Below are positions 1 to 64,000 of a stretch of DNA of 64,000 nt, in pieces. Within the stretch, counting starts at the first letter, position 1, and each line of letters begins with the position of its first letter. The DNA is taken from contig OZ076420.1 in the NCBI GenBank assembly GCA_964187785.1, forward strand, positions 44,516,001-44,580,000, written 5' to 3'. This DNA comes from Amphiscolops sp. MND2022. Its lineage: Eukaryota. The notes beneath the pieces were generated by a model that had not been told where the DNA came from, ran no database searches, and saw only the letters and a program-made list of their open reading frames with translations. The position numbers were made by a program, and so were the translations under genes.

Positions 1-420
1 TACTTTTTCTTCAGCTTCGGATTCTTTTTCGTCAGCTTCGGGTTCTTTTTCGTTAGCTTCGGGTTCTTCTTCAAAAACTTCCGGTTCTTTTACTTTTTCT
101 TCAGCTTCGGCTTCTTTTCCGTCAGCTTCGGGTTCTTCTTCAAAAACTTCCGGTTCTTTTACTTGTTCTTCAGCTTCGGGTTCTTTTTCGTCAGCTTCGG
201 GTTCTTCTTCAAAAACTTCCGGTTCTTTTACTTTTTCTTCAGCTTCGGGTTCTTTTTCGTCAGCTTCGGGTTCTTCTTCAAAAACTTCCGGTTCTTTTAC
301 TTGTTCTTCAGCTTCGGGTTCTTTTTCGTCAGCTTCGGGTTCTTCTTCAAAAACTCCGGGTTCTTTTACTTTTTCGTCAGCTTCGGGTTCTTCTTTTTCA
401 TCAGCTTCGGGTTCTTCTTC
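1..420 (-). repeat. Coding tandem repeat, 69-bp unit (EPEADEKEPEAEE[K/Q]VKEPEVFEE), about 6 copies visible, truncated by the window edge
   Basis: 69-bp periodicity of cagcttcgggttctttttcgtcagcttcgggttcttcttcaaaaacttccggttcttttact; 23-aa period in the antisense shadow ORF 163-468. Confidence 0.9.
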
Positions 421-2085
421 TTCTTTTACGACAGTTTCGGGTTCTGTTTCGTTTTCGATAAATTCTGATTCTCTTTCTTTTTTGGCAGCTTCCGGTTCTT
501 CTTTTTCATCAGCTTCGGGTTGTTCTTCTTTTGCGTCAGCTTCTGGTTCTTTTTCGTTTTCGATAGCTTCGGGTTCTGCTTTTTCGTCAGCTTCGGGTTC
601 GCATTCTTCTTCTCCAGCTTCGGGTTCTTTTCCTTTCTCGTCAGCTTCGGCGACTTCTTCTTTTTCAGCTTCGACAGGGTCTTTGGCGTTTTCTACTTCA
701 TGTGTCGCTTGCTCTGATTCATTATTCTCAGGAGCACCAGAAGTCTCAATTTCGTCGTTATCAAGATCAGACATTTTTGGTTTCACATCTTCTGGCAATT
801 CGTTTTCATCAGAACTAGCATCTTTCACTCTCTCATTATTCTCGTCTGTGCAATCAGCTGGTTTGTCACTGATATCTGTTTCAGGGTTATCTGCTTCATG
901 AGTGAGCTCTTCTTTTTCTCCATCGTTTTCTGTGACTTCTGTTTCCTCTGGATTATCTAGTTCTTTTCCGTCAATGCCTGATTCATCCTCCTTTTCAGAC
1001 ACTTCGTAGACATCTTCGTCCGTTGAATCAGCTTCGGGCTGTGAATTGTTTTGTTCTTCTGCAGCTTCGCGGGTTTGGCTTGATTCTATTTGGCCTCCCC
1101 TGTCTTCTAGTTCTCTTGCCTCCTCCGATTCATCTTTTTCTACTGCAGGAGCTTCGTCTTGAATCGAGTCCTCTTGCTCAGCATGATAAGACTCATTTTC
1201 TGGAATTTGCGATTGTGTGCCTGCTTCCTCTGGTGTCACTAGCTGGCTATCACCTTCTTCGTTCTCTTTTTCTTCGTCTTTTTCTTTTTCGTCTTCTTCA
1301 ACATCGATGTTCTGTTTTTCATCACTGGTGTCAAAGTTATTAGTTTCTGTGTCATCAATGGGTTGACTATCGTCTGCGTTTTCAGCTTGACCTTCGATGT
1401 CTTTATTATCATCTGAATGATTATCTACGTCATCAACATCTTCATTTTGTTCTGACTCTGCTTCGGTAGTGGGATTTTCAACCAATTGTTGCGGAGTTTC
1501 ATGTTCATCATCTTCCTGGTTTTCCATTTTTGCATCATCATCTTGTTTAACTTCTCCTCCACTTTCATGGTCTTCGCTTTCCTTCGACTCCTGTGCCGGT
1601 TGCTCTGATTCATTATCCGCAGGAGTTTCAGAAGTTTCATTTTCATCGTTACCAGGATCCGATTTTTCTGGATTCAAATCTTCCGATGATTCATTTTTAT
1701 CGGGGTTGGCATCTTTCACACAGGGTTCATTCAACTTGGAACTTAGATCAGCATCTTCACTTTCTGGCTCTTTCTCATTATTCTCATCTGTGGGATCAGC
1801 TGGCTTGTCACTGAGATCTGCTTTTGGGTTCTCTTCGTCATAAGGATCTTCGTTGGATACTTCGTTGCTTTCTTCTTGAGCCGGATAATCTGCATCAGAT
1901 ACGTTGGGTTTTTCATGATCTGAGGGTAATGATTCATCAGCAGAATCGTCATTTTCTTTGAAAGCTACTTCCTGTTGAGTTTTCTCGGGGGTTTCCTCGT
2001 CATCTGATTTCGCATAGCCAGGTTCGTCGGTTTTGGCATCGACTTGATTTTGAAAATCATCGATTCTTTCAGCTTGCTCGTCCAT
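1..2085 (-). CDS. Acidic E/D/K-rich low-complexity repeat protein, at least 695 aa, 3' end beyond the left edge of the window
   Basis: Manual translation from ATG 2085 (context GAAATC-ATG-G): MDEQAERIDDFQNQVDAKTDEPGYAKSDDEETPEK...; no stop found down to position 1. It grades into EPEADEK motifs and then 23-aa repeats. Absent from the ORF track, presumably because there is no stop in the window. Confidence 0.85.
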   Translation of the reverse strand, partial: MDEQAERIDDFQNQVDAKTDEPGYAKSDDEETPEKTQQEVAFKENDDSADESLPSDHEKPNVSDADYPAQEESNEVSNEDPYDEENPKADLSDKPADPTDENNEKEPESEDADLSSKLNEPCVKDANPDKNESSEDLNPEKSDPGNDENETSETPADNESEQPAQESKESEDHESGGEVKQDDDAKMENQEDDEHETPQQLVENPTTEAESEQNEDVDDVDNHSDDNKDIEGQAENADDSQPIDDTETNNFDTSDEKQNIDVEEDEKEKDEEKENEEGDSQLVTPEEAGTQSQIPENESYHAEQEDSIQDEAPAVEKDESEEARELEDRGGQIESSQTREAAEEQNNSQPEADSTDEDVYEVSEKEDESGIDGKELDNPEETEVTENDGEKEELTHEADNPETDISDKPADCTDENNERVKDASSDENELPEDVKPKMSDLDNDEIETSGAPENNESEQATHEVENAKDPVEAEKEEVAEADEKGKEPEAGEEECEPEADEKAEPEAIENEKEPEADAKEEQPEADEKEEPEAAKKERESEFIENETEPETVVKEEEEPEADEKEEPEADEKVKEPGVFEEEPEADEKEPEAEEQVKEPEVFEEEPEADEKEPEAEEKVKEPEVFEEEPEADEKEPEAEEQVKEPEVFEEEPEADGKEAEAEEKVKEPEVFEEEPEANEKEPEADEKESEAEEKV

Positions 2086-2108
2086 GATTTCAGGGTTTTG
2101 GTACTAAT

Positions 2109-2122
2109 CTGTAACAAGTTTC
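2109..2122 (-). promoter_or_regulatory. Splice (or trans-splice) acceptor 23 nt upstream of the ATG at 2085
   Basis: Minus strand reads aaacttgttacag|ATTAGTACCAAAACCCTGAAATCATG, with an in-frame TAG between acceptor and ATG. Confidence 0.5.
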
Positions 2123-3234
2123 ATAAATATTTATCGCTGATATAATCTTGGTTGACACAGGTGAGAACAAAGCAACAAAATTTCAAAAATTCGCAGATTA
2201 TAAAAAGTGGCAATCCGTGCAGAAGTTAATATAATTTGGTAATAACTTGAAATTTGTCAGACGTTTATAAAGCAAGTCTATCTAACTTGTTCAGTTAGCC
2301 TAGCAATGACCAATGCAATGTCTAGGTTAATAATATTTCCTTGGTTATGAATTAGTCAGCGCTGAATACTTATTGGTAAGAACTAGCCATTAGTGATAGC
2401 AAAGACGCCGATTAAACATTGATGTATAGTTCCTAAAACAACGACCAATTTATGATATTTGCCCAACTTATCAAACCAATGAACTTTCTTTACCAACACG
2501 GAGGGAAAATCAATTTCGGTTCAACAGCTGAGGCAACTTAAGCTTGCTGTTTGTCTTTGATTCTCGCGCCCATATCAAATACAGATCATGATTCGAGTAA
2601 ACAGACCCATTTAGAAGCAGTTTTTGCCAGTTTGAAGAAATTCGAACCTGTATTGAGAACGGAATTCTGTGAACGAAGTGCTCAAAAGAAAAGAATGCTT
2701 GACATGCTTTGAAGGTCTATAAAGTTTCAGACACGTGGTCAATTCTTTCAAAGCAAGTTTGACAACTCGACTAGGAATTATCGAATGAGTAGAAGTTTTT
2801 AGACGTTAGTGACATGCGACTCGAAGCTTTTAGCTAGACACACTATTTACAAGCTCGGGTTGACCTTCATACGAGAACCTCCTAAATCATGCAATGTCAT
2901 ACAGGATAGGTAATAAATGATCTCCCATTAAATTAGACCATATAATGATATTAAAAATCATGCTTCCATACAAATCACACTTTGACCATCTTTTTTGAAA
3001 CTGCTCCAACTTTTTATATGTTCTTCAAAGTTGCCAGCGACTTTTATAATGGTTTTCTAATTTTCGTACGGGAACTTTCACATATTTAGTTGGTGAATTC
3101 GGCCATCAAGCTAAGCTGCTTGAAAGATTCATCAAAAATTTGGAGGCAACTTGAACCCGCGAAGTTTTAGAGGTTTCATTATGCATCAGTTTTAATTTTA
3201 AATGCAACTGGAACGTTGTCAACTTTTATACCAT

Positions 3235-4260
3235 CCCGGGTCGACCCTCCATTGATATCTTAGTAAGTTCTTGGCGAGATCTTGCCAAGATCTTGGAAAA
3301 ATCTTAGCTAAGATCTTGCAAAGATATTGGAAAGAATTGCAAGATGTCATGGTAAGATCTTATCGAGAGAGCCATGTTTCCAAGAAAACTTTTATTGTAA
3401 AATCCTATTTGGAAAGAAAAAAATCTGAAAGGAAGTCAACAAAAATGAACATTTCTGCAGATTTATTTTGTTAGACATTAAAACTTCTGTTAGCAATGTA
3501 TAAAATTTGGTTGAAGAGATACTTATTTAGGAAGACTCTGGTTAAATTGTTCTTTCAATTGCAAAACTGTCGCAAACAACGGCGTCAAAAAAGCCTTGAG
3601 CTGAATCATTACCCAAATTAGTGCAATGACCGCCGTTTCTAGCAGTAATAAGGCTGCTGAAACAGGCTCAAAGATAGCAGGAGATATGATTTTACAAGAA
3701 TTTCCGGGTTTTTAGGTGTTTCCTATGTAACTTTCCTATAGTGGCTCCCGACGTTTTAGAGCATTTTTCTCCGTTTCTGGAATAGACAGGAGTAATAACT
3801 TACAAGTTTTGGAAAGCCCTTGAAACGAGCTTCCATTTAGTACATTCGCATTTCTCAGTCTTAAACACTGTCAGGAAACACCTGGCAGGTGAGTAGTTAT
3901 CAGGATTCCCGTCAAAATTTCGGAAGCCAGACTACGTTATCGTAATTTTTCACGCATTTTTGCATGCAAAATTTTTTCGACAGGTTGAAGCATTTTGATT
4001 ATGAAAACGAGTAGAAATAGTCGTTGTTGGGTGAAATGAGCCCGTAGATTGAGTCTCGGCTGCTTGTACCGAAGGTATAGTGTTTTTTTGTAATCTTAAA
4101 ACTTTGTCCATCGTGATAAGAAACGATCTTGGAATAAGTATTATCTTAGTAAGATCTTAATAAGAATCTTGCGATGGGATCCATGGTTGCCAAGATGTAA
4201 TAAGAATTTGGCAAGATCTTGCCAAGACAGCCAAGATGCTAGTAAGAGGGTCAACCCGGG
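3235..4260 (+). mobile_element. About 1.03-kb non-autonomous TIR element (MITE-like), family A copy 1
   Basis: TIRs cccgggtcgaccctc / gagggtcaacccggg (14/15 match), flanked by AT on both sides. Subterminal arrays of CAAGATCTTG-type palindromes. Homologous along its length to 34559-35479 in opposite orientation. Confidence 0.85.
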
Positions 4261-5409
4261 ATTTGAAAGCAAATTAACTTTAGTCACCTTTAAAAACTGC
4301 CAACTAAATTCATCTTCAGCTTTCAATTTCGGGGATTGAATCAGATGAGTAGTTGACAAAGTGAAGTGTGAAAACGACCTGATCGTATCGGTAATGAAGC
4401 AGGAAATATTTTCGATTTCAATTGCAACATAGGAGACTGCAGTGTAATTTTACATTTATCACCAAAAGCTTGCTGAGTTTTCTAGGTTTTTTAAAAAAAT
4501 CACCCTGCACCAGGTCGGCAGTATGTCAAAAATTCTAGCTGTCTCAACTTGGGTAACGATTTATTGCAATGATGAACAAATGTGATGCCATTTAACTGAT
4601 TAACCAGTTGTTTTAAGCGGTTAATTGATTAAACGAAAATTTTAGCTGGTCCAAACTGCGTATATGTAAACGGAAGAAAACAATTACACTATTTTGCGAA
4701 AACAGACAACGTTTTGTGGACAAGCATTACTAATTCTTAAAATTGAACTTCTGATTTCTTTTGGTGGTTGACTAGCTAATGAAATAATTCACGAGAGGCA
4801 CAGTGGAAAAAGTCGCAAAGAACCGAAAAAGGCCTTTTTCAGAAATTACGAGAAAGCTCTCACCAGTGCCATGGCACTTCGGTATATTTCGTTGACTGTG
4901 ACAACAAAAAATTTCAAAGGGGAACTTTTGAGAAACCGAAAACCCAAAATTTCGATTTTTCCCAGAATTGTTGGTTTCAGAAAAATTCTAAAGTGCTAAA
5001 ATTTCTAAAAGGCGTGAAATTCTAGGTTCGAAAAATTTGTTTAAATTGAAAACAAATACAAAACAAAGCAGCAAAATTCTAGCGAAAAAAACCTTCGTTG
5101 AAAGTCGCAGAGAGCTGGAAACGGTCTTTTCACAGTTATTGAGTAAACTTTCACCAGTCCCACTGAGGTTACTTCAAACTAAAGAGGTCAACCTTGAGAC
5201 TTGGAATTTGGTTTTCGTTAACAGAAAACTTCAAATGGCCAAAAATTGTGTGAAAAATTTTGGTAAAATCTAGAAAATAAGCCACAAAAACACTAAGGGA
5301 CCTCTATGATAGCAAAACCCTGTTTCTGTTAAAAATGAAAAAGGCTTTGGCTTTTAAAAATTTGGGAAAAAATCGGAAAGTGCTGAAAAAGCCTCTAAGG
5401 TATAAAAAG

Positions 5410-5460
5410 ATTTGGTTTAGCGCGTGACTCGAACCCACGGACCTTCTATCTCAAAGTTTC
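5410..5460 (-). mobile_element. Degenerate tRNA-derived SINE head (B box only)
   Basis: Minus strand gaaggtccgtgggttcgagtcacgcgc contains a Pol III B box (GGTTCGAGTC); no complete cloverleaf. Confidence 0.35.
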
Positions 5461-7006
5461 AAGTTTTTGTCCGTATCTTCGTCAACCATTCAATTAGAAA
5501 GTTTGATGGGCTACCTGTTCGATGAACCCGTAAACATCCTCAACTAGCTAAATTGAATAGGCTTTTTAATAGGTTGTTTTTCGAACAAGTTTCAATTTTT
5601 GTAATGGTATTTTTACTTACCTAATTTTAGTTTCCATGCATCTGTGGAATAGTCTTGTTCTCGGGAATTTTTGATTAGAACAGTGTAGACCTCAATCACT
5701 ATGACATTTGGTATGATATGCAAATTGGTCTCAATTAGTCTCAACCTTTCGCCGCTCTTGAAATGTCTTTCGAGTTGACTGGCGGTCCATAGTTATTTAC
5801 CAAACAAAGGGCGTATACATCAGTAAACATCAGATCACTCTTTACTGTGTCTGACGTTGAAAACTTACAAACACAAATCCAAATTACACCAACGATTAGA
5901 TGAAATCATCAAAGTCACTTTTAGACGCTCGAGAGTAGACGAGTGTCCCTGAGACGAAAACGTTTGAAAACTTTTGGGGGTATGGAGACAGCAACATCAT
6001 TTTTCAAGTTTGATATTAAATTTTGGTATTCGTAAACGTATGTTTGATTATTCTAGCTATTGCATTTCCTGGATTTGGCATTAAAGTGCTGAAGCACGCT
6101 GAATTGGAAAAACAACTTGAATTTTTGATGTGCCAATCTTCAACGTCATTCAGTGTATTCGTAACTGTTTCTATTTTGAGCGATTATTAGTCAGCGCTTT
6201 CGTAAGAAAATGCCGACTATAGTACAATAGTGTAAAAGAACTGAACCCTTTTTTGTATGAAATGATTTGGACTGCATGTAAACAGGGCTAGCATTTTACA
6301 TGGGGATTTCGTTCATTCTCTATCCTACCCATGAATTTAAGGGACTGAAAGGACAAATTGAATATCTAAGATAATGGGTATAATCGCCTTCATTAGCAGA
6401 TTCTCGTGATATTAATTTTATCGGTTAAAAATCTAAAACAGAAAACATTATCCCCAATGTTTGCGAAAAAGAGCTGTGTCCCACGTATTAAGATAGTAAA
6501 TGAAATTAAATAATAGAAAACCCCTTTCAAAAACTATACAATATCAATTATCTTGATGTAAAATATTTGAATGTCTTCAGTAAATGAACAAATGCCTGCT
6601 AAATAAACAAAAATTTCAAATTAGGTGCCAAATGTTACAGAATTCTCCAAAATGATGTCCCATATGCCAATTCAGTAGAAAATACAATCAATGAAAAATT
6701 GAATTACGAAGTTTCTTCAATTTTTACAGACCTACATTTCATGTGCCCAACAAAACATTAGAATGTTTGTTTAATTCATATTCAAATAACCTGGATGATA
6801 TCAGAAATTAGTGCTAGTTTTGTTTTGGTTCAATTTTTTTTCTACAAATAAAAGTTCAGTTTATTTCTTACACTATTTTAGTTACTTTTCAAAGACCAGT
6901 GAACTGACAGATTTCTATAAGATTATATACCGCCTCCTACCAAAAGTTTACGCACAAAATGTCAATCGAGATTATTATTCAGTTGGGTTAGCGCAAAGTG
7001 TTGTTC

Positions 7007-7065
7007 GGCTGCTGCATAGTCGATGAGTGCGTGGCTGTAATGCAAGGATGCGTGTTTTCAAATCC
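7007..7065 (+). mobile_element. Degenerate tRNA-derived SINE head
   Basis: A-box-like gcatagtcgatg and B-box-like gttttcaaatcc at tRNA-like spacing; stems disrupted. Confidence 0.3.
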
Positions 7066-7554
7066 AAGGATGGGAATTTTTTTCTGATTTTCGCAACAGT
7101 AAACGAGACCAAAACGTTGCGACTTTTTTTAAAACCAAAAAGGTTTCAGCGAGCGTAAAAGGTTTCCTTTTGAGCTTTTTGGCACTACGTATTTTTTTGA
7201 AAATTTTAAAATTTCAAGTTTTCCTGATGTTTCCAGTTGTTATCGAGTCTCAAAGATACCGAGAAAGACTCTGTTCATTTTGAATCTTGAATGGGGCGCA
7301 GACTTGAACCGTTCCAGGCTTGTCTTCGAATACTGTTACAAAAAACCTTCAGAAAAATTTCGGACATATTAACCTAAGGCTCAATTTATAAGAATACCAA
7401 ACACAGTATATGAAATCAGAATCGTTTTTCAAAAGTTGACTTAACAATAAAAATGAAAGAATACTGACCTTTGCCAGAAATGAACCCATGACCTTCGTCC
7501 TATAGCCACTGAGAAAACTGGCCCTTGATTTACTCTTGTAAAACACTTTGTGAG

Positions 7555-7680
7555 TTTATTATTTTCCGCCCTCAGAAATTTATTTGTGCAGAGGGAGCAA
7601 AATCCCCAGCTGTGTTGCGTTTTTTCCAAATTCTGCCAAAAATCCACTGGGTGGTAAAATCCATTTAGTTAGTAAATTAT
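7555..7680 (+). repeat. Dispersed repeat fragment related to 41630-41740
   Basis: Shared tattttcc...ctgtgttgcgtttt...ccaaattctgccaaa blocks in the same order. The 41.6-kb copy contains a hairpin (ttttcctccca-caaataa-tgggagaggaaaa). Confidence 0.5.
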
Positions 7681-8888
7681 TTGGTAGGGTTGATAATTTA
7701 GTCACGGAGGCCCAGTTTGTAGGGCGTCCGGCTGCTAGTCAGTAAGAATTGTGTTGGAAACCGAGCTGAAGAATGAATTTTCATTTTGCTATCGGGGCTT
7801 TCGAGCCTCAATTTCGCCACACGAGTGTGGTGAAAAATATTCTGGTGCAAAGTGGGCTTTTTAAAGTGGGCTTTTCTTGTGTACTCAAAACTCTCACCGT
7901 GACTCTCACCGTGAATATTCAAAATAAATATTGAAAAGATCCAGCTGAAAACATCAAAGAAAAAATCAAACGAGAACACTATTTTTCATGAAAAAGTTCA
8001 AAACAAGAATGCCGAAAAAAACAATTCTCAACGAAATTTACATCTGAAGAAAAACTTAAGGAAAAACGGGTTTGTCGGAAAAAGTTTTTTGTTTTTCATT
8101 TGTTTTGTACATTCCCTAGTCGAGATTGCTTGAACTTTTTACATGCTGCATGGAAACATGCAGGCTAATTTTTTATAAAACATGGAAAATTCCGGGACCG
8201 TGCATGGAAACATTTTGTAGGACTACAATGCAGCCTTCACTATTTGAATTAAAACTGAAAACAATTCCACTTCTTCGCCGGATCACTTTGTTTTCACGCG
8301 TAAGTTTCTCATGTAAGTACCTTATGTAATCACCGTTAGCCAAATAGCACGCTGAATATGACGCTACTTTGAAACTACCCTAGGTTACAGGAATCACAAA
8401 TCTTGCAAAATTCTTCCGAAATTCTTGCCAACTTTGCATTTCTTACAAGAATCTTACAAGTTTGTACAAGAATCGCAAATTTTGCAAAGTTGTTACAATG
8501 TCGAACATTTCTTACAAGATTCTGATAATATTTTTGCAAAAATTGCATTTTTGCGTCAAAAATTCTTACAAAAGTTGCAATGTGTAATTTCGACTAAAAA
8601 TTCGTTCAAGACGGTAACATTCGTTCAATTCTGAGTCTTTTTTGAATAACCTGTTTTAAAGGTCTGGTTTTAAAAGTCATCTCAAACAGGGTTACCTTAA
8701 TGACCCGGGTAGCATTAAGGACGCTTTTCGGCACCGCGTTTCCTGAAGCCGCTTGTAGGTAGGATTTTGATTTACGGATTTTGGGTTAGATTAGAAGAAA
8801 TTTTAGATGAAAATGGTCCAGATTTGGAAGATTGTCAAAAGTTTTAAGATGGAAATGGTCCAGATTTGAATGTATTTTTGAGAGAACA

Positions 8889-9889
8889 CTGTATTTTACT
8901 GGAATAACGTCTAAAATAACCGTATTTTGGTGAAGTGACCTCTAAAATTACTGTTTTTGTTGGGTAATGTCTAAAATCACTTCGTTTTTGGAATAACGTC
9001 TAAAATCACTCTTTTTGCGGAATAACGTCAAAAATCACTGAATTTTGGTAGAATAAGACCTAAAAACGCTGTATTTTACTGGATTAACGTCTAAAATAAC
9101 CGTATTTTGGTGGAGTGACCTCTAAAATTACTGTTTTTGTTGGGTTTTGTCTAAAATCACTTCATTTTGGGAATAACGTCTAAAATCACTCTTTTTGCGG
9201 AATAACGTCTAAAATCACTGAATTTTGGTAGAATAAGACCTAAAAACGCTGTATTTTACTGGAATAACGTCTAAAATAACCGTATTTTGGTGGAGTGACC
9301 TCTAAAATTACTGTTTTTGTTGGGTAATGTCTAAAATCACTTCATTTTGGGAATAACGTCTAAAATCACTCTTTTTGCGGAATAACGTCTAAAATCACTG
9401 AATTTTGGTAGAATAAGACCTAAAAACGCTGTATTTTACTGGATTAACGTCTAAAATAACCGTATTTTGTTAGAATGGCCCCTAAAATTACTGTTTTTGT
9501 TGGGTAATGTCTAAAATCACTTCATTTTGGGAATAACGTCTAAAATCAATCTTTTTGCGGAATAACGTATAAAATCACTGTATTTTGGTAGAATAAGACC
9601 TAAAAACGCTGTATTTTACTGGAATAACGTCTAAAATAACCGTGTTTTGTTAGAATGGCCCCTAAAATTACTATTTTTGTTGGGTAACGTCTAAAATCAC
9701 TTCATTTTGGGAATAACGTCTAAAATCACTCTTTTTGCGGAATAACGTCTAAAATCACTGAATTGTGGTAGAATAAGAACTAAACACGCTGTATTATACT
9801 GGAATAACGTCTAAAATAACCGTGTTTTGTTAGAATGGCCCCTAAAATTACTATTTTTGTTGGGTAACGTCTAAAATCACTTCATTTTG
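8889..9889 (+). repeat. 180-bp higher-order tandem repeat (six 29-31-bp monomers), about 5.5 copies
   Basis: Lines 9061, 9241, 9421, 9601 and 9781 are near-identical (180-bp period). Monomers of 31+29+29+29+31+31 bp start with (t/c)ctaaaa. Confidence 0.95.
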
Positions 9890-9904
9890 TTTTGTTTTTT
9901 TTTG

Positions 9905-10330
9905 GTGGACCTGCTGGTTTCGACTGTTCCCCAGTTTGCCCCATAAATTTCAAAAAAAATTTTTGCCGAAAAAATGACATGCTTTACGATGGATCTCAAA
10001 ACTGATCAAACTCTCATTTTAGTGTTGTCTTTGAGTTCCAGCTTTTTTTATGGTGCTTTTCATTAAGTTTGGATTTTGCGCCTCTGCTGGTTCCCAGTGT
10101 TCCTCAATTTGCCCCAACTAGCCCAAAAAGAACTGTTTGCCAAAAAAATACGTGTTTTTTGATGGATCTCAAAACGGATCAAACATACTTTACAGTGTTT
10201 CCTTTGAATTCCCCTTAAGGTGCCGTTCCAAAGGGTTTGCTTCAAGGTAGATCTGCTTGTTTCGACTGCTCAGTTTGCCTCGTGGAACCCAAGAAAGAAT
10301 TGTTTTCCGAAGAAATGACGCGTTTTCTGG
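9905..10330 (+). repeat. Diverged tandem repeat, about 170-bp unit, about 2.5 copies
   Basis: ctgct(g/t)g...cagtttgcc recurs at 9911, 10084 and 10253; gatggatctcaaaac..gatcaaac is present in the first two copies. Confidence 0.65.
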
Positions 10331-11508
10331 AAACAATTTCGACATCGACGTTTTTCTGACTCAATTTTTTTATTCGGCTACTTGTTTCATATGAATTATA
10401 TTTAATTTTGATGTGGTTATGTAATTGAAGTTTTTCACAGCTGTTTTAGATCGTGATTTCAGAGCTTGAGACTAGGGAATTTGAAGTGAAAAGATCTAAA
10501 ATATCCTAAAATTCTTTCAAATTAAGGAATTCCTTCCTTTCTGAGAAGGGAGAGTTGTTCCTGTAGAATAGTTTAGCTTTATAATGGGCGTTTGTAACAT
10601 TTTTCGATCGTTTTTTTTTCTGCTGCCGTTCGAAGTTTTTTGACGCACGAAATGCAATTTTTGTAAGAAATTTGTCAGATTTATGCATTTTTTGTAACAT
10701 TCTGAGCAGAAAAATGCTATTCTTGCAAGATTTTTGCAAGAGTTAGATTCTAAAAATGCATTTTCTTACAAGATCTTACAAGAATTCTTGTAAGAATTTT
10801 GCAAGAGTTGTGATTTTTGTAACCTAGGGTTATAATGTGACTGAAATTTGTTTGCATTGAAAGCGCGGTAAAATTGATCGGTATTAATTGATCGTAAAAT
10901 TGGTCATAATTATGTCAAAAAAGTGAAATACTGGAAATATCACTCTATAAGGCACGGGAAATATCACTCAGACTACCTAGAAAAATAACGAAAGAAACCA
11001 GAAAAAAACCTGTAATAATCGCCTGAAAACATCCGTGTTCCCTGTCGTTTTCCTGATAGTAGTAGCTTGTGTAGTTTGGAAATAACGATTATACTTTGGA
11101 CCTAGAACTTTCTTCTACGATTACATACGTGGAATCAGAAAACGTTTTTAAAAGATTAACCTAGAAAAATTCCAAACTAGATAGATTTGGGATTTTATTT
11201 CGACAGACGTAGTTTCTCGACGCATCAAAGCAAGCAAAATAAAATTTGGATGCATCGAGATGTGGTTGAATTGATTTTGTTTAGCTTTGTATTGAAGTTT
11301 TTGACAAACCACTGTCCTCAACTTTCACCTTGAGGATTCTGTTTTGAGCTATGATCAGATAAGAAGGAATTTAAATCGGACAATCAGAAGCGAAAGGGAG
11401 CTATGATCTTGATTGTCGGGGATCAGGTTTGTTGGGTTGAAATTAGATTCATTGAAAGGTTCTTGCAAAGAATGAATTCCTTTGGAAGATTTTGTAAGGA
11501 ATAATGTT

Positions 11509-11692
11509 TCATTTAGGACTTTTGAATATCTTTTCAAGAAATGCATTTTTGTCAACTCGAGTTATTTGTCTTTCACAAAAACAAAAAACTAATTAAAGAA
11601 TAATAAAAATGTTGGACTTACTTGGGTTTTGAAACTTCAAACGGGTTCCGAAGATCCGTGCTGGTACCTCTTCCTTCACAAAAAATTATTGG
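11509..11692 (-). CDS. Candidate two terminal exons (11692-11622 and 11569-11509) of an unidentified gene
   Basis: tttttgcag|exon|gtaagt, a 52-nt intron ending tttttgtgaaag, and phase-compatible joining give PIIFCEGRGTSTDLRNPFEVSKPKQITRVDKNAFLEKIFKSPK*. Upstream exons are unresolved. Confidence 0.35.
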
Positions 11693-13581
11693 CTGCAAAA
11701 ACATCTAGCCTTTCCAAATTAGATTCCGTCAAACCGATTGTCTATAAAGAATTCAACAATAAGAGTTAAACAAGAAAGACCGGACATTTCTCTTGAATTT
11801 TATCAATTAGCTTTGTTCATAATAAAGTTCAACGCTGATAATATATTAAGCTCTCTGGTATTATATTTATATTTCAACCAACATGATGTAGCAAAACTTT
11901 TATTAAAGTCAGCTAACTGTAAGTACAACTTGTCGGTTATTTCTGTTCATTTGAAACCGAGCAGGGAATCAGTTTTTGAGCTTAACGCTTCATATTTGAA
12001 CTAAACCAGTATCGGGAATTTTGCTCGACGTAAGAATTAATTCACGAGCGAAGTCGCGTCCGTGTAAAGTTCTCCTCGAAGCTTCTAACACGTACTAGCG
12101 AATGGAAACGAAAAAAAAACACTTTACATGGTCAAGAATTCATGTTTTGAGGGAAGTATTTGAACATGTTTAATATCAAGTTAATTTATACATTTTTACA
12201 GCAGCTAATAGGAGTTTACTTGATTCTATAATGTACTATAGCACCAATTTATCCAGTAACCACTTTGGAATTTCTCTTGACTATCCAAAATCCGTTAAAC
12301 TGCATGAACCGAAGTCAAGATGAAATGACTATTTTTGAACTAGTAGTATGAAATGTTCTTATGCGTATTCATAGAGCGCCGTTCCTAGTGAACGCTGACT
12401 CATTCATGCGTAGCAAAAGGAGAGATGGTTTGGAATAGTTGCAAAAATTCCGCAGTTGGAGAACAAACGTGCAAAAATTCCAGACAAGCTTCTGTTTGAG
12501 ATATGTTTGTGGAAAAGATATTGTGAATGTGCTTACGTGAACTAGCTTTTTAACAATCTCACCTGCAGTAGTTGAAGGCAAAATAGTGGTAGAAATGTTT
12601 TTTGTATCTGATTGAAAAAGTGCTATAATTTTCATACAACTTGAGCAATGCATGGAATATTAATGAAAATTTTAGAAAGTCAAGTAGTAGTAGGTAGTAG
12701 AAGACTTTAATTATAACGTCCAATAACTTTTTATTACTTCTAAAATAGATGCGAAAAAATAGACAAAAAATTGTCAGCAGTGATGGCAGCAGTAGCACCT
12801 AATAAATTGAAAGCACGGATCTTTCCCATATCAATCACAAAAGTAATTCCAAAAAATGATGTGGATGGATTTCTTAATGCTCTCATGATCATCATTGAAG
12901 TTGGCGTCAAATCGAACAAACATGAGACAAGAAAATATTCGCAAAAAAATCGTTGAAATGAAAAAAAAACACTCAGAAGTTGACGAGGATATCCCAGAGC
13001 GGCTGTGAACGGAGTATTTAATAAAAAAGAAAAATGTACAAAGAAAAGGAAATTTAACTGATGCCTCAAATATTTGCAGCAGTTCAAGAAAACTTGATAC
13101 ATATATGGAAGAAACCCCATTAATTTGGTAAATTTGGTTGCTTCGATTTCAAAAGGAAAGTTTCACTTAATCGGATTTTCAAACACTTTTGTTACAAATA
13201 GAAAAATGCCTAAAAGGAGCTACATATTACTAATTCATTCACTTTTTTGTATAATAATAAATATAAAAATGATATCAAACAAATGAATGCTCAGATAACA
13301 CATTAAATGTGAATTTTTTGTTTATATTTCTTGTTAATTCGAAAAAGCGTGAGCTGAAATTCGAATCAGGTTTGGTCTTCCAAGACGCCTGGATTGGATT
13401 TCAGAAACAGCTTATAAATGATTGAATAATCATTCAAATTGATTGACGTTTGAGTCCAATCTGCAATTTTTTCTACTTCGAAAAGAGGTGTCAATCAAGC
13501 TTCAATTGAGGCAAACGTCCATCAGGGGGAAAAATATGCCATTTGCCGGAGAATAATCCAGAGTTGAATCATTTCTGTAGG

Positions 13582-13880
13582 GGAGCAGGTGTGTAGTGGT
13601 CATAGCATCCGGCCTGTACTGGGGCTGTAGCAGTTTCGAATCTCTCTCAACTCACCATTGTTGGGCCTTGAACAAGTCCTTCATCTTTAGCTTAGGGGAA
13701 TGTTCAGTGACAAAAAATGGCGCATTTGGTGGAGAAATGTAAAAACAAAACAGCAACGGTGAGCAGTCAGACCTTTGTGACCTTGAGCAAGTCACTTTGA
13801 AACCACAGCTTCAAGTCCACCATTGCTTGACCATTCGGTACCATTGGGAGACCAAATACGGTACCATAACTTGCTATGGG
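13582..13880 (+). mobile_element. tRNA-derived SINE with CORE/MIR-like central motif
   Basis: A-box-like tgtgtagtgg, B-box-like gtttcgaatc, then ggccttgaacaagtcctt and tgtgaccttgagcaagtcactt (13776-13797). A second copy of the body lies at 47937-48097 (-). Confidence 0.65.
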
Positions 13881-13990
13881 GATATTGTATACGAAAAAGC
13901 GCCGAGTTAGAAAAGCAGAACTGCTTATTTGGGGAAGTGGAAGTGGGCAAATTCACATTTTTCTTCTCTTCTTCTTGATTCGGTTATCTA

Positions 13991-15095
13991 CCCAGGTTGA
14001 CCGATATGATCGGAAATGATGAACCATACGATGTCTTAGTATGGTCATGATGGAAAATGATTGTCATAGTATGATCATAGCATGGTCATATCATGAAAAG
14101 CATGCCGGTGACTATGATCATAGTATAATTGAACATGTTCGAAAATTTTCAAAAAGTCGATTATCAACTAACAGTTATTATTGGATATCGGCACGCATCC
14201 ATGAATCATTTTATCAATGTTCTCTTTTAAAACGTTGTTTCTGTTGTTTTATGGGTTACCGCAATGGCCCGGGTAGCATTAAGGACGCTTTTCATATCAT
14301 GGTCTTATCATTCTCATAATTCATCAATTCTAATATATCTAACTACAGATCTGAATGATTTTCATTGAAAGATCTCAATCGCATAGTTTCTGCAGTTTTT
14401 TAACATTTTGGGCGTTTTCTGGTTTTTGGGTGTATTTTCTTGAGTTTTTATTTCAAAAACTAGATTTTATGATCTTGTTATTTTGATAAATCATAGAATA
14501 TACTGTATCTAAATAGAGATCTGATTAGTTTTCATTAAAAGCTCCCAATCCAATTGTTTATGCAGTTTTTTTATTTTGGGTATTTTTATACTTTTTTAAG
14601 GTGTTATCCTTAATATTTCATAACAAAAACTGGATAATATGGACTTGCCTTTCTATATCTAGAAATATAATAAATTAGTCTTATTATTTTCATAATTCAT
14701 CGACTGTAGTGTATCTAAATACAGATCTGAATTGTTATCATTGATTTCAAATTGTTTTGATTTCAAATTTCTCCAATTTTGAGACCTGAAGGTGGCCACG
14801 CTCTCGTCAAGTGCGATACGGTGTACCCCACGAGCAGGAAACTTCCCTAAAAATACAACATAAGGAATTCGGCAAGCAATTTCTGTGAACAATGCGCACA
14901 AGTGACTGCCATGTCCGAGATTGTTACTACATTTGTTCTCTTGAAACATAATTTTCATACTATGTTCATACCATAAAACATGATGGTCATAGTATGATCA
15001 TACTGTGAAGCATGGTCGCTATGGTAAGATCTTGGCAAGATCATGATCATGAAATGACCATGATCATAGTATGATCATACTATGATCATAGTTTG
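13991..15095. mobile_element. Degenerate TIR-type element with ATGATCAT palindrome arrays at both ends; right terminus not found
   Basis: Starts cccaggttgacc (related to the family A terminus). (c/t)atgatcat(a/g) arrays at 14040-14130 and 14960-15095. Internal diverged 170-206-bp repeats (tatctaa-taca-gatctga at 14336, 14506, 14712). Confidence 0.5.
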
Positions 15096-15813
15096 GTGAG
15101 TATGTTCTGAAAACCTGACTCTTATAAGTGTTTATTATAAGACCAGAGACCTCACACTGAATGACGTTTTGAACTTTTTGAACAGACTTTCGTGCTAAGT
15201 TTTATCACTTCACGTACTTGTATGTTTCATTAGCAGAAGGTCTTTGGCTCGAATCCGTCACAGAACCAGGTTTTTGTTTTTCCATATTTTAACAACTGGT
15301 CTTTTATCACTCTGATGTTTTCAGTTAGGGCCCAGTTAATGTTTTATGAGCCAATAGGGTCTCCCTTTGAACTTTATTGGCACTGTGCGATTTACCAAAA
15401 TTTGTAAAACTTCTCGATGGCTAGAAAAAAGAGCAAAATAAAACGCAGCAAGTTCATACATAAATTAAGCAATTAATTTTACAATTCAAAGTATCAATTT
15501 TCATTAGCAAATTGGAAATCAGTGTATTTTTGAAAGACATTTATGACGACCATTCAATAAGAAGTCAAGAAGCACTAAAAGCAATATTGAATTGGATTTT
15601 TGATGCATCTAACAGAGAAATGAGATCGCTCAATCAATGGGCACAAAGTTGCAGGCAAAACGATAAAAAGCTAAAATGTCCACAAAATAACGTCATTCTC
15701 TCACGAAGTTTACCGGCAACTTGTTCACAGTTTCGTTCACACTTTCTCTTCAACCTGTCTTCTTTTTCTTCACGCTTGTTCAAATTGAAAGTGTTAAATT
15801 TGTTCAACAGTTT

Positions 15814-18800
15814 TTAATCTTCAACGTCTCTCGGCGAACACGTGAGTAAACTTCTCACTGCCATGACAATTGACCTGGAGCGGGATCGAGACTGAGACTG
15901 TTCAGAATACTTTTGACTGTTTTCAGATCCACCTTTTCCTTTTCGCTTTTTTTCTCGACCTCGGCCTCGTGGCAAAGTGTTGTCAATTGGCTCAGGTTCT
16001 GGTTCTATCATCACTCTTTGAGGGCTGACTTGTTGTGGTTCTTCTTTTTTCTGCTTGCTTAATGAAGGTTTCCGATCCAATAGTTTGAGCGAAGGTTTTC
16101 TGTCTAATAGTTTTATCGAGGGCTTTCGATCCAAAGGTTTGGAGCTTTCTGAATCAGTGGCTTTTGAAGGAACCGTTTCCATTTCTTCTATTTCGGCGTC
16201 ATCTGATTTGCCATTTACTACATCCAGATTATCGACTGGTTCGGGTTTGGGTGCTCTTTTAGGTTCAGGTGTAGTCATTTTGAAAACTGAAACTTTGGTG
16301 TTACGGGGCAAAGTTTTATTGGGTGAGTCTGAGATGTTAAATCGGTTCAGTTTGGGACTGGATTCGGCTTTTGTATCTTGGTCCAAATTGTGTATCCAGT
16401 TGTACTTCGGTGGGTTGAAGTAGGTCGAGGCATAGAACTCGGCTCTGTTTCTCTCTATTTGCATTCTTATACTCGAGTTGGATCTCCCGTACAAGTTAAC
16501 TGGTGATGTAGCTCGAGGTCTCGGAGGTTTCGAAGGTACTGTTTTTTCAGAAGCATTGACTTTGTCAGCAAGAATATTTCTCTGAGGGAAAATTTGCAAG
16601 TCTCGACAATAAGGTCTAGGACTCATGGCTCTGGCGAAGCTTTCAAGAACACTGTAGCTTGAAACTGATCGGACGTTAGGCCTGGCTGCTTGTTTAGTCA
16701 AGGTTCGCCCTCTGAGAGTAAAACCTTCGGTATCTGATTGCACGTAGCTAGAATCATGGGGCCTGATCCCCAAATTACTGACAGGTACGTCAGTGAAATA
16801 TGATTCCGAGTCGCTGAAAAATCCATTAGGCTGAGAACTTTTCAACATCTCATTCGACAAATCTGTTTTTGACTGGATGACACATTCGCCTTCGTCTGAT
16901 GAAACATCTCCATGGTCAGTTTTTGGTCTTTTCAGGGTCCCGTTTGCCATTGTCGAGATATCTTGAGTTGGAGTTTTCCTGTCAATTTCACTGTCGTCTT
17001 GATTTGGCGGAGACTCGTCATGATTATCATCAAGATGTAACTGATCATCAACGACAGTAGAAGTATCGGACTCAGCGTCAGTTTGCGGTCGGTTATCGTA
17101 AAACGAAGTAGCATCAGCACATATTGAAGCCACTCGAGTTTCATCTTCTGGTTTCCCTTCCTCTTCGCTAAGTGGAGACATAAGCTCTTCTGGACTACTG
17201 ACGTCTGAAAGGTCTGCGGCTAAACCGGAAGTTGAGATTTCAAGCGTGAATGAATCTGGAGATAACGTGCTTTCATCTTCAACTTTAGGAGCACTTTCAG
17301 TCTCCAGTTCTTTGGTTGGGGTACTTTCTTCATCTTGCTCCTTTTGGTTCTGATTTATGTCAATTTTCAAGGCAGTGTTCAAATCAGGAACCTTCTCAGG
17401 TTCAACTTCGTCCTCAATTTCAGCAATAATTTCTTGTTGTTCCTCTGGTTCTAAATCCTCGACATCGTCAGCTATTGAGTCATCGGTTGCTTTGGTATCC
17501 GTGGATGCAAACTCAGTCAAAAGTATTTCTTCGTTTGTTGTGGATTCCGTGATACTAGATGTCGCAATGTCGGCTGTACCTTGGGATTCTTCTTCTGGAT
17601 CTGGTGCTTCTGACACAACTCCTTGAACCTCCTCGTTAAGCTCAATTGGTGGCAAATCATCTTGTTTTTCCGACAAAACACTGTCTACAAATGCTGTTTT
17701 TTCTTTATCTTCCGACGCTGCTTTAATTTCAGCTTGTTTCACATCGGAAACTTCAACCGATGGTGCAATTACGCCCACGAGGTCAGAATCAGACTCACTG
17801 TCTGAAGCAGGAACTCTATTTTTACGCGAGTCACCAACTTTATCAAAATCTGACACTGTATCTTCCAAAGTACTGATTTCTTGTGGAATAGCATTGCTCT
17901 CTTCTGTGAAAGCTTCAAAATTGGACTCATTTTGTTGGCAAGTGAGATCATCATCACCAGACTCTGCTGCCTGTTCAGGTTCGATCTCTCGAGGTTCTTC
18001 TTCAACAACTTCTGGCTCAGCATCAACAGCAATTGTTTCAGCTTCAAGTCCTTCGTTCACAGCCTCAAAATCACCGTCTTCTTCAAATGCGTCTTTCTGA
18101 GGTTCTTCAGCCACAGTTTCTTCGGCTGGAGCTACTTCTTTACGTTCATCTGTCTGTTGTGGTGCACTTTCAGCCTCAAGTTGGTCGGCAGGAACTTCTA
18201 GCCCTTCTTCGTGAGCAGCTGCTTCACTGTCTTCTTCAGGTGCGTCTTGTTGAGGTTCTTCAGCCACAGTCTCTTCGGCTGGAGCAGCGTATTCAGGTTC
18301 ATCTGTCTGTGGTGGTGCACTTTCCGCTTCAGCTTCCTCCGTAGGAACTTCTGGCTCTTCTTCGGGAGCTGCTGTTTCACTGTCTTCTCGAGGGACTTCA
18401 GCCGCAGTCTCTTCTGCTGGAGTTGCGTCTTCAGGTTCATCTGTCTGTGGTGGCGCACTTTCTGCTTCAGCTTCCTCCGTAGGAACTTCTGGCTCTTCTT
18501 CGGGAGCTGCTGTTTCACTGTCTTCTTGAGGGACTTCAGCCGCAGTCTCTTCTGCTGGAGTTGCTTCTTCAGGTTCATCTGTCTGTGGTGGCGCACTTTC
18601 TGCTGCAGCATCGTCCGTAGGAACTTCTGGCTCTTCTTCGCGAGCTGCTGTTTCACTGTCTTCTTCAAGTCCGTCTTCTTGAGGTTCTTCAGCCACAGTA
18701 CCTTCGGCTGGAGCTGCTTCTTCTGGTTCTTCTGCCTGTGGTGGCGTTCTTTCTGCTTCAAATTCGTCGGTGGGAACTCCTTGCTCTTCTTCGGCAGCTG

Positions 18801-21800
18801 CTGTTTCACTGTCGTCTCGAGTGTCTTCAGCCACAGTTTCTTCGACTGGAGCTGCTTGTTCAGGTTCATCTGTTTGTGGTGGTGCACTTTCTGCTTCCGC
18901 TTCGTCCGTAGGAATTTCTGGCTCTTCTTCTGGAGCTGCTGTTTCACTTTTTTCTTTGGGTGCGTTTTCTTTAGGTTCTTCAGCCGCAGTCTCTTCTGCT
19001 GGAGTTGCTTCTTCAGGTTTATCTGTCCCTGGTGGTGCACTTTCTACTTCGGCTACGTCCGTAGAAACTTCTGGCTCTTCTTCGCGAGCTGCTGTTTCAC
19101 TGTCTTCTTCAAGTCCGTCTTCTTGAGGTTCTTCAGCCACAGTACCTTCGGCTGGAGCTGCCTCTTCTGGTTCTTCTGCCTGTGGTGGCGTTCTTTCTGC
19201 TTCAAATTCGTCGGTGGGAACTCCTTGCTCTTCTTCGGCAGCTGCTGTTTCACTGTCGTCTCGAGTGTCTTCAGCCACAGTCTCTTCGACTGGAGCTGCT
19301 TGTTCAGGTTCATCTGTTTGTGGTGGTGCACTTTCTGCTTCCGCTTCGTCCGTAGGATTTTCTGGCTCTTCTTCGGGAGCTGCTGTTTCACTGTTTTCTT
19401 CAGGTGCGTTTTCTTTAGGTTCTTCAGCCGCAGTCTCTTCTGCTGGAGTTGCTTCTTCAGGTTTATCTGTCTCTGGTGGTGCACTTTCTGCTTCCGCTTC
19501 GTCCGTAGGAATTTCTGGCTCTTCTTCGGGTGCAGCTGTTTCACTGTCATCTTCAGGTGCGTCTTCTTGAGGTTCTTCAAACACAGTTTCTTCGGCTGGA
19601 GCTACTTCTTCAGGTTCATCTGTCTGTAGTGGTGCACTTTCTGCTTCAGCTTCGTCCGTAGGAACTTCTCGTTCTTCTTTGGGAGCTGCTGTTTCACTGT
19701 CTTCTTCAGGTGCGTCTTCTTGAGGTTCTTCAGCCTCAGTATCTTCGACTGGAGTTGCTTCTTCAGGTTCATCTGTCTGTGGTGGCGCACTTTCTGCTTC
19801 AACTTCGTCCGTAGGAACTTCTGGCTCTTCTTCGGGAGCTGCTGTTTCACTCTCTTCTTCAAGTCCGTCTTCTTGAGGTTCTTCAGCCACAGTACCTTTG
19901 GCTGGAGCTGCTTCTTCAGGTTCTTCTGCCAGTGGTGGCGTTCTTTCTGCTTCAAATTCGTCCGTAGGAACTTCCGGCACTTCTTCGGGAACTGCTGTTT
20001 CACTGTCTTCTTCAAGTGCGTGTTCCTGGGGTTCTTCAGCCACAGTCTCTTCGGCTGGAGCTGATTCTTCAGGTTCTTCTGTCTGTGGTGGCGTACTTTC
20101 TGCTTCAAATTCGTCGGTAGGAACTTCTTGCTCTTCTTCGGCAGCTGCTGTTTCACTGTCTTCTCGAGTGACTTCAACCACAGTCTCTTCGACTGGAGCT
20201 GTTTGTTCAGGTTCATCTGTTTGTGGTGGTGCACTTTCTGCTTCCGCTTCGTCCGTAGGAATTTCTGGCTCTTCTTCGGGAGCTGCTGTTTCACTGTCTT
20301 CTTCAGGTGCGTTTTCTTTAGGTTCTTCAGCCGCAGACTCTTCTGCTGGAGTTGCTTCTTCAGGTTCATCTGTCTCTGGTGGTGCACTTTCTGCTTCCGC
20401 TTCGTCCGTAGGAATTTCTGGCTCTTCTTCGGGAGCTGCTGTTTCACTGTTTTCTTCAAGTGCGTTTTCTTGAGGCTCTTCAGCCACAGTCACTTCGACT
20501 GGAGCTGCTTCTTCAGGTTCATCTGTTTGTGGTGGTGCACTTTCTGCTTCAGCTTCGCCCGGAGGAACTATTGATTCTTCTTTGGAAGCTGCTGTTTCAC
20601 TGTCGTCTCGAGTGTCTTCAGCCACAGTCTCTTCGACTGGAGTTGCTTCTTCAGGTTCATCTGTCTGTGGTGGCGCACTTTCTGCTTCAACTTCGTCCGT
20701 AGAAACTTCTGGCTCTTCTTCGGGAGCTGCTGTTTCACTGTCTAATTCAGAGGCGTTTTCTTTAGGTTCTTCAGCCGCAGTCTCTTCTGCTGGAGTTGCT
20801 TCTTCAGGTTTATCTGTCTCTGGTGGTGCACTTTCTACTTCGGCTACGTCCGTAGAAACTTCTGGCTCTTCTTCGGGGGCAGCTGTTTCACTGTCATCTT
20901 CAGGTGCGTCTTCTTGAGGTTCTTCAAACACAGTTTCTTCGGCTGGAGCTACTTCTTCAGGTTCATCTGTCTGTAGTGGTGCACTTTCTGCTTCAGCTTC
21001 GTCCGTAGGAACTTCTGGTTCTTCTTTGGGAGCGGCTGTTTGACTGTCTTCTCGAGGGACTTCAGCCGCAGTCTCTTCTGCTGGAGTTGCGTCTTCAGGT
21101 TCATCTGTCTGTGGTGGCGCACTTTCTGCTTCAGCTTCCTCCGTAGGAACTTCTGGCTCTTCTTCGGGAGCTGCTGTTTCACTGTTTTCTTCAAGTGCGT
21201 TTTCTTGAGGTTCTTCAGCCACAGTCACTTCAACTGGAGCTGCTTCTTCAGGTTCATCTGTTTGTGGTGGTGCACTTTCTGCTTCAGCTTCGCCCGGAGG
21301 AACTATTGATTCTTCTTTGGAAGCTGCTGTTGCACTGTCTTCTTCAGGTGCGTCTTTTCGAGGTTCTTCAGCCATAGTCTCTTTGGCTGGAGCTGCTTCT
21401 TCAGGTTCATCTGTATGTGGTGGTTCACTTTCTGCTTCGGCTTCATCCGTAGACACTTCTGGCTCTACTTCGGGAGCTGCTGTTTCACTGTCTTGTTCAG
21501 GTGCGTCTTCTTGAGGTTCTTCAGCCACAGTCGCTTCGGCTGGCGCTGCTGCTTCAGGTTCATCTGTCTGTGGTGGCGCACTTTTGACTTCAACTTCGTC
21601 CGTAGAAACTTCTGGCTCTTCTTCGGGAGCTGCTGTTTCACTGTCTAATTCAGAGGCGTTTTCTTTAGGTTCTTCAGCCGCAGTCTCTTCTGCTGGAGTT
21701 GCTTCTTCAGGTATATCTGTCTCTGGTGGCGCACTTTCTGCTTCGGCTACGTCCGTAGAAACTTCTGGCTCTTTTTCGGGTGCAGCTGTTTCACTGTCAT

Positions 21801-24800
21801 CTTCAGGTGCGTCTTCTTGAGGTTCTTCAAACACAGGTTCTTCGGCTGAAGCTGCTACTCCAGGCTCATCTGCCTGTGGTGGCGTACTTTCTGCTTCAGC
21901 TTCGTCCGTAGGAACTTCTGGCTCTTCTTCGGGAGCTGCTGTTTCACTGTTTTCTTCAGGTGCGTCTTTTCGAGGTTCTTCAGCCATAGTCTCTTTGGCT
22001 GGAGCTGCTTCTTCAGGTTCATCTGTATGTGGTGGTTCACTTTCTGCTTCGGCTTCATCCGTAGGAGTTTTTGGCTCTACTTCGGGAGCTGCTGTTTCAC
22101 TGTCTTCTCGAGTGACTTTAGCCACAGTCTCTTCGACTGGAGCTGCTTGTTCAGGTTCATCTGTCTGTGGTGGCGCACTTTCTGTTACCACTTCGTCCTT
22201 AGAAACTTCTGGCTCTTCTTCGGGAGCTGCTGTTTCACTGTCTTCTTCAGGTGCGTCTTCTTGAGGTTCTTCAAACACAGGTTCTTTGGCTGAAGCTGCT
22301 ACTCCAGGCTCATCTGCCTGTGGTGGCGTACTTTCTGCTTCAGCTTCGTCCGTAGGAACTTCTGGCTCTTCTTCGGGAGCTGCTGTTCCACTGTCTTCTC
22401 GAGTGACTTTAGCCACAGTCTCTTCGACTGGAGCTGCTTGTTCAGGTTCATCTGTCTGTGGTGGCGCACTTTCTGTTACCACTTCGTCCTTAGAAACATC
22501 TGGCACTTCTTCGGGAGCTGCTGTTTCACCGTCTTCTTCAGGTGCGTCTTCTTGAGTTTCTTCAGCCACAGTCGCTTCGGCTGGAGCTGCTTCTTCAGGT
22601 TCATCTGTCTGTGGTGGCGCACTTTCTGCTTCAACTTCGTCCGTAGGAACTTCTGGTTCTTCTTCGGGAGCTGCTGTTCCACTGTCTTCTTCAAGTGCGT
22701 TTTTTTGAGGTTCTTCAGCCATGGTGTCTTCGGCTGGAGCTGCTTCTTCATTTTCATCTGTCTGTTGTGGTGCACTTTCTGCTTCGGCTTCGTCCGTAGG
22801 AACTTCTGGCTCTTCTTCGGGAGCTGCTGTTTCACTGTGTTTTTCAGGTGCGTCTTCTTGAGGTTCTTCAGCCATAGTCTTTTCGGCTGGATCTTCTTCT
22901 TCAGGCTCGTCTGTCTGTTGTGGTGCACTTTCTCCTTCAGCTTCGTCCGTAGGAACTTCTGGCTCTTTTTCGGGAGCTGCTGTTTCACTGTCTACTTCAG
23001 GTGCGTCTTCTGCAGGTTCCTCAGCCACAGTCACTTCGACTGGAGTTGCTTCCTCAGGTTCATCTGTCTGTTGTGGTGCACTTTCTCCTTCAGCTTCGTC
23101 CGTAGGAACTTCTGGATCTTCATCGGGAGCTGCTGTTCCACTGTCTTTTTCTGGTGCGTCTTCTTGAGGTTCTTCAGGCACAGTCTCTTCGACTGGAGTT
23201 GCTTCTTCAGGTTCATCTGTCTTTGGTGGTGCACCTTCTGCTTCAGGTTCGTCCGTAGGAACTTCTGGCTCTTCTTCGGGAGCTACTGTTTCACTGTCTT
23301 CTTCAGGTGCGTCTTCTTGAGGTTCTTCAGCCACAGTCTCTTCAGCTGGAGCTTCTTCTTCAGGATCATCTGTCTGTTGTGGTGCACTTTCTCCTTCAGC
23401 TTCGTCCGTAGGAACTTCTGGATCTTCATCGGGAGCTGCTGTTCCACTGTCTTCTTCTGGTGCGTCTTCTTGCGGTTCTTCAGGCACAGTCTTTTCAACT
23501 GGAGTTGCTTCTTCAGGTTCATCTGTCTTTGGTGGTGCACCTTCTGCTTCAGGTTCGTCCGTAGGAACCTCTGGCTCTTCTTCGGGAGCTGCTGTTTCAC
23601 TGTCTTCTTCGGGTGCGTCTTCTGCAGGTTCCTCAGCCACAGTCACTTCGACTGGAGTTGCTTCCTCAGGTTCATCTGTCTTTGGTGGTGCACCTTCTGC
23701 TTCAGGTTCGTCCGTAGGAGTTTCTGGCTCTTCTTCGAGAGCTGCTGTTTCACTGTCTTCTTCAGGTGAGTCTTTTTCAGGTTCTTCAGCCACAGTCTCT
23801 TTGACTGGAGTTGCTTCTTCAGGTTCATCTGTCTTTGGTGGTGCACCTTCTGCTTCAGGTTCGTCCGTAGGAACTTCTGGCTCTTCTTCGAGAGCTGCTG
23901 TTTCACTGTCTTCTTCAGGTGAGTCTTTTTCAGGTTCTTCAGCCACAGTCTCTTTGACTGGAGTTGCTTCTTCAGGTTCATCTGTCTGTGGTGGCGCACT
24001 TTCTCCTTCAGCTTCGTCCGTAGGAACTTCTGGCTCTTCTTCGGGAGCTGCTGTTTCACTGTCTTTTTCTTGTGCGTCTTCTTGAGGTTCTTCAGCCGCA
24101 GTCTCGTCGGCTGGAGCTACTTCTTCAGGTTCGTTTGTCTGTTGTGGTGCACATTCTGCTTCAGCTTCGTCCGTAGGAACTTCTGGCTCTTCATCGGGAA
24201 CTGCTGTTCCACTTTCTTCCTCAGGTGCGTCTTTTTGAGGTTCTTCAGCCACAGTCTTTTCAACTGGAGTTGCTTCTTCAGGTTCATCTGTCTCTGGTGG
24301 TGCACCTTCTGCTTCAGGTTCGTCCGTAGGAACTTCTGGCTCTTCTTCGGGAGCTGCTGTTTCACTGTCTTCTTCAGGTGCGTCTTCTTGAGGTTCTTCA
24401 GCCACAGTTTCTTCGGCTCGAGCTGCTTCTTCAGGTTCATCTGTCAGTGGTGGCGCACTTTCTGCTTCAACTTCGTCCGTAGGAACTTCTGGATCTTCTT
24501 CGGGAGCTGCGGTTTCACTGCTTTCTTCAGGCGCGTCTCCTTGAGATTCTCCAGCCACAGTCCCTTCGGCTGGAGCTGCTTCTTCAGGTTCATCAGTCTC
24601 TAGTGGTGCACTTTCTGCTTCAGCTTCGTCCGTAGGAACTTCTGGCTCTTCTTCATGAGCTGCTGTTCCACATTCTTCTTCAGGTGCGTCTTCTGGAGAT
24701 TCTTCAGCCACAGTCTCTTCAACTGGAGTGACTTCTTCAGGTTCATCTGTTCCTAGTGGTGCACTTTCTGCTTCAGCTTCGTCCGTACGAAATTCTGGCT

Positions 24801-27800
24801 CTTCTTCGGGAGCTGCTGTTCCACTGTCTTCTTCAGGTGCGTCCTCTTGAGGTTCTTCAGCCACAGTCTCTTCGACTAGAGTTGCTTCTTCAGGTTCATC
24901 TGTCTGTGGTGGTGCACTTTCTGCTTCGGCTTCGTCCCTAGGAACTTCTGGCTCTTCTCCGGGTGCAGCTATTTCACTGTCTTCTTCAGGTGCGTTTTCT
25001 GGAGGTTCTTCAGCCACGGTCTCATCGGATGGAGTTGCTTCTTCAGGCTCATCTGTCTGTTGTGGTGCACTTTCTGCTTCGGCTTCGTCCCTAGGAACTT
25101 CTGGCTCTTCTCCGGGTGCAGCTGTTTCACTGTCTTCTTCAGGTGCGTTTTCTGGAGGTTCTTCAGCCACGGTCTCATCGGATGGAGTTGCTTCTTCAGG
25201 CTCATCTGTCTGTTGTGGTGCACTTTCTGCTTCAGCTTCCGCGTAAGGAACTTCTGGCTCTTCTTCGGGTGCAACTGTTTTACTGTCTTCTTCAGGTGCG
25301 TCTTTTTGAGGTTCTTCTGCCACAGTCTCTTCGGCTGGAGCTACTTCTTCAGGTTCATCTGTCGGTGGTGGTGGTGGAGCACTTTCTGCTTCGGCTTCGT
25401 CCGTAGGAACTTCTGGCTCTTCTTCGGGTGCAGCTGTTTCACTGTCTTCTTCAGGTGCATCGTCTGGACGTTCTTCAGCCACGGTCTCTTTGGTTGGAGT
25501 TGCTTCTCCAGGCTCATCTGTCCGTTGTTGTGCACTTTCTGCTTCAGCTTCCGCGGTAGGAACTTCTGGCTCTTCTTCGGGTGCAGCTGTTTCACTGTCT
25601 TCTTCAGGTGCGTCTTCTAGAGGTTCTTCAGCCACAGTCTCTTCGGCTGGAGCTGCTTCTTCAGGCTCATCAGTCTGTTGTGGTGCACTTTCTGCTTCAG
25701 CTTCGTCTGTAGGGTTTTCTGGCTCTTCTTTGGGAGCTGCTGTTTCACTGTCTTCTTCAGGTGCGTCTTCTTGGGGTTCTTCAGTCACAGTCTCCTCGGC
25801 TGGAGCTACTTGTTCCGATTCATCTGTCGGTGGTGGTGCACATTCTGCTTCAGCTCCGTCTGTAGGAACTTCTGGTTCTTCTTCGGGAGCTGCTGTTTCA
25901 CTGTCTTCTTCAGGTGCGTCTTCTAGAGGTTCTTCAGCCACAGTCTCTTCGGCTGGAGCTGCTTCTTCAGGCTCATCTGTCTCTGGTGGTGCACCTTCTG
26001 CTTCAGGTTCGTCCGTAGGAACTTCTAGCTCTTCTTCGGGAGCTGCTGTTTCACTGCTTTCTTCAGGCGCGTCTCCTTGAGATTCTTCAGCCACAGTCTC
26101 TTCGGCTGGAGCTGCTTCTTCAGGCTCATCAGTCTGTTGTGGCGCACTTTCTGCTTCAGCTTCGTCTGTAGGGTTTTCTGGCTCTTCTTCGGGAGCTGCT
26201 GTTTCACTGTCTTCTTCAGGTGCGTCTTCTTGAGATTCTTCAGCCACAGTCTCGTCGGCTGGAGCTACTTCTTCAGGTTCATCTGTCGATGGTGGTGCAC
26301 TTTCTGCTTCAGCTTCGTCTGTAGGGTTTTCTGGCTCTTCTTCGGGAGCTGCAGTTTCACTGTCTTCTTCAGGTGCGTCTTCTTGAAGTTCTTCAGCCAC
26401 AGTCTCTTCGGCTGGAGCCACTCCTTCAGGTTCTTCTGTCGGTGGTGGTGCACATTCTGCTTCAGCTTCGTCTGTAGGAACTTCTGATTTTTCTTCGGGA
26501 GCTGCTGTTTCACTGTCTTCTTCAGGTGCGTCTTCTTGAGGTCCTTCAGCCATAGTCTTTTCGGTTGGAGCTGCTTCTTCAGGTTCATTTGTCTGTGGTG
26601 GTGCACTTTCTGCTTCGGCGTTGTCCGTAGGAACTTCTGGTTCTTCTTCGGGAGCTGCTGTTTCACTGTCTTCTTCAGGTGCGTCTTCTTGAGCTTCTTC
26701 AGCCACAATCTCGTCGGCTGGAGCTACTTCTTCAGGTTGTGTTGTCGGTGGTGGTGCACTTTCTGCTTCAGCTTCGTCTGTAGGGTTTTCTGGCTCTACT
26801 TCGGGAGCTGCTGTTTCACTGTCGTCTTCAGGTGCGTCTTCTTGAGGTTCTTCAGCCACAGTCTTTTCGGTTGGAGCTGCTTCTTCATGTTCATTTGTCT
26901 GTGGTGGTGCACTTTCTGCTTCGGCTTTGTCCGTAGGAACTTCTGGTTCTTCCTCGGGAGCTGCTGTTTCACTGTCTTCTTCAGGTGCGTCTTCTTGAGC
27001 TTCTTCAGCCACAGTCTCGTCGGCTGGAGCTACTTCTTCAGGTTCTTCTGTCGGTGGTGGTGCACATTCTGCTTCAGATTCGTCTGTAGGGACTTCTGAT
27101 TTTTCTTCGGGAGCTGCTGTTTCACTGTCTTCTTCAGGTGCGTCTTCTTGAGCTTCTTCAGCCACAGTCTCGTCGGCTGGAGCTACTTCTTCAGGTTCTT
27201 CTGTCGGTGGTGGTGCACATTCTGCTTCAGCTTCATCTGTAGGAACTTCTGGTTCTTCTTCGGGAGCTGCTGTTTCACTGTCTTCTTCAGGTGCGTCTTC
27301 TTGAGCTTCTTCAGCCACAGTCTTGTCGGCTGGAGCTACTTCTTCAGGTTCTTCTGTCGGTGGTGGTGCACATTCTGCTTCAACTTCGTCTGTAGGAACT
27401 TCTGGTTCTTCTTCGGAAGCTGCTGTTTCACTGTCTTCTTCAGGTGCGTCTTCTTGAGCTTCTTCAGCCACAGTCTTGTCGGCTGGAGCTACTTCTTCAG
27501 GTTCTTCTGTCGGTGGTGGTGCACATTCTGCTTCAGCTTCGTCTGTAGGAACTTCTGGTTCTTCTTCGGAAGCTGCTGTTTCACTGTCTTCTTCAGGTGC
27601 GTCTTCTTGAGCTTCTTCAGCCACAGTCTCGTCGGCTGGAGCTACTTCTTCAGGTTCTTCTGTCGGTGGTGGTGCACATTCTGCTTCACCTTCGTCTGTA
27701 GGAACTTCTGGTTCTTCTTCGAGAGCTGCTGTTTCACTGTCTTCTTCAGGTGCGTCTTCTTGAGCTTCTTCAGCCACAGTCTCGTCGGCTGGAGCTACTT

Positions 27801-30800
27801 CTTCAGGTTCATTTGTCTGTGGTGGTGCACTTTCTGCTTCGGCTTTGGCCGTAGGAACTTCCGGTTCTTCTTCGGGAGCTGCTGTTTCACTGTCTTCTTC
27901 AGGTGCGTCTTCTTGAGCTTCTTCAGCCTCAGTCTCGTCGGCTGGAGCTACTTCTTCAGGTTCTTCTCTCGGTGGTGGTGCACATTCTGCTTCACCTTCG
28001 TCTGTAGGAATTTCTGGTTCTTCTTCGGGAGCTGCTGTTTCACTGTCTTCTTCAGGTGCGTCTTCTTGAGCTTCTTCAGCCACAGTCTCGTCGGCTGGAG
28101 CTACTTCTTCAGGTTCTTCTGTCGGTGGTGGTGCACATTCTGCTTCAGCTTCGTCTGTAGGAACTTCTGGTTCTTCTTCGGGAGCTGCTGTTTCACTGTC
28201 TTCTTCAGGTGCGTCTTCTTGAGCTTCTTCAGCCACAGTCTCGTCGGCTGGAGCTACTTCTTCAGGTTCTTCTGTCGGTGGTGGTGCACATTCCGCTTCA
28301 GCTTCGTCTGTAGGAACTTCTGGTTCTTCTTCGGGAGCTGCTGTTTCACTGTCTTCTTCAGGTGCGTCTTCTTGAGGTTCTTCAGCCACAGTCTCGTCGG
28401 CTGGAGCTACTTCTTCAGGTTCTTCTGTCGGTGGTGGTGCACTTTCTGTTTCAGCTTCGTCTGTAGGAACTTCTGGCTCTTCTTCGGGTGCAGCTGTTTC
28501 ACTGTCTTCTTCAGGTGCGTCTTCTTGAGCTTCTTCAGCCACAGTCTCGTCGGCTGGAGCTACTTCTTCAGGTTCTTCTGTCGGTGGTGGTGCACATTCT
28601 GCTTCACCTTCGTCTGTAGGAACTTCTGGTTCTTCTTCGGGAGCTGCTGTTTCACTGTCTTCTTCAGGTGCGTCTTCTTGAGCTTCTTCAGCCACAGTCT
28701 CGTCGGCTGGAGCTACTTCTTCAGGTTCTTCTGTCGGTGGTGGTGCACATTCTGCTTCAGCTTCGTCTGTAGGAACTTCTGGTTCTTCTTCGGGAGCTGC
28801 TGTTTCACTGTCTTCTTCAGGTGCGTCTTCTTGAGGTTCTTCAGCCACAGTCTTTTCGGTTGGAGCTGCTTCTTCAGGTTCATTTGTCTGTGGTGGTGCA
28901 CTTTCTGCTTCGGCTTTGGCCGTAGGAATTTCCGGTTCTTCTTCGGGAGCTGCTGTTTCACTGTCTTCTTCAGGTGCGTCTTCTTGAGCTTCTTCAGCCA
29001 CAGTCTCGTCGGCTGGAGCTACTTCTTCAGGTTCTTCTGTCGGTGGTGGTGCACTTTCTGCTTCAGCTTCGTCTGTAGGAACTTCTGGTTCTTCTTCGGG
29101 AGCTGCTGTTTCACTGTCTTCTTCAGGTATGTCTTCTTGAGCTTCTTCAGCCACAGTCTCGTCGGCTGGAGCTACTTCTTCAGGTTCTTCTGTCGGTGGT
29201 GGTGCACATTCCGCTTCAGCTTCGTCTGTAGGAACTTCTGGTTCTTCTTCGGGAGCTGCTGTTTCACTGTCTTCTTCAGGTGCGTCTTCTTGAGGTTCTT
29301 CAGCCACAGTCTCGTCGGCTGGAGCTACTTCTTCAGGTTCTTCTGTCGGTGGTGGTGCACTTTCTGCTTCAGCTTCGTCTGTAGGAACTTCTGGCTCTTC
29401 TTCGGGTGCAGCTGTTTCACTGTCTTCTTCAGGTGCGTCTCCTTGAGCTTCTTCAGCCACAGTCTCGTCGGCTGGAGCTACTTCTTCAGGTTCTTCTGTC
29501 GGTGGTGGTGCACATTCTGCTTCACCTTCGTCTGTAGGAACTTCTGGTTCTTCTTCGGGAGCTGCTGTTTCACTGTCTTCTTCAGGTGCGTCTTCTTGAG
29601 CTTCTTCAGCCACAGTCTCGTCGGCTGGAGCTACTTCTTCAGGTTCTTCTGTCGGTGGTGGTGCACATTCTGCTTCAGCTTCGTCTGTAGGAACTTCTGG
29701 TTCTTCTTCGGGAGCTGCTGTTTCACTGTCTTCTTCAGGTGCGTCTTCTTGAGGTTCTTCAGCCACAGTCTTTTCGGTTGGAGCTGCTTCTTCAGGTTCA
29801 TTTGTCTGTGGTGGTGCACTTTCTGCTTCGGCTTTGGCCGTAGGAACTTCCGGTTCTTCTTCGGGAGCTGCTGTTTCACTGTCTTCTTCAGGTGCGTCTT
29901 CTTGAGCTTCTTCAGCCACAGTCTCGTCGGCTGGAGCTACTTCTTCAGGTTCTTCTGTCGGTGGTGGTGCACTTTCTGCTTCAGCTTCGTCTGTAGGAAC
30001 TTCTGGCTCTTCTTCGGGTGCAGCTGTTTCACTGTCTTCTTCAGGTGCGTCTCCTTGAGCTTCTTCAGCCACAGTCTCGTCGGCTGGAGCTACTTCTTCA
30101 GGTTCTTCTGTCGGTGGTGGTGCACATTCTGCTTCACCTTCGTCTGTAGGAACTTCTGGTTCTTCTTCGGGAGCTGCTGTTTCACTGTCTTCTTCAGGTG
30201 CGTCTTCTTGAGCTTCTTCAGCCACAGTCTCGTCGGCTGGAGCTACTTCTTCAGGTTCTTCTGTCGGTGGTGGTGCACATTCTGCTTCAGCTTCGTCTGT
30301 AGGAACTTCTGGTTCTTCTTCGGGAGCTGCTGTTTCACTGTCTTCTTCAGGTGCGTCTTCTTGAGGTTCTTCAGCCACAGTCTTTTCGGTTGGAGCTGCT
30401 TCTTCAGGTTCATTTGTCTGTGGTGGTGCACTTTCTGCTTCGGCTTTGGCCGTAGGAACTTCCGGTTCTTCTTCGGGAGCTGCTGTTTCACTGTCTTCTT
30501 CAGGTGCGTCTTCTTGAGCTTCTTCAGCCACAGTCTCGTCGGCTGGAGCTACTTCTTCAGGTTCTTCTGTCGGTGGTGGTGCACATTCTGCTTCAGCTTC
30601 GTCTGTAGGAACTTCTGGCTCTTCTTCGGGTGCAGCTGTTTCACTGTCTTCTTCAGGTGCGTCTCCTTGAGCTTCTTCAGCCACAGTCTCGTCGGCTGGA
30701 GCTACTTCTTCAGGTTCTTCTGTCGGTGGTGGTGCATATTCTGCTTCACCTTCGTCTGTAGGAACTTCTGGTTCTTCTTCGGGAGCTGCTGTTTCACTGT

Positions 30801-33800
30801 CTTCTTCAGGTGCGTCTTCTTGAGCTTCTTCAGCCACAGTCTCGTCGGCTGGAGCTACTTCTTCAGGTTCTTCTGTCGGTGGTGGTGCACATTCTGCTTC
30901 AGCTTCGTCTGTAGGAACTTCTGGTTCTTCTTCGGGAGCTGCTGTTTCACTGTCTTCTTCAGGTGCGTCTTCTTGAGGTTCTTCAGCCACAGTCTTTTCG
31001 GTTGGAGCTGCTTCTTCAGGTTCATTTGTCTGTGGTGGTGCACTTTCTGCTTCGGCTTTGTCCGTAGGAACTTCCGGTTCTTCTTCGGGAGCTGCTGTTT
31101 CACTGTCTTCTTCAGGTGCGTCTTCTTGAGCTTCTTCAGCCACAGTCTCGTCGGCTGGAGCTACTTCTTCAGGTTCTTCTGTCGGTGGTGGTGCACTTTC
31201 TGCTTCAGCTTCGTCTGTAGGAAGTTCTGGTTCTTCTTCGGGAGCTGCTGTTTCACTGTCTTCTTCAGGTGCGTCTTCTTGAGCTTCTTCAGCCACAGTC
31301 TCGTCGGCTGGAGCTACTTCTTCAGGTTCTTCTGTCGGTGGTGGTGCACATTCTGCTTCACCTTCGTCTGTAGGAACTTCTGGTTCTTCTTCGGGAGCTG
31401 CTGTTTCACTGTCTTCTTCAGGTGCGTCTTCTTGAGCTTCTTCAGCCACAGTCTCGTCGGCTGGAGCTACTTCTTCAGGTTCTTCTGTCGGTGGTGGTGC
31501 ACATTCTGCTTCACCTTCGTCTGTAGGAACTTCTGGTTCTTCTTCGGGAGCTGCTGTTTCACTGTCTTCTTCAGGTGCGTCTTCTTGAGCTTCTTCAGCC
31601 ACAGTCTCGTCGGCTGGAGCTACTTCCTCAGGTTCTTCTGTCGGTGGTGGTGCACGTTCCGCTTCAGCTTCGTCTGTAGGAACTTCTGGTTCTTTTTCGG
31701 GAGCTGCTGTTTCACTGTCTTCTTCAGGTGCGTCTTCTTGAGGTTCTTCAGCCACAGTCTTTTCGGTTGGAGCTGCTTCTTCAGGTTCATTTGTCTGTGG
31801 TGGTGCACTTTCTGCTTCGGCTTTGGCCGTAGGAACTTCCGGTTCTTCTTCGGGAGCTGCTGTTTCACTGTCTTCTTCAGGTGCGTCTTCTTGAGCTTCT
31901 TCAGCCACAGTCTCGTCGGCTGGAGCTACTTCTTCAGGTTCTTCTCTCGGTGGTGGTGCACATTCTGCTTCAACTTCGTCTGTAGGAACTTCTGGTTCTT
32001 CTTCGGGAGCTGCTGTTTCACTGTCTTCTTCAGGTGCGTCTTCTTGAGCTTCTTCAGCCACAGTCTCGTCGGCTGGAGCTACTTCTTCAGGTTCTTCTGT
32101 CGGTGGTGGTGCACATTCCGCTTCAGCTTCGTCTGTAGGAACTTCTGGTTCTTCTTCGGGAGCTGCTGTTTCACTGTCTTCTTCAGGTGCGTCTTCTTGA
32201 GGTTCTTCAGCCACAGTCTCGTCGGCTGGAGCTACTTCTTCAGGTTCTTCTGTCGGTGGTGGTGCACATTCTGCTTCACCTTCGTCTGTAGGAACTTCTG
32301 GCTCTTCTTCGGGTGCAGCTGTTTCACTGTCTTCTTCAGGTGCGTCTCCTTGAGCTTCTTCAGCCACAGTCTCGTCGGCTGGAGCTACTTCTTCAGGTTC
32401 TTCTGTCGGTTGTGGTGCACATTCTGCTTCAGCTTCGTCTGTAGGAACTTCTGGCTCTTCTTCGGGTGCAGCTGTTTCACTGTCTTCTTCAGGTGCGTCT
32501 CCTTGAGCTTCTTCAGCCACAGTCTCGTCGGCTGGAGCTACTTCTTCAGGTTCTTCTGTCGGTGGTGGTGCACATTCTGCTTCACCTTCGTCTGTAGGAA
32601 CTTCTGGTTCTTCTTCGGGAGCTGCTGTTTCACTGTCTTCTTCAGGTGCGTCTTCTTGAGCTTCTTCAGCCACAGTCTCGTCGGCTGGAGCTACTTCTTC
32701 AGGTTCTTCTGTCGGTGGTGGTGCACATTCTGCTTCACCTTCGTCTGTAGGAACTTCTGGTTCTTCTTCGGGAGCTGCTGTTTCACTGTCTTCTTCAGGT
32801 GCGTCTTCTTGAGGTTCTTCAGCCACAGTCTCGTCGGCTGGAGCTACTTCTTCAGGTTCTTCTGTCGGTGGTGGTGCACATTCTGCTTCAGCTTCGTCTG
32901 TAGGAACTTCTGGTTCTTCTTCGGGAGCTGCTGTTTCACTGTCTTCTTCAGGTGCGTCTTCTTGAGGTTCTTCAGCCACAGTCTTTTCGGTTGGAGCTGC
33001 TTCTTCAGGTTCATTTGTCTGTGGTGGTGCACTTTCTGCTTCGGCTTTGTCCGTAGGAACTTCCGGTTCTTCTTCGGGAGCTGCTGTTTCACTGTCTTCT
33101 TCAGGTGCGTCTTCTTGAGCTTCTTCAGCCACAGTCTCGTCGGCTGGAGCTACTTCTTCAGGTTCTTCTGTCGGTGGTGGTGCACTTTCTGCTTCAGCTT
33201 CGTCTGTAGGAACTTCTGGTTCTTCTTCGGGAGCTGCTGTTTCACTGTCTTCTTCAGGTGCGTCTTCTTGAGGTTCTTCAGCCACAGTCTCGTCGGCTGG
33301 AGCTACTTCTTCAGGTTCTTCTGTCGGTGGTGGTGCACTTTTTGCTTCAGCTTCGTCTGTAGGAACTTCTGGCTCTTCTTCGGGTGCAGCTGTTTCACTC
33401 TCTTCTTGAAAACATTCCTCCGAGCTTTGATTTGACTCAGCACCCGTAAGGTTAACTTGATCTCTTTCATCTTGGTTTTCTTCTGACTTGATATGTTCCT
33501 CGGTTTCATCTTTTGTTTCCTGGTCAATCTCCGGTAGTTTGTTTTCGCATGTATCCTCTGGTTTCATATCCGAATTGGTGGCAGTTTCTGCTTCTTTAGT
33601 ATTGTCATTTGTTTCAGTTGGCAGTGCTTGTGGTTTCCCGTCTTCAGTCTGGGGGGATTCATAGCTTTTGGTTTCCATTTTGGAAGCTTCTTCTTTCAGC
33701 ACTTGTGTGATTGTTTCTTCTGATGAAACTGAAATTTGTGTAACTTGCACAGTGATGCGACTTAAATGAGTACGGTTTTGGAGAGCACTTTCCATTACTT

Positions 33801-34305
33801 CTTCCACCGTATTGTTGGCTAAACGCACTAAGCTTTCCTCTCTTTCGGAGGTGACTTTAGCACCATCACTCTGTGATCCTTCTGCCAAGCTAGTAATAGT
33901 TGGTTCAAGATCAAGCTTTTCTATGGTAGCACCATCGGTTTTTAAGGAATGACAAAGAATTTCAAAAGCACTAGTTTCGGTTTTGGTTGTATTAGTCACT
34001 TCCTCAGTGGGTGTCTTGGTTTCCGGCGATGAACGACCATCATCAGGTCGGGATCCGAAATCTTGGGTTTCTTGCAACTCAGCTACTTCAACGTTCTCAG
34101 TAGTTGCCATGATTGGTTCCAAGATCACACTTTGGTCACTGCTTTCGGATGATAATCGGTTCCGAGAATCGCTCTCGTCCTCGTGAACTGGTGAGCTACC
34201 GTTGGTTACGTAATCTGCTGGATGGTCGTAACCATTCTGAGGAGCACCATTTTCCATGACGGGTTTTTTCTTCACGGAGGAATCTGTTTCATCCGAGGGT
34301 TCCAT
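15814..34305 (-). CDS. Giant (6163 aa) highly acidic, predicted intrinsically disordered tandem-repeat protein encoded by one uninterrupted 18.5-kb ORF
   Basis: Continuous ORF with strong start context (AAACC-ATG-G) and an in-frame TAA two codons upstream. Unique N-terminal ~300 aa, about 100 51-aa repeats, and a unique ~750-aa C-terminus ending in a basic segment. AATAAA on the minus strand at 15373-15378. No signal peptide or recognisable globular domain. Confidence 0.9.
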   Translation of the reverse strand: MEPSDETDSSVKKKPVMENGAPQNGYDHPADYVTNGSSPVHEDESDSRNRLSSESSDQSVILEPIMATTENVEVAELQETQDFGSRPDDGRSSPETKTPTEEVTNTTKTETSAFEILCHSLKTDGATIEKLDLEPTITSLAEGSQSDGAKVTSEREESLVRLANNTVEEVMESALQNRTHLSRITVQVTQISVSSEETITQVLKEEASKMETKSYESPQTEDGKPQALPTETNDNTKEAETATNSDMKPEDTCENKLPEIDQETKDETEEHIKSEENQDERDQVNLTGAESNQSSEECFQEESETAAPEEEPEVPTDEAEAKSAPPPTEEPEEVAPADETVAEEPQEDAPEEDSETAAPEEEPEVPTDEAEAESAPPPTEEPEEVAPADETVAEEAQEDAPEEDSETAAPEEEPEVPTDKAEAESAPPQTNEPEEAAPTEKTVAEEPQEDAPEEDSETAAPEEEPEVPTDEAEAECAPPPTEEPEEVAPADETVAEEPQEDAPEEDSETAAPEEEPEVPTDEGEAECAPPPTEEPEEVAPADETVAEEAQEDAPEEDSETAAPEEEPEVPTDEGEAECAPPPTEEPEEVAPADETVAEEAQGDAPEEDSETAAPEEEPEVPTDEAEAECAPQPTEEPEEVAPADETVAEEAQGDAPEEDSETAAPEEEPEVPTDEGEAECAPPPTEEPEEVAPADETVAEEPQEDAPEEDSETAAPEEEPEVPTDEAEAECAPPPTEEPEEVAPADETVAEEAQEDAPEEDSETAAPEEEPEVPTDEVEAECAPPPREEPEEVAPADETVAEEAQEDAPEEDSETAAPEEEPEVPTAKAEAESAPPQTNEPEEAAPTEKTVAEEPQEDAPEEDSETAAPEKEPEVPTDEAEAERAPPPTEEPEEVAPADETVAEEAQEDAPEEDSETAAPEEEPEVPTDEGEAECAPPPTEEPEEVAPADETVAEEAQEDAPEEDSETAAPEEEPEVPTDEGEAECAPPPTEEPEEVAPADETVAEEAQEDAPEEDSETAAPEEEPELPTDEAEAESAPPPTEEPEEVAPADETVAEEAQEDAPEEDSETAAPEEEPEVPTDKAEAESAPPQTNEPEEAAPTEKTVAEEPQEDAPEEDSETAAPEEEPEVPTDEAEAECAPPPTEEPEEVAPADETVAEEAQEDAPEEDSETAAPEEEPEVPTDEGEAEYAPPPTEEPEEVAPADETVAEEAQGDAPEEDSETAAPEEEPEVPTDEAEAECAPPPTEEPEEVAPADETVAEEAQEDAPEEDSETAAPEEEPEVPTAKAEAESAPPQTNEPEEAAPTEKTVAEEPQEDAPEEDSETAAPEEEPEVPTDEAEAECAPPPTEEPEEVAPADETVAEEAQEDAPEEDSETAAPEEEPEVPTDEGEAECAPPPTEEPEEVAPADETVAEEAQGDAPEEDSETAAPEEEPEVPTDEAEAESAPPPTEEPEEVAPADETVAEEAQEDAPEEDSETAAPEEEPEVPTAKAEAESAPPQTNEPEEAAPTEKTVAEEPQEDAPEEDSETAAPEEEPEVPTDEAEAECAPPPTEEPEEVAPADETVAEEAQEDAPEEDSETAAPEEEPEVPTDEGEAECAPPPTEEPEEVAPADETVAEEAQGDAPEEDSETAAPEEEPEVPTDEAEAESAPPPTEEPEEVAPADETVAEEPQEDAPEEDSETAAPEEEPEVPTDEAEAECAPPPTEEPEEVAPADETVAEEAQEDIPEEDSETAAPEEEPEVPTDEAEAESAPPPTEEPEEVAPADETVAEEAQEDAPEEDSETAAPEEEPEIPTAKAEAESAPPQTNEPEEAAPTEKTVAEEPQEDAPEEDSETAAPEEEPEVPTDEAEAECAPPPTEEPEEVAPADETVAEEAQEDAPEEDSETAAPEEEPEVPTDEGEAECAPPPTEEPEEVAPADETVAEEAQEDAPEEDSETAAPEEEPEVPTDEAETESAPPPTEEPEEVAPADETVAEEPQEDAPEEDSETAAPEEEPEVPTDEAEAECAPPPTEEPEEVAPADETVAEEAQEDAPEEDSETAAPEEEPEVPTDEAEAECAPPPTEEPEEVAPADETVAEEAQEDAPEEDSETAAPEEEPEIPTDEGEAECAPPPREEPEEVAPADETEAEEAQEDAPEEDSETAAPEEEPEVPTAKAEAESAPPQTNEPEEVAPADETVAEEAQEDAPEEDSETAALEEEPEVPTDEGEAECAPPPTEEPEEVAPADETVAEEAQEDAPEEDSETAASEEEPEVPTDEAEAECAPPPTEEPEEVAPADKTVAEEAQEDAPEEDSETAASEEEPEVPTDEVEAECAPPPTEEPEEVAPADKTVAEEAQEDAPEEDSETAAPEEEPEVPTDEAEAECAPPPTEEPEEVAPADETVAEEAQEDAPEEDSETAAPEEKSEVPTDESEAECAPPPTEEPEEVAPADETVAEEAQEDAPEEDSETAAPEEEPEVPTDKAEAESAPPQTNEHEEAAPTEKTVAEEPQEDAPEDDSETAAPEVEPENPTDEAEAESAPPPTTQPEEVAPADEIVAEEAQEDAPEEDSETAAPEEEPEVPTDNAEAESAPPQTNEPEEAAPTEKTMAEGPQEDAPEEDSETAAPEEKSEVPTDEAEAECAPPPTEEPEGVAPAEETVAEELQEDAPEEDSETAAPEEEPENPTDEAEAESAPPSTDEPEEVAPADETVAEESQEDAPEEDSETAAPEEEPENPTDEAEAESAPQQTDEPEEAAPAEETVAEESQGDAPEESSETAAPEEELEVPTDEPEAEGAPPETDEPEEAAPAEETVAEEPLEDAPEEDSETAAPEEEPEVPTDGAEAECAPPPTDESEQVAPAEETVTEEPQEDAPEEDSETAAPKEEPENPTDEAEAESAPQQTDEPEEAAPAEETVAEEPLEDAPEEDSETAAPEEEPEVPTAEAEAESAQQRTDEPGEATPTKETVAEERPDDAPEEDSETAAPEEEPEVPTDEAEAESAPPPPPTDEPEEVAPAEETVAEEPQKDAPEEDSKTVAPEEEPEVPYAEAEAESAPQQTDEPEEATPSDETVAEEPPENAPEEDSETAAPGEEPEVPRDEAEAESAPQQTDEPEEATPSDETVAEEPPENAPEEDSEIAAPGEEPEVPRDEAEAESAPPQTDEPEEATLVEETVAEEPQEDAPEEDSGTAAPEEEPEFRTDEAEAESAPLGTDEPEEVTPVEETVAEESPEDAPEEECGTAAHEEEPEVPTDEAEAESAPLETDEPEEAAPAEGTVAGESQGDAPEESSETAAPEEDPEVPTDEVEAESAPPLTDEPEEAARAEETVAEEPQEDAPEEDSETAAPEEEPEVPTDEPEAEGAPPETDEPEEATPVEKTVAEEPQKDAPEEESGTAVPDEEPEVPTDEAEAECAPQQTNEPEEVAPADETAAEEPQEDAQEKDSETAAPEEEPEVPTDEAEGESAPPQTDEPEEATPVKETVAEEPEKDSPEEDSETAALEEEPEVPTDEPEAEGAPPKTDEPEEATPVKETVAEEPEKDSPEEDSETAALEEEPETPTDEPEAEGAPPKTDEPEEATPVEVTVAEEPAEDAPEEDSETAAPEEEPEVPTDEPEAEGAPPKTDEPEEATPVEKTVPEEPQEDAPEEDSGTAAPDEDPEVPTDEAEGESAPQQTDDPEEEAPAEETVAEEPQEDAPEEDSETVAPEEEPEVPTDEPEAEGAPPKTDEPEEATPVEETVPEEPQEDAPEKDSGTAAPDEDPEVPTDEAEGESAPQQTDEPEEATPVEVTVAEEPAEDAPEVDSETAAPEKEPEVPTDEAEGESAPQQTDEPEEEDPAEKTMAEEPQEDAPEKHSETAAPEEEPEVPTDEAEAESAPQQTDENEEAAPAEDTMAEEPQKNALEEDSGTAAPEEEPEVPTDEVEAESAPPQTDEPEEAAPAEATVAEETQEDAPEEDGETAAPEEVPDVSKDEVVTESAPPQTDEPEQAAPVEETVAKVTREDSGTAAPEEEPEVPTDEAEAESTPPQADEPGVAASAKEPVFEEPQEDAPEEDSETAAPEEEPEVSKDEVVTESAPPQTDEPEQAAPVEETVAKVTREDSETAAPEVEPKTPTDEAEAESEPPHTDEPEEAAPAKETMAEEPRKDAPEENSETAAPEEEPEVPTDEAEAESTPPQADEPGVAASAEEPVFEEPQEDAPEDDSETAAPEKEPEVSTDVAEAESAPPETDIPEEATPAEETAAEEPKENASELDSETAAPEEEPEVSTDEVEVKSAPPQTDEPEAAAPAEATVAEEPQEDAPEQDSETAAPEVEPEVSTDEAEAESEPPHTDEPEEAAPAKETMAEEPRKDAPEEDSATAASKEESIVPPGEAEAESAPPQTDEPEEAAPVEVTVAEEPQENALEENSETAAPEEEPEVPTEEAEAESAPPQTDEPEDATPAEETAAEVPREDSQTAAPKEEPEVPTDEAEAESAPLQTDEPEEVAPAEETVFEEPQEDAPEDDSETAAPEEEPEVSTDVAEVESAPPETDKPEEATPAEETAAEEPKENASELDSETAAPEEEPEVSTDEVEAESAPPQTDEPEEATPVEETVAEDTRDDSETAASKEESIVPPGEAEAESAPPQTDEPEEAAPVEVTVAEEPQENALEENSETAAPEEEPEIPTDEAEAESAPPETDEPEEATPAEESAAEEPKENAPEEDSETAAPEEEPEIPTDEAEAESAPPQTDEPEQTAPVEETVVEVTREDSETAAAEEEQEVPTDEFEAESTPPQTEEPEESAPAEETVAEEPQEHALEEDSETAVPEEVPEVPTDEFEAERTPPLAEEPEEAAPAKGTVAEEPQEDGLEEESETAAPEEEPEVPTDEVEAESAPPQTDEPEEATPVEDTEAEEPQEDAPEEDSETAAPKEEREVPTDEAEAESAPLQTDEPEEVAPAEETVFEEPQEDAPEDDSETAAPEEEPEIPTDEAEAESAPPETDKPEEATPAEETAAEEPKENAPEENSETAAPEEEPENPTDEAEAESAPPQTDEPEQAAPVEETVAEDTRDDSETAAAEEEQGVPTDEFEAERTPPQAEEPEEAAPAEGTVAEEPQEDGLEEDSETAAREEEPEVSTDVAEVESAPPGTDKPEEATPAEETAAEEPKENAPKEKSETAAPEEEPEIPTDEAEAESAPPQTDEPEQAAPVEETVAEDTRDDSETAAAEEEQGVPTDEFEAERTPPQAEEPEEAAPAEGTVAEEPQEDGLEEDSETAAREEEPEVPTDDAAAESAPPQTDEPEEATPAEETAAEVPQEDSETAAPEEEPEVPTEEAEAESAPPQTDEPEDATPAEETAAEVPREDSETAAPEEEPEVPTEEAEAESAPPQTDEPEYAAPAEETVAEEPQQDAPEEDSEAAAHEEGLEVPADQLEAESAPQQTDERKEVAPAEETVAEEPQKDAFEEDGDFEAVNEGLEAETIAVDAEPEVVEEEPREIEPEQAAESGDDDLTCQQNESNFEAFTEESNAIPQEISTLEDTVSDFDKVGDSRKNRVPASDSESDSDLVGVIAPSVEVSDVKQAEIKAASEDKEKTAFVDSVLSEKQDDLPPIELNEEVQGVVSEAPDPEEESQGTADIATSSITESTTNEEILLTEFASTDTKATDDSIADDVEDLEPEEQQEIIAEIEDEVEPEKVPDLNTALKIDINQNQKEQDEESTPTKELETESAPKVEDESTLSPDSFTLEISTSGLAADLSDVSSPEELMSPLSEEEGKPEDETRVASICADATSFYDNRPQTDAESDTSTVVDDQLHLDDNHDESPPNQDDSEIDRKTPTQDISTMANGTLKRPKTDHGDVSSDEGECVIQSKTDLSNEMLKSSQPNGFFSDSESYFTDVPVSNLGIRPHDSSYVQSDTEGFTLRGRTLTKQAARPNVRSVSSYSVLESFARAMSPRPYCRDLQIFPQRNILADKVNASEKTVPSKPPRPRATSPVNLYGRSNSSIRMQIERNRAEFYASTYFNPPKYNWIHNLDQDTKAESSPKLNRFNISDSPNKTLPRNTKVSVFKMTTPEPKRAPKPEPVDNLDVVNGKSDDAEIEEMETVPSKATDSESSKPLDRKPSIKLLDRKPSLKLLDRKPSLSKQKKEEPQQVSPQRVMIEPEPEPIDNTLPRGRGREKKRKGKGGSENSQKYSEQSQSRSRSRSIVMAVRSLLTCSPRDVED
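18075..33405 (-). repeat. Coding tandem array, 153-bp unit (EPEEVAPADETVAEEAQEDAPEEDSETAAPEEEPEVPTDEAEAECAPPPTE), about 100 units including 138-bp short variants
   Basis: Direct periodicity; near-identical shadow ORFs are spaced by multiples of 153 (612, 765, 918, 1224). Blocks of 291 (153+138) and 444 (153+153+138) bp occur in the diverged part. Confidence 0.95.
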
Positions 34306-34347
34306 GGTTTATTCAATTGGATTTTTAGGGAGACTGGAAGGCACTCC

Positions 34348-34366
34348 CTAAAATACGCAAAAGAAG
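34348..34366 (-). promoter_or_regulatory. Splice (or trans-splice) acceptor 42 nt upstream of the giant ORF start
   Basis: Minus strand cttcttttgcgtattttag|GGAGTGCC...GAATAAACCATG; polypyrimidine tract plus TAG. Confidence 0.6.
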
Positions 34367-34558
34367 AGTAGAAAAAAATTAAAAATCTGAATCAAAATTG
34401 ATTTTGCATTACGCCCAAGAAATGTATTAAGAGGCAGATACTTTTCGCAACTTTGCAGAAAAACGTAAAAGTTATGAATAAAAATTTAGGCCCAAATTGT
34501 TTTAAAAAAGGCTCACATATGAAAAGTTTAGGCAATCGTAAAGATATATCCTACGCAA

Positions 34559-35479
34559 GTTGACCCTCTTACTAGCATATTGCTGTCTTGGCAAGGTTTT
34601 ACTAAATTCTTACTACATCTTGACAACCATGGAACCCATGGCAAGATTCTTAGTAAGATCTTACCAAGATAATACATTATTCCAAGATCGTATCTTATTA
34701 CGATGAACTAAATTTTGAGATAATAAAATTTCTACTCGTTTTTATAATCAAAATGCTTCAACCTGCTGAAACAACTTTGCATGCAAAAATGCGCGAAACA
34801 AAACGATAACGTATTCTGGTTTCCGAAATTCTGACGAGACTCCTAATAATTCCTCACCTGTTTAAGACTGAGAATGAAAGTCAAATGTAAGCTCATTTCA
34901 AGGGCTTTCGAAAACTTGTAATTGTCACTCCTGTCGATTCTTCAAGAGACTTCGAAAAATTCTCTCAAACTTCACAAGCCACTATCGGAAAGTTACACCG
35001 GGAACACTCAGAAATTCAGAAATTTTTTAAATTCATATCCCCTGCTTTCTTTGAGTCTTTTTCCACAGCCCTAGTACTGCTGGTAACGGCGGTCATTGTC
35101 ACGGTTTGGGTAATGATTCAGCTCGAGGCTTTTCTGACACCGTTGTTGGCAACGGTTTTGCAATTGATAGAACAATTTAATCAGTGCCTCCTAAATAAAC
35201 AGAAGAACTCTTCAATCAAATTTTATAACTTACTAACAGAAAGTTGTCATGTCTAACAATGTAAATCTGCTTAGATGTTGATTTTTGTTGACTTCCCTTC
35301 AGATTTTTTGTAGACAAATATGATTTTACAATGAAGTTTTTCTTGGGAACATGGCTCTCTTGATAAAATCTTACCATGGCAAAATGAATGCCATGGCTAG
35401 ATCTTATCAAGATCCTAGCCAAGATTATTCCAAGATCTTGCCAAGATGTTACCAAGATATCCATGGAGGGCCAACCCGG
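34559..35479 (-). mobile_element. Family A MITE-like element, copy 2 (inverted relative to 3235-4260, one terminus eroded)
   Basis: Begins gttgaccctcttactagcat (reverse complement of the copy 1 right end) and ends gatatccatggagggccaacccgg (reverse complement of the copy 1 left end); internal blocks are collinear. Confidence 0.85.
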
Positions 35480-37201
35480 TTAATCTCTATAAATTCACTC
35501 TGTTGTTCGAGGAATAGAGGAATAGGGTGGATTGCTCTATAGATTGTTTAGCTCAATCTAAAGTTGAGAGCGATATTGGTTTATATAACATCAGTCAAAA
35601 ATTTCTTCCAAAATCCTTCAAGAGGTATCTCAAAACGTGGTACACGCAGCCTAATCGGTGACTGGTTACAATATTTAGAGTACAGATAGAGTTTGGTAGT
35701 TAGATGAAAATTCTATTTCTTCAAACTTTTCAGTTTCAATACTGTTCGAGACTCAATTCTTAACAATATATCCCAAAAAAGCATAAACGGGAAACTTTCC
35801 AACATTTTATTTCCAAAAAAAAATCGAGAACGTTTTCAATTTTTGCCAGCATCTTCATATGAAAAAATGTAACCACCTGAACCAAAAATTTGATTAGAGA
35901 GGGACAAGGGAATATCTCAGTATCATTGAATCGGAAAAAAATAATAAAATGAGCACTTCGATGACTTGTTACAATTGTAGAGAAATTTTGGTATAATCAC
36001 GATGTCACGACAAGCGTTGCGAGATTGCTGCTGCGAAAAACGGAGACGCCTTAAGAGATAGGGTTTCAGCAAAAAGAACAGGCTCTATCTATGAAAAGAG
36101 CCATTTTGTCTCCTGATTTTCCCTGATGAGGTCCTGCTTCTCTCGGATGCCCTTCAATCTGACCTAGTCTTTCATTGCTAAAAGTACCAGGATGTTTGTC
36201 TAATCCAGAACCACTGTCCAAATAGCATTTGAGAACAATGCAAATGTATGAGTCAATTTGCGGCCAACATAGTAATTTCAAGACAGATTAGTATAAACCA
36301 AATAGAAAGCTCCCGAGCTAAAAGAGCAGTTTCTGGGCATTTAACCCACCTAATGTATGGCATCTCAGCTCGCACCGAAAATCAGAAAGTAGACTGATTG
36401 CAACTTTCTGCGCTAATCACTGCTTCTAGAAGTATCAATCTATCGAACAAATACAAATGCCCAAATAGTTTTGAAGATGCCGATGACTGCTAATTGAGTT
36501 TATTACTTTCGCAGCTAATTTCCTCGTTCGGAGGTTTCTGTGCTCCGCCATTTGTGCATTGTCTTTTTTTCAAAAGTCTCCAATGTGATTTCGAAGAGGA
36601 TAGGTTACGAAAAGTAGAATGACAATGTCAAGGGTTTCCGGTTGTTTGGGTAAAAGCACTAAAAGAACCCTGAAAAAAAAAGGAAATATGAGTACATATT
36701 TCCGGTAGGTCTAGTCATTGCACCTTATAGCTAATATGAAACTGCCAGTAGTTTTAATGCTTTTCAATATACCTTTTGAATATTTCTTTGATGAAATACA
36801 CCCACTTTTCAAATGATTGAAACTTGGATGAAGCTCAAGAACATTTTCATCCAGCATGGTGAAACTTACCTGAGGAATCGATGCAGTGAAAAATAGTAAA
36901 CAACAAGTTGAAAGTGGTTGAGAGGACTAGTGAACGAGAACTGGCCAAAATTTTTGAGACTCTGTCAATGAAACTCCCCGACTGGATTTGATTGACAAGA
37001 AAATTGTTTTTCATTAATTCGTATGCCCGATGTTCTGTGAACTTTTTTGAATTATTCCAACTTTTTGAAACATGCAATTCCATGCTGAGAAAAAAACATT
37101 TTGGCCATGTACATGCACATGCACTATACATGATTCATACATGGAAGCACGTAGTATGTCAAAACTGGGAATTAAAAAGTACAAATCAACAAAATAGAAC
37201 A

Positions 37202-37427
37202 AATCAATACTTTGATATAGTGAAAACTATCGCTGATATATATCGCTTTCTGATACGGCATTGAAAAAACTTGGCTATTTTTTCGCCTCTGCACTTAATT
37301 TTTACCCGAAATTTAAATTTCGGGTAAAAATTAAGTGCAGAGGCGAAAAAGTAGCCAAGTTTTTTCAACGCCGTATCAGAAAGCGATATATATCAGCGAT
37401 AGTTTTCACTATATCAAAGTATTGATT
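37202..37427. repeat. 226-bp spacer-less palindrome (113-bp arms, 2 mismatches)
   Basis: Centre 37314/37315 (cccgaaattt|aaatttcggg); arms pair out to aatcaatac / gtattgatt. The two mismatches are transitions. Confidence 0.95.
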
Positions 37428-38873
37428 ACTATGAGCAGTAAAAATTTATAACGTAATTTCTTAAGAACTTGACATGCTGTTCAAAGGAATGCAAAAGCCG
37501 GTGAAAGTAAAACAGTTTTAAATGAAAAAAAACTTGAAAAGGCTGAAGAAAAATTATGCTGGTTTCCTGCTGTTGGTTGTAATTATTGTGTTAATATATA
37601 CATTACCTGGAGAGTTTAAGCGCCACGTCATTAATTACGTATCTATTGCGTCATAAATTGTGCATTTGTAAACTGAGGTCAAAAGTGCAACGAACTCGAG
37701 GCCGTGAAAATGGTCGACATTTCTGTGAATTTGAATATAAAATTGATTTGCTGCGAAGTAAAGATTATCAGACAGAATTCGGATTATAATGGTTCCAATA
37801 TTCTGAAGATAGTTCGCAAATTGTGGAAAAGGGAGTTTTCCCAGGTTGCATGGCACTTTGGACACGGTTATTATTTACAATTCTTGTTTGAATTATTGGA
37901 AAAGAATTGCGCAATATTTGTACAATAAATACAAACTTTTTCAGGTGTTGTTATCTCTAGTTGCAAATTTTGCCACACTTTTTTGCATGTTTGCATTCTT
38001 GTCATATACCTGTCTGGGAAAAAAAGAAAGGACTCGTGAAATATTCCAGGAAAAAAAATGAGCAAACTTACGGTTGGCTACAGAGGACAATAGTCAAGCA
38101 TGACAGCCCTGGTTGAATACTGATAAATAGAAGGAATAAACTCTTTCCATGAATGGTAAAATGGTAAGAAGAGTTAGATCAAAAACAAGCTCCAATTCCG
38201 AAGTTGAGGCGAAGTGCTTTTAAGTGAATGTAAGAAAAGTAAGAAAAGTAGTTGTATAACGATGCATGTAGTTGAAAATGTTTTTTTTTCGCAACTTTCG
38301 CTTGTTCTTCTGAAATGGTATTAGTTACAAATTCGGGCGGCGAGAAAAGAAGGTAGACATTTGATTTGGTTGAGGGAAAATGCGGGAGTAGCAGCGACCA
38401 ATTCTTACCATTCAGACAAAATCAGACAGGACGCTCCATGTTTTTGTCTGCATCAGCGGGATTGCTTCCTTCGTTTGCTGATCAATGCATCATCTATGCA
38501 GCATGCATATTCCTTCTACTTCCCATACATTTTTTCGTACACGTGTAGCAAAAAAACGACGCATGCGCGCGGAATGAAAATTTTGTCTTCAAATTCATTT
38601 TCCGTCATTCGCTTTTTATCGCCAAGCTCGGCGATTTCACACGAAAAGGAAATAATACCATCTTTGACAGCGCTGGAAAATGAAAGTAACCTCATTCCAT
38701 TAATAAAAAACCCGACATTGGAGAAAGTGTAAAAATAGATCTTCAGAAACACGAATTATGGATTTTAAAAGGTGGTAGCTTCAACGACGATAACATTTAA
38801 AGGTATGAGCCGACACGAGGAATGAAATTTTTGAACGAGACGTGAACACGATCAGGTTGAATGTGAAAAGAAG

Positions 38874-39360
38874 CACGACTCGAGTCGTGACCAATCACAT
38901 CAAACCAAAAAATTTAGTTGAGGGTCTGTCTGGTAGACAGATTCCGTCTCGTTCTCTCGCTTAAAACAAGTAAAATCATCAATGCAAAAAACTGCAGACG
39001 GTTTAAGTGTATACCCTTATAGACAAATCTGGCATTGCACGTCTGGAAAAAAACTAGGAGTGGATTGAAAAATAAATCCGGTGTTGACATAGAGGACTTC
39101 CACTAGGGGGATATAAAATTATTGAAATGGTTGAAGGGTTTCCTTTTGAGTAAACAACTGATGGAAAAAACTGCCAATCTACAGGGAAGACAGGAGAACC
39201 TGGCATGCATTTTTCATGTTGTGGCATCTTGAGCCGACGTCAATCAATCGACCAATCATATATGAGAAACTTTCACGAGGGCTTCAAAAAGATCTCAACG
39301 ATCAATCTTGCCTAAAACTTGATTGGTCAACCGAATGACTTTCTAATTACGTCATGACGC
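38874..39360. promoter_or_regulatory. Putative Pol II promoter/enhancer: cluster of CCAAT boxes and CRE/ATF-like sites
   Basis: gaccaatca at 38889 and 39250, tgattggtc at 39320, gacgtca at 39236, ttacgtca at 39347, and a 16-bp palindrome cacgactcgagtcgtg at 38874. Lies 4.5-5 kb upstream of the giant ORF. Confidence 0.3.
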
Positions 39361-39996
39361 GATATGAATACTTCAAACACGTTGTATTTCAGTATCGCAG
39401 CAGGAAAAGGGAATACCATTAAAATAATACCACCAAACAAATTGGTAGGTGTTTTAATGGCGATGAGTCATACATTAGAGTAAATAAGGGAGTTCCTGAA
39501 TACCTAGAAGACTTTTTTTACCGCAAAATTTTTTCCATCAAAGATGCAGAATACGAAATGTGCCGTTGCAAACGTAATAGCTGTTCACGTTAGCTGCTTT
39601 TTGAAAATAACAGTGACTCGATTTTTTTACCTAAGAAGAAAAATTGCTCAAAAAAGCAAATGGAGAAATAGTTTTTACAAAGTCATCGGAAATGGCGCCG
39701 CAAAATGAAAAAAAAAACAGAAGTAGTATCGTTCGAACTGTTATCCTTTGACTGTTATATTGAACTGTTAAAGTGAAAAAAAATGTTGAAGGTTTACAGA
39801 AAATACATAAAAATAAATAGGCATGAAAAATGGCAAAAGTATTTTTCAACGCATACAGCGATAGACTAATACTGAATTGAAAACCATGAAAACTGTTGAA
39901 TTCTGTTTTATCATTTCCTGAAAGAAAAAATGAAAAACACATTGTTGTTTCACTCAATCAATATTGTTATTCAAAAAAGTCAGAATTAACTTCGAG

Positions 39997-41444
39997 CAGG
40001 GTTGTAAATATATATATTGAAACCTGAAAATACCTTATGGCCCTAAGCTTATCAGCAAAAAAAATAATGGCCGTAATGGCCAGATTATGGAAAAAATGGA
40101 AAAACCAGATTACCACAGTGAAAAAATAAATTCACAAAAACATCAATTGTTTTTCAAGAATGATTCGATGGTTTTGACATCCCAATGAGTTTTGTTGAAG
40201 TTCAAGAAGATCTGTGACTCCATATTGTACAAGGTACCCATTCCAGATTGCTCTTTTTATCCGTTTTTGCACGCTTTGCCAGAAGGGTTCGTTCCACAAA
40301 TGAGAGTTCACTGGGTCGTATTTCCACAATTTCTTCGAAACGATCAATAAAGAGTTGCTCGTCTTTGTTCAGCGACTGGCCATTACAATTCTTAGTTACA
40401 ACTTTCAAAAACTGATGAATGAACTATGGTTGCAAAGGAATGAAAATTGCTCCAACAAAGAGTTAAAAAGGGCGCGAGCGCGAGCATCACTAATTGGGAC
40501 GGTATCCTTCAGTAAATGTTTTGAAACGGACGACTCAAAATCTTTCAAAGTGTTAAATGAAGCACGTAGCCTCGCATCTTCAGTTGCTGATGGTATGAAA
40601 TCTTTAACGTCATCATCATAAACGTCAATGATCTCCTTCAATTCAAAATACCTTTGTATCATTTCGACTGAAGTAAGTAAAGTGATATGCTCATATTTGT
40701 CCACCAACCAAGAAGACCACTTTTTTGAGGCATGATTTAGGTTTTTTTCAACGGCTTTGTCAATAAATCCAGATACTGCAATGATTCTTGGTCGTGATAA
40801 AGGCTCCAATTTGAAATATTTGAGTGTTCTTTCTTTTTCAACCAAACTGAAAGGGTGTCTTTCATTAATGACCCAGTCGATCCAACTAAATATGTTGTTC
40901 GCTTGCTTGTTACACGAAGAAAATGTAGAAAAATTCAACGATCCTGAACCTGAACCTGAGGGTAGTTTTGTTTTCCAGTCAGGATGTGACGATTGTGAAT
41001 GAGTTATCAAGTTTTGGTAGTTTTTTGACGTCTTTTTGATAACGTGAACCACATAGAATACACTAAATTGTTTTCTCCAGCAGAAGAAAACAATAACTCA
41101 ACGACTTGGTTGATGCTAACCATCTTTAAAGTTCCTTGAGTTGAATGGTTGAAATTGAAGCACGGAATCAGTTAAAAACAAAAGTAACACTGAAATACAT
41201 ACAGCAGAGACAAGAGTGTTTACTGCGTAGCCAAAATAACTGACCAAACATTGTTAAAACTAGTGAACAAACACAACAATTACGTATTCCATAAGTGCGA
41301 ACGTTCCGCCATTATGGCCTAATATGGCAATAAATCCTTTGCCGAAGCCATCCATTATTTCCATATTAGTTTTAGCACCAAAATATTATGGCAGACCATA
41401 ATATGGCCATAATGACCCTAAACCAATATTGTTTTACAACCCTG
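39997..41444 (-). mobile_element. hAT-superfamily DNA transposon, internally deleted (1448 bp)
   Basis: Perfect 12-bp TIR CAGGGTTGTAAA, perfect 8-bp TSD ACTTCGAG (39989-39996 and 41445-41452), subterminal ATGGCC/TTATGG repeats and a transposase remnant. Confidence 0.93.
40143..41123 (-). pseudogene. Frameshifted, internally deleted hAT transposase
   Basis: Across frames: MVSINQVVELLFSS..CILCGSRYQK..NLITHSQSSHPDW (BED-finger-like), WIDWVINERHPFSLVEK, EMIQRYFELK, KDFESSVSKHL, ARALFNSLL, SFVERTLL..LEWVPCT, ESQIFLNFNKTHWDV*. The catalytic core appears to be missing. Confidence 0.8.
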
Positions 41445-41744
41445 ACTTCGAGTGAAAAAAAATTAAAACTGTTAGGCAAAATTGAATGAAGAGTGAGATT
41501 ACAGAATTTTTGGGTAATGTCGACCTTTGTTCTGCCCGAAAGACTTCATTTCCCACACGATCGTGGAGCTCATCTATTTTCCAACATTTGATGTTCGTTT
41601 TCCTCTTCCATCTGGTCTGAAAAGTATCCAACTATTTATTTTCCTCCCACAAATAATGGGAGAGGAAAATCATATTCTGTGTTGCGTTTTGTTTACCAAA
41701 TTCTGCCAAATCTCTACTTTATTACCCCATTCTAGTAATTTCTT

Positions 41745-41814
41745 GTCACCATGGCGGAGTTGGTAGTGCGTGTGCCTAGCAGACACGAGGTCGTGAGTTC
41801 GAATCCGTGCTGAC
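41745..41814 (+). mobile_element. tRNA-Ala(AGC)-derived SINE head / tRNA pseudogene
   Basis: tggcggagttggtagtgcgtgtgcctagcagacacgaggtcgtgagttcgaatcc aligns with metazoan tRNA-Ala (GGTAGAGCGCATGCTTAGCATGCATGAGGTC..GGTTCGATCC). Acceptor stem pairs 6/7 but the T-stem is broken. Confidence 0.6.
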
Positions 41815-42316
41815 GCGTTGCATTTCTATCGGAAATTATCCCAGTGCTTTGCGGACGTCTTGTTTCTTTTGGACTGTAGATCGATCTACGACTCTGTCTT
41901 TATTCTGTTGGCTACCGTACGGACAAAACTCATATCAAGTGACAACTCATATCAATTTGAGAGAGCGATAATTCATATCAAGCAATAACTCATATCAATC
42001 GAAACATCAAAAAATTAAAACCCATATAAAACATTTCTTCCAAATTACATCATTAGATGATCAGAGAAAATTAGTTTATGAAAAAGTAATTTTTAGAAGT
42101 TATCAAATAGGAAAAAGGTTTTAGAGTAAGAATATTTTATAAATAAAACGTATAGTGTCATTTATAATCACTTCCGTATCCCACCTTCATCCAAAAGGGT
42201 TACAGAGAAACGAATCTTGAGTACAAAGTATAAAATGCGAAATTTTTCCAAAAATACTTTGAAATTTTTATTTGCTGGTATTTATATTTTGTTCTTGAAT
42301 TATATGGACAAACCAT

Positions 42317-43410
42317 TTTTAGTCGGCGCATTTCTAGAGAAAAGAGTCGACTATAGTCATGGCTCTCCCTCTGAATTTTTTAATTTAAAAAGATATTCGA
42401 TACACCAGAGTGACCAAAATAGTACTACTATATGTAACAGCAAGCGCTGAGCGATTGGATCGCAACATTAGAGTGGAGGAACTGGTACCATGGATATAGT
42501 CCGGGACAAACCACCATGATATAAACTCACTTTGTCCTATTAAGGATAGCCGGTCCCGAGGAGGGGGAAACGTCTCTAGGGACGTTCTCTGGCCTGATAC
42601 CAGTCTGAAACTGCTAAAAATCACAGGAATTGTGCTTTCTTCTCACAACCACCGCGTAAATAGCTCATAAAAACAACAAGGTAGTTTAGATCTGAATTTC
42701 ACCAATGGAAATCTCTATAAAAGCACATTTTAGGAGTAGCCCTCGAGCTAAAAATTAATCAAACATATAGGATAATTACTACAACAAAGTCCAGTTTTGG
42801 CGAAGTGGGTGGGCTTCCGGGCGACATGGCACCAGCGGTCGAGCTGAGCACAACCCCCGGGCACCGGCACTGCAATTAAGCCGTCATGCTGCTTTCCGGA
42901 TCAGTCCTGCAAAACCATGATTCAGCAGGCAAACACCGTGGATTTAGGCACTTTTGCTGTCTTTTTTGACCAATTCGTGCTTGTTCACAAGTTCTCTTTT
43001 CGTCTCTCTTCACGGGGCACCTCTTTTGCTGTCTTTTTATGATTTCTGCTGCCAGGTACTTTGCCAAAACCATGTTCCAGTGCCACGTCAGTTTTGAACG
43101 AATTTTTCAAAAATTTGCCAAAATTTCGTTGATCATAGGATGACGTTACAATAAAATTTCTACAAAATTTTAAGACGACGCCCAATTGTACCCGTTGACC
43201 CATAGAATTGAACCAAAGAGGTTTTCCGCGTAACATACATTACCGGACGGGCCCAAAGGGTCCTCTTTTACTTTTTTCGGCATTCCGAGACTTTTTTCGA
43301 ATTTTTTTCAAAAAAGGGTCCCCGATTCATCAATACATTGACATTTTGATGTCCTTTTCCTATTTTTGAGCCTTAGATATGGCGCCGACTTGGGCTGGTC
43401 CCGGCTTGTT
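42317..43410 (+). mobile_element. Helentron/HINE-like non-autonomous rolling-circle element, copy 1 (about 1.09 kb)
   Basis: 5' T-run plus agtcggcgc (42321) and its inverted partner gcgccgact (43382), followed by a short gggctggtccc hairpin and cttgtt. The ~80-bp 3' end and the aaagggtcc block are shared with 60370-60798. Confidence 0.55.
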
Positions 43411-44524
43411 GTAATTGACTTAAGTTGTCGTTTGATATGATTCGTCGGCTTTTTGATAAGATATGAGATGTCGTCTGATTGCTTTCTCTCTGATTGGTTA
43501 CGACTGAAGGCTGCTCGTTTCTCTTCTTGTGGCTGATGCTCGGGTGTCAGATGCATCCATAAATTTTGACACTCAATTTCGTTGCGTTATCTTGTTCCCA
43601 ACAAAATAAAATCTATAGATTTGATTTTTCATATAATTTTCACTCTATCTCTTGGATATGATTGGTTGAAGAAAACAGTGAGTGAAATTTGATAGTTCTC
43701 CCCCTAGTGTGAAACCTTGTTGAGTTCTCAAAAGGAATCTTGCATTTTCGTGGAGCCCTTGATCAGAATCTTGGCAAGAGTTTCACCAAGTGCGCCAAAA
43801 ATAAGTACGATCTTAGCAAGAGTTTCAGGAGAAAAGCCAACAAAAGTGAATTCAACTGAGCAAAAACCGACGAGATTTGATCATTGTCTCTTTTATGCTA
43901 ATACATCCTGATTTTCAATACTTTGTGTTGTTATATGACCAACACTTCAAAGAATGATAGTGTCGCTGGTAGTGCGAACAATAGCAATGTAATTGTGAGC
44001 AAGATTTGTTCGTTTCGCAAGTTGATTTACTTCTTTAAAATTTGATAGGACTCCTAATAAGACTCCTAATAGGAAATTCAAGAGGTTTGGGTGGAGCAAA
44101 AATAAACAAGATCTTATCAGGACTTTCAAAAATAAACAGGAATGTGTAAGAATATGCAAGATCTTGGCAAAAGTCTCATGATATTTTGGACCACACGCGG
44201 GCAAGACAAGAGAGATGTTTTCAAGAAACGTTCCGTAAGCGCAAAGAGGCATAGGGCTTATAATAGAAAAAGAAACAAACCAAATTTGTCCGAATTTTTG
44301 AAAAATTAAGTCCTTACTTGACCTTCAATCTAAATCATTTGTGCTTGTCTAGGTTAAAATTTCAAGCCTTTGACGGAAAGAGTTGAATCAAAATCTGCTT
44401 TTAGTCCGCGCATTTTAAAACAAATTTTATCATCTATTAGTTTACCGTATAATTTTTTCCAAACCACAGAATGTACCCTATATGTATCGTCCACTTTTCA
44501 GCAGACTTCCCCGCTCAAGTCTCG

Positions 44525-44580
44525 CTATTACCTTAGTGGTTAGAGTGCGTGCTTCGCAAGCAGCAGTAGTTCGAATCTCC
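44525..44580 (+). mobile_element. Degenerate tRNA-Ala-like SINE head
   Basis: tagtggttagagtgcgtgcttcgcaagc..gttcgaatc resembles the tRNA-Ala(CGC) D and anticodon arms and B box; variable region shortened. Confidence 0.4.
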
Positions 44581-46261
44581 AACATATCTGCGAGTTAGCG
44601 TTGTCGGCGAAGTGGGACTAAATAGATCCGCCAACAAAATGATGGAAATATCCGGCAAACATTCTGGGCAATGACGCGTTTCAAAATTTGAACTCTAAAA
44701 GACGCTCATCTAAATAATAACAGCCCGGCCATATCATAAATTATAATCAACAGAAATCCATCTTGGCACGGTTTTTATTCTTTTGAGTACAATAGACGTT
44801 TTTACTACGTTTTCTCACAAAGCTTTTGTCCTCAATTGTCTGTGATGCTAGACAAACTGTCTCGTCAAATAAACAACCCGAAAATACATTCGTCTGGTTC
44901 TTTGTTTACTGCCTGGTTAACCAAGAAATAGAAACCAAGATGTTCTTATTGAATGTTTTCAATCGAAGCCTTTGTTTGATGATTTTCTGTTGCAAAAATG
45001 CGTTGCAAAAATTCTTCGAAAAATTTATTGTAGAATCTCTCAAACTTTTGCGTAACGATGAGGCAAAGAGAACAATTTGTAGCATGTTTTGCCTGCCACA
45101 TTAAAACGTATGCGATTGAAACTTCATCCAATTTTAAAAAGCAATGAATAAAATCTCACTCTTTTCTACTCTTCGGATGAAATTATGACCCAAAGAACGT
45201 GATGAATATCGATCATGCGCAGAGTTCACATGTATCGGACATGAAAGCACAAGGAGTTTCCCTGGAATATATATTTTTTAAAATTTCAAACATTCAAAAA
45301 GTTTAAAAGAAAATTTCAATAGGGGTATTTCAATAGGGAAAGAGGAACGAAAACAACCACAGCGCTACCTGTGATAATAATAAAGGGTTTGCCATTCTTT
45401 TTCCCCCAACCCCCTCCCCCCACACTCATATCGACTATTTCCGCGTGGACAAGTAAAGGTACACCTCTAAGGTGCAACATGTAACCTACTTTTGCTTTTT
45501 GACATAAGCATTCTAGAGAGACAGAGACATTGTAGGTTTCTACTGAAATGGTAAATGAGTTTTCTAATTGGATACAAAATACATTAGGGTAATTTTCCTC
45601 GAGTAATTTCCGCTCAGTGTTTTCAAATTCAGACGCAGATTAAAACAGGATGCAATAAATGATGCAAGATAGAAAATTCGCATCACGGGAATGAAAATGC
45701 CTCGGCGAATGGAGCGACAATAATGAGATTGCCTTGCCGTAGTTATAACATGGTTATAACATGGAAGCCATTATTGCTGTTTTATCAAGGCCTAACGCTA
45801 TTCTAATAACGCTATTAAAAAATCCCTATTGAGGAAAGGTGAGAAAATCAATAAACTGAAAAGGCAATTGGAGTTTTTCCTTTGAATTACTCGTCTTACT
45901 CACATGATATACATTTTCTATTACATTTTTTTGGAAATCCCTGAAGTCCAGAAAGTAATAATTTCTTGTTTGACAGTATCAGAAACGACAACAAAAACGA
46001 GAACCCTTTAGACCTCTTCAAACTAAAGGGTCTTTTGAAATGAAAAAACTTCAGCATTGCAAATTGTAAAACATGTGCCAAAACAGCTTCGCAAATTATT
46101 TCAAAATGAGTGAAAATTAAACAGAAGATTTTTCAAGCATTATGTATTCATCTCACCATCTCCATAGCATATCGGAGGTATTCTGTAGTACTTTCCGTGG
46201 CCTTCGACAGGATTGGAAAAACTTCGTAATCCACTGTTATTGTCGCGTTGAAAATGATCAT

Positions 46262-46990
46262 CATGTTGATTGAATGCCCTACCAATCAAACCGTATCACT
46301 TCAACTTGACTAAGTACTGAACTTCGCGACGGTATTGCTCTCAGATATAGCTGGGAACCAAGTCATCTGCCAGCCACATGCCCCTATGGTCCAATGTTTT
46401 CAATCTTGCACGCCCTTCATTGCCCCAAAGGAGGTTATACACATATGAGACACGATGCCATCCGAGATACTTTTGCTGAGCTCATGAACGAAGTTTGCCA
46501 CAATGTCGACATCGAACCTCATCTTCAATCGTTACAAGGCGAGACATTCGACCATCGAACCACGACCACTGAAGATGCAGCTAGACTGGACATAAAAGCG
46601 AATGGACTCTGGGGGACTCGCTGTAGCAAAACCTACTTTGATGTGAAGAACTTTAACCTTTTGGCAAAGAGCTGCGCGAAGTCAATTCCTGATGCCTATA
46701 CATTCCACGAGTCGCAGAAACGGCTGAAAAATGAGCAAAGAGTCTTCGAAGTCAAAAATTCAAGCTTCAAACCTTTAGTCTTCGCGTGCACTAATCGGGA
46801 GCGGGACCAACAGCAACCAAGGCTATGAAAGATCTCGCCGCGAAAATATGCGAGCAAAAGGACGCGTGCTATGCAGATGCTATCGCATAAATCAGAACTA
46901 AGCTAAGCTTTGCACTGCTCCGAAGCTCGACCCTCTCCATGAGAGGTAGCAATTCGACAAAAATAGAACCTAACCAATTTGTTGATTCCA
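46262..46990 (+). mobile_element. 5'-truncated, decayed non-LTR retrotransposon with restriction-like endonuclease (CRE/HERO-like) C-terminus
   Basis: LNALPI..ELRDGIALRYSW..LPATCPYG.FSILHALHCPKGG..RHDAIRD..EPHLQ..ARLDIKANGLWG...YFDV..PLVFA..IRTKLSFALLRS..MRGS: a CCHC-type knuckle remnant plus PD-(D/E)xK-type RLE motifs, with frameshifts and stops. Confidence 0.85.
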
Positions 46991-47936
46991 CCTTGTTGTG
47001 CCATCATTGAGGAAGGAAGACTGTCTCAAAAGAACTAATGCTCCGACTTTTTAAAACGTGGTTGAGAAAGCTGCCTGGGAAGGTAAACTTTTTTGAAGAG
47101 ATCACATTATGAATCAGCAAACAGAAACTACCGAAAAAAAACTTTCTGAGTAAGTTCCCAAAACTTTCGAGGAAGGGGTAATTCCTCAGTAACACCCAAA
47201 TGGAACAAATACTTTTTTGGAAAAACCTTTTCCGGTCAGGATCCAGGCAGATGTCTCCCATTTTATTTTCGTTTTTTGACCCTATTTTTAACGCGTTTCA
47301 TCATTGAATGTATTTTTATGCTAATGGTATTGTGATGTCTTCATTTTAGTTTACTATTAGGAAAAAATTATTGTCGCGTTATATAACTCCTGGCAATCTT
47401 GGCACGAATGCCGCATATTGCCCAAGATCTTGAACGATCTTGCAGAATCCCTACCAAGATTTAGCCAAGACCTCACGTAATCTTGTCAAGATGTTGCCAA
47501 GAGTTCCGAGATGTCAAACGCCGAATACGCTTATGAAGGACAATGATGTCATCTTGATTGTTGTCCCATTTTCTGTCGACTCTATATGAAATGAAGACCA
47601 TTAATAATTTTTTCTAAACCTTGGAAGTTACCAAAATATCTATACCAAAAGTTCTGCATTTTCTTTTTTCATTTAACTCGCAGAGGGGTCTTCCTTCGAT
47701 TGGGAAAAAAAGCATTTTTACAGTGTTGAGATCTTTCAAAATACGGAATCTGGACATTTTCACGACACTTTACTGTTTTTGAATCTTAACATTTTAGCCG
47801 CCTTGAGTTGTTTTTTGAAATACTCACCTCAGTTGTTCATGATCAGAGAGAAAGAGAAAGAGAATGTTCATTTCCCCAATTCGGTGGCGTGGACGACGAA
47901 TAAGCAGCTTTGCTTTTCTTAGTCGGTGGCCTTTTG

Positions 47937-48097
47937 GAAACTATGGTACCATATTTGCAGCCAAGTGGTCAAGCAATAGTCGACTTGAATCTGTGGTTTC
48001 ACAGTGACTTGCTCAAGGTCACAAAAGGTCTGACTGCTCATCGTTGCTCTTTTTGTTTGGTGTTTTCTCGGCCAAATGCGTTATTTTTTGCCATTGA
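47937..48097 (-). mobile_element. Partial copy of the CORE-like SINE at 13582-13880
   Basis: Reverse complement matches 13705-13870, including gagcagtcagacc-tttgtgaccttgagcaagtcact. Confidence 0.75.
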
Positions 48098-48524
48098 CGA
48101 TACCAATAGGAAACTATTGGTGAAGTCATGATCTGAATTCACTTGATCAACTTCACTTCTGTCCCTTTCAAGCCTTTCCAAGCAGACCCTCTACAGTTTT
48201 GACGCTATCTTGTTCAAATGTCAGAAGCGAAATTACTCCGAAGATTGATGGCCTGAACAACTCTGTTGATGACAGTTACCATGAACTTACCAAAAAAGAA
48301 GGGATACCAATTCAGTGGTTTTCACAGTGTATTCGTTGAGTATTATTGTTAATGGGATCAAATAACCAATCTATCAAATTCTACGAATGTGCACCGAGGT
48401 ATTTTTTCGCTTTGTACTAATATCTTTTTTCATATGGTATGTAGTCTTAGGCAGTAGCGAATCTACCAACAAAAGATTTGAATTTTGTTCAAAGATTCAT
48501 TTCGGAAATACATTGCTATAATAT

Positions 48525-49073
48525 CCCGGGTTGGTATAACATTTAGTCAAAATATTGTTTTCATATTTGGAAACTAGATATCATACAAAAAACTTAATGA
48601 TCATTGTATATGGTCATTGTATGATCTAAATGTTCTATAAGAGGCCTGCATCTTTTCCTTAAAATTATGGTAAAACTCAGTTTATTCCTAAGAAACTTAT
48701 CGAATAGTGATGGTCTTCGGCTGTTTAAGCTGGAGGTGGAATCGGAGATCACTACATCGTGCCCTCCGGTACCCTTGCTATGGGAAACGGATGCATTGAA
48801 GATTTTTGCATTCGCAAGTTATAAAGATGTTACAAGTTAATTACACATCTTTTTATATTAGCATTAACTCTTTTGTTACAGCCATAACCCTTTTTCAGAG
48901 ACGTTTTTGCTTTATACGAGATTTAATCATGAATTAATTAGCATCAGATAGCAGAAATCGGTGATTGTAATGATGTTCTTACGTTGTCGATAAAAATGGG
49001 TAAATTGGTTGAGAAGCAGCCAATAATTCTTCAACCTGAGTGTAAATGTTTTTCGTATGGAGGTCAACCCGGG
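48525..49073. mobile_element. Possible degraded TIR element with cccgggttg termini
   Basis: cccgggttg at 48525 and caacccggg ending at 49073. The right end (cgtatggaggtcaacccggg) also matches the reverse complement of an orphan terminus at about 2854-2875. Confidence 0.35.
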
Positions 49074-52000
49074 TGTATATTTTGCATAGGACGAATACAA
49101 GGGGCTCAGAATCCTAAAAACTTCTTTCATCTACCATTTTCGCCCAAATTAATATCTTTCAAAGGACAATTTCAGTTAATTGACTGTAACACTCTCCTCC
49201 TTTATCGAATAAACTTCGTTCCATGGAGGCGGCCACTGGCTGCAACGATTGCGCAATTTCTTTCCAGTCTGGAAAACTCCACATATTTTCAATTTGCATG
49301 TTCATACATAAGCAGCGTGGCTGCTAACCTCCCCAGACGTTTATAATGTTGTTATTGATTACTCGCTTGTTTTCTACAGTCTACAGAGCCACGTGACTTT
49401 GCATCTGTAGCCCCCTAGGGACAAAATTACTGTGAAATCTAAAAGTATCGATAGGGACCCAAATTTCAAATTAACATGTGACTCCAAGGGTTCAAAAACA
49501 AGACTTCCAAAGATGGAATTGGAGACAGAAAGTCTCTTAAGCGAGAATGCATCTAAGGTAATCAGGGTCGAAAGAACGGAATTTTTGTAGCTGCGAATGC
49601 TTATATTCTAATTTCCATTTTATATGAATGGCTAAAAAGTTTTTCAATCTTTATTAGGACAGGGTTGTATCAGACTAATGTTGAAGCTCGGGAAAAACTC
49701 GGAAAAATAAGACACTCGGTTCAAATTGGATATAGTTACCTTGTTTACCTCCATAAGAAGTCATATTTAGTGATATATGAATTCAGTTCTGTCTTACTAT
49801 GACCGTACAAAATACAAACCATGCAAAACATACAATGGCCATCATTTAAATGACTAAAAAAGTTTGTATCAACTGTTATATTTGAGTCGTCAATTCTCGT
49901 CTTCTTAGAGCCGAGTGCTGGATTTTAAGAACAAAATAAAACCGGGACCTCTTCGGGCAGAAGTGCATTAGGTAAGATAAAGAACTTCATTCCTTATAGC
50001 CGAGATACCGAGCGAACAGAAAGCGCTTTGTAGATAATTGGTTGAAGTCTCAATACACTTAAAAGTACTAATTGACACGCTGCAAAATGACGCTCTGACA
50101 ACTCGCTGCGAAAGATTTTGTTGTTGAATATGGAATAAGGACACACGGTGGAAACGAATAGTCCCCTGCATTTAGAGACGAGGGCTGACCTGGCTTGTAG
50201 TTCGGACAATGTTACTTCACGTGAAAAATAGGTTCCATAAATTAAAAAAAACTTTCTGGTGATGCTATGACTTTCAGGTTTTCCATAAAAAGGCTATAGT
50301 AAAGCAGTTATAGTGAAAAGTTTATTTCTCGCGAAACTAGTAACATACTGCGGTATAGAATGAAAATGGTACCATGGACTACGCCACTTTTACCTACCGC
50401 ATCAAAATCCTACTCTTGGAGTTCTTTGAAAACGCGAACTGAAAAGATGTTACTTACAAAATTTTACACCTGAGCTCTTTTGTTAAAGCCGAACTCAATT
50501 TTAGGGAGATTTTAGCTATATTTCAGATTATTCAAGGTTGTTTCAATTCTAGATTAAAGATGTAACGCGTTTTTCATACCAAAAAAGACCCCGTTTTTGA
50601 TAAAATAGGCATTGTGCGACTTTCAATAAAAAAACTTTACTTCCATAAGCGTTTTCACCTCCGATTTTTTGAGATTTCTTGAAGATTCTTTTCGTAAATA
50701 ATTTAAATTTTGAGCGCGGAAAGCTTTTCACAAGAACCTAAGTCTATCAGAAAAAAAACGATTTTCGTCTCACCCGCGTATTCGAGATCTCTCAGTAGAT
50801 CAAGTTATTCGGTTCTCGTGGAATGATTACAAAAGTGGAAGTAAAATTCGAGTTAACTTTCATGAAAAAAGTCAATATTATTTTTATAACAATGATCACT
50901 AACTAACAACTATTCGCGAGTAGCAAATTATTTTGAAGCAAAAACTACACGTTCACAACTGGGAGAAACCTAATCCCTAGCTCCGGAGCAAGCGACAAAC
51001 CAGTTGTTTCTTCTCAGCCAAATTTCTTGCCCATGTCTCAGGTCCCAACTCGCTTGTAGCTCTCTAACTCAGATGTGTCTATTCCTAATAAATCCAATTC
51101 CGCCTCGGTTATAGCTCTTTTTCGCAAGTGCTTAGGATGGTTACATCTCCACTTTGCATCACACATATCATTTTTATTATTGAGCGTCAACATCTTGAGT
51201 TTTCATGTGTTTTCAAATCCCTTTATGGCATGGCCAACGCCACTGATTATACGTCAACTAAACATTCCTTGCATCCGAGGACAAATAGTTCAACATCTTG
51301 TTCGAAATTCACAGTTTCAAGAAAATGGATCCGTGACCTTTAAGTAGATGGCTTACAAGTTCTCTACACGTAGGTGGTACTTCACGTCGAGATGAATGCG
51401 GCTTAACGCGAATCTTATCACCGACCTAAAATGCATAAGCAATCACGCAAATGACGCTGACTCACATGTTTGTCGTACGCGTTTCCTATATGCTCAGGGG
51501 TCGCCCCCTTTAGGTGACTTTGAGGACCCTCTGTGACCTTGAAGTTGTTTGTAGTGATCCAAAATTGGTACATGGCAAGTTATATAGTTCTAGGGTCATT
51601 GGTTTTCGAGTTATATGCTAAGCGTGTTGTTTGTTTACCTAAGACGGTTGTCATGATGGCCTAAAATACAATTTCATTCAGCTTAGTCATCGACTGGAAT
51701 CAATTTTGTGGTTCGGTGGAGATATTACAACCCAAGGTCAGACGCCGAGTCCTCGCGTCGGGTGCCGCGTACCTTAGGCAAACAATACTCCATGGGCAAT
51801 AGACAAATTAATGTATGTTTTATGTACTTTAGTTAGGGTTGATTAGTTAGTATCTTGGACAAGATTCATGATTGTATTAAGTAAATAGTAAAAATTTAAT
51901 GACATTCGGGGTTTGTTGACCTAGGATTCCTGGTCCCTATCCACGCATTGTAGAGGTCCGAAATGGCGTGCAATTGTCATAATATGTTCCCGCCGGTCAG

Positions 52001-53696
52001 GAATAAAACGATTTCAGGAATAAAACTATGCAAATTTTGGGGTATCATAAATGCGTTTTTTGGATGTCAGCCTACGTTAGTTCCGGTACTAATTGCTCGG
52101 GATCCGGGGTTGGTACAAGACCGGGTCTTCATAGTCAAAAGTTGAGTTAATACCTCTAGTATAGGCATGCCGAATTTCAGCGCTGTCGGAAAGGTGCTTC
52201 TCCAAAACGGAGACGGTGGTCTTTTTGTTTCATCACTCTTTTTCGTGCAAAAATGAAGCTAATAAAAATCGTTCGCAGAGATTGTTCGCAGAGTTAAGAG
52301 GTTTAAACCATTTTGTCACTGTCGTCAATTCATAGCTTATATTCGAGTGTCGTCTATTACGAAAACACCAAATAAGCATTATCAATGTACGCTATAGTCA
52401 GTTTTAATGAAAAAACCAAAATCTAAAAATTCCACAGTTCTTCCTTGTTCATAATTTTTTGATTTTTTCTTTCAAACATTTTAGACCGGAAGATATCTCT
52501 TATCGCTGTGCCACTGCGTTTCTTGTCGCAAGCATTCTAATCAAAGTTGCTGACATTCATCAAAAAATGGCAAGAGCAGGTAGCTTTAAAGCTGAAAACT
52601 ACCACTTGTTCATAAGAAAACATTAAGAGGAATAATTGGCAACCTACAAAAACATGCAAAAAGCAATTTCATCTAAAACAGGAAACCAGCAATTTATAAT
52701 ATGCATTTTTGATTTTGATATTAGTGGCGAAGAGAACCAATACGATTTCCCAAAGAAGCATTTAGAGTAGTTGTCTCAACACTACCGTACCTAGACCTGA
52801 TTGAAAATTATATGTAAAAAAGTGATTCCTCTATAAACTGGAAATGCGGATGGTGATTGGTACTTTTGACACTGTTACATTTTATAATTGATGACAAAAT
52901 GTGGTATATAAAATGGGTTCAACATTTATCATGTGTATAGACTTACTTTGATCAACCAGCTGAATTCGATCCAGGGAAGATGAAAGAAATGTCTCAGATA
53001 GTTCCTCGTCAGAGGAAAAAATTTGGCGATATTTTTTTCTTTTCCATGTTATTTGGTCTCATAAATTTTCACATTTACAGCATGGAAGAATTAAATTGCA
53101 TGGCAGCTAGCAACGTAGAATTCATCAAAAGATCTCAAATTCCGTTTGTTTTGATTGAATGAACGAAAGAGAAACAAAAACTAAGCTCTGAAAATCCGGA
53201 TTAGAACACTGAACAGTCGACAACCCTTTTGTTCAGACAAGCTGCGCTAAGGAGACTAAACATACATACGGAAAAAACAAATTCGGGAACATTTTGAAAG
53301 CGGATTGAATGATTCATCGAAAGAAAAACTCTCTTTTAGAAATAATTGAAAGTTTTAAATTACAAGCTCTTTGCCTTTGATTTTCAAAAAAACATAAGTA
53401 TGGTCTCGTAACGCACGAAGAACAGAATGCTTGCTTGCTAAGGGTTTTCTAAATTTTGTTGAATTGCTGTTAAACATGATTGCGTTGACAAGACTACAAG
53501 AAACTATGAATCGTGGAGCTAATTCTAAAAAACAGAAAGCAAAAAAAGACAATGCAAAGATATCTACAAAACCTTGACAAGTTTGCTATAAGGAATACTT
53601 TTGTCACAGGCATTAAGTTTTCCAGTTGTATTTTTTGCACTAAAATTTCTTCTATGTTTGAGTGCAAAAATGAATGACACAAGGTAGATGTATGTA

Positions 53697-54007
53697 TGTT
53701 ACGATCAGGATTTAGTCTATCGCGCAGTATTTCGCGTAGCGTGATGAAAACAGAGATTAGTTAATAGTCAACTGATAATTAGAATTACAAATCCGGGGTA
53801 ATGAATTTATCTCAACTCTGGTCGATAATAATTACAAACAAATACTTGACAGGACAATTAAATAGTTATAGGAAGCACGTGTTTAATAGCAAAGTTTACT
53901 AATCAACAGGCCAAAAGGTTTTCACGCCTGCTTTGCTAATTTATAGTTCATTGATCTGTTTACATCTCGGGCATTCATCTATGTTCTTTTAGGTCATCAC
54001 CTCAACA
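53697..54007 (-). repeat. 3' LTR of the copia element
   Basis: tgttacgatc...cacctcaaca; 10 substitutions vs the 5' LTR by manual count. Confidence 0.95.
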
Positions 54008-54013
54008 CCCCAC

Positions 54014-57000
54014 TCAGACTTTTCCGGGTACTTTCCCGCTATAGGATAAGTCTGCATCTTTCAACAGGTGTTCTCCAAGTAAATAGTTTCGATGCTTCTC
54101 ATGCTTCAGTTTTCCCAGTGCTTTGGTGAAAATATCGGCTGCCATTTCTTCGGTTGGTTGATAGAATATTTCCACACTTCCATCTTCCACTTTCTCTCTG
54201 ATGTAGTGAAGTTTTGTCGGCATGTGTTTTAACCTATTATGGAATACTGGATTGTTACATAGTTTTATGCAACTCTGATTGTCTTCCGCACTTTGTGTTG
54301 GTTTCATCTGCGGAATGAACAAATCTTCTGATAGTTGTCTCAAAAAGATAGCTATTTGAACTGCTGCACATATTCCTTGGTACTCTGCCTCACAACTTGA
54401 TAAGGCGACTGTGTTTTGCTTTTTGCAGTTCCAACTGATTGCTCCCCCACTGTCACTAAGCTTGTAATAGAATCCAGTGGTTGACTTCCGATCTGATGCA
54501 TCTCCACTCCAATCTGCCTCTGATGCACCTTGAAGTATTAGGTCGCAATTTCCGTCATAAACAATCTTCATTGTCTTCGTGAATTGCAGATATCGCAAAA
54601 CTCTTTTTGCTGCAATCAAATGTTGCTGCGTTGGACTTTGCATTTGACGTGATAACTGATTCGTAATCCAAGTGACATCAGGTCTTGTTTGTATTGACAC
54701 ATAAAGCAATGATCCAACTAAACGTCTATAAGCTGTTACGTCTATATCACTCCTTGGTTCGCTACTTCTCTCTAGTTTGAGATTCATCTCAGCTGGAGTT
54801 TTATTAGGCTTACAATCTTCCATTCCGAACCTTCTAAGCACGTTCTGGATGAACATTTCCTGATCTACACTAATACCATCTTCATTTTGGCTAATCCTGA
54901 GCCCTAAGAAATGTTTGATTTTGCCTCTATCTTCCATTTTAAATTTTTGGGAAAGACTATATTTCGGTTTTTGAACGTCCTCGGGTTTATTTCCCACTAT
55001 CAGAATATCATCTACCCACGTTAAGATGTACAGGAAGTTATCTTGACTTTTTCTTGTGAATAGACACGGATCGTTAGCACTTTTTTTCATTTCATTTTCG
55101 AGCAAAAAATCATGTAATTTTTCGTACCAATTTCATGCTGCTTGTCTCAAGCCATATATAGACTTTCTCAATTTACACACTGAATTGTTCACTTTCTCAA
55201 ATCCTTCAGGCTGCTCTAGGTAAATTTCTTCTTGAATTTCAGAATGTAAATATGCAGACTTTACATCCATTTGCTCTATGCTAACTTTTCTACTTGCAGC
55301 TATCGCTAATACTGTTCTGAATGTTTCAGGTCGACATGTTGGAGCGAACGTTTCATTGAAATCAACTCCTTCCACTTGAGCATAGCCTTTAGCTACATAT
55401 CTTGCTTTATATTTGTCTATTTCGCCTTCTTCATTCTGTTTTACTTTGAAGACCCATTTTCCGTTTATCACATTTTTATCTTTTGGTCTCTCTACCAAAC
55501 TCCAAGTTTCATTTTCAGGAAAAGCATTCATTTCTTGCTGCATTGCTACTAACCATAATGCTTTGTCTGAGCTTTCGACAGCTTCACGATATGTTTTTGT
55601 CTCAAAAATATCAACTTTCTCACTTTTATGCGTGTATGTAGTACCATATCTAGTTGGTACGCTTCTATTTCGAGATATCTCCTCAAAAGTTTTTTCAACG
55701 TTGATTTTTTTTCTTCTCACTCGCTTCGGAGCGATCAACTATATTTTCACGGGGTAAACATCCAAAAGTTTTTCCTCCGAGAACAATTTGACAGTCATTG
55801 AGGTTAGATCTGTACGAAGTACCTTGTGCTCTATTGTCATTTTCTTCAGTCTCTTCTTTAACTACTTGACTCATGGTAGCATCATTACATACCTCAAATA
55901 GTGCTTGATCATTAACGAGACTTTCGACTTCATCGGATTGTTATTCTTCTTGCGCATATGTACGCAAATTTGTAGTTTCAACTTTCTCTTGATTAGTTGA
56001 ATTTTCATTTGCCTTCTTTTCAGCAATCTTTTCAAAAACATCGATAAAGGAATCGTCATCTGACCTAACAACGCTGTCTCCGCTGAAATCTGAGCTCGGT
56101 ATCTCGTTCTCATTGAAGATAGTATTTCTCGCAAAATGAATTTTACCTGAGTCAATCTCTTGAACAACGTAAGATGGACTACAATCATCGTAGCCTAAAA
56201 ACTTACATTTGACGCCTCTAGGTTCTAGTTTACTTCGTTGCTGTTTTCGTTTCTGCATAAAGACAGTGCATCCAAATACCCGAAGTTTTCTCAAGTCAGG
56301 TTTTCTGCCGAAAAACAGTTCAAATGGAGATTTTTTTGTTTTCTCGTTCGTTATGCGATTCCAAGTGTAATTCGCTGTTGCCATCGCTCGAACGTAGTAC
56401 ATTTTAGAAAACTTGCCTTCTATCAAGTTACTTCTAGTCATTTCTGCTAGCGTTCTATTGTATCTTTCAGCTACTCCATTTTGTTGCGGTGTCTCTGGAA
56501 CTGTAAATTCCCGCTTTATCTTGTTCTCAAATTTTTCAAAACTTTGACTTTTATATTCTTTTGCGTTCTCACTACGCAGTTTTTCGGGAACGCCTTCTTC
56601 CGCTACATACTGTTTTAGTTTTTCAAGTGCCTCGGACTTGAATTTCATGAATTTCACAACTGCGTATTTCGTATACTCGTCAATGAAAGTGATAGCGTAT
56701 CGATAACCACTGTTACTTGGGGGTTCAATTTGCCCAATATGTCAAGATATACTCTTTCTAATTTTTTACTAGTCTTCGAACCTGCTTCACGAGGTACTGG
56801 CTTCTCGTGAATCTTACTAAGTGCACAGGTTTCGCAAAAGAACTCAAACTTCTTCAAAGTAGGTACCGTGAGTCTTGTACTTCGCTCATTTGCATGACCT
56901 AATCTTTTGTGCCATGTTTCCAAGTCAGTCATTTTCTTTGCATGCGTAGCAAAGCTCAAAGGTTTTTCAACTAGTTTCATTTGGATTGTATAAAGACTTC

Positions 57001-58320
57001 CTTCTCTATCAATTCTGTAGTTTGCACCTTTCCCAGTTTTCAATTGCGAACAGTTCGAGCTGAACTCGACTGTGTGTCCTTTTTCGACTAATTTTGACAC
57101 TGAAACTAAGTTTGTTTCATAACTTGGTACGAAAAGTACATCCCTCATTATCAACGTGTCTGTACTTCCATTTTCATTACGAAGTTCGACTTCAACGTCT
57201 CCAACACCTTCAATTTTGCAAAAACTTCCATCCGGATTTTTTACGCTAGACGTTATCTCTCTGAGGTTTTGGAAAATTTTCGGTCTGTCAGGATGTGATC
57301 TGTGCCTCCTGAGTCAATTAAAACTTTGTCCTTACTCACTACTTTGCTCCCTGAACTTAGGTGAACTGAATGTAGACTTTGAGAGTTGGGCATTTGTACG
57401 GCGGTTTTCTCCGTACTTTGACTCCTACAAGTAACGTCTAAATCCCCTTTTTTACCACATTTTCGACATTGTGCATTGTTTCTCAAAAAATTTTTGGCTA
57501 TATGACCTACTTTACCACAGCAATAACAATTCAATTGCTTGCTTTCCTCGGCCTTTTCCTTATTTTTATAACTAAAACTTTTTGACTTACTGCTACTCTT
57601 CTCGAACTTTCCCCTTGACGGCATTGCCACATGCTGATTTTGCTGCTCTTCTTCGCATATGCGCTGCTTGCGGCTTTCCTCGAAGTTTGTCAATCTCGAT
57701 CTCAACTCAGTGAAGTTGGCGGATGCATTGAAACTTTCCTGCACCACAAAATTCTCGAATTTCTCAGGAAGTCCATTGAGAACCAACGCGATGAATATCG
57801 TCTACGAAATGCGTTCACCTGCATCGCTCAGCCTTGTCATCAATTCTTGTGCTCTGATGAAATACTCGTGTGAAACCTCGTCTGGTTTCAGTCGCATTCT
57901 TGCAATTTGAGATACAAGAGCCACAACTGTTGGTGATTCTTCACTTCTGAATCTTTCCTTCAAAAGATTCCATGCTCTGGTTCCGTCACCCAGGCCATCT
58001 TTTCCAACACAATCATGTCGTATCAGCATTAGACTTGTCGAATCAAGTGTCAGAGCCAGCATGTACCACAGTGTGTTTTTGTCATCACGGAATTTCTTCT
58101 TATTGTTTTCAAACTCCTCTGTTGCAACTCTATGAGCTTCTCTCTGCTCTTTCGTCGGTGCGTCTCCCAAAGCTGCGGGTTCAACGGGTTCCACTGTTGT
58201 GCCAGCCAGTTTTTCGAAAAGGTTTTTCGTTTGAATATAAGCGATGAACCTGGTACTCCATGTTGCGAAATCGTCTTGTTTTCCAGAGAAACAGAGCCAT
58301 TTCATTGTTGCACTGTCCAT
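54014..58320 (-). pseudogene. Frameshifted copia gag-pol polyprotein
   Basis: Gag (FSGKQDDFATW), two degenerate CCHC knuckles, protease LIDSGGTDH, WHKRLGH..CETC, integrase TFIDEY / RSENAKEY / NGVAERYNRTL, RT QMDVKSAYLH and WVDDILI, RNase H SEADW..RKSTTG..EDNQ. Split over at least 7 ORFs. Confidence 0.93.
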
Positions 58321-58437
58321 TTCGACACAGGAAAACGTTCTTTATAGAGGCTTCTTTCTGTTGAAAACAATTTTTCTATCGGCAGTTGATTGAGATGAGC
58401 GCGCTTTTGTACGAGAATTGTCTCTGTTCAATTCACT

Positions 58438-58452
58438 CTGGGCAACATAACC
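58438..58452 (-). promoter_or_regulatory. Copia-type primer-binding site (internal tRNA-iMet half-molecule type, mutated)
   Basis: GGTTATGTTGCCCAG immediately after the 5' LTR; the Drosophila copia-type PBS is GGTTATGGGCCCAG. Confidence 0.75.
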
Positions 58453-58763
58453 TGTTACGATCAGGATTTAGTCTATCGCGCAGTATTTCGCGTAGCATGA
58501 TGAAAACAGAGATTAGTTAATAGTCAACTGATAATTAGAATGACAAATCCGGGGTAATGAATTTATCTCAACTCTGGTCGATAATAATAACAAACAAATA
58601 CTTGACAGGACAATTAAATAGTTATAGGAAGCGCGTGTTTAATAGCAAAGTTTACTCATCAACAGGTCAATAAATTTTCACGCCTGCTTTGCTAATTTAT
58701 AGTTCTTTGATCTGTTTACATCTCGGGCATTCATCTATGTTCTTTTAGGTCATCACCTCAACA
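58453..58763 (-). repeat. 5' LTR of the copia element
   Basis: Same 311-bp sequence, followed on the plus strand by the TSD atgta. Confidence 0.95.
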
Positions 58764-60369
58764 ATGTATAAATGTCTTTTGAAATTGAGCCTTTTTTCCG
58801 GTTGACTATGGCTGTTTTTTTTTCTGTGGAATTCTTGTTAAGATCTTAGAAGATCAGAGATCATTTCAGTTTTGGCAAAATCATGGTGAAAATCCTCTTG
58901 TCCTTTTGTCAAGAATACCTTTTGGTTGAATATAGATGTTGGCAAGCATTCTATGTTTTTGAACACTGGAATGAGTCGTATCTTGTTAAAAAATCATCTT
59001 TTTTCATAATTTAAAAGTAATTGAAATTTAAAATCTTCAAAATTTATCACAATTAAATTTTCAATCAAAATTTATTACTGTCAATCTTGAATCAAATCTT
59101 GAACCTTTCAAAGCAGTCATAAAACACGCTTCCATCTTGATTCAAAATCTACTTTTGGCGTTTTTGATGAATTGATATGAAATTGATCTGTTCAAGTACC
59201 GTCAAAGAAATACAAACCTTTTGATATTACTGCGGAATAAACTTTTCTAATTTTGATAGAAGAAATGAGTTCGCATTCTACAAAAAAAGAAATAAGAGTA
59301 GACTGGTAAAGCACTGGCACTTGCCAAAGAATAAAAAATGGAAAAACAGGCGTTAAGCATGGTTGAATTAGAATGAATAACTGCAAAAGGCTTGAATTTG
59401 AAGGATGCAAAATACTTTTCCCGCTTTTTTCTTTTCTTTCTTGCCACCAAATTCACAACTGTCTTCGAGAGCCTTCCTAGACAAATATTACTTGCAGATG
59501 AATTCATCGGTCCCTGCAAACCCCCCCCCCTCCGACAAAAATACCCAGGGCTCCTCTAAAAATTCCCATCTGGTGTAACCATTGATTGTTTCATACTTTC
59601 ACTGCTAAATGACACGAGCATTTCACTCCCCAACCAACTACTTTATCACCGTTCAAAGAAAGAAGGGGCGAATCATGATTGCGGTGACCGGTTAACAGGG
59701 GATTACGTAACTAATTCGTCAAGTTCTTTTTATATCAGTCCTGACGTGCAGAGGGTTCTGTGGAAGACAGATAGATCTACATGAAGTCTACTTGACTATC
59801 CTGGCTTGGGTCGATTGAAGGGTATCTTAACATATCAACAGACAGAATTTCCCGCCCAAAGCGGAAAAAGTGAAAGCACCCTCGGGAATTTTAGGGGAGG
59901 AATATTTGACCAGTTTCCAGTCCCGTCGTCTATGTAGTCAGCCGAGACATTAGGGACTTGTCAAGCGCAATTTTTGTTTCGCAATCAATTCCGCAAAAAT
60001 TTGTTCCTTGTTACTGTCCCGTGGCGGCAAGCTAGACAAAAATTCCTTCTCCAGGAATTTGCAACAAACCAAACTACCTCCTCCTCGGAATTACGTAATA
60101 TCCCTAATTGTGATTTTGTTGGCATCAATTTTAAAGCAAACTTGAAGCTGTGACAAGGGAAGAAAGAAAATTGATGGGATTTTGAACACTTACATAACAA
60201 AAATATATGAGATTCGGAAAAAGAGTGATTTTTCACATTAATATTTGGCGAAAAATAGGGAACAAAAATTCTAACAGAGAAACTTATCGATTTTTCGTAT
60301 TAGTAAATCGTGGGCCACTAATTTGAAGAACAACCTAATTGTGAATACAATTAGAAGAATACCCAATTT

Positions 60370-60798
60370 TTTTAGTCGGCGCTTCATGAACTCTTTTTTT
60401 CTATCCACACGAACTGACTAAAGGGTCCCCCCTTCAATTTCTTTGATATTTTACAACAGATTGGGTGTTTAAAATCTCAAAGGGTCCCCCCTTTCAGTTT
60501 TTCGGCATTGTGAGATTTTTTTCGAAAATTTGTTTTTTCTCCGAAGGACCCCCTTCACTGCGACAAAAATGTTGACAATTTCGGAAGTGTCCCCCTTTTA
60601 GCGCGCCAGGGGCTCGCGCTAGCGGGCCCCGGCGCGCCACTCTTTCCATTTTTTTGAGTATGTAATTTTTCGAAAAAATTTTTTTCGAAAAATTTTCGAT
60701 TTTCGAGTACTGTAAAAGAGAATACTTGACACTTGGAGGTCTTTTTGCTATTTTTGAGCCTTGGATATGGCGCCGACTTGGGCCGGTCCCTGCTTGTT
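60370..60798 (+). mobile_element. Helentron/HINE-like non-autonomous element, copy 2 (about 430 bp)
   Basis: T-run plus agtcggcgc (60374) ... gcgccgact (60770), a gggccggtccc hairpin and cttgttt; internal aagggtcccc repeats and a GC-rich hairpin at 60601-60637. Confidence 0.6.
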
Positions 60799-62734
60799 TT
60801 AAATGAATGATTCTTTTATACTTTTACATATACTTCTTACGCAAACTTTTGGATCTTTTTTGTTCATTCAGAACCACGAAGTTTTTGGATTCAAAACCAA
60901 AGAAAAACAATCCAGGTTGTGTAACTAATCAAGCAATCATTGATATTTTTTCAGAGTTTTCACTTTTTGGTTGTTTGAACAATTTATTGGAGTGCATATC
61001 GCGAAGTTCAGTCAACTGCTTTCTATGCTGAAATGTCACATAACTTATTGCAGTGACCTAATCGACATTAAACTAGGGACTGCGTGAGATGCAAGGAAAA
61101 ATTGAACCAGTAAAACGTTTTTGAATAAGCTCTAGACCGTTGTAAAAACCTGACAGCAAGATTGAAATTTGAAATGTGTAATTGCTATAATGTGAACTCG
61201 CCATGTGTGGATTCAAATTCTCGAGAAAAAACAAGTCGTTCTGAAACATGACAACGAATTTCGTTTAGTGAACACTTGAGACTTTTTGAATTTCATGCTC
61301 AAGTCCATGTATGGTCATACATGGGATTTTGTTGGATCTCAATACTGATTATAATCATAGTTGAATACTGCACGGATCCAAGACCCATAAAAACTCCATG
61401 TGACTAGAAACATGGAGAATTATGGTTCCATACGATAACTTTCGGCCATTTGCATTCATGGAATAAGATTAATTGATAGTTTCACTAATTAAATCGCATT
61501 TTTTATAAGGAACTCTTATATAAGGAATTTTGAGTACGATATCATAGTATGGCACAATTATTCTCTAAAAAAAGGCTGAGAGATTCAAATTTGGCTTCTC
61601 ATAAATCAAAAAAGTGTGGAAGATAATAATTTACAGTTTATAAATGAATTTAAATCACAATTTTCTTACAAAAGTGGTGTTTTACAGCTTTTTGAAAAAG
61701 ATTAAAACAAATTATATCACCTTCAGTTACTTTTCAGTCGAATTTTTGTGACCTTGAAAGCCAGATTTTTCATTTTTCAGAGAGTCTTTCATCAATTTGA
61801 TGTCACATTGAAAGCGATTTTGTGTTCAACTTTCCTGGCTAAACACAATTTCAAAAGCTTTGATTCGTTTTTCAACCTAAAGTGAAAAAGATGTTTAATC
61901 ATAAAAATCAATCCTATCTTCCGTCACGAACCCAATACTTTGTGAAACGAAAGAAACAGAAAAAGAAACCGAATAAAAAGTCGAAGTTATGCCTTCTAGT
62001 ATTTAAAATAAAATCTATAGTCTGACTAAATTATTTCTCTTTTTCTTTAATCTCATAGTCTTGTCTAAATTCATAATCTCTAGTTACCCTCTTCTTAGAA
62101 AAGAAGAAATATGGGCTAAAAATTCTAATGAAATATTCGATTCTCTTCTTGTAAACTCCTGGTATCTTTGACGAGATGCATGTTATACCCCTTGCCGAGC
62201 AAGTTTTCCTGAATTCTACTGTCTTCATTTTTCTTGAGACTGCTCAAACCTTTTTTCAACCACAATTTTAATATATTTTTTCAAATTTCAGAAGGGTGTC
62301 CAACGTTAGCTGCAATTGTTCAATAGGTGATTGATTGGTGGGTTTTAGATATATATTGTAGTTAAAAGAAGCGAAAAGAAATTAAACCGACTGTTCTTCT
62401 TTATGTCGTTCACGTGATGTTAAAATGTTGAAGAGTTGAAGACTGCCCACTCGAGTTTCTTGGAACTGTCTTTTTTGCTTCGAAGGCCACAAAGGTGCTA
62501 CTACTCTTCAAAAATTCAAGAATTTTTTGAAGTTCAGCGTTGAAAAACATAAAAAGTTCCGTGTTTCAAAAAGTTGTGAAAAAACTTTAAAATGTGAATT
62601 TTTGCCAATTTGCTTGACAGTTTGTTTCATGTTGACTACTTTTCCACCGAATCTTCACGTGAATGCAGATCTCTATGGTGCCGACGCCATTAAAAAAATA
62701 ACACACTTGTACCTTAATTTTTGAAAAAAAAATA

Positions 62735-62800
62735 ACGCATTGCAGTAAACGAGATGCTGGATTTCGAACCCATACAGAGGCCAGATCAATGTAGTTTCAG
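62735..62800 (-). mobile_element. Degenerate tRNA-derived SINE head
   Basis: Minus strand ctgtatgggttcgaaatccagc (B-box-like); no intact cloverleaf. Confidence 0.25.
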
Positions 62801-64000
62801 GTAAAAATGGTGCAATTTTAGGTCTCTGAGTTCGCGAATACTCCCATTCATAGAAAATATTTCATGCAACAGTCACCTGGAATAACATGTACACCATGAT
62901 CACATGTCGCCTAAGATTGCGTCGTAACTAACTGCAGGTCTCCCCTAACTAAAAAGTCTTTGTGATGAATGTTTGCTGTTTAAAATACTGGTTTAAATTT
63001 AAAAACGGGGACTAAATACCATCTAATGCGATTGCGCGCATTGATAATCATGATTGTCATTAAGACATACTGTTATATAATATCGATCTTTTCTGGTTCG
63101 TATTGTTTTTTATACGTGAACATTTTCAAAGGAGAAAAAATCTTTCAATAAGTGCACGCAAGACGTAACATGCAACATAAACCCGACCAATTTGTTTTCA
63201 TTTATCAATAAGTAGGTCTTGAATTGCCCAAAATAACAAAGCGGGTTCGAATGAAAGGTTTTGAAGGCAAAGCGCGGTTGGAGACAGAGAAAGGAAAATG
63301 GAGCAAAAAAGTGATCAGAAAACGGAGCTCAGGTGGTCTCTGAATCAGTTGCATGGAACTGCAGAAATGCCATTTGGTTACTGCTTCTCTGATTCAAAGA
63401 GATACTTCAGATCTCCAAGGAGCCATAAAACTAAAGTCAACCAGTTTCTCCAACCAGACGTCTGTTAGACTAGCTCTTAACTTTGAAGCAAAGATAAGAA
63501 ATTTCATCATCCTGCATACCTTCTGAAAAACCTTTTGACCGGCGGGACTGATTGTCTGAGATACACTTTTTAATTAATCAATGTTGCACTTATGACCGAA
63601 ATCATGCCCCATCACGTCACCAGAAATATTTTGGAAATTAAAAAGTTGGATAGAAAAGACTATGTATGATTTTTTGTGATACTTATTTTTAAGAATATCA
63701 GAAAGCAGAGTTTTTGAACTTTTCCCAAATATGCAGCAGTTCTCGGAGTACGAAAGTCTCTTCAGAAAAATCAGAAGAAGACCAACTGAGATTTATGGAA
63801 GTTAAATTTCAACCTTTATGATGCCTACGCAATAATTTTGAAATTCAGAACTTTAACCTAGTTCTCTTAATACTATCATTCAGCAAAAAGAGAAACACCT
63901 CTCGAGAGTTCAGTAGTTGTGGAGCATCAGACAATAATGTAAAAAATAAACTGTATCCTAGTTTGTAAGAAGGGAGCAAAGAGTGGGACCATGACAAAAT

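What the first reader, a model, noticed from the sequence alone, without database searches (positions are those of the whole stretch)
15814..34305. Undescribed-looking giant single-exon polyacidic protein (6163 aa)
Seen: 18.5 kb without a stop or intron, about 100 x 51-aa repeats dominated by E, P, A, T, D and essentially free of aromatic residues, with no signal peptide. Established: comparable low-complexity giants are elastic or spacer domains (titin PEVK-type segments), MAP1B/Futsch and neurofilament tails, or Ca-binding acidic proteins. Inference: an intracellular entropic spring/spacer or cation-buffering scaffold of very high negative charge. I recognise no specific family; this is the strongest candidate for a novel system in the window.
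Basis: partly seen in the sequence, partly recalled or inferred. Interest (0 to 1): 0.8.

Follow-up and report, generated by a model that had tools for sequence, protein, structure and literature searches.

The report
Giant polyacidic repeat protein gene
A real, transcribed gene in an invertebrate animal encodes a 6163-residue, almost wholly disordered protein of about 100 very acidic repeats ending in a short, conserved, basic tail; it matches no described family and probably acts as a tethered, negatively charged spacer, though its function is untested.

Summary
Window 15814-34305 (minus strand) is one open frame of 6163 codons with 101 tandem 153-nt (51-aa) units. The protein is 29% Glu, about 0.8% aromatic residues and has net charge -2060. 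It has no signal peptide or membrane segment.

It is a gene, not a satellite that happens to be open:
- The sense frame has 0 stops across the array. An antisense frame that is equally open in the consensus unit has 20.
- One public run behaves like RNA and covers only the last 2.5 kb of the ORF plus 234 nt of 3' UTR.
- Two unannotated relatives share the layout: an acidic array, then a basic tail (pI about 10).

The tail core is 83% identical to the nearer relative although synonymous sites are saturated. The repeats themselves have turned over. The next gene downstream is a distant tandem paralogue (1626 aa).

Pfam, PDB, the ESM Atlas and large protein searches give no named relative. AlphaFold2 finds no fold in the tail, only three short helices.

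Best reading, by inference: a tail-anchored polyanionic spacer or brush. The anchor target is unknown. Copy number is unverified and the gene probably has a 5' UTR intron.

The scan noted this stretch before (s1-188625, s1-188821), not on other DNA.

The parts
15814..34305 (-). Complete coding sequence, 6163 codons plus stop (658 kDa, net charge -2060)
34306..34347 (-). 42 nt of 5' UTR inside the giant exon. It is preceded by a polypyrimidine tract and AG acceptor (AG at 34349-34348) and holds an in-frame TAA two codons before the ATG
   Evidence: The relative has the same acceptor-then-ATG layout and so does the neighbouring paralogue
33406..34305 (-). Unique acidic N-terminal region, aa 1-300. 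It is weakly conserved: 37% identity to the relative
18071..33407 (-). Array of about 101 units of 153 nt / 51 aa. NCPR is about -0.40 and Pro 16-18%. The 5' half is nearly homogeneous; the 3' half is 81-90% identical between neighbouring units
16726..18075 (-). Unique acidic linker, aa 5411-5860, with conserved islands (SDEGEC, NGFFSD.E.YF.D)
15817..16725 (-). Conserved basic C-terminal module, aa 5861-6163, pI 10.0. This is the family-defining part
16609..16623 (-). SPRPY motif, invariant in all four family members. It follows a predicted short helix at aa 5884-5895
16417..16473 (-). Predicted helix SIRMQIERNRAEFYASTYF (aa 5945-5963). It is the only segment with pLDDT 72-85, and its RAE core is invariant
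16402..16413 (-). PPKY, a PPxY-type candidate WW-domain ligand. It is kept in the three orthologue-type proteins but not in the paralogue
   Evidence: the motif reading is inference
15928..15978 (-). TLPR plus a basic cluster (RGRGREKKRKGKGG). TLPR is invariant. The cluster is NLS-like or could bind a polyanion
   Evidence: the function is inference
15835..15891 (-). SRSRSRS followed by the C-terminal predicted helix IVMAVRSLLTCS with an invariant Cys-Ser
15580..15813 (-). 3' UTR, at least 234 nt, covered by the RNA-like contig of run X3
15422..15535 (-). Conserved non-coding block, 85% identical to the relative's 3' flank although synonymous sites are saturated. Probably part of a longer 3' UTR
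1..2085 (-). First 695 codons of the tandem paralogue. The whole ORF is 1626 aa and ends 2795 nt before the window start. It is acidic (net -382) and its C-terminal motifs are collinear with those of the giant protein

Best explanation
SHOWN. This is a genuine, transcribed, single-copy protein-coding gene of an invertebrate animal. Its coding sequence lies in one 18.5-kb exon and encodes a cytoplasmic or nuclear protein with no folded domain. The protein has a 300-aa acidic head, about 100 polyanionic 51-aa E/P/A/T repeats (about -20 charge each) and a 450-aa acidic linker. It ends in a 300-aa basic tail (pI 10) that carries short conserved motifs and three short helices. It founds a small, undescribed family: this gene, a tandem paralogue of 1626 aa, and giant relatives in two other unannotated assemblies. 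Selection preserves the open frame, the charge, the large size and, strongly, the tail. It does not preserve the repeat sequence. INFERRED. The tail is the docking module; it binds a protein partner or an anionic surface such as microtubules, actin, membrane or chromatin. The array is a highly expanded polyelectrolyte chain with a contour length of about 2 micrometres. It projects from that anchor as a repulsive brush or spacer that keeps structures apart or excludes macromolecules. This resembles MAP projection domains, neurofilament side-arms or the Ki-67 brush, but with negative charge.
For: - Gene reality: 0 stops in the sense frame against 20 in an equally open antisense frame, and all unit length changes are in frame.
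- Transcription: run X3 covers only 15580-18070, by one collinear 2700-nt contig at depth 79, and nothing on unique intergenic DNA. Three DNA runs cover everything at 35-65x.
- Single copy: the tail and the repeat occur nowhere else in the 1.07-Gb genome except the neighbouring paralogue.
- Relatives: P0001 with its locus L001/L002 has the same N-terminus, the same acceptor-ATG layout, at least 60 units of 53 aa and a 59-65% identical tail. P0002 has 4637 aa, different acidic repeats and a 44% identical tail.
- Constraint: pS is 0.69 (saturated), yet aa 5781-6020 are 83% identical with dN 0.10. The N-terminus is 37% identical.
- Repeat sequence is free but its physics is kept: pN/pS among units is about 0.8; unit charge is -19.7 +/- 2.1; NCPR is -0.40, -0.31 and -0.22 in the three species; all tails have pI about 10.
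- Disorder: mean pLDDT is 43, with only three short helices.
- Location: no signal peptide or TM.
Against: - There is no localisation, partner or phenotype data, so the anchor target and the spacer role are inference from architecture alone.
- The repeats evolve almost neutrally at the amino-acid level. That also fits an array that is merely tolerated.
- The RNA nature of X3 is inferred from its coverage pattern, not from its record. It shows only the 3' 2.7 kb, so a full-length 18.8-kb mRNA is not shown.
- The nearer relative's array has at least 5 frame changes in its assembly. These could be assembly errors or decay.
- The repeat copy number is not verified by reads.
Confidence: 0.45

Rival explanations
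1. Tail-only function. The conserved C-terminal module does the work, and the acidic array is a runaway coding minisatellite. It is tolerated because it is harmless and disordered, and it has no length- or charge-dependent role.
For: pN/pS among units is about 0.8, and synonymous versus non-synonymous variants occur in the proportions expected by chance (49:150 against 101:338 possible). Unit sequence and length differ between species, and order similarity is no better than shuffles (z = 1.0). The 5' half is being homogenised like a satellite.
Against: All three giant-type proteins and the paralogue keep a long acidic region upstream of the tail, although the repeats have been replaced. There are no stops or frameshifts in 15.3 kb, where the antisense control accumulated 20 stops. 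Unit charge stays within a narrow band.
Confidence: 0.2
2. Nuclear polyanion. The basic cluster is a nuclear localisation signal. In the nucleus the protein acts as a histone or basic-protein sink, or as a chromatin or RNP spacer, like a giant prothymosin-alpha or nucleoplasmin-type acidic tract.
For: The tail holds a conserved KKRK-type basic cluster, RGRGR and SRSRSRS. NCPR of -0.40 resembles acidic histone-binding disordered proteins (the comparison is from general knowledge).
Against: No histone-chaperone, RRM or other nuclear domain is detected. Basic S/P-rich tails are equally typical of cytoskeleton-binding proteins. A 658-kDa polyanion would need active import. No data exist.
Confidence: 0.15
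3. High-capacity cation buffer. About 2270 carboxylates would bind Ca2+, Mg2+ or polyamines with low affinity, as calsequestrin-type proteins do, but in the cytosol.
For: The Glu/Asp content is extreme, with 2269 acidic residues.
Against: There is no signal peptide or ER/SR retention signal, and known high-capacity Ca stores are lumenal (general knowledge). There is no calsequestrin or EF-hand match. A conserved docking tail is not needed for buffering.
Confidence: 0.1
4. Elastic element of muscle or another contractile structure, like the titin/sallimus PEVK and poly-E segments, tethered at both ends.
For: P/E-rich tandem repeats with no stable structure make a classical entropic spring.
Against: There are no Ig, Fn3 or kinase domains and no second conserved anchoring end; the N-terminus is poorly conserved. 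Lys is nearly absent, unlike PEVK. A spring needs two attachment points.
Confidence: 0.07

Closest known systems
MAP2 / Tau / MAP4 (projection domain plus basic binding region)
   Same: Polar layout: a long, acidic, disordered projection followed by a basic, Pro/Ser-rich C-terminal region that docks on a polymer. There is no folded domain. The projection sets spacing.
   Different: No tubulin-binding repeat (PF00418) or any other Pfam match. The projection is about 10-20 times longer, built of tandem repeats and far more acidic. The docking target is unknown.
Giant-exon neuronal scaffolds: Drosophila Ank2-XL (about 1200 kDa) and Futsch/MAP1B
   Same: Very large invertebrate proteins whose bulk comes from one huge exon with repeats; they organise axonal microtubules (PMC6703079 for Ank2-XL size and role).
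   Different: This protein stands alone with its own ATG. It has no ankyrin repeats, ZU5/death domains or MAP1 homology.
Titin / sallimus PEVK and poly-E segments
   Same: P- and E-rich, disordered, tandemly repeated modules that behave as entropic chains.
   Different: It is not embedded between Ig/Fn3 domains, Lys is 1.4% instead of abundant, and the unit is 51 aa rather than about 28 aa. Only one end is conserved.
Ki-67 (chromosome-surface 'surfactant')
   Same: A large, highly charged disordered protein with tandem repeats in a giant exon and a short C-terminal anchoring region. It works as a repulsive brush (general knowledge).
   Different: The charge sign is opposite. There is no FHA domain, PP1 site or LR domain, and no sequence similarity.
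AHNAK / periaxin
   Same: An approximately 18-kb coding exon that encodes thousands of residues of tandem repeats.
   Different: AHNAK has a PDZ domain and 128-aa repeats that are not polyacidic. No similarity was detected.

Membership tests
Tau/MAP2/MAP4 | Tubulin-binding repeats (Pfam PF00418) in the basic C-terminal region | tested here: not met
   hmmscan of the C-terminal 763 aa at E<=1 gave no family; P0001, P0002 and the paralogue also gave none
Titin / sallimus-type elastic proteins | Ig/Fn3 domains flanking the PEVK region; K-rich PPAK-type units | tested here: not met
   No Pfam domains in the termini or in 1135 aa of repeats; Lys is 1.4% in the array
Giant ankyrins | The giant exon is inserted in a gene with ANK repeats, ZU5-UPA and a death domain | tested here: not met
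   An in-frame TAA two codons upstream of the ATG and its own acceptor show that the ORF starts in this exon; no such domains are present
Calsequestrin / lumenal acidic Ca-binding proteins | Signal peptide and a thioredoxin-like calsequestrin fold, or an ER/SR targeting signal | tested here: not met
   Hydrophilic N-terminus with maximum KD19 of 0.84; no Pfam hit
Secreted mucins / acidic biomineral matrix proteins | Signal peptide; Ser/Thr-rich or Asp-rich repeats | tested here: not met
   No signal peptide; the repeats are Glu-dominated, with Ser 3.8% and Asp 7.3%
New family proposed here (acidic array plus basic SPRPY...RAE(F/Y)...TLPR...CS tail) | Collinear C-terminal motifs: SPRPY, I..(N/K)RAE(F/Y), LP(R/K)..K, TLPR plus a basic cluster, and a terminal helix ending in CS | tested here: met
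   Alignment A1 of four proteins has 45 invariant columns. BLASTP of the giant protein against the paralogue gives E = 1e-4. tblastn of the paralogue against the P0002 locus gives E = 3e-5
New family proposed here | A long, net-acidic, repeat-bearing region upstream of a basic tail | tested here: met
   NCPR is -0.40 (window), -0.31 (L002) and -0.22 (P0002), and the paralogue has net charge -382. Tail pI is 10.0, 10.1 and 8.6

The most novel reading that the evidence does not exclude
This is the founding member of an undescribed family of tail-anchored polyanionic 'brush' proteins. A short, basic, motif-rich tail docks on a cellular surface. A chain of about 5000 residues and about -2000 charge sets spacing or excludes macromolecules by electrostatic and entropic repulsion. 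Evolution conserves its physics (charge, length, disorder) rather than its sequence. It would be an anionic counterpart of Ki-67-type surfactants and MAP projection domains, and among the most highly charged polypeptides known.
Probability: 0.3. Interest if true: 0.65.

Novelty: new variant of a known kind. Interest (0 to 1): 0.42.

Why it matters
If the inference holds, this would be a clean natural test case for how cells use giant polyelectrolyte chains. The protein has no folded domain, a single strongly constrained docking tail, and a repeat array whose sequence turns over between species while charge and size persist. That makes it possible to test directly whether disordered-region function is encoded in physical properties rather than in sequence, using array-length and charge series on a defined anchor. 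It also shows that large, expressed, conserved genes remain invisible to annotation-based resources: the only relatives found are unannotated ORFs in assemblies. If it is only a tolerated coding minisatellite attached to a small motif-bearing protein, it is an ordinary lineage-specific disordered protein.

Tried and rejected
- Pfam on the N-terminus, C-terminus and 1135 aa of repeats gave only a sub-threshold DUF4703 hit (E = 0.06, 13.6 bits against a cutoff of 27), which I treat as chance. Pfam on P0001, P0002 and the paralogue gave nothing.
- A PDB profile search with A1 gave nothing.
- The ESM Atlas by features gave a best score of 0.85, below the reliable range, and no usable hit among named clusters.
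- phmmer against 1.84 billion representatives found only P0001. It missed P0002, so giant biased proteins can escape that search.
- Word-indexed searches found nothing in the 1045-3325 aa range or with the paralogue's tail.
- A JGI metagenome scan gave nothing.
- By eye the 51-aa unit and the relative's 53-aa unit looked homologous. A shuffle test rejected this (z = 1.0, 82 of 500 shuffles as good), so I claim only compositional similarity.
- I looked for the paralogue downstream of the relative's gene, out to about 28 kb, and did not find it.
- I tried to place the organism. Arthropod cuticle (PF00379), insect OR (PF02949), Arthropod_7SK and both hemocyanin families gave no hits. The tool warns that such blanks are uninformative.
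- The mitochondrial contig shows an invertebrate code, truncated tRNAs and a rearranged gene order, but does not settle the phylum.
- No RNA run is on record for this organism.
- Public contigs cannot traverse the array, so the assembly-artefact question is answered only for the unique ends.
Full report
OBSERVATION

The ORF listing gives one ORF, 15814..34305 on the minus strand, 6163 aa with an ATG start. The translation has no internal stop. Tandem Repeats Finder reports a 153-nt period, 101.1 copies, at 18071-33407, with 89% matches and 1% indels.

Splitting the protein at a unit motif gives 85 units of exactly 51 aa, 8 of 46 aa and 1 of 53 aa. Every length change is a multiple of three bases.

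Composition is E 29.2, A 15.5, P 14.9, T 8.4 and D 7.6%. F+Y+W is 0.78% overall and about 0.3% in the array. Net charge is -2060, mass 658 kDa and pI 4.05. The most hydrophobic 19-residue window scores 0.84 on the Kyte-Doolittle scale and the first 30 residues average -1.4, so there is no signal peptide or membrane span.

IS IT A GENE OR AN OPEN SATELLITE?

The consensus unit is free of stops in the sense frame and also in one antisense frame. Across the real array the sense frame has 0 stops and that antisense frame has 20. The other four frames have 76-540. This internal control shows selection for the sense frame.

Among 199 distinct single-base variants of the unit, about 9 would be expected to create stops if drawn at random; no stop exists. 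The long plus-strand ORF of 2095 aa (27148-33435) is a by-product of that open antisense frame.

The frame also continues through 300 unique codons at the 5' end and 760 at the 3' end.

GENE STRUCTURE

An in-frame TAA lies two codons upstream of the ATG. A polypyrimidine tract with AG lies 42 nt upstream of the ATG. The protein therefore starts at this ATG, and the exon probably begins at 34347 after a 5' UTR intron. The same acceptor-then-ATG arrangement is present in the relative's locus and upstream of the neighbouring paralogue. The coding sequence is single-exon; the gene probably is not.

TRANSCRIPTION AND ASSEMBLY

Four public runs from one study hold the 3' unique part. None is labelled RNA. 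I laid them on 12600-18070.
- X1, X2 and X4 cover every bin at 35-65x with at most 4 differences. They are DNA, and they confirm the assembly there.
- X3 has only 129 Mb of contigs. It covers nothing on the unique intergenic DNA (12600-13500 and 14430-15527).
- X3 covers 15580-18070 with one collinear 2700-nt contig at depth 79. That contig runs 209 nt on into the array.

A DNA library at that depth would have covered the flanks, so X3 behaves as RNA. I infer that the gene is transcribed, that the last 2.7 kb are unspliced, and that the 3' UTR is at least 234 nt. No canonical AATAAA sits at 15580, so the UTR may run further.

All contigs break 210-230 nt into the array. The copy number therefore rests on the long-read assembly alone.

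RELATIVES

The C-terminal 763 aa were run by phmmer against 1.84 billion representative proteins. They hit one protein, P0001 (842 aa, E = 4e-241, unannotated, from an ENA assembly).
- Its locus (L001/L002) has a homologous N-terminus (MDITELEPKESPSTDETDSS...).
- It has the same acceptor/ATG layout.
- It has at least 60 units of 159 nt (53 aa) plus a 46-aa unit type.
- It ends in the 59-65% identical tail.

A region-restricted search of 5.8 billion proteins found P0002 (4637 aa, ENA, unannotated). It has quite different acidic repeats and a 44% identical tail. Its called start is an internal GTG, and an acidic 312-aa ORF upstream is probably a first coding exon.

No named protein turned up:
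- Searches of the 1045-3325 aa length class and with the paralogue's tail were blank.
- Pfam, a PDB profile and the ESM Atlas were blank or below reliable scores.
- A JGI metagenome scan was blank.

A TANDEM PARALOGUE

I fetched the flanking genome. It is one ORF of 1626 aa running from 2795 nt before the window start to window position 2085. It has net charge -382 and EPEADEKEPEAEEKVKEPEVFEE-type repeats.

Its last 300 residues carry the giant protein's tail motifs in the same order: SPRPY; I..KRAEYF; LPR..K; TLPR plus basic residues; and a terminal helix ending in TCS. Three results support the relationship:
- BLASTP against the giant's tail gives E = 1e-4.
- tblastn against the P0002 locus gives E = 3e-5.
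- A profile of the four tails finds only these two genes in the 1.07-Gb genome.

The 51-aa unit occurs nowhere else in the genome. The giant acidic repeat proteins noted elsewhere in this genome by the scan are therefore different genes. I did not find the paralogue within about 28 kb downstream of the relative's gene.

WHAT IS CONSTRAINED

Between the window and P0001, synonymous sites are saturated (pS 0.69).

| Region (aa) | Identity | dN |
|---|---|---|
| 5781-6020 | 83% | 0.10 |
| 5581-5780 | 71% | 0.19 |
| 6021-6163 | 69% | 0.20 |
| 5401-5580 | 39% | 0.58 |
| N-terminal 300 | 37% | 0.63 |

Within the array, pN/pS among units is about 0.8, and synonymous and non-synonymous variants appear in chance proportions. 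The window's 51-aa consensus and the relative's 53-aa consensus are no more alike in residue order than composition-matched shuffles (z = 1.0).

What persists is physical:
- Unit charge is -19.7 +/- 2.1.
- NCPR is -0.40, -0.31 and -0.22 in the three species.
- Pro is about 15%.
- Each protein has a basic tail of pI about 10.

AlphaFold2 on the last 463 aa, using the four-sequence alignment, gives mean pLDDT 43. Only three short helices appear: aa 5884-5895, aa 5945-5963 (pLDDT 72-85) and aa 6143-6155. The tail is therefore a string of short linear motifs and helices that may fold on binding, not a domain.

MECHANISM (INFERENCE)

The protein is polar. About 5860 residues of polyanion end in a 300-residue basic, Ser/Pro-rich, motif-dense tail that is the only strongly conserved part. 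I read the tail as the docking module and the array as a projecting polyelectrolyte chain. The array's contour length is about 1.9 micrometres at 0.38 nm per residue. As an expanded coil it would span of the order of 100-200 nm; this is my estimate from polymer scaling, not a computed result. Such a chain would act as a repulsive spacer or brush.

The closest functional analogues are:
- the projection domains of MAP2/tau;
- neurofilament side-arms;
- the giant-exon scaffolds Ank2-XL and Futsch (PMC6703079 for Ank2-XL);
- the Ki-67 chromosome 'surfactant', which has the opposite charge.

Candidate tail motifs are a PPxY (PPKY), a KKRK-type basic cluster with RGRGR and SRSRSRS, and a terminal amphipathic helix with an invariant Cys. 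They are compatible with WW-domain partners, nuclear import or polyanion binding, and membrane association respectively. None of these was tested.

Rivals are listed in their own section: a tail-only function with a tolerated minisatellite, a nuclear polyanion, a cation buffer, and a muscle spring. I put about 0.9 on 'real, expressed gene of an undescribed family' and about 0.4 on the anchored-spacer mechanism.

NOVELTY

The kind of thing is known: a giant, repetitive, charged, disordered protein with a small anchoring region. The family is not, and it fails the defining features of every named family I tested. The charge density sustained over about 5000 residues, the complete lack of a folded domain and the stand-alone gene make it a new variant rather than a new category.

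Interest is moderate. It offers a good natural system for 'physics, not sequence' conservation in disordered proteins. It has no functional data, and lineage-specific giant repeat proteins are common in invertebrate genomes.

CAVEATS

- The organism is hidden. The mitochondrial contig (14,704 bp, TGA = Trp, truncated tRNAs, cox1 and cox3 on opposite strands) shows an invertebrate animal but not the phylum. Marker-family blanks are uninformative.
- The relative's array changes frame at least five times in its assembly. The tail returns to the starting frame and is under strong purifying selection, so I suspect assembly error, but I cannot show it.

Noticed in passing
window 1-2085 (-), continuing 2795 nt beyond the window start (L006:205-5085): A tandem paralogue: a single ORF of 1626 aa with net charge -382 and about 23-aa EPEADEKEPEAEEKVKEPEVFEE repeats. 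Its C-terminal motifs are collinear with the giant protein's tail, and it has its own acceptor about 24 nt upstream of the ATG.
   Followed up: yes
window 15422-15535: A 116-nt non-coding block 280-390 nt past the stop codon is 85% identical to the relative's 3' flank (L017:3298-3413), although synonymous sites between the two species are saturated. It is a candidate 3' UTR regulatory or polyadenylation element. There was no Rfam match above threshold.
   Followed up: partly
window 18071-33407: Homogenisation of the array is polarised. Neighbouring units in the 5' (N-terminal) half are 96-100% identical, with a variant unit (..AKAEAESAPPQTNEPEEAAPTEKT..) recurring every 4-8 units. Units in the 3' half are 81-90% identical and include eight 46-aa deletion variants.
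   Followed up: partly
window 27148-33435 (+): A 2095-aa antisense ORF with a TTG start. It is a by-product of the repeat unit being stop-free in one antisense frame, and that frame has 20 stops over the whole array.
   Followed up: yes
window 54014-58320 (-): A decayed Ty1/copia-type LTR retrotransposon. Its gag, zinc knuckle, pre-integrase, integrase/SH3 and RVT_2 pieces are split over at least 6 ORFs.
   Followed up: partly
window 13515-14430 and 14979-15161: Very high-copy interspersed repeat between the two genes. Summed contig depth reaches 4.7e5 in the DNA runs, there are many alternative joints, and it is also present in the RNA-like run X3.
   Followed up: no
L002 about 9960-13000 (relative's locus): The relative's repeat array changes reading frame at least 5 times within 3 kb and returns to the original frame before the conserved tail. 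This is assembly error in a metagenome-type assembly or real decay; it is unresolved.
   Followed up: partly
L007:7596-8534 and 9914-10000: In the more distant relative, the called protein P0002 starts at an internal GTG. An acidic 312-aa ORF about 1.4 kb upstream (MDVSDAATFHAENG...) looks like a separate first coding exon, so the exon structure differs between lineages.
   Followed up: partly
window 16957, 16708, 17717: Differences between individuals in the public runs. G>C at 16957 (Ile5783Met) appears in three of four runs, including the RNA-like one. 16708 is synonymous. 17717 gives Ala5530Gly.
   Followed up: partly
G000 contig C1929 (L019+L020): The mitochondrial genome is 14,704 bp with 34% GC. 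cox1 has 11 in-frame TGA codons (TGA = Trp). Many tRNAs are only 55-60 nt long. cox1 and cox3 lie on opposite strands, and an rRNA-sized gap follows cox1, so the gene order is rearranged.
   Followed up: partly
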